Source of the DNA: Lepidodermella squamata
Taxonomy: Eukaryota > Animalia > Gastrotricha
Direction: 5' to 3'
NCBI GenBank assembly: GCA_047495785.1
Contig: JBLDXI010000015.1
Coordinates: forward strand, 2,728,001-2,792,000
Length of the DNA: 64,000 bases
Shown: positions 1 to 64,000 of the stretch, piece after piece
How the letters are laid out: every line of letters begins with the position of its first letter
Position numbering within the stretch: the stretch's first letter is position 1
The notes under the pieces: generated by a model
What the model was told of the DNA's origin: nothing
Database searches by the model: none
What the model saw: only the letters and a program-made list of their open reading frames with translations
Made by a program: the position numbers and the translations under genes

Positions 1-659
1 TAGTACCGTTAAATAGGCGGGAGTTGAATTTACCGAGATGATAACAAGACGGTTATCATCGAGCAACATGCGAGGAAAAAATTATGATAAACGGAAATTT
101 CAAACGGAAAAAGTCGCCAACGACGAGGCGCCAACGAGAGCGGGAGCGAAGTAGAGCGAACGAGAGCGAAACCGCTTGTGTAAACGCGCCTAATATGGGC
201 CCGGAATTGATCTAAAAAATCCTTAGAATGATCAAAACTCAAGCGCTTCTAAAAATGCAGAAAAATTGCGATTTCATAAAAGCGACATAATATCATGATG
301 AACCATGATGGGGCGCGATTTTAGTTTGCTTGGAAATATTTTTGAGCGCCCTGCATTGTAAGGCATCATTATTTCTCGCCAATATCTTTTTGATTTGTAA
401 TTTTTTGAAACTTGGTACTAATTGAAAAATGTACTCTTGATGCGCGCGCTTCACATGATTCACTTGTTCACTTCGGGTTGACTGACTTGTGGTTTTCTTG
501 TGATTTTGCAGCGCGCGCGTAGACAGCTGCAATTATTTGTTGCGCAATAAATGCGCGCAACGTGCGGTTACGCGTGAATTTAACCAACCAATAAGAGCGC
601 GCGCGCGGAGGAATCACCGGCGGATGGGGAAATGTGCCAAATTATCTATATGAATACAG

Positions 660-760
660 AGATAACCAAGCGATAACTCGCCAATTCATATTAACTGTTC
701 CGTTCATCGAGTTCTATGGAAATTAGGCGAATGGAGATAAGGATAATATAGATTCACCTG
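660..760 (+). promoter_or_regulatory. Conserved upstream non-coding block with GATA motifs and a CACCTG E-box
   Basis: AGATAACCA, CGTTCATCG, ATGGAGATAA and ATAGATTCACCTG recur in the same order at 28691-28806, upstream of A2. Confidence 0.45.
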
Positions 761-849
761 CTTGACAGTATCATTTTCGTTTCCTGATTTTCGTTTCACC
801 TAACAGTCTGTTTCCCATTACGCTCTTGGGTCATCGAAAACCATCTCAA

Positions 850-2097
850 ATGATATTAAAATCCCAAATATGTCTAACGGCAGTTTTCAGCATAATAGGT
901 AGATCGGCAGGTATGAACTTTGAACTTAGAATCGTAACACGTCATACTACGATCTGTTCAATTTTAGAAGCTAGCAGCAGTGAATGTTGGTTTATCCCGC
1001 AGCGTAAGGTGAATACAAATGACACGCATCTCGCTCGATTGATCACTTGCCCAAATGGTTGTCAAGTAAGTCTTCGTAAAAGTCATAAATGTACAGTGAT
1101 GTAATATAGCAATTACGCTATAAGCAATTAAGAGAAATGTCCCTCGATGTGTGCTGTGATCCGGTGACGAATTTAACATACCGCCATAGGGATATGGAAT
1201 CTGAAGGCTGCTATGATGGGCCAGATCGTTCATCAATCTCGCAAAAGATATCTGTTCTTAAAAATGGCCTCCGGCAGCCGGTTCGGTATTGCAAAAGCGG
1301 CAAGTGCTTAAATGACGAGGCGTATCCACGCTGGGACAAGTTTCTACATTCTATCGCGAAATTTCATTTCCAGCAGATCCCACAAACCGCTAATAATTCT
1401 TCAAAGTTGCATTGTATGGTTGGCACGGGCCGCAAGAATCATCAGCAGGCGAATTGTCACGCCTGCTCACTAGAATTCCAAATAGACAATGGGAGGTACT
1501 CAAATCGTAGGTAAGTATTAAATTTCAAAGGCGTGTTAAATGTGGTGTCTCATTAAACAAAGTAGATTCAAATGCTTAAGCCCCGGAAATGAAAGCAACA
1601 TCCATTATAAATTCGAAAAGGCTGACAACACTTATCGCGGCGTGTGTTATTATGCTGATTTTTGCTTCAATCTCGAGCTATTCATAGCTTACGCATCGCT
1701 CAGCCACGAGCAGACTTCCACTCTATCGACTGGCTACTACACAGAACCGACTACTACTAAACCGGCAACAATCCCATCAACCAAGTCTGTCGCTACAACT
1801 TCAATTGCTGAAACAACCGAAACAGCCAGTTTAAAGCCGAAGAAAGAAAAGCCTACTTCTGTTCCGCTGAAAACGCCAGACTCGCCTCCTAAGAAATCTT
1901 GGTTCGTAATTATAGCCTGCATTCTTTTCTCAGTGATCGGATTAGCACAGATTGGTTACGCATGTATAAGTTTTTGCGGAGGTGTAACTCGGCCGCATTC
2001 AGACGAAGAATCGGTTGAAACGGCGTTGCTTAAAGACCGCCGAGGTAATCGAATTTTAGTGCAATCCGGCCTAACGGGAATCCATTCAATGCGCTAA
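850..2097 (+). CDS. Type-I membrane protein A1: signal peptide, two Cys-rich Ly6/three-finger-like domains, Ser/Thr stalk, TM helix, short tail. Exons 850-910, 968-1065, 1125-1510, 1566-2097 (~358 aa)
   Basis: ORFs 826, 1137 and 1540 join in frame through GT-AG introns of 57, 59 and 55 nt. Cys pattern EC..CPNGC..EGC..YC..C / HC..CHAC..C..CYYADFC; TM WFVIIACILFSVIGLAQIGYACI; AATAAA at 2129. The paralog at 28859 has the same exon structure. The fold assignment is inference. Confidence 0.8.
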
Positions 2098-2128
2098 AAA
2101 ATGTATGGACTACGAAATATTGTGTCTT

Positions 2129-2169
2129 AATAAATTAAACCAACTTCATAATACCAATTTTTTCTCTAG
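2129..2169 (+). promoter_or_regulatory. Intercistronic junction: poly(A) signal followed by an unpaired splice acceptor (candidate trans-splice site)
   Basis: AATAAA at 2129-2134, TTTTTTCTCTAG ending 2169, ATG at 2225. The same layout occurs at 30902-30944. Confidence 0.55.
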
Positions 2170-2224
2170 GTCGATTAGTTTGATTGAAAGTTTTATACGT
2201 GAATCGATTCAGTGGAATTGAGCA

Positions 2225-3915
2225 ATGGAGAACATATACAAAATTGTATTAAATTTCTTATGGATTGGACACCTGACGGCGAACGTTGGCCATGACAGAA
2301 TCAAATTGACAAAGCAAAAATTAAACGATTACCCGAGCCGTGAGCTGCCCTACCCTGGCCTTATATCTCCTTCTCATTACGTCAATGAGGGGTCGACGGA
2401 AGTTGACTTCAGCTTGAATATCCTACGCTTTTTGAACGTTGATGACCTAAGCGGCGATGTTAGTGTACTAGCTCTATTGGAAGCCAGATGGCACGACATG
2501 TATCTGGCGTGGGACCCTCGAGAGTTGAACGATACCATTTTCATCCCAGCCGATAGAATATGGATGCCAAGGATTATGCAGGTTGGACACACAGAAATCA
2601 GCTTCACAAGGGCCAATGCGAAATACGGCGACTTGGAACCAGTCGAGGTTTCTTACGATGGAACAGTTCACTGGGCATATGAGGGAGCGCTTCACACCAA
2701 GTGTCAATACAATTTCGACTTTTTCCCTAAAGATAACTATGTAGGCAAATTATATTTTTATGATTAATTTTTATCTCAGACCATTTCCAGACTTGTATTT
2801 TTGAGTTCAAGCCATTGTATGAGACTGATAAGATAAGTTTCTGGCCAGATGAAAGCACGGTTAAATTCAAGGGCCTGCCGTCAAATTGGAATGGTTCTAC
2901 TTTCGAAGAGAAAGGCTTGAAAAATGAGGATGAAGCGTTGCATATCGAAGCTACGTTATTTGATGAAGATCGACGAATTCTTTATAATGTAACTATCCAT
3001 CGAGATCAAAGCTGGTACGACGTGCATTTTCGATTTCCGATCGCCCTTATGCTATTGCTACAAGTGCCGATCTCACAGGTGCGGATCGATAAAAATGAAG
3101 CCAATATAGTCAGCGCTCGGCTTTCAATACTAGGCATCTTCGCGTTTGTCTACACATTGTCAGCCGATACGTTGCCTAAATGCGAGACAAGTATCAGCCG
3201 CTTCTTCGACCTCGCCCTGGCCGTTGTTGTTTTGGCCATATTCTTTGACTGTCTCATATGGTGTTTCAACAATGATGAGAAGCGATCGATTCACGTGCGA
3301 ACGGCTGCTAGACGCGCTACTTACAACATCACCATGTGTTTCATCATTCTAACGATCCTTGCAGGGTTTCTTTGGCCGGAGAGATTGAGAATACTGATGC
3401 TGGCGGAATACCTGATATTTTGCCTAACATTCATCGCCGCGTTGGTCTTCATTTTTATAAATGGAGAGAAACACGCGGCTGGTAATGAGTACAGTTATTA
3501 CCTCTCTGGGAAGTATACATGTATAATTGTCGATATTTACTGCCTCGTGGTTACAGTCCTTGTTGTCTTAGTGGCCGCATATATACCCCTCGGGTGGGAA
3601 TCGGGCCCCGTACTTGGAACCGTGATGATTATTTTCGTCTGCGCCGGCTCTTTCGTGGCAATTGTTTTGGGTCAACAAAGACTGCCATTGCTTGGCTTCC
3701 TCGCTTTATTCATCGAGTTTTGCTCGCAGTCAAAACGATCAGAAGATTACCGGGAAATCAGTGATAACTGGATTACAGCTGACGCTATTCGTCGCCAGGG
3801 TCAACATTACACGAGCATAATGCCTCATCCACCTTCCGAGTACATCCGTAAGCAAAATAATACCAAACATTACACAATCAATGAATGGCAGAGTTCAATT
3901 ATTAAAATCGCGTGA
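2225..3915 (+). CDS. Divergent Cys-loop ligand-gated ion channel subunit 1 (non-alpha-like, extra TM helices). Exons 2225-2740, 2791-3915 (~546 aa)
   Basis: Removing the 50-nt intron 2741-2790 restores C-x13-C (CQYNFDFFPKDNYTC). Also ARW-D-YLAWDP, IWMPRI, V-YDG-V-W, pre-M1 R..WY...F.FP and the M2-M3 DTLP motif. Confidence 0.9.
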
Positions 3916-4589
3916 AAATTCTGAATTTAAAATCCATTCCTCAGACTTGTTCGAGATTTCGAAATGCGCGTTTCCAAAAAACTTACAAATGTTGGATTGG
4001 CTTTTCATATCCAAGAATATTCCTTTACCTTATTTTATCTCTGTAAAGTGTATTGGAAATGAGATGCAGCTTCAGCCAACTGCTCTGATAAGTCAAGCAA
4101 TGCCACGTTAATATGTTTTTTTAATAAAATCTGAAAATTTGCGTTCTATTCTTACTATTCTACTCATCACCATCAGTTTCTAATAATCAGGTGCTACAGT
4201 GTGATTCAAAAAGGCCGCCCTACCTTACGGTTATTATTTTTTCCCTCTTGTTTTTTCCCCAAAAAGTCCGACTCGAAAACAATTTTCGCGAAAAAATAAT
4301 AATAGCCAAGGATTAAAAAAATGAATCTAAAACAACAGATAAGACTATGATTCAATGGCGACTGACAAGAATGGATAGGCAGGATGAAGAAGATAGGGAA
4401 CAGTTTAACTTTTGACAGAGAAGCTCCTGCTTAGCATTTTGAAGTTCCGAAAAACTACCATGGGAAATTAATAATTGAATTCGAACTATAACTCTAAATA
4501 GCCAAATCTGCCGTTAAACTACTACTGTATTCAACAAAATAATATAAAAATAATAATGAAAAAGGGCTGGCATTTTTCTAAAAATTTTG

Positions 4590-4814
4590 AAATTATACTA
4601 AATTTGCTGATCAGCAGCTGATCAGGGGCACTAAAGGTGATTATTATCAGCAAATATTGGATGCAAAATGACCCCTCATCAGGCTGAGCTGATTAGGGTT
4701 CATTTCAATATAATCCCTGATCAGGGTGCATATTACCCCCTGATCAGCTATAGTAATGACTAGGAGCTATGACCCCTGATCAGACCCCTTATCAGGGGTT
4801 AATTTTTTCCAGTG
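4590..4814. mobile_element. One end of a CACTG-type (EnSpm-like) element with (CCC)TGATCAG subterminal repeats
   Basis: Several TGATCAG / ATCAGGG motifs ending in TTTTTTCCAGTG. Partner end not found. Confidence 0.4.
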
Positions 4815-5399
4815 CAAGAGAAAAACCGCTGCACCCCCTTGACCGCGCGCGGCGGCTAAGAAAGAGCCAGTCACTGTACGCTAATGAGTTAATTATTATC
4901 TTTCCGGTGCCGCTGATCAATTTCATCACCTCAAGAGTCGTGTTTTCGAGACTGGGAAATTAGGGCGGAACGCGAGCACGCAGGCCGATTTCCAGGAACG
5001 CTAAACGCTACGCATATCACGGACAACTTCAATCTGTTTAAGAGTTGGGCTAAGTTGGGCGTTGTACTACCGCCGCTGCCTTCCGCTCGCTTTCATCAAC
5101 ACCACTAATCTTCTCGAGCGGCTCTTCGACGAAATGAAAAATCGCATCAATAAACTATTACCGCCGGGTTCCCGCCCTTTTCGCTTTATTTTCACCAGGA
5201 GATCAGTGTTTTCCACGTGGCCGGCGGAAGGCACCCAACGTTGTCGAAATAGATGGGGCCTAGTTTCTCGCCCTAACCGAAAAAAACAAAGAAAACGAAA
5301 CCGCCAATTATAAATAACCGCCAAGTCGTCAACTTCAAGGCCGGCTATACCACTTCCGGGCGTCCTACTCGGGCCGATGTTCCCAACTAGGGTGACCTA

Positions 5400-5831
5400 C
5401 CGTCAACTGGGGTGACTGTGGGCAGTGGGGTCACTTCGACATGCCAAAATAAGGTGACTAAGCATGCCGAAAATCGAAGATGGCAAGGTAAATACCCGTG
5501 AATGGGGCGCCGATGCATAGCCTGGAAGAAGGACAAATCGAAAATTTGCGTATGATTTCTATTTTGATGTCAGCTTCTATTGCGCCATCACCGATGTTTC
5601 AATTAATATAGAAATTAACAAAAAATGCCGCAACTTTACCCATTATTTCATGTCCCAGAATGGGTTATGTTGTTGCGCATTGTATACATACAGACTGGCT
5701 TTTCCTTGGGCTATCCAGCGGTACCCCACTCACGGGTATTTACCCTACCATCTTCGGTTTTTGGTATGCCAAATCACCCCATTTTGGCATGTCAAAGTGA
5801 CCCCACTGCCCACCGTCACCCCAGTTGACGG
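5400..5831. mobile_element. MITE with long TIRs (Tc1/pogo-like, TA flank)
   Basis: CCGTCAACTGGGGTGAC...GTCACCCCAGTTGACGG, with inverted homology extending over 100 bp. A related end lies in the gene B intron near 21648. Confidence 0.85.
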
Positions 5832-5890
5832 TGCGTAATCTCGAGAGCTTGCATTTGACCGTGTTTAATTACAGTGCGTTTCACAATTAT

Positions 5891-6045
5891 ATCGTTAGCG
5901 TCGTTGAATAACTTAGATTTATAGGCTTGTTTCAAGGTGATAAGTGACAAGTAAAAAATCATTTGTTTTTGCCTCTCCATTCTCGTATAAAAGCCGCTTT
6001 TTTACTTGTCACCCGTCACCTTGAAACGGATGTAAACAAGCCTTT
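5891..6045. mobile_element. Partial copy of the hairpin MITE at 22971-23163
   Basis: Shares ATCGTTAGCGTCGTTGAATAA, TGACAAGTAAAAA and GGATGTAAACAAGCCT. Confidence 0.75.
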
Positions 6046-6047
6046 AG

Positions 6048-6290
6048 TTACGCGACATGGTAATACAAGACTCGAGTCAGCGAATCTATAGAGCCCGAGC
6101 ATATCAGCTCGTTATTCAGAAGTCTTTTCACGCAAAAACCCGCAATATTGGCGATAATTTCTTCCCCAATCAGGGGCAGTGAAGCTTCATATTGCATGCC
6201 TTTCTGAAGCAATTCATCTTGGGCTTCAAATTCATCCCAGTCCATGAAGTCATGGGGCTTTGCAACCTTAAAATTGAAAATAACAATCAT
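6048..6290 (-). pseudogene. Possible remnant of a P-element/THAP-type transposase C-terminus
   Basis: IIANIAGFCVKRLL...LIC resembles the YIAG..V.K.L...C segment of this family. Short and isolated. Confidence 0.3.
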
Positions 6291-7021
6291 GAAACAAAAT
6301 TCAATGTTAAAATGGCGATTGTTTACAGGGTGTTTACAGGGCCGCCAACTTCCATTTTAACGGGATTTTTGGAAGTTGGCGGCCCACTTGTCAGCGGCCC
6401 ACCCTGCCAATAAGCCACTCGATTGCCCTAGTCGAGTACATCGTGAAAATATATAAAGCAGCCAACTTTGTTGAATATAATAAGAATATAACGGTAATAA
6501 AAAATGACATTTTTCGTTATTTTATGCGCGAACAGTACGCTCAAGTTGCTCTTTATTTACTGCCTCCAAAGGTGAGCAGAAGAAGGATTTCTGAAACCTA
6601 AATTTTTTAAATGGGTATCTGGCGTGTCTAAGTGGCTACTTACGAGTACATCAATAGTCGAGTACATTATCTGAAATTATATGGACATAGGATGTAGACA
6701 CAATGGGGCTTGAGGCCTTTCAACAATTTTTTCTGAAAAATCGAAAATTAGTTCCGTCAAAATGAAAAATGGCCATCTGAGCAAAGAAAGGTGGCAGCAA
6801 TGTGATGGTTTGCGCGCGAATTTAGCATCGCGCGCGCTGCTCACAAGTAAAAAAAGTTGAAACTGAACTGAGTTCATTATCTCGTTTCTAACTCGATAAT
6901 GCGAAAATATGAAATCTGCGGAAGAAATACTTTCTGAACTGAGCAACTGGAAGGAGCTGAATTTATCTTGTAAGTCGCTTAAATAATTCCCCATTCCTTT
7001 GTTTCACTTATTTATTAATTA

Positions 7022-9319
7022 GGGCGAGATAACAACTCAGTGTGGGCTTATGTTTGCACTAAACAGCAAAAGCCGAATGATTGGGATCAAAGGAAGTGCG
7101 CGTATGAAAGATACAGGGATGACGTGCGGAAAAAGGGCTGCGGAGGCTCGCATCTCGAAGTGCTGGAGAAAACAAACCAGGTGGAGTATGAGCATTTCTG
7201 CGTGAATGTGCCTTTCTCAAGCGCATTAAACCCAGTCCAGAAGAGGAGTGGAACTTTGAGAAGTGGCAAGCCTCGACTTAAATGGAAATTTCCGGAAGGC
7301 TGGGCGCAGTTACTACGCGATGCTTCCAAGCCGGCAACAACTGCCCAATCAGTTTCGATGGTCATAGCATCACCGAGGGCACTCGAATGGCGACTGGCAA
7401 GGGGGAATGCCAATACCCCAAGTGTCGAAGTTTCGAATTCAGCTGCGATTTGGACGATACCGGAACTGGTTTCTTCAAATTCGAGCTGAAAGTTGTTTCC
7501 GGTATTGTTATTTCTCTTATTTATTTTCCAACTAAATAATCATTGAACGTATAAGGCGTTTTCAATCATGAAGGAGAGCCACGGGTGGAGAAAATTTCCG
7601 GCAACAAACGCGAGAAATTGTCCGAAGAATTGAAAAAGACTACAGCGAAGAAGCTACATGGCGAGATGCTTGCTCAAATGCCCACGAAAGAGGTATCAGA
7701 CCTGTCCGTACTACAGAAAATTCAGTCGGAAAAGATAAACTTGGGTATGAGAATTAATTTTTTTGAATAAAATGAAACGAATTCATGATCTGTTTTATAG
7801 CTGGTCGAGCCGATGCTGATCCCCGCTTTGATCTCATTAAACTGCGGGATGAACAAAATGCCAAAGGAAGACCTTACATTCGACAGTCAATTGTGAGTAA
7901 CTATTAACTTGTGAATAAGCAGCTTTTAATATTGATTCTATTAGGATTATCCGATGGGTCTAGTTCTTTACTTCGACTTGTCAATTGAATTATTCTGTGA
8001 AGCAGTCAAGCATGGCTACATCATTTGTGTGTTGGATGCGACAGGTGGTATATGGAAACTTGACTATGAAAAGGGCAAGCGCGTTTTTTTATACGCATTT
8101 CTGCCTACAACGGTTGATGGCAAGTCTGTGGGTTACCCGGTGGGTGAGCTGATTTCTGCTGAGCAGACTGGCGACAGAATCGCTTTCTTTTTGAAGGTAA
8201 ACATTAACCCATTAGCTCCTTTTCATATTTGAAAAATTTGAAAGATTTTTCATTGTTGAAATCGAGTGTGGCTCTTGTATTCAAGTTTAAGGCAAAAATT
8301 CAGGCACTCACTCTAAGTTTTTTGTAAAATCAAGCTGAACTCGCAAAATTCGAGGTAAAATAATGGGGCTTCATATTTGTATCCCTGGGTTACCTGTATT
8401 TCTTTTATTAATTTACGAGCTTACCTTGAAAACGAGCTCTGAAAATTCTCCAAAGCAAGCCTAAATTTGACGGATTTTTCCGAGTGATCTTTGGACCCAT
8501 TTTTTAAGCTATGGAATATTTTCGAACTCTCATTGATTTTGAACTGATAGCAAATAAAAAAATTACGTTTCCCTGTTTTTTAAAGACCTGGAAATCGGCG
8601 GTGGAACGAGCTCACAGGACTGCGAAAATGCCGAGAGTGGTGGTAATCGATTGCTGTTTCGCAGAGCTTCATGCCGTGGTGATTACATTTTGCGAGAAAA
8701 ATCTGCGAGGCTACCTGAGCCGCTTGTTTATTGACGCTCACAAAGACGACAAAACCCTGCCAACTTCCGGAACTCTCGTCATCTTTTGCATAAATCACTT
8801 GACGATGAAAATAAATGATGATGAATAAATCACATGATCTTTCAAGGTACCTGAAGGAGAAAGGCGTGAAGAAAGAAGCTCGTAAACTGGCGCTGAAATG
8901 CTTTGGTGTACTTCAAGCGTCTTGCTCGAAACGCGAGATTTTTCGCATTTGGCGTGCGATCGTCGCCATTTTCTGCGCAGAATTCGAGGTTGATGCTTCG
9001 GAGGGCCGAAATTTCATCGAAACCACATGGGTTGGCATGGAAATCGAAAGTTTCGACCATATCGACGACATAGACGAAGTAAACGAAAGGAACGAGGCGA
9101 ACCAGGTTAACGAGGCGAGCGACGAATCTGATCACGAAGTCAAGAATGAGGACGATGTTCCAAGATATCAGCCACTGCCAATGCCTCAAAAATATTCGAA
9201 GATTTCTCCTTTGACTGCTGTTTTCACGGCCGAACAAGCCTCAGTCGAGTCGAAACTATTGAAAACAGGCGACGGCAAGAAAAACGACCTGAAATGCAAG
9301 AAGGTTGTCGAAACCTTAA
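7022..9319 (+). mobile_element. Spliced Mutator/MULE (NOF/Foldback-like) transposase gene, truncated by a piggyBac insertion
   Basis: ICVLDATGG, PVGELISAEQT..I..FL, VVVIDCCFAELHAVV and FCINH (CxxH) across ORFs 7954, 8511 and 8815, separated by short introns. Coding character ends at the TTAA at 9316-9319. Confidence 0.7.
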
Positions 9320-12300
9320 CACTTTCACTGCGGCGGGCAGTAATTACTGCTCTCCGCGGAGGATTTTCACCGCGCGGCACGCACACTCCGCGGAATTCTC
9401 GCGCATTTAATTAACGCATGTTTCAACACATAAAAAACGCCTTTTATTCTCTTGCAGTGGTTTCTCGAAGTAAAAACATCAACAAAAACATGAGCAGTTG
9501 AAAATAATTTCCGAAAAACGAAATAATTTATTCATTTTTCTTCTTGTAAGCACTGAGCCAACTTTCTCGAGAGGGAAGTGGACAACGGGAAATTGTAGTA
9601 AAGAATTGACGCTATGATCTGCAGACACAAAGCTGAAAAATAGGAGATGTTATTTACAGTTGGAAGTAGAACGCTTATCAAGAACGGAGGCGTTCAAGAC
9701 TCAAGACACGCCTCAATAAAAAACGATGGCAAAAAATCCAACATTTTCATCACGCGCCGCGCCGCGCAGCCGATACAACGACTCGCCCCTCCGGCTTTCG
9801 AAATAATCGTTATAGCTAAAATGACATTTCCTTCAAAAATAGACGTGGAACTTCTTGTCGTAATGGCACCGCGCGGGCCATTTTTTACGCACACCTAAGT
9901 ATGTGTGCGCGATAATTAGCCCACACGTACCACAACCTATGAGATTTAGCTATAGCGCGAATTTACGAAATGTTGTACCTTGTGACTCTTACCTATAGGG
10001 AATAGCCGTAATAGTGGACATGATGCCATTTGCCGGTGCAACTGTCGTGAAAGGCAGGGTAAAAGCCATTTTTGCCCTTGGGGCAGAATCTGCATTCCTT
10101 CGAGGCTTTGCTCCCGCACTGTAGGCACACGCGAGTTGACTTTGGCGCGATAGAGGTCAGCTCGTGGTACGGCTTTTCTTCAGTTCGAGTCGCCGGTTTT
10201 GGCTTGAATTGATCAGCGATCACATCCCATTTCTCGCCAATGAGGCATTTGATCACGGCGAGTCGAAAATCTTCAAGCGTTATTTTGATGCCGGTGTTGA
10301 ACTTGTAGATCTCGTAAGCGTTCAACAAGATGTACTCGAGAGTGCGAAAGTACACCTTTCGGTACCATTTCAGCGACTTCCTCAGAAATTCGTAATAAGA
10401 TACCTGCAAATGACGTAATAAAAATTAAAACCGAAAAAAACTGAATCGAATGAATCGATGGATAATGACAGCATCAAAACGAAACCAATGGAAATTCAAC
10501 AAACCTTTTGGTCATTTTTATCCACTCCATTCATCAGAATGTTGTAGATGAGGACGTGCAGCGGCTTAGGAAGCCGATCTTGGGGAGGGCGACGTGCTTG
10601 GCGCGTGTTTTTCGCTTTCGGCCCGTTTTTAGACGCGCCTTTCCCGGTCTGATCCGGCAACTTGCGTTTGCGCGCGGCAGCGGCCGGTCCCGGCTTTTTC
10701 CTTGAATCAACTCGGCTAGGCGCCTCTTACTCGCCGCATTCCGAGCCTGAAGATGACCCATCCTCATCGCTGCTCTTATCGTCTTCCACAATCTCGTCAT
10801 CAGATGAGTCTGCACCCGCTTCAAACGAAGATGAGCTTTCGTCGGCCTGGTGACCCGCAAAATTCGGTTCGATAACCGCCTCTTCTTGCAGCGGTTCGAA
10901 GCTGGCGTTCGCTGAATTTTCGTCGCCCGCAACGTTGATATGCGACTCGTCGGCGTTGGTCGACAGGTACTTCTCGATAGAAGCTGTTTTGCGACTGGTG
11001 GGTGGGTTGGCCCATACTGGCGGAAATTCAGTTGATAGCATCAAAACATCGCGCTTGTCCTTCCATTTGGAAACATAAACAGGGCCGCTTCTCAGCCACA
11101 CCATTTCATTGCGCTGGAGTTTATGTTGTACAACAAGTTCAGGATTTCCCTTTCGCTTGGGATTCAGAGTGCCTATTCAATATAAAATGTTGACGTAAAT
11201 TTGTGTGATAGGTTGAGATTTCAACCTCAACAACCGATCTGGTGTGACCAGGGCCGGCTATGATTCCGTCTTGCTCGCACGAAGACGCTGTGTAAACATG
11301 AAAGCGTAACGCGATACCGGTTTCAGATTCACACAACATGTAGATCTGCGATGAAAAAAAAAGAAATAATCGGCGAATAAAATTCCAGCGAGTCAACATC
11401 GCTTTTTGGTATTTTTGGCAAATTAGCTAGGATTTCCAAGTCAAAAATAAAATTCGCGAATTTCGTTTTCTGGCGAAATCATTTTTTTCATTTTACGACA
11501 TTTCTAAGCAAATTATTTACCTTGATTCCAAATTTATGGCGCTTGTTTTTTATGTAAACTTTGAACCCGAGGCGCCCGCGGAACAACAGGTTTTGCTCAT
11601 CGATTGAGAGGTACCTGTGCGGCGAATAGATCGATCGCATGCGATCTTGAAAGTGGTTGAGAATAGGCCGGATCTGTTGATTAGAAAAAAAATAGATTAA
11701 ATTAAAAAACAAACGAAAAGTCTTCAAAAAATGTTCAACGAGTAAAAAAATCGAGAATATATTTTTATAATCTACCTTCCAGAGCCTGTCGTTGGGTTCG
11801 AGCTGCTCTTTCAAGTCGTTATTCACAAAATGAAGGCAGGATAAAATCAGCAAAAATCGATCACGAGACATGAGCGTGGCGAACGATGGAGTTGCGGTTA
11901 GCGGCTCCGTTGACCAATATTTGTTGAACGTTGACTTTTGGACTAATGTCATCAGCAGACAAATTCCAGTCCAAACTCTGAATTCCTCTGGAACCAGATT
12001 TTTCCAAGCCAAAATTCGAGCATTGGGCAGAGTGTTTGCTTCTATCTTCTTTTCGGCCTGGTCGTTGGTTTCTTCGCAAATCATTTTCACCATCACTTCG
12101 TCGAAAATGAGCTTGAATACGCCATACGGGTCCAGTTGAGAATCAGGTTGAACGAGAAGCCGCCGCGTACCAAGAAACTCGAATACCAACGGCGGCTCTA
12201 ATAACTGATCTATCCAGTCGTCGTCGTCGACGACGTCAGACATTACAAATAATTTGGTAGCTAAAGGATGATAAATGATAAGATTATGTGATGAGGCATA

Positions 12301-12320
12301 TTTTGCTATTTCTGTCAATA
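9320..12320 (-). mobile_element. piggyBac element with a spliced, defective PGBD4-like transposase
   Basis: TTAA|CACTTTCACTGCGG terminus. Motifs MSRDRF..IL..LHF, SIDEQ..FRGR..YIKNK.HKFGIK, YMLCESETG, WKDKRDVLMLST, RKSLKWYRK and a C-terminal Cys-rich domain. In-frame stop at 10727. Other TIR not found. Confidence 0.88.
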
Positions 12321-13120
12321 AAAAAATGCCAAATTTATCTTCAAGTTTTGATTTTTCCCCGACGGAATCCCCTCTATAATTTGATACAGGTTCATTCCAA
12401 GCACAAATCTGGTTGGTTTCTTTGCAAATTCTATTCCTTCAAGGGTCGAATCAACTAGGATGAGGCTGTCGATACAAAAAACGTGAAATTTTTCTCAGCT
12501 GCCGCGCCAAAAAATCTGAAGACGAAATTAAATACCGTATTTTTTCACTTATCCTGCTGGAAATACCGGAGTATGTTGGCTTTCGGGGCTCACCTTTACA
12601 TACCAAATGTCTTGGAAAATAACTATTTTTAAGAATTCCTAAGATATTGCGGTTGGACATAATATAATTCTAAGTTCGAAAACAGTTCTAAGACCTAATC
12701 AACACCTAGATTGAGGAAATCGAATCAGCGGTAGAGTAGAATTTAGGTTCCGCTGGTCGTCGTGATTTTCATGGGTTGAAAAAGCTTTATGTTGTTACGA
12801 AAATCAGAGGCTGTTGAAAATTGGCGCGCGCAACTCGGAGAATGAGACGAGCAACGCTGCTCGCGCGTTTCGATCTCGCCCGTTATTGTGAACCACTCAG
12901 CTATTATTTCAAAATATGCGCAACAATGGAGCGCGCGTTATGTTGGCACTTGACTCCACTTGACTACACCTGGCTAAACAAGCGATAAATATCAGATAAT
13001 TGTCACCCAGCACACACACAAAACGGTGCAAGTCTGCAAAACAGCTAGAAATATAAAACAGCAACGAGAAAAATGCCAAGATGTTAATTTCAAAATATCT
13101 CTGTAAATGACTGGAAAAAA

Positions 13121-13816
13121 CTAGGGAAACACTGTTGCAAGGACTTGAAAAACAAACAACGGCGGTGCAGGGGCCGCGGGGTGAAAAGGCGGTGGTGGAG
13201 GCGGCAGTGCGACTTCAACTTGAGGGACAGCAACAGCAACAGCGGCATTCGGTACCACAGGCGCAGGGCCAGCTGCTTCTTGAGGCGGAGCTGCAGCCGC
13301 AGCAGCCACTTGAACTTGCGGCTGAGCCTCGCGTTGTTGCTGCTCGACGACGGCTTCTACCCGACACGGTTCGACTTGCTCGCGGCACGGCGGACACGGT
13401 GGGGGCGGCGGCGGCGGCCTTGGAGGTGGCGCCTCAATGTTGACTGCTGACGCCCGAGGTCTCTTGAAGCACCAAAGCCAGAGGCAGAACAATGCTACAG
13501 CAGCGACGAGAATGTAGACAGCCAGAGCTGAAATACTGGCGGCAAGCGCGATCAGACTGTTAACATCGGCGATCGTTGAGACCGGAGTTGATGGCGATGT
13601 TGGCCAAAAACTCGACGGTGCTCGCGTAATTGTCGGCCTGCTTGCCGGTGGTGAGGTCGCTGTCATAGTCGTAGTCGCAGTCGCAGCCGTGGTCGTGGTC
13701 GCAGTCGTGGTCGTGGTTGGAAGCTGGGTTTTACCGGTATCGAGGTTCTTTTTATCTTTTTTTCCTCGCTTTTCTGCTGATTTTCCGCAGGAAAATTCAT
13801 CTGATTTCTCTTGCAT
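13121..13816 (-). CDS. Putative single-pass membrane protein (Thr-rich stalk, TM helix, Pro/Ala-rich tail); probably a partial gene
   Basis: 231-aa ORF with poly-Thr, hydrophobic LIALAASISALAVYILVAAVALFCLWLWCF followed by KRPR, then poly-Pro. Confidence 0.5.
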   Translation of the reverse strand: MQEKSDEFSCGKSAEKRGKKDKKNLDTGKTQLPTTTTTATTTTAATATTTMTATSPPASRPTITRAPSSFWPTSPSTPVSTIADVNSLIALAASISALAVYILVAAVALFCLWLWCFKRPRASAVNIEAPPPRPPPPPPPCPPCREQVEPCRVEAVVEQQQREAQPQVQVAAAAAAPPQEAAGPAPVVPNAAVAVAVPQVEVALPPPPPPFHPAAPAPPLFVFQVLATVFP

Positions 13817-14594
13817 TATTATTTCTGAGTGAATGCTCGTCTCATCTATTTATCCGGTCGAAACAAGGAATCGCTGCGAAATATTTCTTTGGCGAGTACA
13901 TGATCGCCATTTTTTTGAGGTGGATTTTTATGACACAATTAGCCTATTTCGGGCGCATTATTTTTCCGGCTTGGAACATTCTGAAAAGCTTATGGAAAGT
14001 ACTGAAATTTTGGTGGGCATATTTACCTGCGATTGGAGATGTCGTAGCTAAAGCAACACCGAAACCCACACGCCGCGGCAAAAAAAACTAGTTACATTTG
14101 TGGCGTTTGAATTTTTTTTATGCCATCTCGATGTTATGTTGTCCTGTTATGGTCGTGCGTTTCACGTTTCAATAAATCGCTAAAACTCTTGTAATTGCAA
14201 AAACCAGCGTTCGATGGGAAAATTAAACCAGCATACTTGAGAATGATTGATACTAAAATGAAAATTTCGCATTTTTATAAATTCGGCCTGAATTCTTCTC
14301 AAAAAGCTGAGTTGATTCACCCAAATATCAACGCTGATCAAACTAGCTCTCATTTGTTTTTCCATCAATAAATTTACAAAATATTGAGAATTTTGCATTT
14401 TTTATTTTAGAAATGGCTTCAAATAATATATTTCATAAATTCCTCGGCTCGAAAGTTGGCGAATATCACCGCAGAGCTCTCGAGCTGGCGAAACAGCGCA
14501 CTAAATCGGTATCGGAATCAGAAGAAAGCGTATCGGAAGAAAGCGCATCGGATCAAAGCGAATCGGATCAAAGCGAATCACCACCAAACAATTA

Positions 14595-14859
14595 CGTGTG
14601 ATGAAAATTTGTCGTCTGAATTTTCGTTAACGCGCGCGCTCACAAGTTGCTAGTGCATGCGCGCGTTACTTTAAATGCACGTAAAAAATTTTTGCTTTAC
14701 ATTTTTCGAGCGAGAACACCATATTCAATCAATTTCAAATTTAATGAATTTCATAAAAACCGCCGGTAAATTCGAAATTTATCCTTTATCATTCATTGAG
14801 AGTGTGGCCGACCAATCAGAGTGCGCGCGTGGAGGAAACTTAGGCGGGCCTGAAAATGC
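14595..14859. mobile_element. Terminal arm of the MULE-type MITE family seen at 56572-57304
   Basis: About 260 bp reverse-complement match to 56575-56850, ending TTAGGCGGGCCTGAAAATG. Confidence 0.8.
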
Positions 14860-15225
14860 TTTTCGAAATTCTATTTCTTATAAATAAGCCTCAATTCTCT
14901 CGATTTCCCTGCCTAAAACCTATTTAGGTCTCGTTACTTATCAGGGTCAGTTAATGAGTAATTATAAAGCTTAGGTAGCCGATATCGATTACCAGTATCG
15001 ATTTGAAAAATCAGTGATTTTTACCATTTCGGCAATCTGAAAAAATGGATGCATGACATAACTGAGAAAACAAAGTATAGGTTTGATAGGAGCTCGTCGT
15101 TATCGACACGAAGCAGAGTAAAATCGTGGAATATGACCCCTTAATTTTCGTGAATTTTCTTTTCGTTTTTTTCTCGATTTGTTTTACTTGTGCTAATATT
15201 TTTCCAATTTTTTCAAATTTTCTAG

Positions 15226-15750
15226 GAGCAGCTCAAACAAGACGTTGTAGTATTTTACCAAGAATTCAGCGAGCTATCATGGACGAAGGCCGATGCCTAT
15301 CTGCTGATGAACGTTGAACCAAGATCGCTGCCCAAGATCGCCACTACAATGCAGGTGTACGCGAGTTATTTGATGCTGCGAAAGTCTTTCGAATCAATCA
15401 GATTCGTCTCTGAATGGTTGACGTACGCTCAAGATGAACGCATCATGAATGACGAGCCGAGTAGGTTCAGGCCAGATCTGCCGAATTTCAATCCAGTGAA
15501 TAACCGGCACGACCAAACTGTGTTGAGTTTGCTGTCGAAGAAATGGAATCTAACCGATTGGCCGAGCCCTGAGTGGAACGATGTCTCGCGGTCTCAGAAT
15601 GGCAGCGATGTCGATGGCATTACAGCTGTCAGTAGCTTTAATCCTTTGAACGTTGCTGAGCTGAAAAAACTTGGCCTTGTGATACCGACGCGTAAAATCA
15701 TCAAAAAGGATATCACTGTTAACCTTGGCATCATTGAACTTCCTGTATAA
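15226..15750 (+). CDS. 3' exon of a DUF1647-like / glycosyltransferase-like protein; 5' exons not identified
   Basis: Acceptor TTTTCTAG at 15225. Frame reads WTKADAYLLM..QVYAS..EWLTYAQDERI..RHDQTVLSLLSKK. AATAAA near 15798. Family assignment is from motif recall only. Confidence 0.55.
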   Translation, partial: EQLKQDVVVFYQEFSELSWTKADAYLLMNVEPRSLPKIATTMQVYASYLMLRKSFESIRFVSEWLTYAQDERIMNDEPSRFRPDLPNFNPVNNRHDQTVLSLLSKKWNLTDWPSPEWNDVSRSQNGSDVDGITAVSSFNPLNVAELKKLGLVIPTRKIIKKDITVNLGIIELPV

Positions 15751-16277
15751 AATGCATCACTTGAGTTTCTTCGTTTTGATACAGCTTAGCGTTATTCAAT
15801 AAAACAGAATTTAAAACTCTGAATCTTTGTTTCTGGCTATACTTGATGGCTCCTATTACAAAGTCTTAACATAAAAATGTAATAGGATCGAAAATGAACG
15901 ACTACCAAAAAGTTAATTTTGTTAAAATTTGTTCAAGTTTTTAGTCGCCCGAGAAAAAATACACTAAATAAAATCTTCAATACAAACGAAGATTATCGCC
16001 AGTTTTCCCCGTGATTTAGCGTCCTTGATATACTTAGTTCAAAGAAGATAACAATCTCTTTAAATGGGAAATGATAACATCAAAAATAAGAACATGAAAT
16101 CCGATCATTGAAAATTTTGCGGCTGCAGAGAATCGAACCCGAGTTGCCCGCAAATCAGTTTTTGCATGAAAAACGCTGAACTCTGCGTCTATCATTTTTA
16201 CTTGTGACGCAAATATAACGAATCCTGCTAAGAAGGAAACATCAGCCCCATTAGAAAGGGTAAGTATTCCAATTTCC

Positions 16278-16514
16278 AAAAACGATGCACCACCAGGAGT
16301 CGAACTAAGAATGTTGGAATAAAAAGCCACGTTTTTGATCCACTACGCCACCAGTTGAAGAAATCGGGCTGGGAAAATATTTACATCCATATTGTTGCCA
16401 ATCGGATCCACTGATAGAAACTCCTAATTGCCATGAATTGGTGGCGTAGTGGATCAAAAACGTGGCTTTTTATTCCAACATTCTTAGTTCGACTCCTGGT
16501 GGTGCATCGTTTTT
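16278..16514. repeat. Perfect 76-bp inverted repeat of a tRNA-like (box A / box B) sequence with an 85-bp spacer
   Basis: Arms 16278-16353 and 16439-16514 are exact reverse complements and contain TGGCGTAGTGG and GTTCGACTCC. Confidence 0.85.
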
Positions 16515-18425
16515 TAACTCTCATTTCTAAGCGAGCATTTTTTTACACGACCGCCCGACCACAACGACTGCGCGACCGCGCGACCAAGACCAGAAAAAAA
16601 TAGATGGACTTTGACCTTAGTCATGTGACTGCAAAGTCGCCCTATAAGCAGCTATTGAAAATGCCACATCTTTAATCGCCTGATTGTGGAGGGATAATTT
16701 CATTCAATTGCTCATGTAGCTGTTCGCAACCATTAATTTTTCAGGGAATCTCAGCTTGTCCAGTGGCAATTCGAAAGTCATTGGACCGGTCATGGTTTCT
16801 TTTTTGCCGAAGTTCAAGATTCATAAACTCATAAACTCATAAACCTGAATTTTCATCAAACCAGCTTGAGCTTTCTCTTGGATCTAATCGCTGATCGCTG
16901 ATCTTATGAAACGAATTCTTTGCTTACTCATCCCGATATTTCTTTGTTCACGACATCAGTCACGACAGCATCAGTTAATTTCAAAAATATGGGCCGAAAT
17001 GATACAAGCACAGAGTAAAAGACTAAGCAATATTGATTGCTGGCGAAGACGACGCTAAATAGCATGAATTCATTTCAAGTCAGAGAAAAATTGTGGCAAC
17101 AAAATAATCAGAGTACACAAGATTTTCCTTAGTTCCAGGGCGAAAGATTGATGTGAAAAAAATTTAATTGAGGAAAAAAACACAAGTCGCACGCAGGATT
17201 TCCAAGCGTCGCCATGGCAACAGGGCTAAAAATAGTAACAAAACCCAAAATTATAGCCCTAGTTTAGGTGTTGAATCGCTGCCCGCAAATTATATCAGCG
17301 GGTGTCAAAAAAATCAAGTATTAAGCTGTAATTTTCCCGTAATTTTTGGAGGATGATGTTTATTTTTAATTAATTTTTGAAATAATTGCAATACTGTGTA
17401 TTTGACTGCGAAAAAGCATAACAGGAAGCACGCGCGAGTGTCATATCTTCAGTATTGTTTTATCTATGATTTTTATCACCGATGTCTTGAAATGACAAAA
17501 TTATTGTTTGAGGCTTCTATGTGGATTTAAGGCTTGGTGGTTTCGGCCTGAAGGTTATAATCGACGCTGTATCTGTATCTGTAGTTACTGTATACCTGAT
17601 ACTTGCTACTTGCAGTATTTTCCCTCGAAAATGTCCGCCAAAGCCAGCGGTAAATCCCGGTTTACAGCCGCCTATTGTCGACTGACTTGAGTCGTATCTC
17701 TTGCATCACGTGCGGCGGGATGGGCTCTTTCACGGGTAGTGGGACAGGGTAATAGGAATTTTGAAGCTTTAGTAAGATTTCCAGCTGGCTTCGCCTTTTA
17801 TCCAAACGATTTTGTGATGTTTCCCCTCAACCCATCAACCTTCTAACTGGAAAACTGAATAATTCGCCGAAAATTCGGCCCCTTTGTAAACGTTCATTTG
17901 AAATTTATTGTTGATACTGCGAGCAAAAGCTTTTGCTATTTACCCCTCAAATTACGGCAAGCTTTGAAACGCGCCACGCGCAGTCATTAGCTATCGCGAG
18001 ATTCTGAAGAAAAACAATGACAAGCGCGTTTATCTTGATTCGGAAATGATTGCTCGTAAATAGGACTCTCATAACAAGTTACATATCATCATGGCGGATA
18101 GCAAGCGGGACCTCCGCCCTCGCCTCCGCCATGATAATAACAGTAGCGCCCCACTCTTCACCGCTGCGGAAACAACTGGGACAAAGATACTATTTCCATT
18201 TAAAGTTGTTTACAAATTTGACATTATCAGTGAGATAAAACTTTCGAGGCCCGCTTTGTGCGCCCGCGGTAAAGCCGCTATAGTAATAAGTATGTAAAAC
18301 TGCCCGCTTTGTAAATCCCAAAACGGAAACCTCAGAAAATATTCGGTCTTCAAACCATTATAAAAACCGCTGCAATTTCTTAAAACCCGACTTTCCGGCA
18401 GAGGTCTGTCTATTTGCCAGGAATC

Positions 18426-20650
18426 TCCAACACGAAAAACAACTTGCCAACATCTTGGCAAGAAGAGTTGTTAAGAACTTGGCGGATCTTAGCGATGACT
18501 TGACAAGAAAGCCTTCAATCTTGTCCGGTACTTGACAGGATCTGGCCAAGTTTCTTGTCGAGATTGGCCAAGAGTGACTCGTCAAGATTCGCCACGATTC
18601 GTCAAGAAACGTGAACTATACCTATAGGATACCTATACCTATATCAATATCCATTTACTCCAGCGATTAGAGTCTCATCTCAGACATTTCATAAAGGTTT
18701 ATAGCCCTGAAAAATTAACAAAAATTAAAAGACAGCTGCAAAGTGAAAAGTGTATTTTGGCGAATTTATTTTATTTATTCACATTTCGAGATAAGTCGAG
18801 TCGAAAAAATACCTCAAAATGACGGAGATATCGCGTTTAGAAATTTAGAGACAATTTTTTCTCATTTTGAGAAAAACGTAAAATTAAAAACTTGCGCACA
18901 ACAAATAATTATTTGCGCAAGTTTTTAACGTCATTATCTCCGGATTTCTCAATCCTATTTCTATAAGTTTTACACCGTTCGAAAGAGCGAAACAATGCGC
19001 TTTTAACACCAGCATTCAATTGGAATATCAACCAAAAATGGCGACGTAACATATTTTTTGGTGCTCTTATTTAAATTCGAATTCCAGGGTATAATTACCA
19101 CTGACATTGATCGGCGAAATGCCGAAAAGTCGTTTGAGCTTTCAATGTGCACAAATTTTAATGTCTGCATCGTAATCAATTCGTAACAAAATATAGGAAA
19201 AAATCGCAAATTATTGCTTTAACCCTCTAAGGCCGGCAGCTACTTAGTTTATACAACTTGAGTATACTCAAATGAAAAAAATCTTGTATCTTGAGAATGA
19301 TGAGCAGCCACCAGACCAAACTTTTCATGAATCATCTCTTCATCCATCTGAGACATTATACCAATGAACTGACCGATTTACGCAAGCCTTTGTTGCTTAA
19401 CACCTGTTCAAATCTGATAATTGCCCATTTCGATCAAAAGTGTCATTTTTTCCCGAAGCAAGCAAAAAAACCTATATTTTTCGGCCAATTCATGAGGGGC
19501 GTCAATAAATAGAAACCCGTATTGGCACTAGTTTTAACATTTTAAACCAAACTGAGTGGATTTTGCTGGCACCCATCGAGTCAAATGGCTTAAATTCCTG
19601 ATTGAGTATATACATAAAGCATCAGACCGCGTGATTTGCGCGCTCACCTGTGTTACGTAATAAACGCGGCGAGTATGCGGTTTTCGGAATTGGGGAGCCC
19701 AGATGGCTCTCTAAAACTGTGCCAAACCGTTAGTCCGGCAAAATTCGGAGGTATGAGAATTTAAGGTGAGAAGTCGTAGTTTGAGTATACACGCTCCCGG
19801 CCTTAGAGGGTTAAAGATAAATGCAAATTTGAGGTGGATCCATAGGTCCTTTGAAGTTGGGGATGCGAAATTCGGAATCAACGAATCAACCTAACCAGAG
19901 CGGCCTTGGTTGACCCTGAGACTTGTTTTTCTGGTAGTTGAAAATAATTGAAAAATCGCTAAGATACACTTTCCACTTTGCAGTTGTCAAAAAACTTCGA
20001 CAATTGTGACGGCACCAGGATACAAACCTTGCCCGCGAACCCAGCCACTCCCACGCAACCCTGCCTCGCCATCTACTGCGCCACATGTGCTGAGTTTAGC
20101 CCCTACGTATACTATTTTTTTCTGAATATCTCTAGATTTCTCACTCGAATTTAATACACTCGAATGTTGGTGCTTCACGAGTGCTTCAGGGGTCAAAACT
20201 GGTCCTCATCTCAAATCCACTTTCACTCGAGTTAGTACACTTGGGACAATAGCTATAATAATAGGTTAATCCTACAGCATGCTTCTCAGTTTTAGCTGTA
20301 AGATAAAGGCTGGGATTACCATGATAGTGGTCTAGCAAGCATGGGCAATCCCTGGGTGAAATCAGGATATTCACTGATCACAAAGGCCTATATACCTAAT
20401 ATAACAAATTATAAATAATAGATATCTAAATATGGCTGAAAATTTCATACATTTTTGCCAAGTCCGGTAAAATAAAGTAAAATATAGGAATTACGTTGAA
20501 TCAGCGAAGCCGGATACTTTCTAATCTTTACTAATCTTGTCAAGATCTTAGCTAGGTTCTTAACTTCGACTTGCCAAGAATCGCTAGGACACCATGGCAA
20601 GATCTTAGCAAGTCGTCTTGTCAAGAATCGCGTGGGATTTTCGTCTTGGG
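18426..20650. mobile_element. Non-autonomous TIR element (CCCAAG-type, EnSpm-like) with CTTG(A/G)CAAG subterminal repeats
   Basis: Left end TCCAACACGAAAA, right end TTTTCGTCTTGGG. Repeat arrays at 18440-18610 and 20535-20630. Confidence 0.55.
19223..19810. mobile_element. Non-autonomous piggyBac (MITE), nested in the previous element
   Basis: TTAA|CCCTCTAAGGCCGG...CCGGCCTTAGAGGG|TTAA. Confidence 0.92.
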
Positions 20651-20973
20651 TATAGTGTTATCACGAGCACTTTATATATCCGATTCTTCGCTTTCACCAC
20701 AATATACTTGCTGCTTTCGTGACTTTTATTTCTTCAATTAAAATTCAAAATTAGGCAATAAATTAATCTAATTTTATTTTGTTTGCTATTTTTCTCATAG
20801 ACTCAAATCTTAGAGAAGTACTTCTGTTCTCTATGACTTAAATAAAGTGGCGTAAACTTTTTTGCTTGTTCCTAATTAGCCTTTAGCCATCAGCTAATGT
20901 TAGGCTGGTTAGTTGCAGTATTCCGAGTGGGAATCCGCCATCAGCTCTATCTTTGGCGGTAAAAACGTGCCCG

Positions 20974-22861
20974 ATGAAGCTGCTGGCTGCGATTTTCTTC
21001 TTATTCGCTGTATTCTCTTATTCGATTAATGAATCATCATCTACTGAGATAGATAAACCCCGAATACTATGCCGCAGCTACTCCCGAAGTGCCCTCGTCC
21101 CAATAAATGACAGCACTGCTGAACACCCGCAGATATACGTGAATGCCTCCGAAATAACCATCATCAACTGCTCAACAGCGTGCTACGTATTATCAATTTC
21201 AGTTCAAGTTATTCAATATATTTCTAATCATTTAACAGAGAGACATTGCGATACCACATTCAGCAAAACCGCTTCGTCCTGCGAAAATCTCGGAAGGTTG
21301 CTTGGATGAATATCGATCTGGACCAAGTTATCGACTCATTAAGACCAAAAACGAGACAAAGATCTCCTTGCTGTGTTTCCGGGATTGCACTTCACAGAAT
21401 CCTTATCCAAGCGACTTGGGTGCGAAGATACTTTTTGAAACCATGGGTAATAAAACAGTGCCGCGGACGCGCACTAAGGTTCATTGCCATTACGGGGAAG
21501 TTCGATTAGGCAATAGCTCGAGGCTGGCCACTTATTGCTCGGTAAAATTTACAACAATATTTAAAAAACAAATTTGTCAACAATTACTTCCTTTCAGACC
21601 AAATATTTTCCAGTGAGTCACAGATTCAAGTAAGTAATTTGATCTACACCGTCAGTTGGGGCTATTCGAACGGCGAAAAAAATTACCCCTGATTTTTTCG
21701 CATTTCAGGAGAGAATCCTATTTCCAACAAGTGTAGGCTCGGGGAAAAAGTTCACGAATTGGCAAAATGGCAACTAAGAAACTTTAACCAAAATTTACCA
21801 ATCTCGCAAACATAAATGCTCGCAAACTACGACCGATGAAGTCGACCGGCCTCGACTTTATCGCCTTCAATTTCTAATTTAATTTCTAATTTCTGTAAAC
21901 TATTTTTACCAGGTTTGATTACACGGTTCAGGTCGGCATGGAGGATGGTTTCGTGTTCAGGGTTTCCTTATATTCGTCGGGAGATTGGAATAAACTTTAT
22001 TATCAAGTCGACTGTGCGAATGGCGACTATTGCGTGAACAAAGCAGATTTCAACGAGCTTATAGCGATGACAAACAGTAAAACCCAGGATCCGATGGCAG
22101 TTAGCAAATCTACGTCAACATCCAGCTCAATATCGACCGACAGCAATTCTACGTCAACATCTAGCTCAACCTTGGCCTACACCTTCATTTTCACCTTCAC
22201 CACCACCATGAAAACCAGTGCAACAATATTTCCTAATCTCACTGTAAACGAAACCAAAAAAGGAAATTACGATAATTTTACAGTGAAAGATGTCAACTCT
22301 GATTGGTGGCATGTAATTCCAATCGCTGTTACAGTGGTACTAATAATACTGTTGCTCGGCATCTATTGCTACTGTCAGAGACACAAACGAAGCTCGGACA
22401 GCAGCTCGACAGCAGAGCGGAACCCGCGCTCGGGTGGAGACAAAAAAAGATCTCCGCCAGACAAACTCAGACAAAGTGATGGAGCTGGTAAGAGCTTGCT
22501 CGCTCACGGAACAGTCCGCTACACTGCTCCCAGATCATCGCCGAGGCCTACCACCCCTCGCATAGGTCAGTATTCTCCGTCTTCACAGGCCCTGGCTTCT
22601 GGCGAAAGCTCGAGCGGAACATCAGCTCAAACCAATGTCGCGAAGGTCCTTTTCCACCGTGATGCTGGCGAAAACAAACTAAGAGACAGCCAACGTAATG
22701 AAAACGTAGCTACTTACAGCTTGCTCGAGAATAATGATTCCGGTGGTTTAGTTCTGTCCGGGTCTCCCAGAAAAGACGTCTTCATTGGTCCCGGATCCTC
22801 GCTGAGGCCTGCTCCGAACCCCAGCTCAACCCCATGTCGCGCAGGTCGCAGCTCTTGGTAG
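20974..22861 (+). CDS. Type-I membrane protein B, paralog of A1. Exons 20974-21186, 21239-21541, 21598-21629, 21913-22861 (~498 aa)
   Basis: Signal peptide MKLLAAIFFLFAVFSYS; CSTACY followed by an intron; SEGC; HCHYG..YCS; CANGDYC; S/T stalk; TM WWHVIPIAVTVVLIILLLGIYCYC. All introns are GT-AG and frame-consistent. Confidence 0.75.
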
Positions 22862-22970
22862 ATCTTGGCAGCTTGGTAGCCCAGTAATTCTTAGCCGCCC
22901 AGTAGGCTTGCCCTGTGGCGTCCACCGAAAACTCGGGGAGTGCGCCTGGCGTCCATCCGCAGTATCGCAG

Positions 22971-23163
22971 TATCGTTAGCGTCGTTGAATAAGTCGGATT
23001 TAGGCTTGTTTACATTCCTTTCGAGGACACGGATGACAAGTAAAAAGAGGCTTTTTTAACGTGAATGAAGAGGCCAAAACAAAAGATCTTTTACTTGTCA
23101 CCTATCAGCTTGACATGGATGTAAACAAGCCTAAATCCGACTTATTCAACGACGCTAACGATA
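22971..23163. mobile_element. Hairpin MITE (~190 bp)
   Basis: TATCGTTAGCGTCGTTGAATAAGTCGGATTTAGGCTTGTTTACAT with its exact inverse at the other end. Further copies at 5891 and ~27670-27766. Confidence 0.88.
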
Positions 23164-23229
23164 TCCTAGCCAACGGATTCGGCGCAGTCGATATTCGCCG
23201 GCATTTGAAAATGCGGTGGAAACGAGCTC

Positions 23230-24690
23230 CTCACTGGAATCGATCGGCCTCTTGTCTGGTGGCGATGCACATGATTTAGTCTTGGCGATGTTCAGCTCAA
23301 GTTCGATCGCGGTTTCGCGTAGCCTGCAGAACTGCTGGCAGAACCTGGAACTAAATCGTCGGAGAAGTCAAGGTCGTAAAGCTGTTGAAGTGAAAAGTGA
23401 ACAACATCCCATAATTCTGCCGCTCAGTGACAGCACTCACCACGAAATCAATCGCAACTCAGAATAGAATAGGTGAAAGGATGCAGCCCTGCCTTAAACC
23501 AGAGTTTACTTCATAGCTCTCACTCTCAACTCCATCAGCACACGACACCCAAAGCCGGTGTAGAACATGGCGATGAGTCGCACAATTTATTCCGGGACGC
23601 CATAATGACGGGGGATCTTCCACAAGATTTCGCGGTGAACGCTGTCGAAGGCCTTCTTAACGAAATTAATGAGCTCTGGCGTTTTACCGGAGTCACTGCT
23701 CGTCGATATTCCGCAGTGCAAAATTTGGTCGATGCACCCTGGAAGCGAGCGAAAACCTGCCTGCTCTTCTCGCAACAGAAAATGCGTCCCTTGTGGTCCC
23801 TTATGGTCCCTAATGGTCCCTTATGATGCACAAGATGACCCGAAAAAATACCATGCTGGGAGAGGGGAGCTTTGTGCCGAATCTCTCGAAATATGATACT
23901 CGAGCGCGCTGGCTGTGGTATCCACATCGGACTTGGGCATTTCGGCCGTAATTGCGTTGCATCCAGGAGCTTTCCAGTTCTATAGGCCAGGTTTGCCGTT
24001 TTGATCTCGCTAAGGGAACTCTTTGGAGAGTTCCATGTCGACTGCCATGTCGACTGGGGATGGCTGAGCTTTGACCCCAAGAGCATGTTAAACACATTGT
24101 TGAAGTGCTTGACCCACGGCGCCATATGCTCCCGGTGCCATCTTTGTTTTTGAGGGCGCCGAACAACCGCCTCGCTTGACACCTCCGAGAAGCTCGATCA
24201 CCTCGGAGATCACGAGAACCTCGACCTTACTTCAGGATCCGTCAGCTTGTCAACGTCGACTTGGTTTACCCTTCGAGGCGCCTTCAGTCGTACAGAGCCC
24301 ACAACTAGCTTGTGACCACTGCCCACGTTGAACTTAAATATCCTGAAGAGTTCTTTCCCAGCGGCTGTTGACCGTGATGTGGACGATCTGGTTTAGCGTT
24401 CCATTGTCGTTGGACCGCCACTTGAGCTTGTGAATCTCCTCTTGCGGAAACAACGAGCAGGAAACTCGATCACCAGTTCGTTGGTTGCGCAGAATTCGAC
24501 AAAGCGGTCACTGTTATCGTTTAGGGTGTCCAGCGAGTGCTTACCACTGCACTGTTCGTGGCCGGAGTTTTCCGATTCAGCGTTCAAGTCGTTCATGTCC
24601 CTCATGACCAGAAGAAGATCATGTCTTGGCGCAAGCTTAACTTGCGCTTGAAGCATGTCGTATGATTGAGATATTGCTCAGGTCGCGCGC
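23230..24690 (-). mobile_element. Decayed RTE-like non-LTR retrotransposon (APE + RT fragments)
   Basis: APRHDLLLVMRDMN, NDNSDRFVEFCATNELVI, KAFDSVHREILWKI..YGVP and GLRQGCILSP, with many frameshifts. Confidence 0.8.
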
Positions 24691-25145
24691 GGCTTATTTG
24701 CAATTTATATGATAGTAAAAACAAAAATTAATTATATTTTGTTGTTATAAAAAGCGCCACGGTATCCGAAATTATCACGTGGCCAACTTTTTTTTTAGAG
24801 AATTTATGACTCTGCGTTTTGCGCACAGGTCCAATTGTAAACCCCGCGCGCTTTGATCGGACGGAACTACGATGAGTTAAGTAATGAAACTTGGTTCTGC
24901 TGAAAATAAGAGCCAAACGCGTTCGTTGATTATTTCAAGCTTGATAATTACTAATATTATATTCCTTGCAAAGGCTCTGCAATCCACAAAGCGGTTTGCG
25001 CTTTCTCTTTAATTTAATTTGTTTCTGTTTCATCTTTGAGCCAAAAGAATAATAATATACGTTTTTGATATTACATTTAAACATAAGAATGCGAGGCCTA
25101 AAGCAATTTTTTAATTCTGTAGAATTTTAAATTCGCGAATTAGCA

Positions 25146-26933
25146 ATGTTCCGATTTTCAATGCTCATTTTACAAATCACAGCCGCTTCCACAGCTTATC
25201 TTGATTTGGGCACTGCAAAATTGAATCTGATCAACGATCTATTGAATGGATATCCAGGGGCTAATTCGTCTCATCCGGGTCTTGTTGCTCCATTGAATTT
25301 CATGAATGACTTTGAGCATATTGGTTCATTTCTTGGATTACTTTCGAGAGAGGAATTCGCGGCTATGACGTCGACCTGGGTTACGCTAAACTTCACAATC
25401 CGTCGCTTTCACGAGGTCGGTGATTTGAACGGTGAGTTGACTGTCATCGCCCTCGTCGAAGCACGCTGGCGCGACCCGAAACTCGGTGGTCCGTTGTGGG
25501 AACGATGGGGAATAGAGAGCACAATCATGCTTCCTGCTTACAAAATTTGGCTGCCACGCATTGCTCTGGACGGCCATAGCGACTTCGGCTTCAGCAGACC
25601 AAATGCTCGGATTGGAGACCTCGATTCAGTGGAAGTAACACCGGATGGCTGGGTTTACTGGGCCTACGAAGGTCCAGTGAATACCAAATGCAGCTATACT
25701 TTCGAAGGCTTCCCGCACGACAAATACGTTAGTTTTTCGCCCTTGAAATTTACACTTTATCCTATTTTCCTCCAGGATTGTAAATTTCTCTTCAAACCAG
25801 TCTATGAAGCTGATAGGATCTTCTTTCATCAAGACAGCAGTGGGATCGTGAGGTTCACTGGCCTTCCAAGTAATTGGAACGATGAGCGAAAGCATTACAA
25901 TCAGCCTGACTGCTGCAAAACAGACGTGCATTTCCCCAAGGTTGCTGGTGCTGTCGAGTTCGGCTTTACGCTGTATCGTAATCCGACATGGTTCAACTGG
26001 CACTTCAAGTACCCGATCACTTGCCTGGTTCTTTCGCAGCTGGCAATTAGCATAATTCCACTTTGGAACGCCGACGTCGCCATGGCAGTTATCGCCTTGC
26101 GTGTAAGTGTGTATGGAACCTTCTTTTTTATCTACTCACTTTCAGCAGATGCTTTGCCGAAAGCTGACACTGAAATTAGCATTTTTTACGATCTTGCTGT
26201 GACTGTTGTTTTCCTCGCTATGAATTGTGACATCTTGATATGCGCTCTCTTCAAACAAGACCACAACTCTGGTGATTTTAAACTGTGTGGTGATGTAGAA
26301 CAGCAATGCGGAAACCCCGAGGAATGTAATAGGCGCCGTATAATCCGGAATGTCATAAAGTATCCGGTCGTACGTGCGTCCCGCGCTGTGATCGTCAGCT
26401 TTTTTATCGGTACAATCACCACCGCCTACTTCAGCCCTGAAAGAATGAAGTTGTTCATGATACTGGAATATTTTTCATTCTTTGTGGCTGTGATACTTTC
26501 TGCGTTTTATATTCTTACGACTAATAGCAAAGGCGTCAACGCCAAATCAATCACTGAAATTGAACACCTGAAAAGGGTTTGCGTCGACCTGCCAATTTTA
26601 GCCGTATTGTTTTTTAAATTTTTACTTCTCTTGGCCATTCCTATATTCCCGAAAATTTCGCAATATTTGTTATCACTGTACACGGAAAGGATGGTAATTA
26701 TTTTTTCTGGGGTTATTGTCTTGATTTTTCTGATGTTCAGCTTGAGGTTGCCATTCATCGGACCTCTCTTGAGATTATGCATTAAACCCAAATGCTGCAA
26801 GAACTATAAAGAGAATTCATGGTACAAGATGGTCGAGCGTAAACCTATTCTATTGACGATTGATACTTCAGGTAGAACAGACAAGGCTGCCTCCAAAGCC
26901 GCCTCAATCAAAGAGGAGACTCCTACAACGTGA
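25146..26933 (+). CDS. Divergent Cys-loop ligand-gated ion channel subunit 2 (vicinal CC in loop C, alpha-like). Exons 25146-25727, 25776-26933 (~579 aa)
   Basis: The 595-aa ORF contains an in-frame 48-nt GT-AG intron at the same position as in its paralogs. Removing it gives CSYTFEGFPHDKYDC (C-x13-C). Also IWLPRI, HYNQPDCC and DALP. Confidence 0.9.
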   Translation: MFRFSMLILQITAASTAYLDLGTAKLNLINDLLNGYPGANSSHPGLVAPLNFMNDFEHIGSFLGLLSREEFAAMTSTWVTLNFTIRRFHEVGDLNGELTVIALVEARWRDPKLGGPLWERWGIESTIMLPAYKIWLPRIALDGHSDFGFSRPNARIGDLDSVEVTPDGWVYWAYEGPVNTKCSYTFEGFPHDKYVSFSPLKFTLYPIFLQDCKFLFKPVYEADRIFFHQDSSGIVRFTGLPSNWNDERKHYNQPDCCKTDVHFPKVAGAVEFGFTLYRNPTWFNWHFKYPITCLVLSQLAISIIPLWNADVAMAVIALRVSVYGTFFFIYSLSADALPKADTEISIFYDLAVTVVFLAMNCDILICALFKQDHNSGDFKLCGDVEQQCGNPEECNRRRIIRNVIKYPVVRASRAVIVSFFIGTITTAYFSPERMKLFMILEYFSFFVAVILSAFYILTTNSKGVNAKSITEIEHLKRVCVDLPILAVLFFKFLLLLAIPIFPKISQYLLSLYTERMVIIFSGVIVLIFLMFSLRLPFIGPLLRLCIKPKCCKNYKENSWYKMVERKPILLTIDTSGRTDKAASKAASIKEETPTT

Positions 26934-28858
26934 AAATCAAAACTTACGCACGGTCAGGAATTTGTTGAGTTGAAACTAAAAATATCGCGCGCCCGAACTA
27001 TTTTTAGCTCCAAGTTTGGGTTAGCCGCAGCTAAAAAAAGTGTAACTCGGACGGACCAAGACGTTTTCATATTGTTGAAAATATGAATATTCATAAGGTG
27101 CTAATTAATATCCCGACGCCCTAAAAGTTGATAATTACGTCAGAAAAATTCTGGGAAAATAATTTTTGATTTGTTTTAACCTTATTTTTCTGCAATTTTT
27201 CTGCAATTTTAGACACTTGAATAAGACCGTCCTAGTTTCATGACATCTCATGAATATATTCATATTATTGAAACTACCCTCCATCTCTTGGAGTTATTTT
27301 TGTTCGTGAAAAAAGGCGTAATTATGGTTTGTTTTTCAAAAGATAAACAGCCTCATTTCGCACGTGCGAAAAATTTCAACTAGCGTCGTCTCCATTCCAC
27401 CGTGCGGATCTTTTGATGGTCACTGTACATGGCCCAATTCTCTACACGCATTCACCCAGTGAGTCGGGCTTAGGTCGGGGGCTTGAATTCAGCATGAAAA
27501 ACACGATTTCGAGAACGTATCGTCGACATACCCTGGTGATACTCCGAACCCTATGATCCTTGAATAGCTCGAGATTAAGCTCGTTTTTATCAGTTGTATG
27601 GTTATCAGTTAGGTTACAAGTAGTTATTCGCACAAAGATATCTGTTTTGCCTATTCGTTCATTTGAAAATTATGTTACCCATCACCTTGAAACTGACTTG
27701 AACAGTTAAGTGAGGTTGAGTAAGCTAACATGAGCTTTAATAAGTGCTTTTCAACGGCGCTAACGAAATCACCCTATGTGGCACCATTGAGAAACGCCTG
27801 TTTATACACTGCTATGTACTGCACCCTCCTTGTCAATCATTGTACATATCGTCAATAATTTTTCGGTTTAATAAACGAATAATGGGATTCAGACTATCTT
27901 TTAATTGAAGCCACGAAAATATGTTTGGCGACATCTGATGCCAAGCCGTCGTCCCGATCTCAATTTCTGGCTGAAATTCGTGATTATTCAATATCTGCAA
28001 TATGATAATCGTGAATGAAAATGGAAATAAAAAGATTCGAAAAAGTCAGTAACCTGTCAATAGATAGGATAGACGACATTTGTGACGTTGCAAGCGAAAA
28101 GTAGGGTTTGGCGAATTTTCTGTATTTTCCAGCTAATCGCGTTGACTTGGAGTCGGCCGATTTTTGAATTCCATGATGTAAATACTCAGTTTTCTTGGGA
28201 ATTTTATATTTCTGAATTTCAGAGCCTCTGCGATGCTCCCACGGCTGCTGAGTTGAATAAACTGACTCGAACAAATCATCAAACGGGATATAACTGTGAA
28301 CCTTGGCATTATTTAACTCCCTATTTAAAATGTATAACTTGATTTTCGAAGCAATTTAACGCGATTGAATAAACATAATTAAAAACGAAAACCTTATTCC
28401 TGAATTCATCGAACACATTTTGAATTTCTAGTTTTCATTTTTCTTCCGTTACCCGGGACACACTGGCGTTTCGAAGAATTTCGAATTTGACGAAAATCGC
28501 TTGACGGATTCAGGTCATCGAAACCTTGGGAAAGGATCTCTTTCTTACTCGAATGGAATCTCCAAGCATGAAACCAATGCTCCTCCGAGTTACAATTGCC
28601 AAACATTGCTTATTATTTTTCGCACTTGCTGTCTGCTATTTGCCCAGCTTTTTCAATGAAAGTTATCTGTTTAGTAGCCATGGCACACGTAGATAACCAT
28701 ATGAGCTAGCTGGCCAATGTAGCATACTGATAAACCGTTTCGTTCATCGCACTTCCGTGGAAAAGAATGAATGCGCATGGAGATAACGCCGACATAGATT
28801 CACCTGGAGGTCAGCTTTCCTTTCATTTTCAAATTTTCAGTCGCCCAACCGACCTCAA

Positions 28859-30221
28859 ATGATATTAAAAGCACAACAATGTCTAATGACACTTTTCATT
28901 TTAATAAACGATAGATGTGCAGGTAGGAGCTTTGAATTTTTAACCTAAATGCGTGATACAACAGTTTATTTAACGTCAGAAGCCAGCAGTGAATGTCGGT
29001 ATATCCCGCTGGGTAAGGTGAAGGCAAATGATGCGTATCTCGCAAATGTATTAATTTGCCAAAATGGCTGTCAAGTAAGTCTTCGCGATATAAATAAACT
29101 CACAGTGATGTAATTTAGCAATTACGTTAAGCAATTAAAATTAAGATCTCTCGAGGTATGCTGTGATCGGCTGACGAATAAAACTCACCGTCTCATTGAT
29201 ATGAAATCTGAGGGCTGCCGTGACGGAACAACTCGTCCATCAATCTCGCAAAAAATATCCGTCCTTGAAAATGGCCTTCACCAGCCGATTCGGTATTGCA
29301 AAAAGGAAAAGTGCATGGATGATGAGGATTATCCTCCCTGGGACGGGCGGCTGCAGTCAATCGTCAACTTGCAACAGAAGCACATCCCGAAATCCGCGGC
29401 TAACCCGTCGAGGTTGCGTTGCGTGTTAGGTACTGGCCCCGGAAAAAGTCAGGCGAATTGCCACGCCTGCTCACTTGAATTTCAAATAGACAATGGACGG
29501 TACTCAAATCCTAAGTAAGTATTGAGAAATTCAAAAGTGTGTTCAAATGTGGTGTCTACTTATTATTACACGAAGTAGATTTGCATGTTTCAACAGCGAA
29601 AATAAAAACAGCATCCAGTTTTTTTTCGAAAAGAACGAAACCACTTGTCGCGGCGTGTGTTATTACGGTGATTTTTGTTTCAATCTCGAGTTATTCCAAG
29701 CCTACGAATCACTCAGCGTGCCCACCACTTTGTCACAGACCTCAACTTTATCGACCGGCTACAAAGAACCAACAGAGAAACCAACAACAATCTCGTCGAC
29801 AAAGTCTGTCGCTACAACTTCAACTGAAACAACCGTAACACCCAGGTTAAAGCCGAAGAAGGACATGTTGACGACCGAGGCAAGGAACCCGATTCCTAAA
29901 TCTGTGCAAATCACTATTGTGGTTTTGGCACTCTTTGTTTTCGCCGGGATAATAGGCATAGCGATTTTGTTTCACCTATGGAAACGCTGTCGTAAAACTC
30001 GGAAGCCACCTAATAATGTAGATCAGCCGTTGGAATCAAACGCCCGGTTACTTCAGACAGTCAATGAAGGGCCGCATTCATTCGAGGGAAATTCGAGGCA
30101 AGCAGACAAAATTTGCACCCTGCGTTCGGGAAATTCGAGGCAAGCAGACAAAAATTCGAGCCTGCCTTCGGTGAATTCGAGGCGGTCTCAATTCAGCTTA
30201 ATAAACAATGATAATAGATAA
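28859..30221 (+). CDS. Type-I membrane protein A2, close paralog of A1. Exons 28859-28922, 28980-29074, 29132-29514, 29579-30221 (~394 aa)
   Basis: Colinear with A1, including intron sequences. Shares QANCHACSLEFQIDNGRYSN and RGVCYY.DFCFNLELF. TM ITIVVLALFVFAGIIGIAILFHLW. Confidence 0.8.
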
Positions 30222-30222
30222 T

Positions 30223-30848
30223 ATTTGTTCCAATAGCAGCCATGGCTGTTAAATTTCGACTCCTATGAATGTCCTGAAAATTGGGCTAGATTGGTGCTTA
30301 TTAGAGATTGGCGATTCATCAGATTTTCCTTCGCGTTTATTTCACTTCACAGTAAATTTTGAGGGAAATCGCTGCAAATGAGAAATCAGCAATCTGCAGC
30401 CGTGCCCGGGGATACGTGCCCTGTGGTGCGTAGAGCGATTATTACCGTAAACACTCGTACTTCAGGTTGGTCTAACGGTCTTATCTGTGCATTTTAGTTC
30501 AAAAAACAATTATATTCTAATCGAATCTATTTTATATTCGAATCACCCACCTCATGATAATGGTTAAGGGTCCATCTAATGATCAAGCCTCCCTTAAGTA
30601 CGAGTTTTTACGGAAGGCCATTTTTTATCGAAGCGGAAAAAATCGCAAAATAGAGCAGAAATAGAGAAAATGTTTCTTTTCAAAAATGTAAGAATTTGCC
30701 GAAAAACCGGCCGCGTTCGATTGTCCACTACGCGGTCTCTATTGTGCGATTTTTTCTGCTTCCGTGAAAATTGGCTGTGGGCGATTCACCGTCCGATGAC
30801 GTCTTGACATGGGCTAAAATTAGCAACTGGGTTAATATTGGAACAAAT
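30223..30848. mobile_element. Insertion with 13-bp TIRs between A2 and channel 3
   Basis: ATTTGTTCCAATA...TATTGGAACAAAT. Absent from the paralogous A1-channel 1 junction. Confidence 0.6.
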
Positions 30849-30901
30849 TTTGTAACTAACAAGCAAAACGCTTGAACTGCGGTTGAATTATTCTAGCTAA
30901 A

Positions 30902-30944
30902 AATAAACCAGCTGTTAAATATCTATGCATTTCTCTTCCTCTAG
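30902..30944 (+). promoter_or_regulatory. Intercistronic junction, second copy: AATAAA plus unpaired acceptor
   Basis: AATAAA at 30902-30907, TTTCTCTTCCTCTAG ending 30944, ATG at 30999. Confidence 0.55.
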
Positions 30945-30998
30945 GAAAATTATTTTATTGAAATTTGTCCATACGAATCGCACAAGTGGAATAGTGTA

Positions 30999-32706
30999 AT
31001 GGTAATCGTGTACAAACTTGTAATAACGTTTATCTTGATTAAACACCTGTCTGCGGGCGTTGGCCACGACAGAATCAATTTGACGAAGCAAAAACTACAC
31101 AATTACCCGAGCCGTGAATTGCCTTATCCTGGCCTTGTATCTCCGTCTCATTACTTCGTCAAAGATGAGATAACTCAAGTCGAATTCAGTTTGAACATCC
31201 TACGCTTTCTGAATGTTGATGACTTGAGCGGCGATGTTAGTGTACTAACACTATTGGAAGCTAGATGGCACGACATTCATCTGGCGTGGGACCCACGAGA
31301 GCTGAACGATACAATTTTCATACCAGCCGATAGAATATGGATGCCAAGGATTATGCAGGTTGGGCACGCAGAAATAAGTTTCAGCCGGGCGAATGCGAAA
31401 TTCGGCGACTTGGAACCTGTCGAAGTTTCTTACGATGGAACAGTTTACTGGGCATATGAAGGCGCGCTGCAAACCAAGTGTCAATATAATTTCGAACATT
31501 TCCCTAGTGATAAATATGTAAGAAAATTATATTATTTACGTCAAATAATGATCCATTATTTTATTTCAGATTTGTAATTTTGATTTCAAGTCAGTTTACG
31601 AGACTGATAAGATACGTTTCTGGCCAGATAATAGCACGGTTAATTTCAAGGGCCTGCCTTCAAATTGGAATGTTACTTCTTTGGAAGAGAATGGCTTGGA
31701 AAATGAGGATGAAAGATTGCATATCGAAGCTATTTTATTAGATGAAGATCGACGAATAATTTACAGCGTAACTATCCATCGGGATAAAAGCTGGTACGAC
31801 GTTCATTTTCGATTTCCAATCGCCCTCATGCTGCTGCTACAAGTACCGATCGCACAGGTGCCGATCGACGGCAATGAAGCCAGTTTAGTCAGCGCTCGCC
31901 TTTCGATACTAGGAATCTTCGCGTTCGTCTACACATTGTCAGCCGATACTTTGCCCAAAGCCGAGACAAGTATTAGCCGCTTCTTTGACCTCGCCCTGGC
32001 TGTTGTCGTTTTAGCCATATTCTTTGACTGTCTCGTATGGTGTTTCAACGATGATGAGAAGCGATCGAATCTCGTACGAACAGCTGCGAGACGCGCTTCT
32101 TACAACATCACCATTTGTTTCATAATTCTAACGATCTTTGCAGGGTTCTGTTGGCCGGAGAGATTAAGAATACTGATGCTAGCGGAATACTTTATATTTG
32201 GCATAACGTTCATCGTCGCGTTGGTGTTCATCGATATAGTAGGAAAGAAAGAAATCGCAGTTGCTGGTGAAAAGGACGATTATCTCGCTGGGATACTCAT
32301 AAATGTCGATATTTACTGCTTCGTGGTTATAGCTGTCATTGTCACAGTGGCCGCTATTATACCCCTCGGGTGGGAATCGGGGCCTGTTCTTGGAACCGTG
32401 ATGATTATTTTCGCCTGCTTCGTCTCTGTCGTGGCAATGGTTTTCGGTAAACAAAGGCTGCCATTGTATGGCATCCTCGCCTATTTTATGAAAAACATTT
32501 GCCCGCATTCTTCAATCGATCAGAAGATGAAAGATCGCGAGAATGCAACTGGCGCCGTTCGTCCTCGACGGAAACTTTTTCAACATCGCACGAGCATCCA
32601 GTCTCTTCCATCTTTAGAGGACATCCGCCCACAACGTGCCAAATATTACAGCCTGAATGAATGGCAGAGTTCGATTATTAAACACGCGTATGATGTTGAG
32701 GTCTAA
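30999..32706 (+). CDS. Divergent Cys-loop ligand-gated ion channel subunit 3, close paralog of subunit 1. Exons 30999-31517, 31570-32706 (~551 aa)
   Basis: Removing the 52-nt intron restores CQYNFEHFPSDKYIC. Long identical stretches with 2225-3915. Confidence 0.9.
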
Positions 32707-33589
32707 AATTTATATATTTTGCTTTCGTTGAGAAGTCTAATTTACGGCATCGAAATTCCTCAGACTTGTACGATATTTCGAATTGTGCATTTTCAGCAAA
32801 AGTAATATCGGGTTGGCTTCTCATACCCAAGAATATGCTTTGGCTTTATCTTCTCTCTCGTTATCGTATGAATACATGGAAATGAGATGAAAATATGCAG
32901 CTTCAGCCTTGGCAAAATGATTTCCCTGTAATACAGGTGGTCAGCCGCTTCGGTTTTTTAAAATATCCTGAGCATTTTTTATATCGCTGAGTGTTACATT
33001 GTGTACGAATGGGCAGTAGCGAGCGAAGCGAGCTTAGCTGACGCTTTTCTCTGTCGTGATTTCATTCAGTCGTATTAAAAAATACTGAAAATAGCATGGA
33101 CTTGCAATTCTCCTTATAATTCTCTTTCGGCCGTGGGGAAGAAAGATTGAAAAACGCGAGCGAAGCGAGCGAAAAATTTGGATTTCGCGACAGAATTTTC
33201 CATGGGAATAGCCTGAAATTACTAAAAAAAACAACCCCTTGGATACACCCCAGCATTCAAAAATAGAACCATCGATGAATTAAATATTCCCTATTTTATT
33301 TTTGAAAAATGAGGTTTTTTGGGTTTTAAGGAATTCGATTTTTGATTTTTTTAACTAAATATCACAAATGTTCGAAAAATATAACTTGATTTTTGAAAAA
33401 ATTACTGGATTTTTTCATAATTTGTTAACAATTTTGTCTTTATCATCGAATTGGCCATCGAATTCGAAGTGAAATTGATCGGAAATTGACCCTAATAATT
33501 CGAAATATAGCGGAAATCCATTCCATAATTGATTTCATGGTGCATGGTGCATTTTGTATACATTTTCAATATAAGAGCGCTACGTCTCA

Positions 33590-33860
33590 CAGTTCACAGT
33601 CGCTCGCGCTCAACATTTAAAATTATCTCTATAATGCGCGCTTCTACTAAACATAGCCGCATCGAAGCGCGCTCGAACCAGGCTTGCAGTTCGCAGTATT
33701 AGCGCGTGCGCATCTGCAACACAATGCGCTCACTGACCAATGAGCGCGCGCGCACATTATTAGGTGCGCGCGTTGACAAATGAGCGTGCGCGCACATTAT
33801 AGAGCGCGCGCAGCAGCCAATACGCGCGCACAACCATTATAAATACCTAAAAATGGGCCA
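33590..33860. repeat. Imperfect GCGCGC/CCAAT-rich tandem repeats (MULE-like subterminal sequence)
   Basis: Repeated AATGAGCG(C/T)GCGCGCACATTAT units, similar to 500-640 and 57200-57280. Confidence 0.55.
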
Positions 33861-34030
33861 ATCAGCTCTCTAGATGGGTGCCATCCCGGGTGCGCGCCAA
33901 TGCTGAGACCAGGATGAAGGCGCATCCCCCCCGGGACGACGTTTCGTCCTCACCCAGCTAGGGACGGGGTCTTGCCGAGACCAGGATGATCCCCACCATC
34001 CCCCCCTACTTTCTACACTGGCTATGGCAG

Positions 34031-36860
34031 TTTTTCAGATTTATTGTTTCAAGTCCATCCAACATTAAATATTAAGTTGCTCTCGGACCAGGGGCAGAGT
34101 CAGGTATTTCATCATATCATTATATCATCAAATTATCATACATCATTATGATTAATTTGTTTATCATTATATATTTTATTATTATTATTTTTTTGTTATA
34201 TTGACTCGTTTTGATTCTGGGTGACTGGTTTGCAGCTGGTTTGTTTGGGTGGTTCGCTTGGCTTGACGCTTTGTTCTGTTCGTAGGATTGCTCCGTTGTT
34301 CCGAGTCGAGTTCGGGTTTCGGGATTGGTCCTCAACACAAAATAAATTAAGCACGAGGGGAGGCTCAGGTTTACTCAATAAGATTTTTCCGAGACTGCAG
34401 GTGATGGGTGAGTTTCTCAGATGAAGGGCTCAGATGAAGGCTCAAGGCACGTAGGCACGTATGACGTAGGCTCAGGGCGAAGGCTCAGTCAAGGCTCTGC
34501 AAAAGGCGAAGCACAATTGTTTACTATTTCCAGGGCTCACCAGTTGGCTCGGTCAGGGCTCCAACCTGGCTCAGGCTCGCGGGCTCAGGGTGGAGGCTCA
34601 GTCAAGGCTCTGGGCTCAAAGGCTTAAAGGCTCAGTCAAGGCTCGCCAAAATGTCTGTCGTGTATAAAGCACAATAATTAGCCATAATAAGCAAACGTTA
34701 CTTGAATTTGAGGCCTCAGGGTTCTGGGCACGGACAGGCATTGGCTGACGCTGAATTAGACGAGGGCAGGGTATTCTCGGTAGGCTCGAGGGCTAAGGAT
34801 CTAAAGGCAAGGATGAGGTGCACAGCTGTAGAGTAGAAGTTTCTGGCAATGATTGCCGAACTTCAAATATCAACCAGTTAAAATTTTTGCGCCGAGGCAT
34901 AACTGGGATTAAATCGACCAAGTGCCGTATGCGCCATGCGGGAGAATGATCGTTCATGGTCTTATGGCCGAAGCTATCGAAAGATAGTGAAGCTTTGTTG
35001 TATTTAATGTAGTCGGCCATAACATCGCCAGCTGCCAGGCAGCGTTGGCCGTAGCGTTCCAGACGTTCGGTGAAGATGTCTTCAATTGAGGGCACATCAG
35101 CCAGAAATAAAGTGCCAAAGGAATCGGCGTCGTAAGGCAGATCGAGGGCAGCGCGAAGCCCGTTCTCCTGTATTTCAAATTTCAAATAGTCTGTTGATAG
35201 AAGACTTGGGTTGACAGGACCATGCTGGCGAGCCGTACGTGGCCAGGCTTTCGGCCATCGATTTATGAAACATGAGTCCTAGTCGCTGTGGCAAAATCTT
35301 ACGTGTCATGATGCCTCGTAGGTCGTAGGACCCCAGCTCTCGGACGGCACTTCGCGGAGATGCTGGATATGTGGGGCTCCCAGCTGAGTTGAGGGGTCAG
35401 CGTGACACCCAAGTACTTAATTGAGGGTGTTTGTTTTATTGTGTGCTTTCCGAGCTTGAGCGAAATCGAGGGCACTGAGTTATAATATCCAAAAAGCATG
35501 ACCTCGCATTTTTCGAGATTTAAGATCAGGCGCCATTGTTCGCACCAGCCGACCGCGACGTCTAGCTGTGCTTGAATTCGGCGGGTACAGTCGAGCAGCG
35601 ACTTGTCGTAAGCCCAGTTGAGGGCGTCGTCAGCATACGTTCCGTTCGCTACCTTCCGCTTGTCATCGTCGGGCTGCAGTCCCATCGGCTGCATATCCGC
35701 CGTGAAAAAGATGAATAACAGTGGGCTCAGCGGTGAGCCCTGAGGCACACCACTGCAGATCGGGTGTTGTTCGCTGAGCTCGTTGTCGACTTTGAGCTTG
35801 AAGCAACGGCCGCGCAAAAAGTCGGCCACCCAGCGGATTATAGGCTCGGGGACACCGGCTTCAATGAGCTTATTATGCAGGAGTCCATTGTGCCAGACAA
35901 TGTCGAAGGCACTCTTGAAGTCTAGGGCAGCTGCGACGAGCTTCCAATGTCTGGCCAGCGCTATGGCGACGTCGTTGACGAGCCTGAAGGTGGGGTCGGT
36001 GGCACTTCGACCTTGCCAAAAGCCGAACTGGTGTTGCGGCAGCAGGTTTTTGCTTACCAGGAAATCGAAGAGAACTTTTGTCACTAGCAGTTCTAGACAC
36101 TTGCCGAGTGCTGGCAGCAGGGCGACTGGTCTATAGGACTCAGGTAGCTATGGATCTTTGCCTTCTTTATACACTGGTGTGACAATCGCAATTTTCCACG
36201 ACTTGGGTACGTAGCCTGTGTTTAGACTGAGCTCGAAGAGCCGGCGCATGTGGCTAAGCAGACTATTTCCTCCGTTTTTTAGCAGAACGTTTGAGACTTC
36301 ATCGTGGCCGGGTGCCTTGAAGTTTTTCAATTTCTTGAGGAGTGTCTTCAGAGAAGACTTCGGTAAACGGACGTTTAGCGAGCCAGGTATAGCAGCCAAG
36401 GGGCTTGTCTTCTCGGAGCTCTCAACTCCTTCGTCTACTGTTGCCCAAAACTTTTGAGTTGCGGGGGAATCTGAGGTTTTGGCAGGCGCGGAAACAACTT
36501 TGGCGAAGGTTTTAGCTATCAGCTCAGCTTTTGCCTTGCTATCAATCACCGCCTTGCCTAGCGATGTCTTCAGACCTGGAATCGGCCGTCTGCGGTGTTT
36601 CTTGTTCAGCAATCTGGAGGCTGCGGACCATGCCGGTCTCGGGTTGTGGTTATTGAAGTTGTTTGCTATTGATTTGAGGCATCTTTCGCAGTCTTTACGA
36701 TTTTCCTCGCCGACAAGGTTTGCAATTTTCTTCCTGATCATGTTAAGTGCTGTTTTTACGTAAGAGCTGCTGGTTTCGCAATGCAGCTGTTGAAGTTCGT
36801 TGCGCTGCTGTAGTGCTGTTGCGATCGTCTTCGTTAGTTTCCAACCTTGGATTGCATTTG
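34031..36860 (-). mobile_element. 5'-truncated Jockey/I-like LINE, same family as 57348-62857
   Basis: KAPGHDEVSN, QHQFGF, LDFKSAFD.VWH, GVPQGSPLSP, YADD and IKYLGV. Stops and frameshifts. GAGCC-rich 3'UTR, AATAAA and a short A tail. Confidence 0.92.
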
Positions 36861-37786
36861 CCTTGCAGATTTAGAGCGAAACGTCAACTGTTGCGCAATT
36901 TTACAGCGAATCACCGGTGAATCATCGCAGCTTTTTCTGAAATTTTCACCCAATTTGCTCATTTTGAAGCAAATTTATGACACAGTCCGGACTGGGGTGC
37001 AGATTTTACCCCAAAATTATCGTTTTATCCCTCAAAAATCGACGAAAATAAATATATTACAGCTATTTTCGCACAAATTCGCGATTACTTTGAATATACT
37101 CTGAAATAGAGTGCGTTTTTGCATGTCTGCTTCTTTAGATCACCTCTTTTGAAGCAAACTTTTTCTAATTGAGAAGGTTTCGCCAAGTTGATCAAGGAAT
37201 AGCGTGGGATAAAGCGTGGAATAGCGTGGAATAGGCTGGAATAAATGTTTGCTCGTTTCGATCACAACCCTCATAATATTCTTTACTTCGGTGACATTCA
37301 AAAAATTAATTTTTGTTTTTCCATGGCTTTTTCGAGGGCCATAACCACGAAAATTGATTTTCAGGTGGCTTAAGTTGATGCAAACCCAGCCTAATAATGC
37401 TTTTATGTACCGTAATCCGGTACAATTTTGGGGGCGTATGTTGGAACCTTCCTTATGTTGGGTTAAGGTTTAAGGTTTAAGTTTTCCTCTCATTTCCAAA
37501 GCAACCATTGTTGCGTATTGGGACTCACCATTGTTCGCGTATATAAAATGGAGCAATAGAAGAAAATTCCTATGTTCGATTAAAAAACCCATGTACAAAA
37601 GAGAGAAAATTTGCAGGTTTTGAAGGTTTTATCCGCTAAACCTGGTTTAAACCAAGAATTTTGCAAACCATGTACGAGGAGGTTTACAAAAAAACGGGTA
37701 TTACGGCCCAACCGGAGGATGGCACGCCTTGTGGAGCCATTGCTCGATGGCGCGGTATTCAAAATTTCGAAAAGTTGAACATTATT

Positions 37787-37836
37787 ATATTATAATCATA
37801 GAGATCAGATTAATCTGATCTCTATGATTATAATAT
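37787..37836. repeat. Perfect 50-bp palindrome: 30-bp CATAGAG-TIR mini-element with an 8-bp ATTATAAT duplication
   Basis: ATTATAAT|CATAGAGATCAGATTAATCTGATCTCTATG|ATTATAAT. Confidence 0.75.
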
Positions 37837-40800
37837 TATTCGTTCAATAATATCTACATTTTCAGCTGCTATATTACTCGCACAATTCCTCGACGGTCCC
37901 GGCCATTTCGTTTGCGATCGGTCAACACGAAAGGTTTTCTGCGTTGAATTTATAGCAAAACAAGTATTAAGTATTCAATATTATAGTATCGCTAATTTCA
38001 TTTATAATCGGCGAACGCTCGGGTATACGCGTATTATTACTAATTTTTCCACGCTCAGGACCGTTGAAAGATTATTATTTTCAGGCATTGAATATTATAT
38101 ATTATACTGTCCCCAATCCGCCCCTACGCCAAATTATAAATCAACTAAATTGCCCAAGTTTATTTTGTTACGATTACGTCATTTGAGCTGAAGTGAGAAA
38201 TGAGGTCATAATCGTGTTGACATTTTTCAGAATTTTAGAGACATAAACAACAATTCGTAATCATAAATGGAAGCTATCAGGTGGATTTTCCTTGGGTTTT
38301 CAGCCGAGTTGATCGATAAGGCGAAAGCGCTGGATTTCGCCATGATGCAACGGTATTTACTAATATCGAACTGATTACGATTAGGTATACTGATTACCTT
38401 CAAGGCACATAATTAGTCGACTGGCTGCAGATTAGTTGCAGATTTCATGATTTTTCGCCATTTTGGGAATGCCCAACTTCATTTTTTGATGAAAGTAATG
38501 TAAAAAAATACAAAATTCAACAGAAGCTAAATTCACCTGAACAATAATAGTCAGGTATTGGCGATGGATTCTCCTTGTTACCCAGCTCAATGGCAAATTC
38601 AGAGATAATTTTTGCCAATTCCCATGAAAGTTCAAAAATACATCTCGTTTTGAGAACTAAAAATGACGAACTGAATTGGCATGGAGCAGCAACGCGGTTG
38701 CGCTGTCTCACTGTTACGTAACTATGGGTTGTCCCTTTTTTCCGGGAAATATTAGCCGCTTTTACACTACAAGGACATATGTATTTCTGACTGTTCATAG
38801 TAATTAAGTCCACACAATAGTATTACATGTTGCGCAATCGCCGCAAGCGATGAAAATGCCAAATTGAAATTTAATTTTTTGGAAATCCGAGTTTCAATTT
38901 GAAGGTTATTGTAATTTTTGAGGTAATTATTGAGGTGCTGAAGGAATATTGCGTAAGTATTGACGGTAAAAAATAATAAGATAATGGCGGTGAGAGATTT
39001 ATGTCATTTTTGTCACTAAAATATATTATCAGCTGTAGTGATCATGGCTTCTCTTATCGCTTCATGAGATTAGACTCAGCATTTGAAATGAATTTCTAGC
39101 ATTAATTGGCAGCTAAGCCAAATAAAAGATCCATTTCCTGCTCGAGAATTTGATTGGAATGTTTTTCTTATTTGATTACAATTTTGGCTTCGACGAATGC
39201 TCAGTTGAATTTATTATTTTTGGGTCTGAGGTTCCAAGCTGAACAAATTAAGGTGGATAACCCGCGGAGAAAATCGATTATTTGCGGCCGAACAAGCCCT
39301 TTATTAAGCTTCTAATTATTGTTTTAAAGTTTGAGAGCCGCAGCAATATTCTCGTGCCAACCTAACAGCCTAATTTGAAAAATTTCTTTGTTATTTTTCT
39401 CATTTTGGATGCATCAAGATGTATGCCCTGTTTATGGAAAATTTGATTACAGGCCTCAAAAACAGTAATTTTTGTCAATTGTTTCTATCAACGGTAGGTA
39501 TTTTCATTTTTCTTTCAAAATAACTGCAATTATTGGCAGTTATTTTCCCGAGGGATGGAGAAGCAATCAAAAGGCGGAGTGACCAATTTTCCCGAATTTT
39601 TTGCATCATTCTAAATAATTATAAAGAATTTTTGATACCTTCAAACCCGTAAAACCTGAAAGTTAAAAATCGAGAAAACTCGAGTTTGAGTATTGCGCAA
39701 TCAATTCTTCGTCTTAATTAATGACGCACATATTAATTATACTTCATACTTACGCTCTCGTGTAAAAGCGGCTATTTACTTATGAAAGGCATTTTAAAAT
39801 TATTTAAAATTCAAGCGTGGAGATTTGCCCAAGTTCTTATAATTAATGATCGTGGCCTCGTTGACATGGCTTCTCAGCAGTGTTTGCGGTGAGCAATAAT
39901 AATTCAGTCGGTTCATTGTTGACGGGCAATTTTTTCATCAAAATTCAAGGTTAGCTAATTTACAAAGAAAATTGTCCGCGGTCCTGATCGTCCAGCCATG
40001 CCTCCGGTAGGCTGTCGAGATTCTAAGCGCGTATAATTCCTGAATTCTGAATCATTTAATAACAATAACAATAAATTATTGGTTAGGTAACTGTGAAATC
40101 CCATCCAATTTTTTATCTAGCTATTTTTTCAAATCGACACCGCGGGAAAAAGCTGGAAAACTCAATTGTTCTCAATCGTTCCATAATATTCTATGATCTC
40201 ACTTGCTTCTTGCAGATGATACATTGAAAATCAAAAGGGGACGTTTTAACAATTGGAATTAGAAATTATATAGGACAACACTAGAAAAGTGTCCCGGAGT
40301 AATTGGATTTTTAGAAAGATCTCGGATCAAGTTTTAGCCTAACTTAGGAAAAGATGCGGAAAGTTTAAGCTAGATTCCAACATACCCCCCTTGAACACTC
40401 TCGTCCACGCAAACTACGATTTGCCCTGTACGCATTAAATAAGCTTTTTCCATGCGGTTTTCGATGTATCCTGATCGGGGTTGGGTCAAGGATCATCCCC
40501 GTATTTTCAAATCTTCGAAATTCGAAATTTAAAGAGTAATGGGTGGCAGTTCAATCGCTGACTGGAAAATCGATCTGGCATTGAAAATGAGCGTGAATTC
40601 CAAGTGCTAATAAGGTTGCAAAATTGCAAAGTGTTTTGTTCATTTCTGAAACTAGTTCAAAGACACCGTGACGCAACAATGGTGACTCAACTTGAAGGAA
40701 AAGTTCAGAAAAACCCGCAAATAAATACTCGATTACGCGCTTTAATAAATCGGAGTTTAATAAATCGGATGTGCTTTGTATGCACATCGCAAAACCCATG

Positions 40801-41037
40801 AAAATATCTAAGACTGTTTTAGCTCGCAAACATTAATTTTGCAATGGTCTCAAATATCCTAAAAAACGTCGAGAATTGCCGAAAGATTATTTTGGGTTTT
40901 TCACATATTTTAATTAAACACCAGGAAAACCCGTCTATATCTGAATGGATGGAAACGTTGCTTCATAAATCGGAGTTTATCAGCTTCGGTTTTTATTAAA
41001 AAGCCCAATTAAATTCAGAAATTCAGAAATTCAGAAG

Positions 41038-41390
41038 GCCATACGCTGCATTCATTGATTTCTCTAGCGCTTTCGACACGTTAAATCGGGTTTTATTGGC
41101 GAAAAAGCTTGATAAGAGAGGCACATCCCCGCTCTTTAAACGAATCATAAACGAGATGTATAGTGATAATTCGCTTATACTACGCTACAAAAATAAGCTC
41201 ATTAATAACAACATAATATACAATAATATTGGTGTGAGACAGGGCGACCCACTTTCCCCTCTACTTTTTTGCCTTTTTATTGACGATCTGCTACCAGAGC
41301 TCCTGGCCACCGCGCCAGGCCTCTCGCTATACACACTAACAGTAATTTGCCTACTATACGCAGATGACCTTGTTCCATTGGCGAAGAGCT
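41038..41390 (+). mobile_element. Reverse transcriptase fragment of a non-LTR retrotransposon
   Basis: YAAFIDFSSAFDTLNR, GVRQGDPLSPLLF and LLYADDL. Confidence 0.85.
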
Positions 41391-42842
41391 GCCTCGCCGG
41401 CGATATCGCGAGTACGATGAAGGCGTTGTGCTGAAAATACCGGCAGCAGAGCCGATATCACCTGCTGATTTTGTGCTAAAGCGAAGTGAAGTTAGTTTGA
41501 GAGAATGTTTAAGGAATTTTACCAAAATTAGTGTAATACCCGGGACGGTATGGATACCACACGGGTTCGACACGGGAATGAGTGGAAATAACAGTCAGGC
41601 AGAAATTATACAAACCTCATCATATTATTATTATGCACTGTTCTCGTATTTATACTGAGGCGCGCAGGCCGCTATTGGTTGGTATACGGACCAATCGCGC
41701 TCGACTTGCGTGTCGCGCGACCGCATAGCGATGAACGCGGTATTTGTCTTGCGATAAAACGTAAGAAAAAATTAAATCGATTTTAGTGGCATGTTATCAC
41801 GGTTGGACCATAGGGGCCAGAGTAATACCGTCATTTGGGGCAAAATGAACCTTTGGGGCTAATTGGCCAAAAATTGAGGTTTCCACATTTTTATCGATAG
41901 CTCAAAAACTACAAGGTAAACCCAGATGAAAGTGGCTGGGCCTATCATAGGCTGTTTAGGTCTAACTTAGCCCCAAAATTATAACCTAGGGCTAAGGTAG
42001 GGCTGCGATTGAAAATTAGCTCTAGAGTAGGCCTACGAAATTGGCAACTGAAATTTTAGGACTACAGTAGGTCTAAAATAGTGTTGGGACTAATTTAGGC
42101 CTGCAATTCCACATAAAAACCCGAGTTGCTTGTTACTGCAGGCCTGAACAATTTTCACATTGCAAACAACGCTCACATACGTCAAGCTATGCAAAATAAT
42201 GAAACTAATCAAGCTTGCACTGATTTTCATCGAACATTAGGTCAAATGCTAGGCTATTGGTGAGAAATTCTACTTACCCGGATTTCGGATATCGCTTTTT
42301 CGTTGAAATGATACTCGAGGACGTTACACGACATCGGAAAAAACGCGGCCAAGTCACCGAGCCAATAGGAGATCGAGACGCCAAAGCTAGGAAAAGAGCA
42401 ACCAGTCGCGCAAAACACGCAGAAAATAAACGAGAGAAATTTTGATTAAAAATCGAATGAATGATGTTGAAGCGTGAATAAAACAACAGCATTTCCAGCG
42501 ATATTTTTTCTACTTTATTAATTCTAAGATTTGTAAAATTTATAGGCACAAATTGTTCAAGTTTTTATACATCAATCACAAGTTTTCTCGTTACAATGAA
42601 CCAACAGGATAATTTGAGCGAGTTTGATGATCCTCGTCGGTTTCAAATAGGAAGAAATACGAAATAACCGGGCAAGTGTCGCATATGGCTCTAACGTAAA
42701 AAATTGGCACGATAATAACATTTGTACGATAAAAATTTTATGGAGGAAGTGAGCAAGCAATTTTTGAAGTAGTTTTTTCAACAAAGTCATTTCAAAAAGT
42801 TTGGCAGAGCGCGCAGTAGATGAGAAACATTTCCACAGATTT

Positions 42843-43795
42843 CTAATTTTCCACCTCGTCTTCACTGGCAGCATACCAGGCTTCGCCCTGCTCCCGCTTG
42901 TTCAGAACCTCCCAAAACGTCATGCTGGACTCACTGGTATGATAAGAGTACTCCTCGTCGATCGAGTCGAACAACTCGTCGTAGCTGGAGCCGCGCGATG
43001 TATCGTCGCTCTCCAGAGTGTCCTCAATCCAACCGCCGAACAAGCCCGGCTTTAGCACCTTTTTCTTTTGCTTTACCGGTGATATCTGCATGTATTTTAG
43101 AACAAACTATAACACAAATTTTCACAATTTGTTTATTCAAACCTCGCATTTCATCCCCGCTGAATCATTTGCATCATTTGCATCATTTCCAGAGGCGCCG
43201 ACCAGACGCTTCGGCGAGCTAGTCCAAGCAGGGTTCGACAGGAACGGGATGAGAGGCTGCTGTTCGGCTGCTGTTCGGAGATCGACGACTGCGTTTACGC
43301 TCTAAAAAGTTAATAATTCTTACAACTTATCAGATTTATTTCAGAAAATTACCGGTTCCTCGCTAGTATCGTCGGAGATTACTGTTGTTGAGTGCAATGT
43401 TGAGTGGGGCTGAAAAATAAAAAAATTTGAAAAATCGAACATTCAAATAAAAATTAAGGGCTACTTACGATTTCCATTTTTCCGTCATTTTGTCCGTCAT
43501 TCCAATACAACGAGTCGAGCATTGTCGGGAAAACTAGCGTTTCAGCAACCTGTTGACAATAACAATAAATAAATCATCAACACGTTCTATTTTCTCTTAC
43601 TGTAATATTTTCCGAATAATCGCTCGTGTTACTCTTCTTCGGGAGTGGCGACGAGGCTTCCGACTGGGCGGCAACTTGATCAAGGTGCCGTTTTTCGCAA
43701 ACCTGTAGAAAATAGCTCAACTTGAGAAAAATATTGCAAAAAAATCTGAATACCCTTGAATCATCAGGCGCAAAGAAGTTGCCATTAGATGCCAT
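42843..43795 (-). CDS. Small multi-exon gene for an acidic, low-complexity protein inside the CCCAG element
   Basis: ORFs 43577-43795 and 42843-43091 plus intervening GC-richer segments flanked by minus-strand splice signals. Confidence 0.35.
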
Positions 43796-44267
43796 TTATA
43801 TCAACAATTACTAATATTTTTGAATGCAAAAGTCATTATCATTGAGTCCAGCAAACAACATCGGAGGCTCATTGCCTTGTAAGCCGAACATTGTCGATAG
43901 AATTGCAACCCGCAAATTAAGTAGAGTGTAAAATCTAAAAAGAATACAAGAAAATACTTTAATTGATTTCGCGAAAATAAAGATTGTCAAAACGGTTGAT
44001 GAGACAGGTACCAGGTACAATTTTGAACAGGCACTAATTTGAGCACTTATTTTTCGCTTATTTTTCAGGAATTATTGTTGAAAATTGTAGAAACATTTTA
44101 TAAACATTTTTCAACATTTCAGTTTTTACAGGCAAAACGTCAAAGAGACTTTTCTAATAAAATCTTACAATAATTTTGAAAATTTGAACGAAACGACTAT
44201 AGAATTGATTTTTCTGATTATGAGACAACTTGTAAATGTCCGAAATTGTACCGAATTTAAGTAGATT

Positions 44268-44660
44268 TCAATTGATGTCACGGGCATCGACTAAATTCGG
44301 GTATTGAAAGATGAATTTGAACCCGCTCACACTGTAAAAATAGCAGAAGGAAACGCTATGTTGAAAAATGTTTATGAAATGGTCGCCACCTGAAGCGGTG
44401 ACTTTGTGAATAACGCCGCGATAAGGCTCAACTCTGAGCTCCGTTGCCCGCAGGTAGACGTTGTCAGCACGGTCGTGAACGGCGTATTTGACGAGGTAGA
44501 AACGACCGTCAACGTGGATGTAATCGCCTTTCTTGAAGACGAGAGAAAGATTGGGATCGACGCGTTGTCTCACCTTACACCACGTCTTCGGGTCGTCGTC
44601 GAAATCGATGCCAATACCTTCTTCAAGGGATTCTTTCTTCGCCGAGCATGTAAACCTGGC
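44268..44660 (-). pseudogene. Probable C-terminal fragment of the element's transposase
   Basis: Beta-rich KKGDYIHVDGRFYLVKYAV tail of the kind found at the end of animal EnSpm transposases. No catalytic core visible. Confidence 0.35.
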
Positions 44661-45173
44661 CATATGAGACGGAGAAAAAAAAGGAAAAGCGATGGCTAAA
44701 ATAATTTGGTCTAAATTCAACTGTAAAATTCACGTGTGACATCACAGCATACGAAACAGCGGAATTAACCTAAGCTATGGTTTGTTTGGTGTCATCTAAA
44801 GAGCAGCATTTCTGGGTATCATGCCTTTTGAGCTGGCTCGCCGCGACTTTGCTCCGATGCTTCGCCTAAAATAATGTGTTTTATTTTTTTCACATAAAAT
44901 TATATTTTTCATGAATTCGCAAATTAAATTTTAATATTAATGATTAAACAAAAATAAAATATGATTTTCGCGCCAAAATTTGTCAAGCGGCCGGCGTGCT
45001 CGTTGAGCAGCATGCTCGTGGTCGTTTCAGCTGAAGTTTCAAGTCCCCATCAAGATCCTGATACCCTGGTTTGTTACAGGAACACGGCGATATGTCCCTT
45101 TCTGGCCCATTCTTCCTTCCTTCTATCACACTCCATTATAACTTCAGAATTTTTAGCATTTCTTTCATTTCAG

Positions 45174-46769
45174 GTTTTTCCGGTAACTTTTTCGGTTTTA
45201 CTTGCTTCGATATGGACGAAAATGGTCCCTACGCTGTCTGGGAATACACCGAAAGCGACAGCTTCGGCTGCAGCTGGATCGGCTTCACATACAACATGGA
45301 TGGGAAAACTAAGCCGAAAATCAGTACGCTCAAGACGAAACAAGTTTATAAAGTCATGTGGGAAGATCAACTTTACTCAGCCAGATTGGTGAAGATAGGT
45401 TTGTTTCCTTCAGCTGTGATGTTACAAGCTAGCTTCATTCTTCCCTGCTAAACTTTCAACAGTCGATGATTTGGAAGTCGGATCACGCGAAGCTCAAAAG
45501 CTTGATGAAATTTATTATTCCGGCGTCACTGATAACAAGAAAAAATGTAATGGACTATCTGAACCGCCTCCGAAGCTGCTTCCTGCGCCTAAGACTGCCC
45601 CTGGAAAGTCTAAGCAATTGAATATCAAGAAGAATGACGCAAACGGAGTTGTTGTTGGGTAATTTTCAAGCCTCTTTAATTAGCCTTTCAAATTTTCTGT
45701 TGCAGCTTTGGTACACCAAAGCAGCCAACGCTGGCGTAAGTCGACTCCCACCATAGCTTTTTCGGACTTGAATGATTTTTTTTCCATAGAGCCCGATCCT
45801 TGAGCGGATCAGGTAGCCAACGCAAGCCGTTGTCCTCTGTCGCCTCTAATAGGTTTTTTATCCGTTTTTCGCTAAATTATTTCCAAGGTTTTTCGTGTAA
45901 AGCAACGATCAGGAACTCGAATTCTTTGCGGAAACTCCAAAAGCCGAGCCCACCAAAGCCGTGAAAGCCGAGCTCGCCAAAGCCGTGAAAGCCGAGCCCG
46001 CTGTCACCGAAACGCCCAGTGGAGCCCGAAAAAAGCCGGATGCTGCGGTTAAGTAAGTTTTGTTTCCTGTCTAATGGAGTCTCAAATGGCCTATTTTTTA
46101 TTCAGTTGGAAAAAGCTCAACGATATTATGGACAACGAGTCTTATGAATGGCCTGACAGCCTCAAAGAAGCGTTTGGACAGTTGCGCATCATTCTAGATT
46201 CGAAATTTACATTCAACAAGGACAAGGTATTTATTTATTCTCCATTTATTTTCTTCACTGTTTCTGCTTTATTAGATCATTATACAGGGGTACGAACTCG
46301 ATCGTAAAAGTTACAACCGACTTCACGCGAAGGCCGTGGATGATGAAGATGACGAAGCGATGTACGCACTCGGCTTGTTGCGGCTGATGTTTACGAAGAG
46401 CGAATATGTCGGCAAAACGCTTACTGGCCGGAAGCCTGGCGTCTCCAACTCGGGGCGAGCAACGGGCGATGAATACAAGCTCGACGAAGATCGGGTCGAT
46501 GCCATCTACGGTGAGAATTATTTGCAGATAATGTTCCGAGTAATAATTTTCCTCAATTTTCAGCTCAGGTTAGGTACATATTTCGAAAGAAATCTACCGA
46601 CGATTTGCCTCGAGTTAAAAAGGCCATTGGCGACTTTCTCGGTGCTCAGCGCCGCAAGGAAACCCCGAAAACTCCGATCGAACTGGATGGAAGCGAGGAA
46701 TCGCCGACGAAAAGTCCGCCAGCAAAGAAGCAGACACGAGCGCATGAATCGTCCAGCGATCAAGAATGA
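45174..46769 (+). CDS. Multi-exon BEN-domain protein inside the CCCAG element (5' end uncertain)
   Basis: YALGLLRLMFTKSEYVGKTLTGRKPG..KLDEDRVDAIY spliced (intron 46511-46563) to QVRYIF..VKKAIGDFL matches the BEN consensus. 24-bp KAEPTKAV repeats at ~45940-46000. Confidence 0.7.
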
Positions 46770-47449
46770 ACTTCATCAATTGTGATAACTTGAGAACTTT
46801 TGTGTTGAGAATATTGTGGAAATTATAGAAATATTGTTAACTTTCCTAGTCGATTATCTTTTTTTCACTTTCGCACACTTGCACGCTTAGACTGCACCAT
46901 TTTTCAAATTTTCGACGGGAAATGTAACAATTAAATTGTTCTATATGAAATTAGAGACGGCTTAAACTATAGACGGCTCCACACTATTAGATGACTCTCC
47001 ATGTAAATTCTCATTTTTCACTTGCACGCAAAGAAATTGCTCAAATATTATTTCAATTCTTCTTGAATTTCAATTTTTCTTGAATTGACGTGGAATTTTG
47101 TTTCGATACTTACCTTATTTTACCCTAGTCGTGTAATTGTGCCTTATTCGTATGTGCTTTTGCGAGTCGAATTAATATCTGACTTATCTCGTGCCATTCA
47201 ATATCAATTAATCAATAAATTACAATCGCAAGCATTTAATCTCTTTTAATACACGAACTGGCGTCATCCTTAGTTACTAGGGCTAATTTTTGCCAAAAAT
47301 TAGGCCTACAGGTATTCGGAGGCCTAACATAGGCCTTCATGGGCTAGGGTAGACTTAGCCCTAGATTCCCAAAATGAAGGCCTAACCTGGGCATGAATTC
47401 GGGAAATGCATTTTAGCCCCACTTTAGGCCTTGCAACTTTCATCTGGGT

Positions 47450-47680
47450 CGATGGATGGCATTATAGCTGTCAGCAGCTTCAATCCTTTAGACGTAGCTG
47501 AGCTGAAAAAACTTGGCCTTGCAATAAGGATATAACCGTGAACCTAGGATTTTTTCAACTCCCTGTATAAAATTAATCGCTTGAGCTTCTTCGTTTTGAT
47601 ATACTGTTTAACGTAATTGACTAAAACGGAATTCAGAGCTCTGAATCTTACTTTATTTCTGGCAATAGCTCCTAACACAA
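47450..47680 (+). pseudogene. Degenerate copy of the 3' end and 3'UTR of the gene at 15226-15750
   Basis: GATGGCATTA.AGCTGTCAG.AGCTT.AATCCTTT..ACGT.GCTGAGCTGAAAAAACTTGGCCTTG and CCTGTATAAAAT are shared. Internal deletion. Cut by the CCCAG element end. Confidence 0.8.
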
Positions 47681-48084
47681 CTGGTTTCAATGTTTTACAT
47701 TGCTCTGAAAATTTCGAAAAATAGTCTTAGTGTTGAGCATTTGAAGCGCTATCTGGCACCGCCAACGTTTTCATCAAGGAAATTACCATGAAATCGGAAA
47801 TCGAAAGGTCACCTGATTTGTTTACTTTTCTAATCACTCGATGCTGATTTTTTTTTTAAATACTGCTTTATTTGGTTTCGGCCACGATTTTATACATCCG
47901 TAGATATTTATAATCGTAAGATTGTGTTTTGGATAGTAGTAGGTTCTTTCTCTACGTGGCTTCAAGTACAATTTGTGTTTGTTCAGAAAGGATAAAATGA
48001 GAGGAGGAGGTGAAACAGGAGATCGTACGATGGAGAGGTTGTTCAGTTTTCATATCACTAAGCACATGTCTGTTCGGTATATTA

Positions 48085-48330
48085 TTTGTAATAATTATTA
48101 TAATTATTATTATTGTTATTATTATTATTTGTGTGTGATGACCTCACCCTACCTCGCAGGTCCCGGGGACAACTGGTCACCCAGAATCAGCCTCTGCTTA
48201 CGCGAAGGTTGCGCTAGCCCACCGGCTGACAACACAACCTTCGCTGAAGGAGGCATTTTAGCCCGCTCGGCAGAAACTGACCCTGCATTCCACGCGCCGG
48301 GCCCCAGAGAGCGAGTGAAGCCATACCATT
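48085..48330 (-). repeat. Short GC-rich structured segment ending in an (AAT)n tail; SINE or LINE 3' end
   Basis: GC-rich 48135-48325 with the internal stem GCGAAGGTTG/CAACCTTCGC, followed on the minus strand by AAT repeats. Confidence 0.4.
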
Positions 48331-48891
48331 TTTTTTTATCATTATTTTTCGAGCTTGAGTGATTATTCTTTTCGATCGTGTTTGTGAATGAAGTGGCGTA
48401 GTAGCGTAGTAGTATATACAAAAAAAAGGTTGTCACAGTAAAGAGAAAAAGCAGTATACAGCAAATTGTGGCATTTAAGTCATAAAATTAAGCATAGCAA
48501 AACAGATATAGCAGTAGTATAATACAATGAAATTATAGGTGAACATGAAGGTTATGAGTGGCAGTATTGTCGTAATTCGCATGTCAGTATTCAGTATGTA
48601 TTTTGTAAATAAGGCGATCGCCAACGATAGTTTTGAGTAATATTCGCGTCATACATTTTTCTAACTTGTATTTACAAAATGTATTTACAACATGCATCAA
48701 ATAATTCGCGTTCTCTTCTGTACTCAAGCTTCTAGTCGCGAGCGAATGACATCGAGTGGAGTGATAATAGATATTCTGGATGGTAAGAGAGGCTGATGTT
48801 GTAGTAAATTGCGAGCGTCAATACCCGCGTCGGTCCCCACTCGAATGGCTCGAAAAAAGCAACATCAATTTTATTGTCTTAACTTTCAAAA

Positions 48892-51800
48892 ATGACCTGG
48901 AAAACGGTTTTCTGGGGTTTTTTGCTGGTTATCTCTGGCTGGTTGCTCTGGGATGTAGACCAGATTGCTCGCCTCGTTACGAGCAACACGCTGGTCCTAA
49001 ATTTATGTGGGATTGAACATGTTTTCGAACCTTTTTTCCATCTTTTCCGATTTTCATTGAATTCGCTGGTAATGCTCTCAACAATAATCATTGGAACTTT
49101 GCTTATTGCCGTGGGTGAATCCTCAAGAATTGAACTTCTGTCCAACTTCAAACCGAAACGCCTTGAATTCGAAACACCAAGAACCGTGAAGAAACGTCGT
49201 GGCCCTTGCCAGTCGTCGATAACTGCCATTAAACGCCGGTTTGTTATCCTTGTTGTTTGCTTTGCTTTGGGTGAGAAACTGCAATCTAACTATGAATCTA
49301 ATTCAATGAAAGCTGTACAATTGCCCCGTCATAGCGGTTTCCAAATGCAAGACATCTTGATAATACGGTATTCATGTCGCAGGAAGCTCATTCGTGGAAG
49401 AGGCCAAGCAGATTGGTTGGTCTATTTGTTGCTCATAACTGCAGGTGACATTGAAATGAACCCTGGCCCGGTATCATCAAACGAAACAATTGATCATGTA
49501 TGGTCAGGCAGCGTCGTTGTTGCTCAGGTTGAAAACGTCCTGAACGAGACAAGAGTTTCATTGGATTTCAACCCAGCTGATAGCCCTCAACCTGCACCCA
49601 GTTCGATCCAGAAACCCGAAAAAGAAAAGACGGTGGTCTGCACTGAAGAAGGTTGCAAAGCTAAATTTCTTGATAACAGAGGCCTTGGATGCCACATTCG
49701 AATGAAACATAAAACTGCTGGAACTAATGAGAATCACGTGGAACCTACAGTGGAATGTTCTCACTGTGACCGCAAATTTGCTACGAATAAAGGTTTAGCT
49801 CAACACATCACCCGATCCCATCCAGGTCAGCGTCGGAAAGAAACGGTCGAAAAGTTTGCAAGATCTACAACTACTACAACTGTTGGAATCGAAAAAGAAG
49901 ATCGTACCGAGATGACCAAATCAAAGAAACAAGTTTCTTTTTTTGCTGAATGGAGCGTCAAATTCAAAACTGTGATAACTAGTAACTGTTCCGATGAAGA
50001 ATTCGACGAAGCTGTGTCAGAATTCATGGAGAACCTCCCTAATGTTATTGACGATTTACCGGGCCCTAAGCACCCGGCTCGAAAATATGTCGCTGCCTGA
50101 AAGAAAAAGAGAAAGAACAAAAACTCGCCATCGAAAAAAAACTTTAAGGCATCGTCGAATCCTGCCAGAGCAGCAAAGCGATCGAGAGAAAAATCTAGAC
50201 ATCAATACGAATACGAACTGGCTCAATACCTCTTCTACAATCGGCGGCGTCAAGTCGCAAGATTAGTGACCAGCAAGGCCAAGTCCAAAGGTTGCCTAAT
50301 ACCGATAAGTCAAATTAATTCTTTTTTCGCAACACGATGGGGAAAAGCTAATGACTCGACACGACCTTTCTACGACAATGCGATGACAGTAGACGAACAA
50401 ACAAAAATTGACTCTACTTTCGAATCCGAAACAAGCGCTGACGAAGTAAAAGCCGCCGCGGCCGGGATAGCACTTGATACATCTCCTGGACCAGACAGAA
50501 CACTAATGAGAGTACTTCATGCGGAAGGCTGCATTGACGTTCTTGTCCTCATATACAACTCCATGCTGAAAAGGAAAATGCTTCCGAGGAGCCTCAAATT
50601 AGCAAGAACAGTGTTGATCGACAAATCTGGAGATTTGGGTGACCCAAACAACTGGCGTCCAATTACGATAACCTCACTTGTTCGAAGGGTTTTCGAACGA
50701 ATGCTTGATCGACGACTACGAGAATACGTAAGTTTTTCGTCTAACCAGCGTGGATTTACATCATGCGCCGGTACACATATAAACTCGTCGATTGTTTCCG
50801 GTTGTCTAAGAAAAGCGAAGGCAGAAAAGTCTACATGCGTTGTAACCTTTCTGGATCTGGCAAAAGCCTTTGACAACATTGGCTTTGAGCACATTCAGCG
50901 CACTCTGGAAACATTACCGATACCAAGCAACCTGCGTGAAATGATTCTGGAGCTAATTAATCATAATTCCACTCAGATCGAGGCAAATGGTCACAAAACT
51001 TCTAAAATCTCATTTCAAAGAGGAGTTATGCAAGGCTCACCAATCTCACCAACCATCTTCAATCTTTGTATCGATTTTGTCCTTCGTGAATTGTCAGAAA
51101 AAGAAGTAGCTGATGCCTATGGTTTTAAACTTTCATCAGAACTAGCAAACGTTTCAGTGCTCGGCTTTGCAGACGACACAACCCCAGTCGGAAATAGTCG
51201 TGATTCCGCTGCAACACTCGTCGAAATGGCTCGAAACCTCTTCTCTCAAATAGGCTTGGAAGTTAACGTAAAGAAATGCGCAGCGATTATCGTGGAAAAT
51301 GGTGTTTTATCCTGCGATCCTTTGATTTTAAGCAACGGAGATTCCATTCCGGCAATCAAAAACGATGAAACGATCAAGTATCTTGGCGTCACCTTCCATG
51401 ATGAAATTGTGTTTGACGAAGCAGCCGTCATCTCTGAACTGAAGGAACAACTAGAACTGCTAGCAAATTCGAACCTATTACTAGCAGACCAAAAACTGAC
51501 TATTTTGACTCAGTTCATCTGGCCAAAGCTTATTTATCCGTTTCAAACGGCGCCAATTAAAGCGATCAGGAAAACATTTTTGGAATCCGTTGACGTCATT
51601 ATGCGTAGCGTCGTTAAAGAATGCGTCGGTTTGCCTACAAGCACGCCCACTAGCTTCTTCTATGCTGCTCGTAAACATCGTGGTCTTAGCCTTCCGAAAG
51701 CTACTTGGGAAGCTTATCTTCAAATATATAATATTTGTAGAAAATTGTTAGTTAACGGCGAACCCCTGGTACTGGCCTGCAGAAACCTTGAGAAGGAAAT

Positions 51801-52780
51801 GGAAGAATGTCTAGCGAAACTTGATGTTGACCTTAACAATGATGAGCTTGATCAGAATCTGGATGAGGAATTGGAAAACGATGATCGATTCGACCCGGAG
51901 AAAAATCTTCCTCCGAATGCTAAGATTATACGTAGCACTCTTCGACTGCGAGAATTTGAAACATGGTGCAGCTTGGATCAAAAAGGGAGAGGAGTTGCCC
52001 AGTTCAAATGCGTGCCCAAAACAAACAATTGGGTTTTTCGGAGAAATGGGCTAAGCGTTGCTGAATGGACCATGGCGATCAAAATGTCTACAAACACGGC
52101 TCCGGTTAGAGGGGTACCAGGTGTCAGTCAGGACGGAAACCAGTGTCGTCGATGCGGCGCTGAGATTGAATCTCTTGCTCACGTCCTTGGCGCCTGCCCC
52201 TACAACTCGTTGCTAATCACTTCGAGACATAACAAAATTCGCCAGAAAATAGCGAGCGAATTGCGCGGCCAGGGTTATAATGTCACTGAGGAAGGACATT
52301 GTGTAGCCAGCAACGGCTCTTCTCGCCGCTTTGATATCCTAGCCCTCCGAAAAGGAAGCCGAACAGGAATAATTATTGATCCAACTATCAGATGCGAGTC
52401 TTCGCAAAACCAATTCGAATTGGTCGATGCGGAAAAACGCGCAATATACGAGCCATGTAGCAAGTTTATTTGCGAAGCATACAACCTAGATTCAATAGAA
52501 GTACATGGACTATACATTGGTGCCCGCGGATCCCTGACAACAGAAGCCGTAAAACTTCTGCGCGATTATGGAATCAACGCCGGCACAGCCATCGATATCG
52601 CTTCACAGGCCCTCAAAGACAGTATTCGAATTCTTCACCACCATCTATATTCCAACCAACGATAAATAACCAATACTTATTATTAAGAAATATCACCTAT
52701 ACTGAAGTTAATTAATTCATATCTCTGTGTCTTAAAGGCAATGTTACTAAGAATTATGTAACGCAGACCACCAATAAATC
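48892..52780 (+). mobile_element. RLE-type (R2/NeSL superfamily) non-LTR retrotransposon: 2A motif, two C2H2 fingers, RT, CCHC and restriction-like endonuclease; single in-frame stop
   Basis: ORFs 48892-50100 and 50266-52665 are in the same frame, separated only by TGA at 50098. SPGPD, NWRPI, LDLAKAFD, GVMQGSPISP, FADD, IKYLG, CRRC..ESLAHVLGAC, RHN and FDI..IIDPTI. Confidence 0.92.
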
Positions 52781-54218
52781 GGTATAATCTCTCTCTTTGA
52801 CTGTTCGTTCGATGATGCGTGCTCGAAACACGATGCTGATTCATTTCAGTAAAAGGCTTAGTCAGAAGTAGGATGTCTATCTTACAACTAGCTCTAGTAG
52901 GCCTCTGCGCGAGCGCACCCAGAAAGCCGGCTGATCTTCGCCGACTTAGCGATCTTGTGGGTAGCAAATGCTCAATATTCATCAGCGTAATAGCTCGCTG
53001 AATTCTCAGTAAACTACCACTTCTTGTTTTAGCTATCTGTTTGGCCGAGCCCTGACTTGTCTATGCACCATGAAAACTCCCTAATTTAGAAAAAATGATA
53101 GCGATTCTTACAATCAGACGACTACGTCGACTTGCACCGCCTGTCGCTATTATTAAAATGACAGTGCATCTCAGTATTATCAAAACTATTAATACTTAAG
53201 GTGGGTGTCTTTGAACTGGGAAGGGTGATTAGAAGCATATAACACACGATAAGCAGAAAAATTGAGAGATAGAACACAAGACTCGGTGCAATGTTTCGTT
53301 ACTGTTCTTTAGACAGCATCTCGCCGATCTTGTGCTTTAAATCAATTCTCAGCAGTTTTTAATTATTGACATGTAAAAAATTTAAATCTTATAAATTAAA
53401 TTCGACATGAATTAAATTGAATTAAATTAAATTTTATTCACGAAATAATTATTCATTAATCATTTAATGGGGTTTTCCTCACAGCCGGCCGCATTGCGGC
53501 CGAAAGGCATTTCTCGAAGAATTGCTGGAATGCGGCCGGATGCCTCGTTTCGCAAGATCATGGCCCGGAAATCAGCCTATTTTACAATATTTTTCAGCCA
53601 AATTAAGTTAAAATACCGTAAGCTGAAGATAAGCTGAAGATCGGTTCGCTCGCGTATTGCTTTCCCGTGCCCAATGTGCCAACATTGAGCTTTTTTCCTC
53701 ATCTTGGCTAAGTAAATCCAAGTTCCAAGTCCCAAGTAAACTAGGAAGGGCAAAAAATCCCAGCCGAAGAAAGCAAAGGCTCCTGTTTTTTAAGCCTTCC
53801 TGTGGGGAATGGCATCTCTTAGCTGAGTGGTCGCGACAGCATCCCTGTATTTCCTCACACCCTGAATACGCGAGTCACAAATTTGGCTTATTTGACTCAC
53901 CTTATTGCAGAAAAGTTTAGTTTAGGCTTGAAACAAATTTCGGCCGATGAATGAGCAATATGAGAGTTAGTGCGGCCGGAGAAGGGCCGAATTGTACCTG
54001 CTGCCGGGACTAAGGCTTCCCGACCGCCGAAAATGCCGATGTTGAAAAAGGTTTGCGGAGCACTGACTTATTCGGTAAAAAAATCTAGTTAGATTTATTC
54101 TATGTTACTAATGCTAAGCGATGGAAGACCCTCCATCCTCCTTATATTATTTTGTTTGCCATTTAGATTTTACCTTTCTCAGTTGGCAATTTTACATCGA
54201 ATTTCGCTGCAAAATTGA

Positions 54219-55409
54219 ATGAATAGACCTAATTTGGAGCATCAACTAATCATTCATCCGTTAAAGCATGTCCCAGCACCCTTCATCATCTGTATTCTTC
54301 CAACACTAATCGCAGCTGGAATTAAGACAGCAACTGAGCAGTATTCTAGTTCATCGAATGAACATGCAGAATTACTGTGTAACGTATCGAGCTCAAAGGT
54401 AATGCTGTACGACGGCAAGTCTGCAAATATCCTAGAGAAAAAAGGAACGGATGTTCAATGCCAAACAGCGTGTTATGTGAGTATACCTATCTCTTATGTA
54501 CCCATGGCTTGAATCTATTTGAATCTGTTTCATATGCAGCGACGTAATGAAACCCGTTGGAAACCGCCTGCTGTTCACTTCAAGCATGTTGGTGTCACTG
54601 AGGGTTGTGCCCCTGTTGCACCAGGAGGATTGATGACCAGAGTTGAGCTATCTTATTCAAATGGGAAGGAGTACAACATGACAGAGATGAGTTATTGCTC
54701 GTCTTGCGACAGTAGCTTAGCCCTTAGAGATAATGAACTGGATGAATGGTTGCGGCAAAGCACCAAGGCTTATGCTGGACAGGCTCCAGAATCGATCAAA
54801 TGCCGGTATGGGGACGGCAAAATCGACATATCCAGTGGGTTTCCCGGCAAGTACTATTGTTCGACTGATATTCGCGATGGGACAATAAGGTAGCCTTATT
54901 AGTACTATGTTAGCTTCGACATAAAGTTACTTTCAATTGGCAGGTACTATCACGAAGATTACGACGAAGGTTCTCCATGGTTGGTGGCGGGAAAGTATTC
55001 ATCCGGTGGGGCCGCTATAGCTTACATTTTGAAGTGTTCGTTTGCTGACTATTGCGTTGGCGGGGTCATGCTGCTTCAGTCTCTGATTCGAAAAACAATA
55101 CCAGTAAGTACGACCCGGCCGACTCAACTTGATGGTTATCGAACAACTTCTCAAAGCACAGTATCTGATGTACCATCTACGCCGGCTGAAATAATCACCT
55201 ATCTAACGACTGAAGCTGACACCACAAACATCTATGGTGTCTTCCCGGGCAATCCGATTTCGCCGAAGATAATTAAGACCTCAGAACCATCCGATGTTGT
55301 ATCAGCTGCTGTTAGCCCTTTTGCGGTGATTGGTGCGGCCGTGGGTTTGCTCGTCGTGCTTTATGTATGCAAATATTACTTGTTTCCTATACTCGTTGCA
55401 ATTGTATGA
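54219..55409 (+). CDS. Membrane-anchored Cys-rich protein C, fourth paralog (closest to B). Exons 54219-54476, 54540-54889, 54944-55409 (~357 aa)
   Basis: CQTACY followed by an intron; TEGC; YCSSC; KCRYG..YCS; CSFADYC; S/T stalk; C-terminal hydrophobic anchor with almost no tail. Start codon uncertain. Confidence 0.72.
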
Positions 55410-55428
55410 AAATAGCCTAATAAGGGTA

Positions 55429-55554
55429 TACCCTACTTGCGTATTTCCCACTTGCGTATCTTTTTTAGGGTCAGGTTTAGGGTTAGGGTTAGGGTTAGGT
55501 TTGAAGTTTGGGTTTAGCTTAGATACGCCAGTGGGAAATACGCTAGTGGGGGTA
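55429..55554. repeat. Small inverted-repeat element enclosing TTAGGG-like repeats, in the 3'UTR of gene C
   Basis: GCGTATTTCCCACT / AGTGGGAAATACGC arms around TTAGGGTTAGGGTTAGGGTTAGG. Confidence 0.75.
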
Positions 55555-55853
55555 ATTCGCTAATAAAATCTAAATCAATATAATATCCTTGTTGTTATAC
55601 AATGCTTCTATGCTCAATCAGTGATGCTCCAACCCCGATCCGATTTTCCAGCAGGAGGGAAACCTTGGATTAGCGATTAGCCATTTCTTGCATTGCATTG
55701 CGGCCGGCTCTATCCGAGGCTCTTCAGAAATTTGCTGAATTCAATAATATAATTTGCAAATGCACTTGACATTTATAGCCAAAATGACCTCATTTAACAA
55801 TAACACAAAAATTTTGTCAAGGCCGCGGTTATTTGAACTGAATAAATGTAGGA

Positions 55854-56184
55854 AATACGGCTGTTAACTGTGATATAAACGAGCTACAGCGAGTTTATAA
55901 GGTCGCCAGAAAAGCTGGTGCGTACCAGATGTGGCGAGCCCAGGCGAGCCACACAGTCGAGCTCTAGCGAGACTGTTTCTGGTGCGCGACAGCTTTGTTT
56001 GCTGGCGACCTTATGAATGATACATTTATCGTCAAGCGATCAACATCTGGTGTTGTATACGAATTGTTATGCATCCTCGCTCTCTGCAATAGCCGCTCGT
56101 GCCCCGACTCGGCTAAGCCTCGTCTTTTTGGGACTCGGCTATCGCCGAGAGCTTGTATGATAACATACTCTTAACAGCCGTATT
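55854..56184. mobile_element. Non-autonomous TIR element
   Basis: AATACGGCTGTTAA...TTAACAGCCGTATT, plus an internal inverted pair ATAAGGTCGCCAG/CTGGCGACCTTAT. Confidence 0.65.
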
Positions 56185-56571
56185 AGCTATTTATGCGTTG
56201 CACTCGGTCTTTTCTTCTGAAAAAATTAAATGAAAATGAAAATGATTTTAATATTTAGAAGTTTTTATCGGATTAATCATCGGATGTGATCATAAATTAA
56301 TAGTGGAAATGAACCCTTTCGAATTCCGTATCAGGGGAATTCCGATTAAATTAATAACACAGCACTATGAAAATGGTGCGATTAGCGATAAAATAATTTT
56401 ATGAATTGCTACTAGATCGGAGCATTGCTTTTCTTGGCGGAAAACTTATGAATTTAATGTGTTGAACCAAAATCTTATCAATGGTAATAGGTACCTATCT
56501 ACATTCTAAATAATAATTGTAATTGCAGAAGTTAGAAAACATAGCAAAGAGCAGCTGGGACAGTTTAATTT

Positions 56572-57304
56572 GCACATTTTCAGGCCCGCCTAAGTTTCCT
56601 CCACGCGCGCACTCTGATTGGTCGGCCACGCGCTCAATGAATGATAAAGGCTAACTTTCGAATTTACAGGCGGTTTTTATATCAAAATGAAGTTCATTAA
56701 ATTTGGAATCGATTGAAATAGGGGGTCTCGCTCGAAAAATGTAAAGCGAAAATGTTTTACGTGCATTCAAAGTAATACGCGCACGTACTATAGTAACTTG
56801 TGAGCGCGCGCGTTAACGAAAATTCAGACGACAAATTTTCATCACACGTAAAACATTTTCGCTTTACATTTTTCGAGCGAGAACCCCATATTCAATCGAT
56901 TCCAAATTTGATGAATTTCATTTTGATATAAAAACCGCCGATAAATTCGAAAGTTAGCCTTTGTAATGGTCGCGCGCGGTTTTAAAATACTAAAAACCAT
57001 GTGGAGGCACGACATAAACTTGTGCGCGCGCAATTCTGCAAGTCCCAACGATTCATTAAATTTCAATTTTAAATAATTTATTCCATACGAATTTTAGATA
57101 AGAATATTCAGTTTTAACTGCTCTGTCCAATGTGCTATCATGATAGTGGACGAATTTAATTTTAAAAATAAATTGGGGTATAATTCGGGAATTTGTTTGC
57201 TCGCATTGTGCGCGCGCTCACACGTGTTACGCAATCGCACGCACAAAACGCCAGCCAATAGGAGCGCGCGCGTGGAGGAAACTTAGGCGGGCCTGAAAAT
57301 GTGC
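56572..57304. mobile_element. Non-autonomous Mutator/MULE element with a 9-bp TSD
   Basis: GTTTAATTT|GCACATTTTCAGGCCCGCCTAAGTTTCCTCCACGCGCGC...inverse|GTTTAATTT. Confidence 0.92.
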
Positions 57305-57347
57305 GTTTAATTTAGTTTAAAGGAAAAACACTCTTAAACCACTATAG

Positions 57348-60300
57348 CAGTGTGTGTATTATGGCTGCGGCCGTGGTCTTGTTGGTTAGATCGCAGCAGT
57401 CCAACGCAAGGATCGACTCTCAGTAAGCACTTTCATTTAATGACGTTTTTCGTTTTGATTTGCACGTGCCTTTTCTCTCTTTTTCTACTCAACTTTTCTC
57501 ATAAATTTTAACACCCCTCTAGAATAACATAACAATAACAGCTCAGCGCCAACATTTTATTTTACGTTTATATCGGTTCTTAATTAACAGACTAATTTCT
57601 TTCCACCTCTTTCATGCCAAGAGGAGCTTGGCACTCCCCTACTGAATTTATTATCACCCCACTGTTTCATTTATTACAATTTTATTTGATTTTATGGGCC
57701 ATCACGGCGGTCGCGGAGGCTACAATAACCAGGCTTCTAGTCGACAACAAGATGTTAAGAAACCTGCTGGCCAAAGACAAGTAGACATCAAAACGGCCAT
57801 GCAGAACACGGGTCGCAATGTGGCGAAAACTGCAGAAAAGCGGAAAGCCACAAGCTCAGACACCACAGCAAATGGCAGTCTAGACAGCGGGACAGAGCAG
57901 CAAATTGCTAGCAACTCGTCGCCATCCACAAGTAGCCCACCGGTCAAAACTAGCACGGCTGAGGATCGAACTCCTTACAGGACTCAGGGTCAACCCAAAA
58001 AGCCGACTGTCACAACCACAAACAGAAGCACCGGCCATCGAGCCGACCTCGCGTCAAGGTTATCTTTCTTAAAGAAAGATAACCTTGACCTTAAAACTCG
58101 AGAAAAACTGACCGTCGCAATCGACGGCTTCGATCCCGAAAAGTACGATAACGCCGCAATCAGCGCCGAACTCGGTGACAAAATGCCAGGTCTAAAGGTG
58201 AAATACGTCTTTGACTACCCTAATGGTGGCGCCCGGGTGATCTGCTGCTCCACTGAAGATGCTGAAAGGCTTCTCAATAACCTACCGGCATCAGCATTCG
58301 ACGGCAACGCCGTAGCCCATCGCTCGTCTAAATACTATGAGCTTTTCCCGGAGGAAATTGCTGACAAGAAGGCTCCACCTGGTCGCCATCAAACGGCCCA
58401 GGAAATTGCGACGAAGGAGTTACAGGCGGTCAAGATCAAGAACGCCCCAAGCTACATGACTGCTGACAAGCTCAAGCAATACTGGAGTAACGTCGAAAAT
58501 ATTTACCCACTGAAAAGGAAGAACAGAAGCTTTGCGCAGTTTATATGTCTAATGAAAACAAAAGCCGATGCTGAAAGGCTGGTGAATGGCGAAGGCCAAA
58601 TCGGAGTCTTCGCTATCGAGGCAACACTGCTCAAGCCGGCACCCGACACAGGAGGACGCTGCAGCAAGTGCCAATCCCATCAGCACCACTTCCGCCAATG
58701 CAAAAGTAAAACCTTTGTCTGCAGTCATTGCGCTGGCGCGCACAAATACATCGATTGCACGGTAAAGAATGACGAAACGAAGCGTCACTGCGCCAATTGC
58801 GATAAAAAAGGGCACGGAGCTGGAAGCCGCGGCTGCCCCACGTTGCTACGAAAACAGCAGGAGATTCGCGCTTCCGAACACCGAGCTGTGGAAGAAATTT
58901 CAAATACTCCGAAACAGCCCGTATACACTGCAGCTCCGCATCCGGACAAGAGCGCCTGGCCGGCTATACCCGGCCTAGAGACCGGGGAGCCACCTCAACC
59001 CCAACCCAGGCATCCCCCGCAACAACAGCAATCTGTCTCTTTGGAGAACCTGATCGACAGGCTGCTCAACTCCGAAGCTTTCCAAATCAGGTTGGCTAAC
59101 ATCGTTGCTGACGCAATTAGCAAGGCGATGGTAAATCATTTCAGCCTATTCTCGCGAGGCTCACACGTGCACCCCCCTATCGCGCAAGGAGCAACTGCCG
59201 GCCAACTGCCGGTAACAGGTGCCTCGGTGGCCAGAGGAAGCGGCGCCCGGGGCTCTAGCACCGCTTCGGCATCAGACGATGACGACTGGGGGCGCTGCAG
59301 CGACTGGTGACAACGCCTGGGGCGAAAGTTCTGGCTCGACCGCATCAACATCAGCGTCATTTCTCGTCCAAACAAACCAAAAGTAACTTTTAACTTAACC
59401 TTTTTCATCTACTAGGCTTCGCATCTCAAGTACTTAAATCTAAGCTATCTAAAGAAATCAGAAGGATGCTCATTATAGTGCAATGGAACTGCCGCAGCTG
59501 TAAGCGCAAGAGACGTGAGCTCATTCTCTTAGCAAAAGAACTAAAAGCTGATATTATATTCTTAAACGAAACTCATTTAGACCGAAGTTATACCTTCAAA
59601 ATTCCCGGATACACTATGTTTAGACTTGACCGCTCGAAAGATGAAATTAATAAAACTGATGAAAATAGTCATGGCGGTGTCGCCATTTTAGTCAAAAACA
59701 ATATCCGCGTCCTGGGTGAAATGTATTCGTATTTTACTGAAGCTAGTGAATGGCTCGCCTTGCGAGTACTCGACAAATCTGGCAAAGAGATCATTTTAGC
59801 TACTGGCTACCGCTCACCAAGCGAGGAGCTTGACACGACATTTTTGGAGAGCACTTTAGGTGGATTGTTATACAATAACGACAACACACCAGCAATTTTC
59901 GGAGGTGACCTAAACGCCTGGCACACTCGTCTTCTAACCGGCGGCAAAGGCAACAACGCCGCGGGCACCGCTCTGGCATGCTGGCTCGAAGCAGAAGGCC
60001 ACCATCTACTTAGCAAAGGTGAGCCTACCCATTTCTCGCCGAACAAGGTGGGACGCCTAATCGACATTTGGCTGGCAAACTCTGAGGGACGCGCGCTCAT
60101 AAACGCGAATCCAACTGTTCATGCGAAGTACGGCAGCGACCATGCGGCGATCAGGATCGAACTAAATGTTACTAGCACACCAAATCGCCCGAAGTCGGAC
60201 TCTAACGAAGAACGGTATAAATTCAACCACGCAAATTGGTCTAAATTTCGAAAAAGGCTGACCTATTGGCTTCGCGAGCTTGCTGAACCGGTGATCCCGA

Positions 60301-62857
60301 AACCAGGTGACACACCAAGTGCCATCGATATTTACCTAGAAGCTATCGTCGAATCGATAAAAAAGGCGGCATCGGAGTCAATACCGCGAGCTAAGGCGAG
60401 CGAGATCCAAACATGGACGCTGACAAATGCGACAGCTCTACAAAAGCGAAATAAGCTGCAAAAGCTGCATGACTCGACCAACAGTGTGTACGTTAAAACT
60501 GCGCTGAATGCGATTACTAAGGAGATCGCTAATCTAATTGGCGAAGAAAACAGAAAAGACTGCATCCGCTGTCTCAAAGCTATGGCGGAAAACTTCAATA
60601 ACAACAACTCACGACCCGCCTGGGCAGCAGCCTCGAAACTTCTGAGCAGGAAACAGCGGAAACGCAGCGTCGTCAGCCTGAAGACGGGGAACGGCATAGC
60701 GGTGACGGGGAGCAAGGCGAAAGCCGACCTGCTCGCAAAAACGTTCGCTAAAGTTGTAGCTGCGCCAGCGACAACCTCGAATGCCACTGCCGACCGTGAA
60801 TTTTGGCAGAAAGTCGACGAAGAGATTGATGAAAACCCGGCCACCAAGCCGGTTACGGTACCCGATAAGTTTCGAGTCCGACTTCCGAAATCTTCCCTGA
60901 AACGTCTGCTTAAAAACTGAAGAATTTCAAAGCACCAGGTCACGACGAAGTGTCTAACGTGCTGTTAAAAAACGGCGGCCCAAGCTTGAACTCTCACCTC
61001 AAACGACTGTTCGAACTTAGCCTGAAGTGCGGGTACTTGCCCAGGGCATGGAAAATCGCAATAGTCGTCCCCGTCTACAAAGAGGGGAAAGACCCTGAGC
61101 TGGCTGAGTCCTACAGACCGGTCGCCCTTCTTCCTGCTATCGGAAAATGTCTCGAGTCGCTCGTGACGGAAGTTTTATTTGATTATCTCACCAGCAATGG
61201 CCTTCTTCCTGAACATCAGTTCGGTTTCTGGCGCGGAAAATATGCCACTGACCCCAGTTTTAGGCTCGTTAATGACGTAGCTATCGCCCTGGCCCGGCAC
61301 TGGAAACTCATCGCTGTAGCTCTCGACTTTAAGAGCGCGTTTGACGTTGTGTGGCACAACGGACTTCTGTATAAATTAATAGAAGCTGGTGTGCCTGAGC
61401 CTTCAAGCTGAAAGTGGAAGGTGAACTCAGTGACGAACACGAAATTCACTGCGGTGTACCTCAAGGGTCACCTCTGAGTCCCTTGTTGTTTATCTTTTTT
61501 ACTGCCGATATGCAGCCTACAAAGGCTGAACCCGACGACGGTAAGCGTCGAGTTGCAAACGGCACCTATGCAGATGATGCCCTCAACTGGGCGTACGGCA
61601 AATCGCTTTTAGACTGCTCTCGTCGACTGCAGCTTCAGCTGGACAACACTGTCAAATGGTGCGCCCGCTGGCGCCTAATACTGCACCCGGAAAAATGCGA
61701 AACAATGATTTTTGGTTTTTATAATTCCTTACCCTCGATTCAACTTAGGTTAGGCCCGCGAAAAATCAAACAGGTTCAGCAACTGATGTACCTCGGTCTT
61801 CACCTCAACCCGCGACTCAGCTGGGACACCCAGTTGTCGGCAATTTCATCCAAAACCAGGCCGAGAGCCGGCATGTTACGCGGTATTATGGCTCGAAAAG
61901 TCTTGCCATTATGTTTCACAATGCGCTATCCCAAAGCATCATGACATACAGCATACAGCTCACCGGCATGGGCTTGCTTACCTAGGTCGTCTCGAAACCG
62001 CTTATTCGAGATGCAAGCCAATAGCCTTCGTGCGGCACTAGACTTACCATACGACGCGGACTCGTTCGGAGTACTTTACCTGTCGGGTGTCAAGTCTATC
62101 GAAGACGTCTTCCACGACCGGCTCGTGAGCTACGGCGAAAGATGCCTCCGTTCAGGTGGTGTGATGGCTGAATACCTAAAATACGTCTGGCAATTGAGCT
62201 TTGACGACTTCGGCCGGAACATCATGCAACAGCATTCGCCGGCTTGGAACATTCGCCACTTAGCCGACTCAAACATCACATCTTGCGAAACTAGCCCGCG
62301 CGGCTGGCTAGAATTTACGAACGACGAGGTTGGCGATATCACCCTAACGTAATCTGTTTTTTTCATTTGTACACAGGGGAGCAAAGCAACAACCGTAAGC
62401 CCTTTTTTACATGACGTGCGTGTCTGTCTCTTTTCCAGGCCTAGGAAAACCTTCGGAATTCTTGGAGTCTGAGCCTTGAGAGCCTTGAGCCTTTGAGCCT
62501 TGTGAACCTTGTGGGATTGTTGACCTTGGGAACGTGAGCTTTCAAAATTAATAAAGTAATAATTGCGAGCCTGTTGTAGAAAAGCCTTGGTCGCCCTTGG
62601 AACCTGTTCGTACGTTCGTAAGAAACCGAAATTTCTGGCTATAAAAACAATCAATCGAAACAACATACGAGTTTATAGCGGCAAAACCGGAAACATTTTT
62701 TTATATTTCTTCGTCAAAAAATTCTAAAAACGAACGATAAAAAAATATTTAAATATCATTGATGTGATGATCAATAATGTAACTTGTAACTCTGACTCAA
62801 GGACCGAGAGCACCTTCGGGTGGAAGGTCGATAAACAATAAATCTAAAATCTAAAAT
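57348..62857 (+). mobile_element. Near full-length Jockey/I-like LINE: ORF1 gag-like, ORF2 APE-RT with frameshifts
   Basis: ORF2 59466-62352 has QWNCRS, FLNETHL, GGVAILVK, GGDLNA, GSDH and RT YADD, with breaks near 60920, 61411 and 61944. 3' end AATAAATCTAAAATCTAAAAT. 5' boundary approximate. Confidence 0.92.
57694..59310 (+). CDS. LINE ORF1, gag-like nucleic-acid-binding protein
   Basis: Intact 538 aa with three zinc knuckles: CSKCQSHQHHFRQC, CSHCAGAHKYIDC and CANCDKKGHGAGSRGC. Confidence 0.9.
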   Translation: MGHHGGRGGYNNQASSRQQDVKKPAGQRQVDIKTAMQNTGRNVAKTAEKRKATSSDTTANGSLDSGTEQQIASNSSPSTSSPPVKTSTAEDRTPYRTQGQPKKPTVTTTNRSTGHRADLASRLSFLKKDNLDLKTREKLTVAIDGFDPEKYDNAAISAELGDKMPGLKVKYVFDYPNGGARVICCSTEDAERLLNNLPASAFDGNAVAHRSSKYYELFPEEIADKKAPPGRHQTAQEIATKELQAVKIKNAPSYMTADKLKQYWSNVENIYPLKRKNRSFAQFICLMKTKADAERLVNGEGQIGVFAIEATLLKPAPDTGGRCSKCQSHQHHFRQCKSKTFVCSHCAGAHKYIDCTVKNDETKRHCANCDKKGHGAGSRGCPTLLRKQQEIRASEHRAVEEISNTPKQPVYTAAPHPDKSAWPAIPGLETGEPPQPQPRHPPQQQQSVSLENLIDRLLNSEAFQIRLANIVADAISKAMVNHFSLFSRGSHVHPPIAQGATAGQLPVTGASVARGSGARGSSTASASDDDDWGRCSDW

Positions 62858-63389
62858 TTTGCCAATGAAATCTTTCTTTTCAGATCGCCAACTGACCGTA
62901 TAAACACGGCCCATGCAAAAGCATCGGGAGTTTATAAGGCGTCCTGTCTAGCTAGCAGCCGTATAAACTCGACCTTCAAAAATATAGGGCGCGAAAAACA
63001 ATGGTGAAAAGACCGAGAAAACGTATAAAGTGATGAAGTTGAAGGGTAGACCGCCGGAACAGCAAATACCGAAAACAGCGAAACCGACATAACAGCGAAA
63101 ATTTAATTTGCGCATAACAGCAACCCACGTAATAGCTAATATTCCATTTTGCGTCAAAACAGCGACGATTTATTAATATCATTATGAGTTAGCGACATAA
63201 CAGCAAATATGCAAAATAGCAAAGCAACAAAACAGCGAGTCATAAATTTTATACAAAACAAAGCATAAATTAATTAGTCAACAATTCTAAGGGAATGTTC
63301 CGATTTTTGTCTTTTTTCATTTCGAAGTGTAAAACAATAGTCACAAGGTGCGCTTCCAAAGATTTAAAATCATTTAGTGATTCAGTATC

Positions 63390-64000
63390 AAGCGACGAGC
63401 AAATTTTTTGCAAAGCAAGATTGTGTTTGACTTCGGCTGGGTAGGACCTCTTATATTTTTCGCCAGCCGCGCGAGCCATAAGACGGCTCTCACATAGGTC
63501 CTGCTCTTTTAAAAAGAAGCTCGTATGGCGAGGGGTGGGGGTTATCTACGAAGTCCTGAAAAAACTTCTGCCACACTTCGGCCTCGTTGTCCGTGAGTGG
63601 CAAGCCAGCCAAAGCGCGGGAAAAGCAAGTCCATATAGGCGGATCGAAAGTACGTATATAGGCGGGTCAAACCGGGCGCCTCGTGTTCCGCCGCGATCTT
63701 CGCAATTTGCGCGTCGAGTGCGTAGAAGGAGCTCGCTAACTCGGTCTAACGGCAAAAAGGCAAGCGCCGCCAGATATTTACACCACCTTTTAACAACGAC
63801 ATTGGATGAATACAAGCCTTGCAACCCGTAGGCACCAACACGGCGATAAATGGCCTGGAAATAATAATAATAAATTTAACAACAGGCTTTAATTTTAATT
63901 TTTTACACAACCTGACAAAGATGGAAAAAGCACGCCAAAATCATCGCATTAGGCCACGTTGTTGCTATTGCTGAAATTGCGGCTTGCTCGAAGTCGAGCG
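63390..64000 (-). mobile_element. MULE transposase pseudogene running off the window end
   Basis: Minus strand reads DFEQAAISAIATTWPNAMILACFFHLCQ, then after an intron YLAALAFLP, and FDPPIW..LPLTDNEAEVW, with frameshifts. Confidence 0.8.

What the first reader, a model, noticed from the sequence alone, without database searches (positions are those of the whole stretch)
850..32706. Recurrent two-gene cassette: Ly6/three-finger-like membrane protein directly upstream of a divergent Cys-loop channel (three copies)
Seen: three independent pairs in the same order and strand (850-2097 + 2225-3915; 20974-22861 + 25146-26933; 28859-30221 + 30999-32706). The B/channel-2 pair is very diverged from the other two, so the linkage is older than the recent duplication. 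The larger gaps in pairs 2 and 3 are largely filled by transposon insertions. Known: Ly6/uPAR-fold proteins (lynx1, Sleepless/Quiver) modulate nicotinic receptors, and single-pass auxiliary subunits are known for nematode AChRs (EAT-18, MOLO-1, LEV-10). Inference: each channel is co-inherited with its own auxiliary subunit or co-receptor, forming a lineage-specific, possibly chemosensory receptor system. I do not know of a described cassette like this.
Basis: partly seen in the sequence, partly recalled or inferred. Interest (0 to 1): 0.92.

Follow-up and report, generated by a model that had tools for sequence, protein, structure and literature searches.

The report
Membrane protein plus Cys-loop channel pairs
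Three times in this stretch, a gene for a cysteine-rich single-pass membrane protein sits just upstream of a gene for a very unusual nicotinic-type ion channel; the pairing is real and old, but nothing here shows that the partner is a Ly6-type protein or that it works with the channel.

Summary
Three same-strand pairs lie at the stated coordinates, and the window has no unpaired copy of either gene. The downstream genes are true Cys-loop receptor subunits: Pfam LBD match, canonical C-x13-C loop, and an AF2 model that matches nAChR/5-HT3 structures. They are very divergent, and 1.84 billion representative proteins hold no close relative. The upstream genes encode type I membrane proteins: signal peptide, Cys-rich ectodomain, S/T stalk, one TM helix.

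- A3 has an in-frame TAA at codon 30.
- B resembles A1/A3 only marginally in sequence. Of several tests, the best gave z 4.1, another z 0.7, and an HMM test p about 0.03. Homology rests mainly on shared architecture, intron positions and phases, and three anchor motifs.
- The pair-3 gap is a 632-bp insertion bounded by inverted repeats. Without it the spacing is about 145 bp, against 127 bp in pair 1, and a poly(A) signal, splice acceptor and ATG are conserved there.

The Ly6/three-finger label is unsupported, not refuted. The cysteine count falls short of the LU definition and there is no Pfam hit. No complete domain could be folded, because introns split both domains. The partner role is inference only.

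The scan's first readers noted similar pairs just upstream (s1-391771) and Ly6-like/Cys-loop co-clusters on other pieces of this genome; none of those notes was checked.

The parts
850..2097 (+). A1: type I membrane protein gene, 377 aa. Exons 850-1065, 1125-1510, 1566-2097. Signal peptide, Cys-rich module 1 (9 Cys), module 2 (6 Cys, ending C-x5-C-x-N), S/T-rich stalk, TM helix at about residues 313-337, 40-aa tail.
   Evidence: Gene model. A contig of the RNA? run X1 shows intron 1 (1066-1124, GT..AG) spliced out, and a loose end at 1510 continues like exon 3 of a close paralogue.
2098..2224 (+). Pair-1 junction, 127 bp. AATAAA at 2129-2134, polypyrimidine tract plus AG ending at 2169 with no donor in sight, then the Ch1 ATG at 2225 with an in-frame TGA 6 nt before it.
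   Evidence: It aligns with 30875-30998 upstream of Ch3. No X1 coverage at 2052-2293.
2225..3915 (+). Ch1: Cys-loop receptor subunit, 546 aa. Exons 2225-2740 and 2791-3915. A phase-0 intron lies inside the C-x13-C loop.
   Evidence: Pfam Neur_chan_LBD 3.2e-18; model. X1 contigs cover 2294-2777 and 3141-4108, some without any mismatch.
20974..22861 (+). B: probable highly diverged homologue of A1/A3, 498 aa. Exons 20974-21186, 21239-21541, 21598-21629, 21913-22861. Same order of parts: signal peptide, two Cys modules (6 + 4 Cys), S/T stalk, TM helix, about 160-aa S/P/R-rich tail.
   Evidence: Model, with no internal stop. Sequence similarity to A1 is marginal. Exon 1 ends one residue after a C-x3-C in phase 0 in both genes. 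Both have a phase-2 intron 10-13 residues after the conserved 'CS'. Shared motifs: (S/T)K(L/V)HC..G and C-x3-D-[FY]-C-x-N.
22862..25145 (.). Pair-2 gap, 2284 bp, G+C-richer than its surroundings, with degenerate reverse-transcriptase ORF remnants on the minus strand (23459-23775).
   Evidence: RVT_1 E 0.0012 for 23459-23623; RT-like motifs in the ORF list; composition; short repeat shared with 5889-6043. No match to the window's other LINEs.
25146..26933 (+). Ch2: Cys-loop receptor subunit, 579 aa. Exons 25146-25727 and 25776-26933. The 48-nt intron is in frame and sits at the same place in the Cys-loop. It has a vicinal Cys pair that Ch1 and Ch3 lack.
   Evidence: Pfam LBD 1.1e-11; intron. 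AF2 mean pLDDT 72, about 90 over the LBD and M1-M3. Foldseek hits nAChR, 5-HT3 and GABA-A chains at E about 1e-17.
28859..30221 (+). A3: paralogue of A1 (55% aa identity) with an in-frame TAA at 28946-28948 and the first cysteine changed to Tyr; otherwise open, with splice sites conserved.
30220..30851 (.). 632-bp insertion bounded by 16-nt inverted repeats (94% complementary), with two nested hairpins; MITE-like. It starts at the A3 stop codon.
   Evidence: No other copy in the window.
30852..30998 (+). Pair-3 remnant of the ancestral junction: AATAAA at 30902-30907, acceptor AG at about 30943-30944, then the Ch3 ATG.
30999..32706 (+). Ch3: Cys-loop receptor subunit, 551 aa. Exons 30999-31517 and 31570-32706.
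   Evidence: Pfam LBD 1.9e-18; model. Against Ch1, dN/dS is 0.44 overall, 0.29 in the LBD, 0.15 in M1-M3 and 0.77 in the C-terminal part.

Best explanation
The locus is a two-gene unit that has been duplicated as a whole at least twice.

The upstream gene encodes a lineage-specific, cysteine-rich, glycosylated type I membrane protein. No known family can be assigned to it with the tests run here. The downstream gene encodes a very divergent nicotinic-type pentameric channel subunit: canonical Cys-loop, M1-M3, and an enlarged C-terminal membrane region.

In the ancestral state the two genes were about 130-145 bp apart. The gap held a poly(A) signal followed by an unpaired 3' splice acceptor just before the channel's start codon. 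That layout fits co-transcription, either as an operon resolved by trans-splicing or through a shared upstream exon.

Shown: the gene models, the channel identity, the conserved junction, the insertions, and splicing of A1.
Inferred: co-transcription. Also inferred, and more weakly: that the membrane protein works with its neighbouring channel as a partner in assembly, trafficking, gating or ligand capture.
For: - Three pairs and no unpaired copy in the window.
- Channel identity.
- The same (1,3),2 branching in both families, with Ch1-Ch2 at 32% identity.
- Pair-1 and pair-3 junctions align, including AATAAA, acceptor and ATG. Removing the repeat-bounded 632-bp insert restores 145 bp against 127 bp.
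- In-frame stops before each channel ATG rule out a fusion protein.
- B has stayed open over 498 codons and four exons.
- A1-A3 dN/dS is 0.49, with 14 of A1's 15 ectodomain cysteines kept in A3.
- The A1 intron 1 junction is seen in an RNA? run that also holds Ch1 sequence.
- Precedents from papers: functionally dependent nAChR subunits share an operon (deg-3/des-2, PMC4258610), and single-pass proteins can be essential nAChR partners (EAT-18, PMC7173930).
Against: - Alternation of the two genes is the default outcome of duplicating a two-gene segment and needs no functional link. With three pairs, matching tree shapes arise by chance one time in three.
- A3 has a premature stop beside an intact Ch3.
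- dN/dS of 0.49 is only moderate constraint.
- A-B homology is marginal by sequence. Several tests were run, and only A1-B Smith-Waterman stood out.
- No read spans the junction and no spliced leader was seen. An earlier follow-up in this genome also left the leader unproven (s1-368352).
- X1 is only labelled 'RNA?', and many of its contigs differ from the window by up to 10%, so they may come from paralogues or another strain.
- No related genome could be examined.
Confidence: 0.5

Rival explanations
1. Passive linkage. A segment that happened to hold two unrelated genes was duplicated in tandem, and the pairs persist only because nothing has broken them. The upstream gene has no role in channel function.
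For: Pairs 1 and 3 are clearly one segmental duplication. There are only two independent retention events. A3 is interrupted by a stop. Both families evolve fast.
Against: B has kept an open four-exon frame for as long as Ch2 has diverged to 32% identity from Ch1. The short junction with its signals is conserved despite an insertion. First-reader notes, unchecked, report more such pairs upstream (s1-391771).
Confidence: 0.3
2. The upstream protein carries Ly6/uPAR three-finger domains and modulates its channel the way lynx1 or Sleepless modulate nicotinic receptors, but tethered by a TM helix instead of a GPI anchor.
For: All four modules end in a small C-x3-5-C loop followed by N one to three residues later, reminiscent of CCxxxxCN. 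In module 2 the spacing of the first four cysteines resembles that of short three-finger toxins (my own reading of the sequences; the toxin spacing is from memory). The exon-2 model is all beta-strand. Two LU domains plus an S/T/P-rich stalk occur in C4.4A (PMC7053344).
Against: The cysteine count and spacing do not meet the LU definition of ten cysteines and five fixed bridges (PMC4839075). No N-terminal C-x2-C. No LU-type Pfam hit at E up to 10 on any exon piece. Nothing from the PDB profile search or the Atlas. The two modules are not detectably similar to each other. The exon-2 model is far too uncertain to use (pLDDT 42.6).
Confidence: 0.2
3. Nested or shared-promoter locus instead of an operon. 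A non-coding first exon upstream of A splices alternatively to the acceptor before A or to the one before Ch, as in the cholinergic VAChT/ChAT locus or eat-18 within lev-10.
For: Acceptor-like sites precede the ATG of both the A genes and the Ch genes. eat-18 and lev-10 show that nAChR accessory genes can share exons (PMC7173930).
Against: A canonical AATAAA sits 30-35 nt before the Ch acceptor in pairs 1 and 3, which fits 3'-end formation of A followed by trans-splicing. No upstream exon was identified.
Confidence: 0.15
4. The upstream genes are decaying passengers. A3 is already a pseudogene, B may be frameshifted, and only the channels are functional.
For: TAA in A3. In B, another frame reads H-C-D where A1 has C-C-D and then stops, which could mean a frameshift. 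dS is higher in A than in Ch, 0.72 against 0.39.
Against: A1 is intact and spliced in RNA. B's chosen frame gives an even six cysteines in module 1 and is open throughout. Apart from the one TAA, A3 has no other stop or frameshift and keeps all its splice sites. dN/dS is well below 1 in both ectodomain modules.
Confidence: 0.15

Closest known systems
deg-3/des-2 operon of C. elegans (two nAChR subunits in one operon; PMC4258610, citing Treinin 1998)
   Same: Genes needed for one Cys-loop receptor sit head-to-tail on one strand and are co-transcribed. That is the closest precedent for hard-wiring co-expression through gene order.
   Different: There both genes are pore-forming subunits. Here the upstream gene is a non-channel single-pass protein, and co-transcription is not shown.
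EAT-18, MOLO-1 and LEV-10: single-pass partners of nematode nAChRs (PMC7173930)
   Same: Single-pass membrane proteins without channel activity that a particular nAChR needs or is tuned by. eat-18 is also entangled in the genome with another accessory gene.
   Different: No sequence relationship was found. Those genes are not adjacent to their receptor genes and are not co-duplicated with them. EAT-18 is 71-78 aa with the opposite topology.
Ly6/uPAR prototoxins (lynx1, Sleepless/Quiver) and two-LU-domain C4.4A (PMC4839075, PMC6502960, PMC7053344)
   Same: Small disulfide-rich extracellular modules at the membrane that bind nicotinic receptors. C4.4A has two modules followed by an S/T/P-rich stalk.
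   Different: The LU cysteine framework is not met, there is no Pfam match, the anchor is a TM helix and not GPI, and the fold is untested.
Shisa7, a GABA-A receptor auxiliary subunit (PMC8025742)
   Same: A type I single-pass protein with a Cys-rich ectodomain and a disordered cytoplasmic tail that regulates a Cys-loop receptor.
   Different: No similarity was detected, though Shisa7 was not compared directly. It has no genomic linkage to receptor genes.

Membership tests
Ly6/uPAR (LU, three-finger) domain | About 80 residues with ten (at least eight) cysteines in fixed spacing, forming bridges 3-26, 6-13, 19-39, 45-63 and 64-69 (PMC4839075; 4-5 bridges per PMC7053344) | tested here: not met
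   Module 2 has 6 Cys in A1, 7 in A3 and 4 in B. Module 1 has 9 in A1 and 6 in B, with the CC pair in the middle and not near the end. There is no N-terminal C-x2-C.
Ly6/uPAR (LU, three-finger) domain | Match to an LU-type profile (UPAR_LY6, QVR, Toxin_TOLIP, Activin_recp and the like) | tested here: inconclusive
   No such hit at E up to 10 for any exon piece of A1, A3 or B. Introns split every module, so only half-domains were scanned.
Ly6/uPAR (LU, three-finger) domain | C-terminal CCxxxxCN motif | tested here: inconclusive
   Every module ends with a single C, then 3-5 residues, then C, then N one to three residues later (C-KSGK-C-LN, C-YYADF-C-FN, C-FRD-C-TSQN, C-ANGDY-C-VN). This is similar to the motif but not the motif.
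Ly6/uPAR (LU, three-finger) domain | Three-finger beta fold | not testable with these tools
   A spliced protein has no reference and was not typed in. Exon 2 alone gave pLDDT 42.6, too low for a fold search.
Cys-loop (pentameric ligand-gated) receptor | Extracellular ligand-binding domain of the Neur_chan_LBD type | tested here: met
   Pfam E 3.2e-18, 1.1e-11 and 1.9e-18, all above the curated cut-off. The profile search gave 1739 hits at E up to 0.001, and the named ones are nAChR-like.
Cys-loop (pentameric ligand-gated) receptor | Two cysteines 13 residues apart, with the F-P motif between them | tested here: met
   C-x13-C in all three after removal of the conserved phase-0 intron.
Cys-loop (pentameric ligand-gated) receptor | Overall fold: beta-sandwich plus helical M1-M3 | tested here: met
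   Ch2 model has pLDDT about 90 over the LBD and M1-M3. Foldseek hits nAChR, 5-HT3, GABA-A and glycine receptor chains, E about 1e-17, probability 1.00.
Cys-loop (pentameric ligand-gated) receptor | Four-helix membrane domain (M1-M4) | tested here: inconclusive
   No Neur_chan_memb hit. The model has four helices after M3, at pLDDT 50-85. There are 5-6 hydrophobic segments after M1. No database hit covers profile positions beyond about 395.
Trans-spliced operon | Same strand, short intercistronic gap, upstream 3'-end signal and an unpaired acceptor before the downstream ATG | tested here: met
   127 bp in pair 1, and 145 bp in pair 3 once the insert is removed. AATAAA and the acceptor are conserved in both. 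Pair 2 has an acceptor-like site but no AATAAA within 146 bp.
Trans-spliced operon | Spliced leader on the downstream mRNA, or a polycistronic precursor | tested here: inconclusive
Coverage is very low.
Receptor auxiliary subunit | Non-pore-forming, binds the receptor directly, changes its properties, and is needed in vivo (criteria as quoted in PMC7173930) | not testable with these tools
   Needs co-expression, binding and knockout experiments.

The most novel reading that the evidence does not exclude
Each subunit of a lineage-specific family of enlarged Cys-loop channels has its own dedicated single-pass, cysteine-rich co-receptor. The two are encoded as a bicistronic unit that duplicates and diverges together, so receptor and partner co-evolve pair by pair.
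Probability: 0.2. Interest if true: 0.8.

Novelty: new variant of a known kind. Interest (0 to 1): 0.5.

Why it matters
Auxiliary proteins of Cys-loop receptors have mostly been found one at a time by genetics, and their genes are scattered. A pairing written into gene order would give a genome-readable way to nominate partners for orphan channels. It would also give a natural set of matched and mismatched pairs for testing specificity. The channels themselves are unusual: the agonist site is degenerate and there are extra membrane helices. A partner that supplies ligand binding or assembly help would be a sensible thing to look for. If the linkage is only passive, the locus is still a clear example of a fast-evolving receptor array, and no more than that.

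Tried and rejected
Searches and jobs that gave nothing:
- Word-index protein searches with Ch2, with A1 exon 2 and with a LINE ORF were all blank. This lineage seems poorly represented there.
- The Atlas feature search with A1 exon 2 gave best scores of 0.66, which is meaningless.
- Two metagenome scans, with channel exon 2 and with A1 exon 2, found no relative.
- Two metagenome contigs carrying the best single-domain channel hits have no A-like gene upstream, but they are too distant to count.
- PDB profile search with A exon 2: nothing.
- Rfam on the window: nothing.
- Joining exon references in one call is not accepted.

- The single exhaustive HMMER job went on the channel profile, and the two structure jobs went on Ch2 and on A exon 2.
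- So the A family was never searched against the 1.84-billion-protein library. 'No homologue' for A means only the word index, Pfam, PDB, the Atlas and metagenome patterns.

Rejected readings:
- An A-Ch fusion protein: in-frame stops precede each Ch ATG, and Ch has its own hydrophobic N-terminus.
- Two recognisably repeated modules in A: z is below 0.

Not pursued: a 42-nt in-frame mini-intron (28923-28964) would skip the A3 stop. It is shorter than any intron seen here (48-64 nt, plus one of 283) and has no RNA support.

Full report
**What is there**

The window is eukaryotic DNA with about 42% G+C and short GT..AG introns. Apart from transposon remnants, the only recognisable host genes are the six in the finding. 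The remnants are a piggyBac-type transposase and several LINE or RT elements.

I built the gene models by hand from the ORF lists and the sequence, then checked every splice site and reading frame by script. The models are listed under parts. tblastn of A1 and Ch1 against the window finds the three copies of each and nothing else.

**The channels**

- All three match Pfam Neur_chan_LBD above the curated cut-off.
- A phase-0 intron sits at the same place inside the Cys-loop in all three. Once it is removed, each has two cysteines 13 residues apart with the F-P motif. In Ch2 this intron is 48 nt and in frame, which is why Ch2 looks like a single ORF.
- A profile of the three channels was run against 1.84 billion representative proteins. 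It gave 1739 hits at E up to 0.001. The best scored only 135 bits and is a bivalve gene model with four ligand-binding domains. All matches cover only the ligand-binding domain and M1-M3, never the C-terminal part. This is a deep, lineage-specific branch of nicotinic-type receptors.
- An AF2 model of Ch2 is confident over the ligand-binding domain and M1-M3 (pLDDT about 90) and shows four more helices at lower confidence.
- Foldseek returns nAChR, 5-HT3, GABA-A and glycine receptor chains at E about 1e-17.

**The upstream proteins**

A1 reads: signal peptide, a roughly 215-residue ectodomain with 15 cysteines in two blocks, an S/T-rich stalk, one hydrophobic helix with cysteines at its cytoplasmic end, and a short tail. 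A3 is 55% identical to A1 and keeps 14 of those 15 cysteines.

A3 also has a TAA at codon 30, directly after the signal peptide, and its first cysteine is changed to tyrosine. I found no other defect in it.

A contig in a run labelled 'RNA?' skips exactly 1066-1124. Another contig ends at 1510 and continues with sequence like exon 3 of a close paralogue. The same run holds Ch1 sequence, some of it identical to the window. So the A1 model is supported and both genes are probably transcribed. The run is shallow, however, and many of its contigs differ from the window by up to 10%.

**Is B the same family?**

By sequence alone the case is weak, and I ran several tests:

| Test | Result |
|---|---|
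| tblastn, A1 against the window | E 0.8 |
| Smith-Waterman, A1 ectodomain vs B | z 4.1; 1 of 500 shuffles as good |
| Smith-Waterman, A3 ectodomain vs B | z 0.7 |
| Smith-Waterman, single modules | z about 2 |
| HMM built from A1+A3, scored on B | 2.5 bits; 64 of 2000 shuffles as good |

What persuades me is structure:
- The same order of parts.
- Exon 1 ends one residue after a C-x3-C in phase 0 in both genes.
- Both have a phase-2 intron 10-13 residues after a conserved 'CS'.
- Three anchor motifs appear in the same order in module 2.
- B has the same position relative to a channel gene.

I put B's homology at about 0.75. B's chosen frame is open throughout. An alternative frame that would restore one more cysteine ends in a stop, so a frameshift cannot be fully excluded.

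**Ly6 or not**

A published definition of the LU domain is about 80 residues with ten cysteines forming five fixed bridges (PMC4839075); another paper gives four to five bridges (PMC7053344). Neither module meets this (see the membership table).

- No LU-type Pfam family appears at E up to 10 for any exon piece.
- The PDB and the Atlas give nothing.
- The two modules are not detectably similar to each other.

What remains in favour is a C-x3-5-C loop followed by N at the end of every module, and a beta-rich prediction.

These are not fair tests of the fold. Introns split both modules, the tools take no spliced protein by reference, and I did not type one in. The only A model, exon 2 alone, has pLDDT 42.6. 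The label is therefore unsupported and still open. I also spent the one exhaustive search on the channel, so A has not been searched at full sensitivity.

**The junction**

In pair 1 the genes are 127 bp apart. The gap holds AATAAA at 2129, a pyrimidine tract with AG ending at 2169, and the ATG at 2225. The 125 bp before Ch3 align with this, signals included.

The rest of the pair-3 gap is a 632-bp insert bounded by 16-nt inverted repeats that begins at the A3 stop codon. Without it the spacing is 145 bp.

The pair-2 gap has degenerate RT remnants, but the evidence is thin.

Each channel leader has an in-frame stop before the ATG, so these are separate proteins.

The layout fits an operon resolved by trans-splicing, or a shared upstream exon. 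No read covers the gap, so neither is shown. First-reader notes describe operon-like packing across this genome, and the one follow-up left the spliced leader unproven (s1-368352).

**Rates**

| Comparison | dN/dS | dS |
|---|---|---|
| A1-A3, overall | 0.49 | 0.72 |
| Ch1-Ch3, overall | 0.44 | 0.39 |
| Ch1-Ch3, ligand-binding domain | 0.29 | |
| Ch1-Ch3, M1-M3 | 0.15 | |
| Ch1-Ch3, C-terminal part | 0.77 | |

Both families are under moderate constraint and evolve fast. I have no explanation for the difference in dS; gene conversion between the channels is one possibility.

**Reading**

The pairing is real and older than the recent duplication. But tandem duplication of a two-gene segment produces this alternation by itself, and there are only two independent retention events. 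With three pairs, matching tree shapes carry little weight.

The better arguments for a link are the conserved short junction and B's long-maintained open frame. Against a strict one-to-one dependence stands the stop in A3 next to an intact Ch3.

Precedents exist for both halves of the idea: receptor genes coupled in an operon (PMC4258610) and single-pass proteins essential for a nicotinic receptor (PMC7173930). I found no paper describing a channel gene hard-wired to an accessory gene in this way, but my literature search was brief.

**Earlier notes of this scan**

First readers noted:
- the same kind of pair in the stretch just upstream of this window (s1-391771);
- the operon-like junction (s1-384382);
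- the extra helices (s1-384383);
- Ly6-like genes among Cys-loop arrays on other pieces of the genome (s1-374014, s1-379658).

I could not reach that DNA. These notes are leads only, and they share the same unverified Ly6 label.

Noticed in passing
window 3280-3915, 26290-26933, 32100-32706: After M3 the channels have about four further helices or hydrophobic segments, where normal subunits have a loop and M4. No database hit covers this region. Ch1 gives a sub-threshold Pfam hit to DUF4870 there (E 0.001, 19.5 bits against a cut-off of 25).
   Followed up: partly
window 30220-30851: 632-bp insert bounded by 16-nt inverted repeats, with two nested hairpins (30445-30613 and 30617-30775). It starts exactly at the A3 stop codon. 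It looks like a non-autonomous DNA transposon, and the window has no other copy.
   Followed up: partly
window 28923-28964: A 42-nt stretch running GT..AG, in frame, would remove the TAA of A3 if spliced out. It is shorter than any intron seen in these genes and has no RNA support.
   Followed up: no
window 850-2097 vs 28859-30221, and 2225-3915 vs 30999-32706: Within one duplicated segment, synonymous divergence is about 0.72 for the upstream genes but 0.39 for the channels. Gene conversion between channels or different codon constraint could explain it; neither was tested.
   Followed up: no
window 25860-25870 (Ch2 residues 240-241): Ch2 has a vicinal cysteine pair in the loop-C region, as alpha-type nicotinic subunits do; Ch1 and Ch3 lack it. 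In Ch1 a Leu stands where I expected the loop-B Trp. That comparison with standard nAChR motifs is from memory and was not made by alignment.
   Followed up: no
window 57694-61944 (+) and 34793-36867 (-): Two copies of one LINE family, 60-80% aa identity, with an endonuclease (Exo_endo_phos) followed by RT ORFs. A different RT element with a zinc-finger ORF lies at 48892-52665. A piggyBac-type transposase fragment lies at 11488-12318 (-).
   Followed up: partly
window 21239-21310: In B exon 2 a second reading frame gives H-C-D where A1 has C-C-D and then stops at 21307-21309. This may be the trace of an old frameshift, or chance.
   Followed up: no
window 600-720: Word depth in the DNA-like run X2 jumps to about 4000 against about 40-140 elsewhere, and many contigs break at 635-643. 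This looks like the edge of a high-copy repeat just upstream of A1.
   Followed up: no
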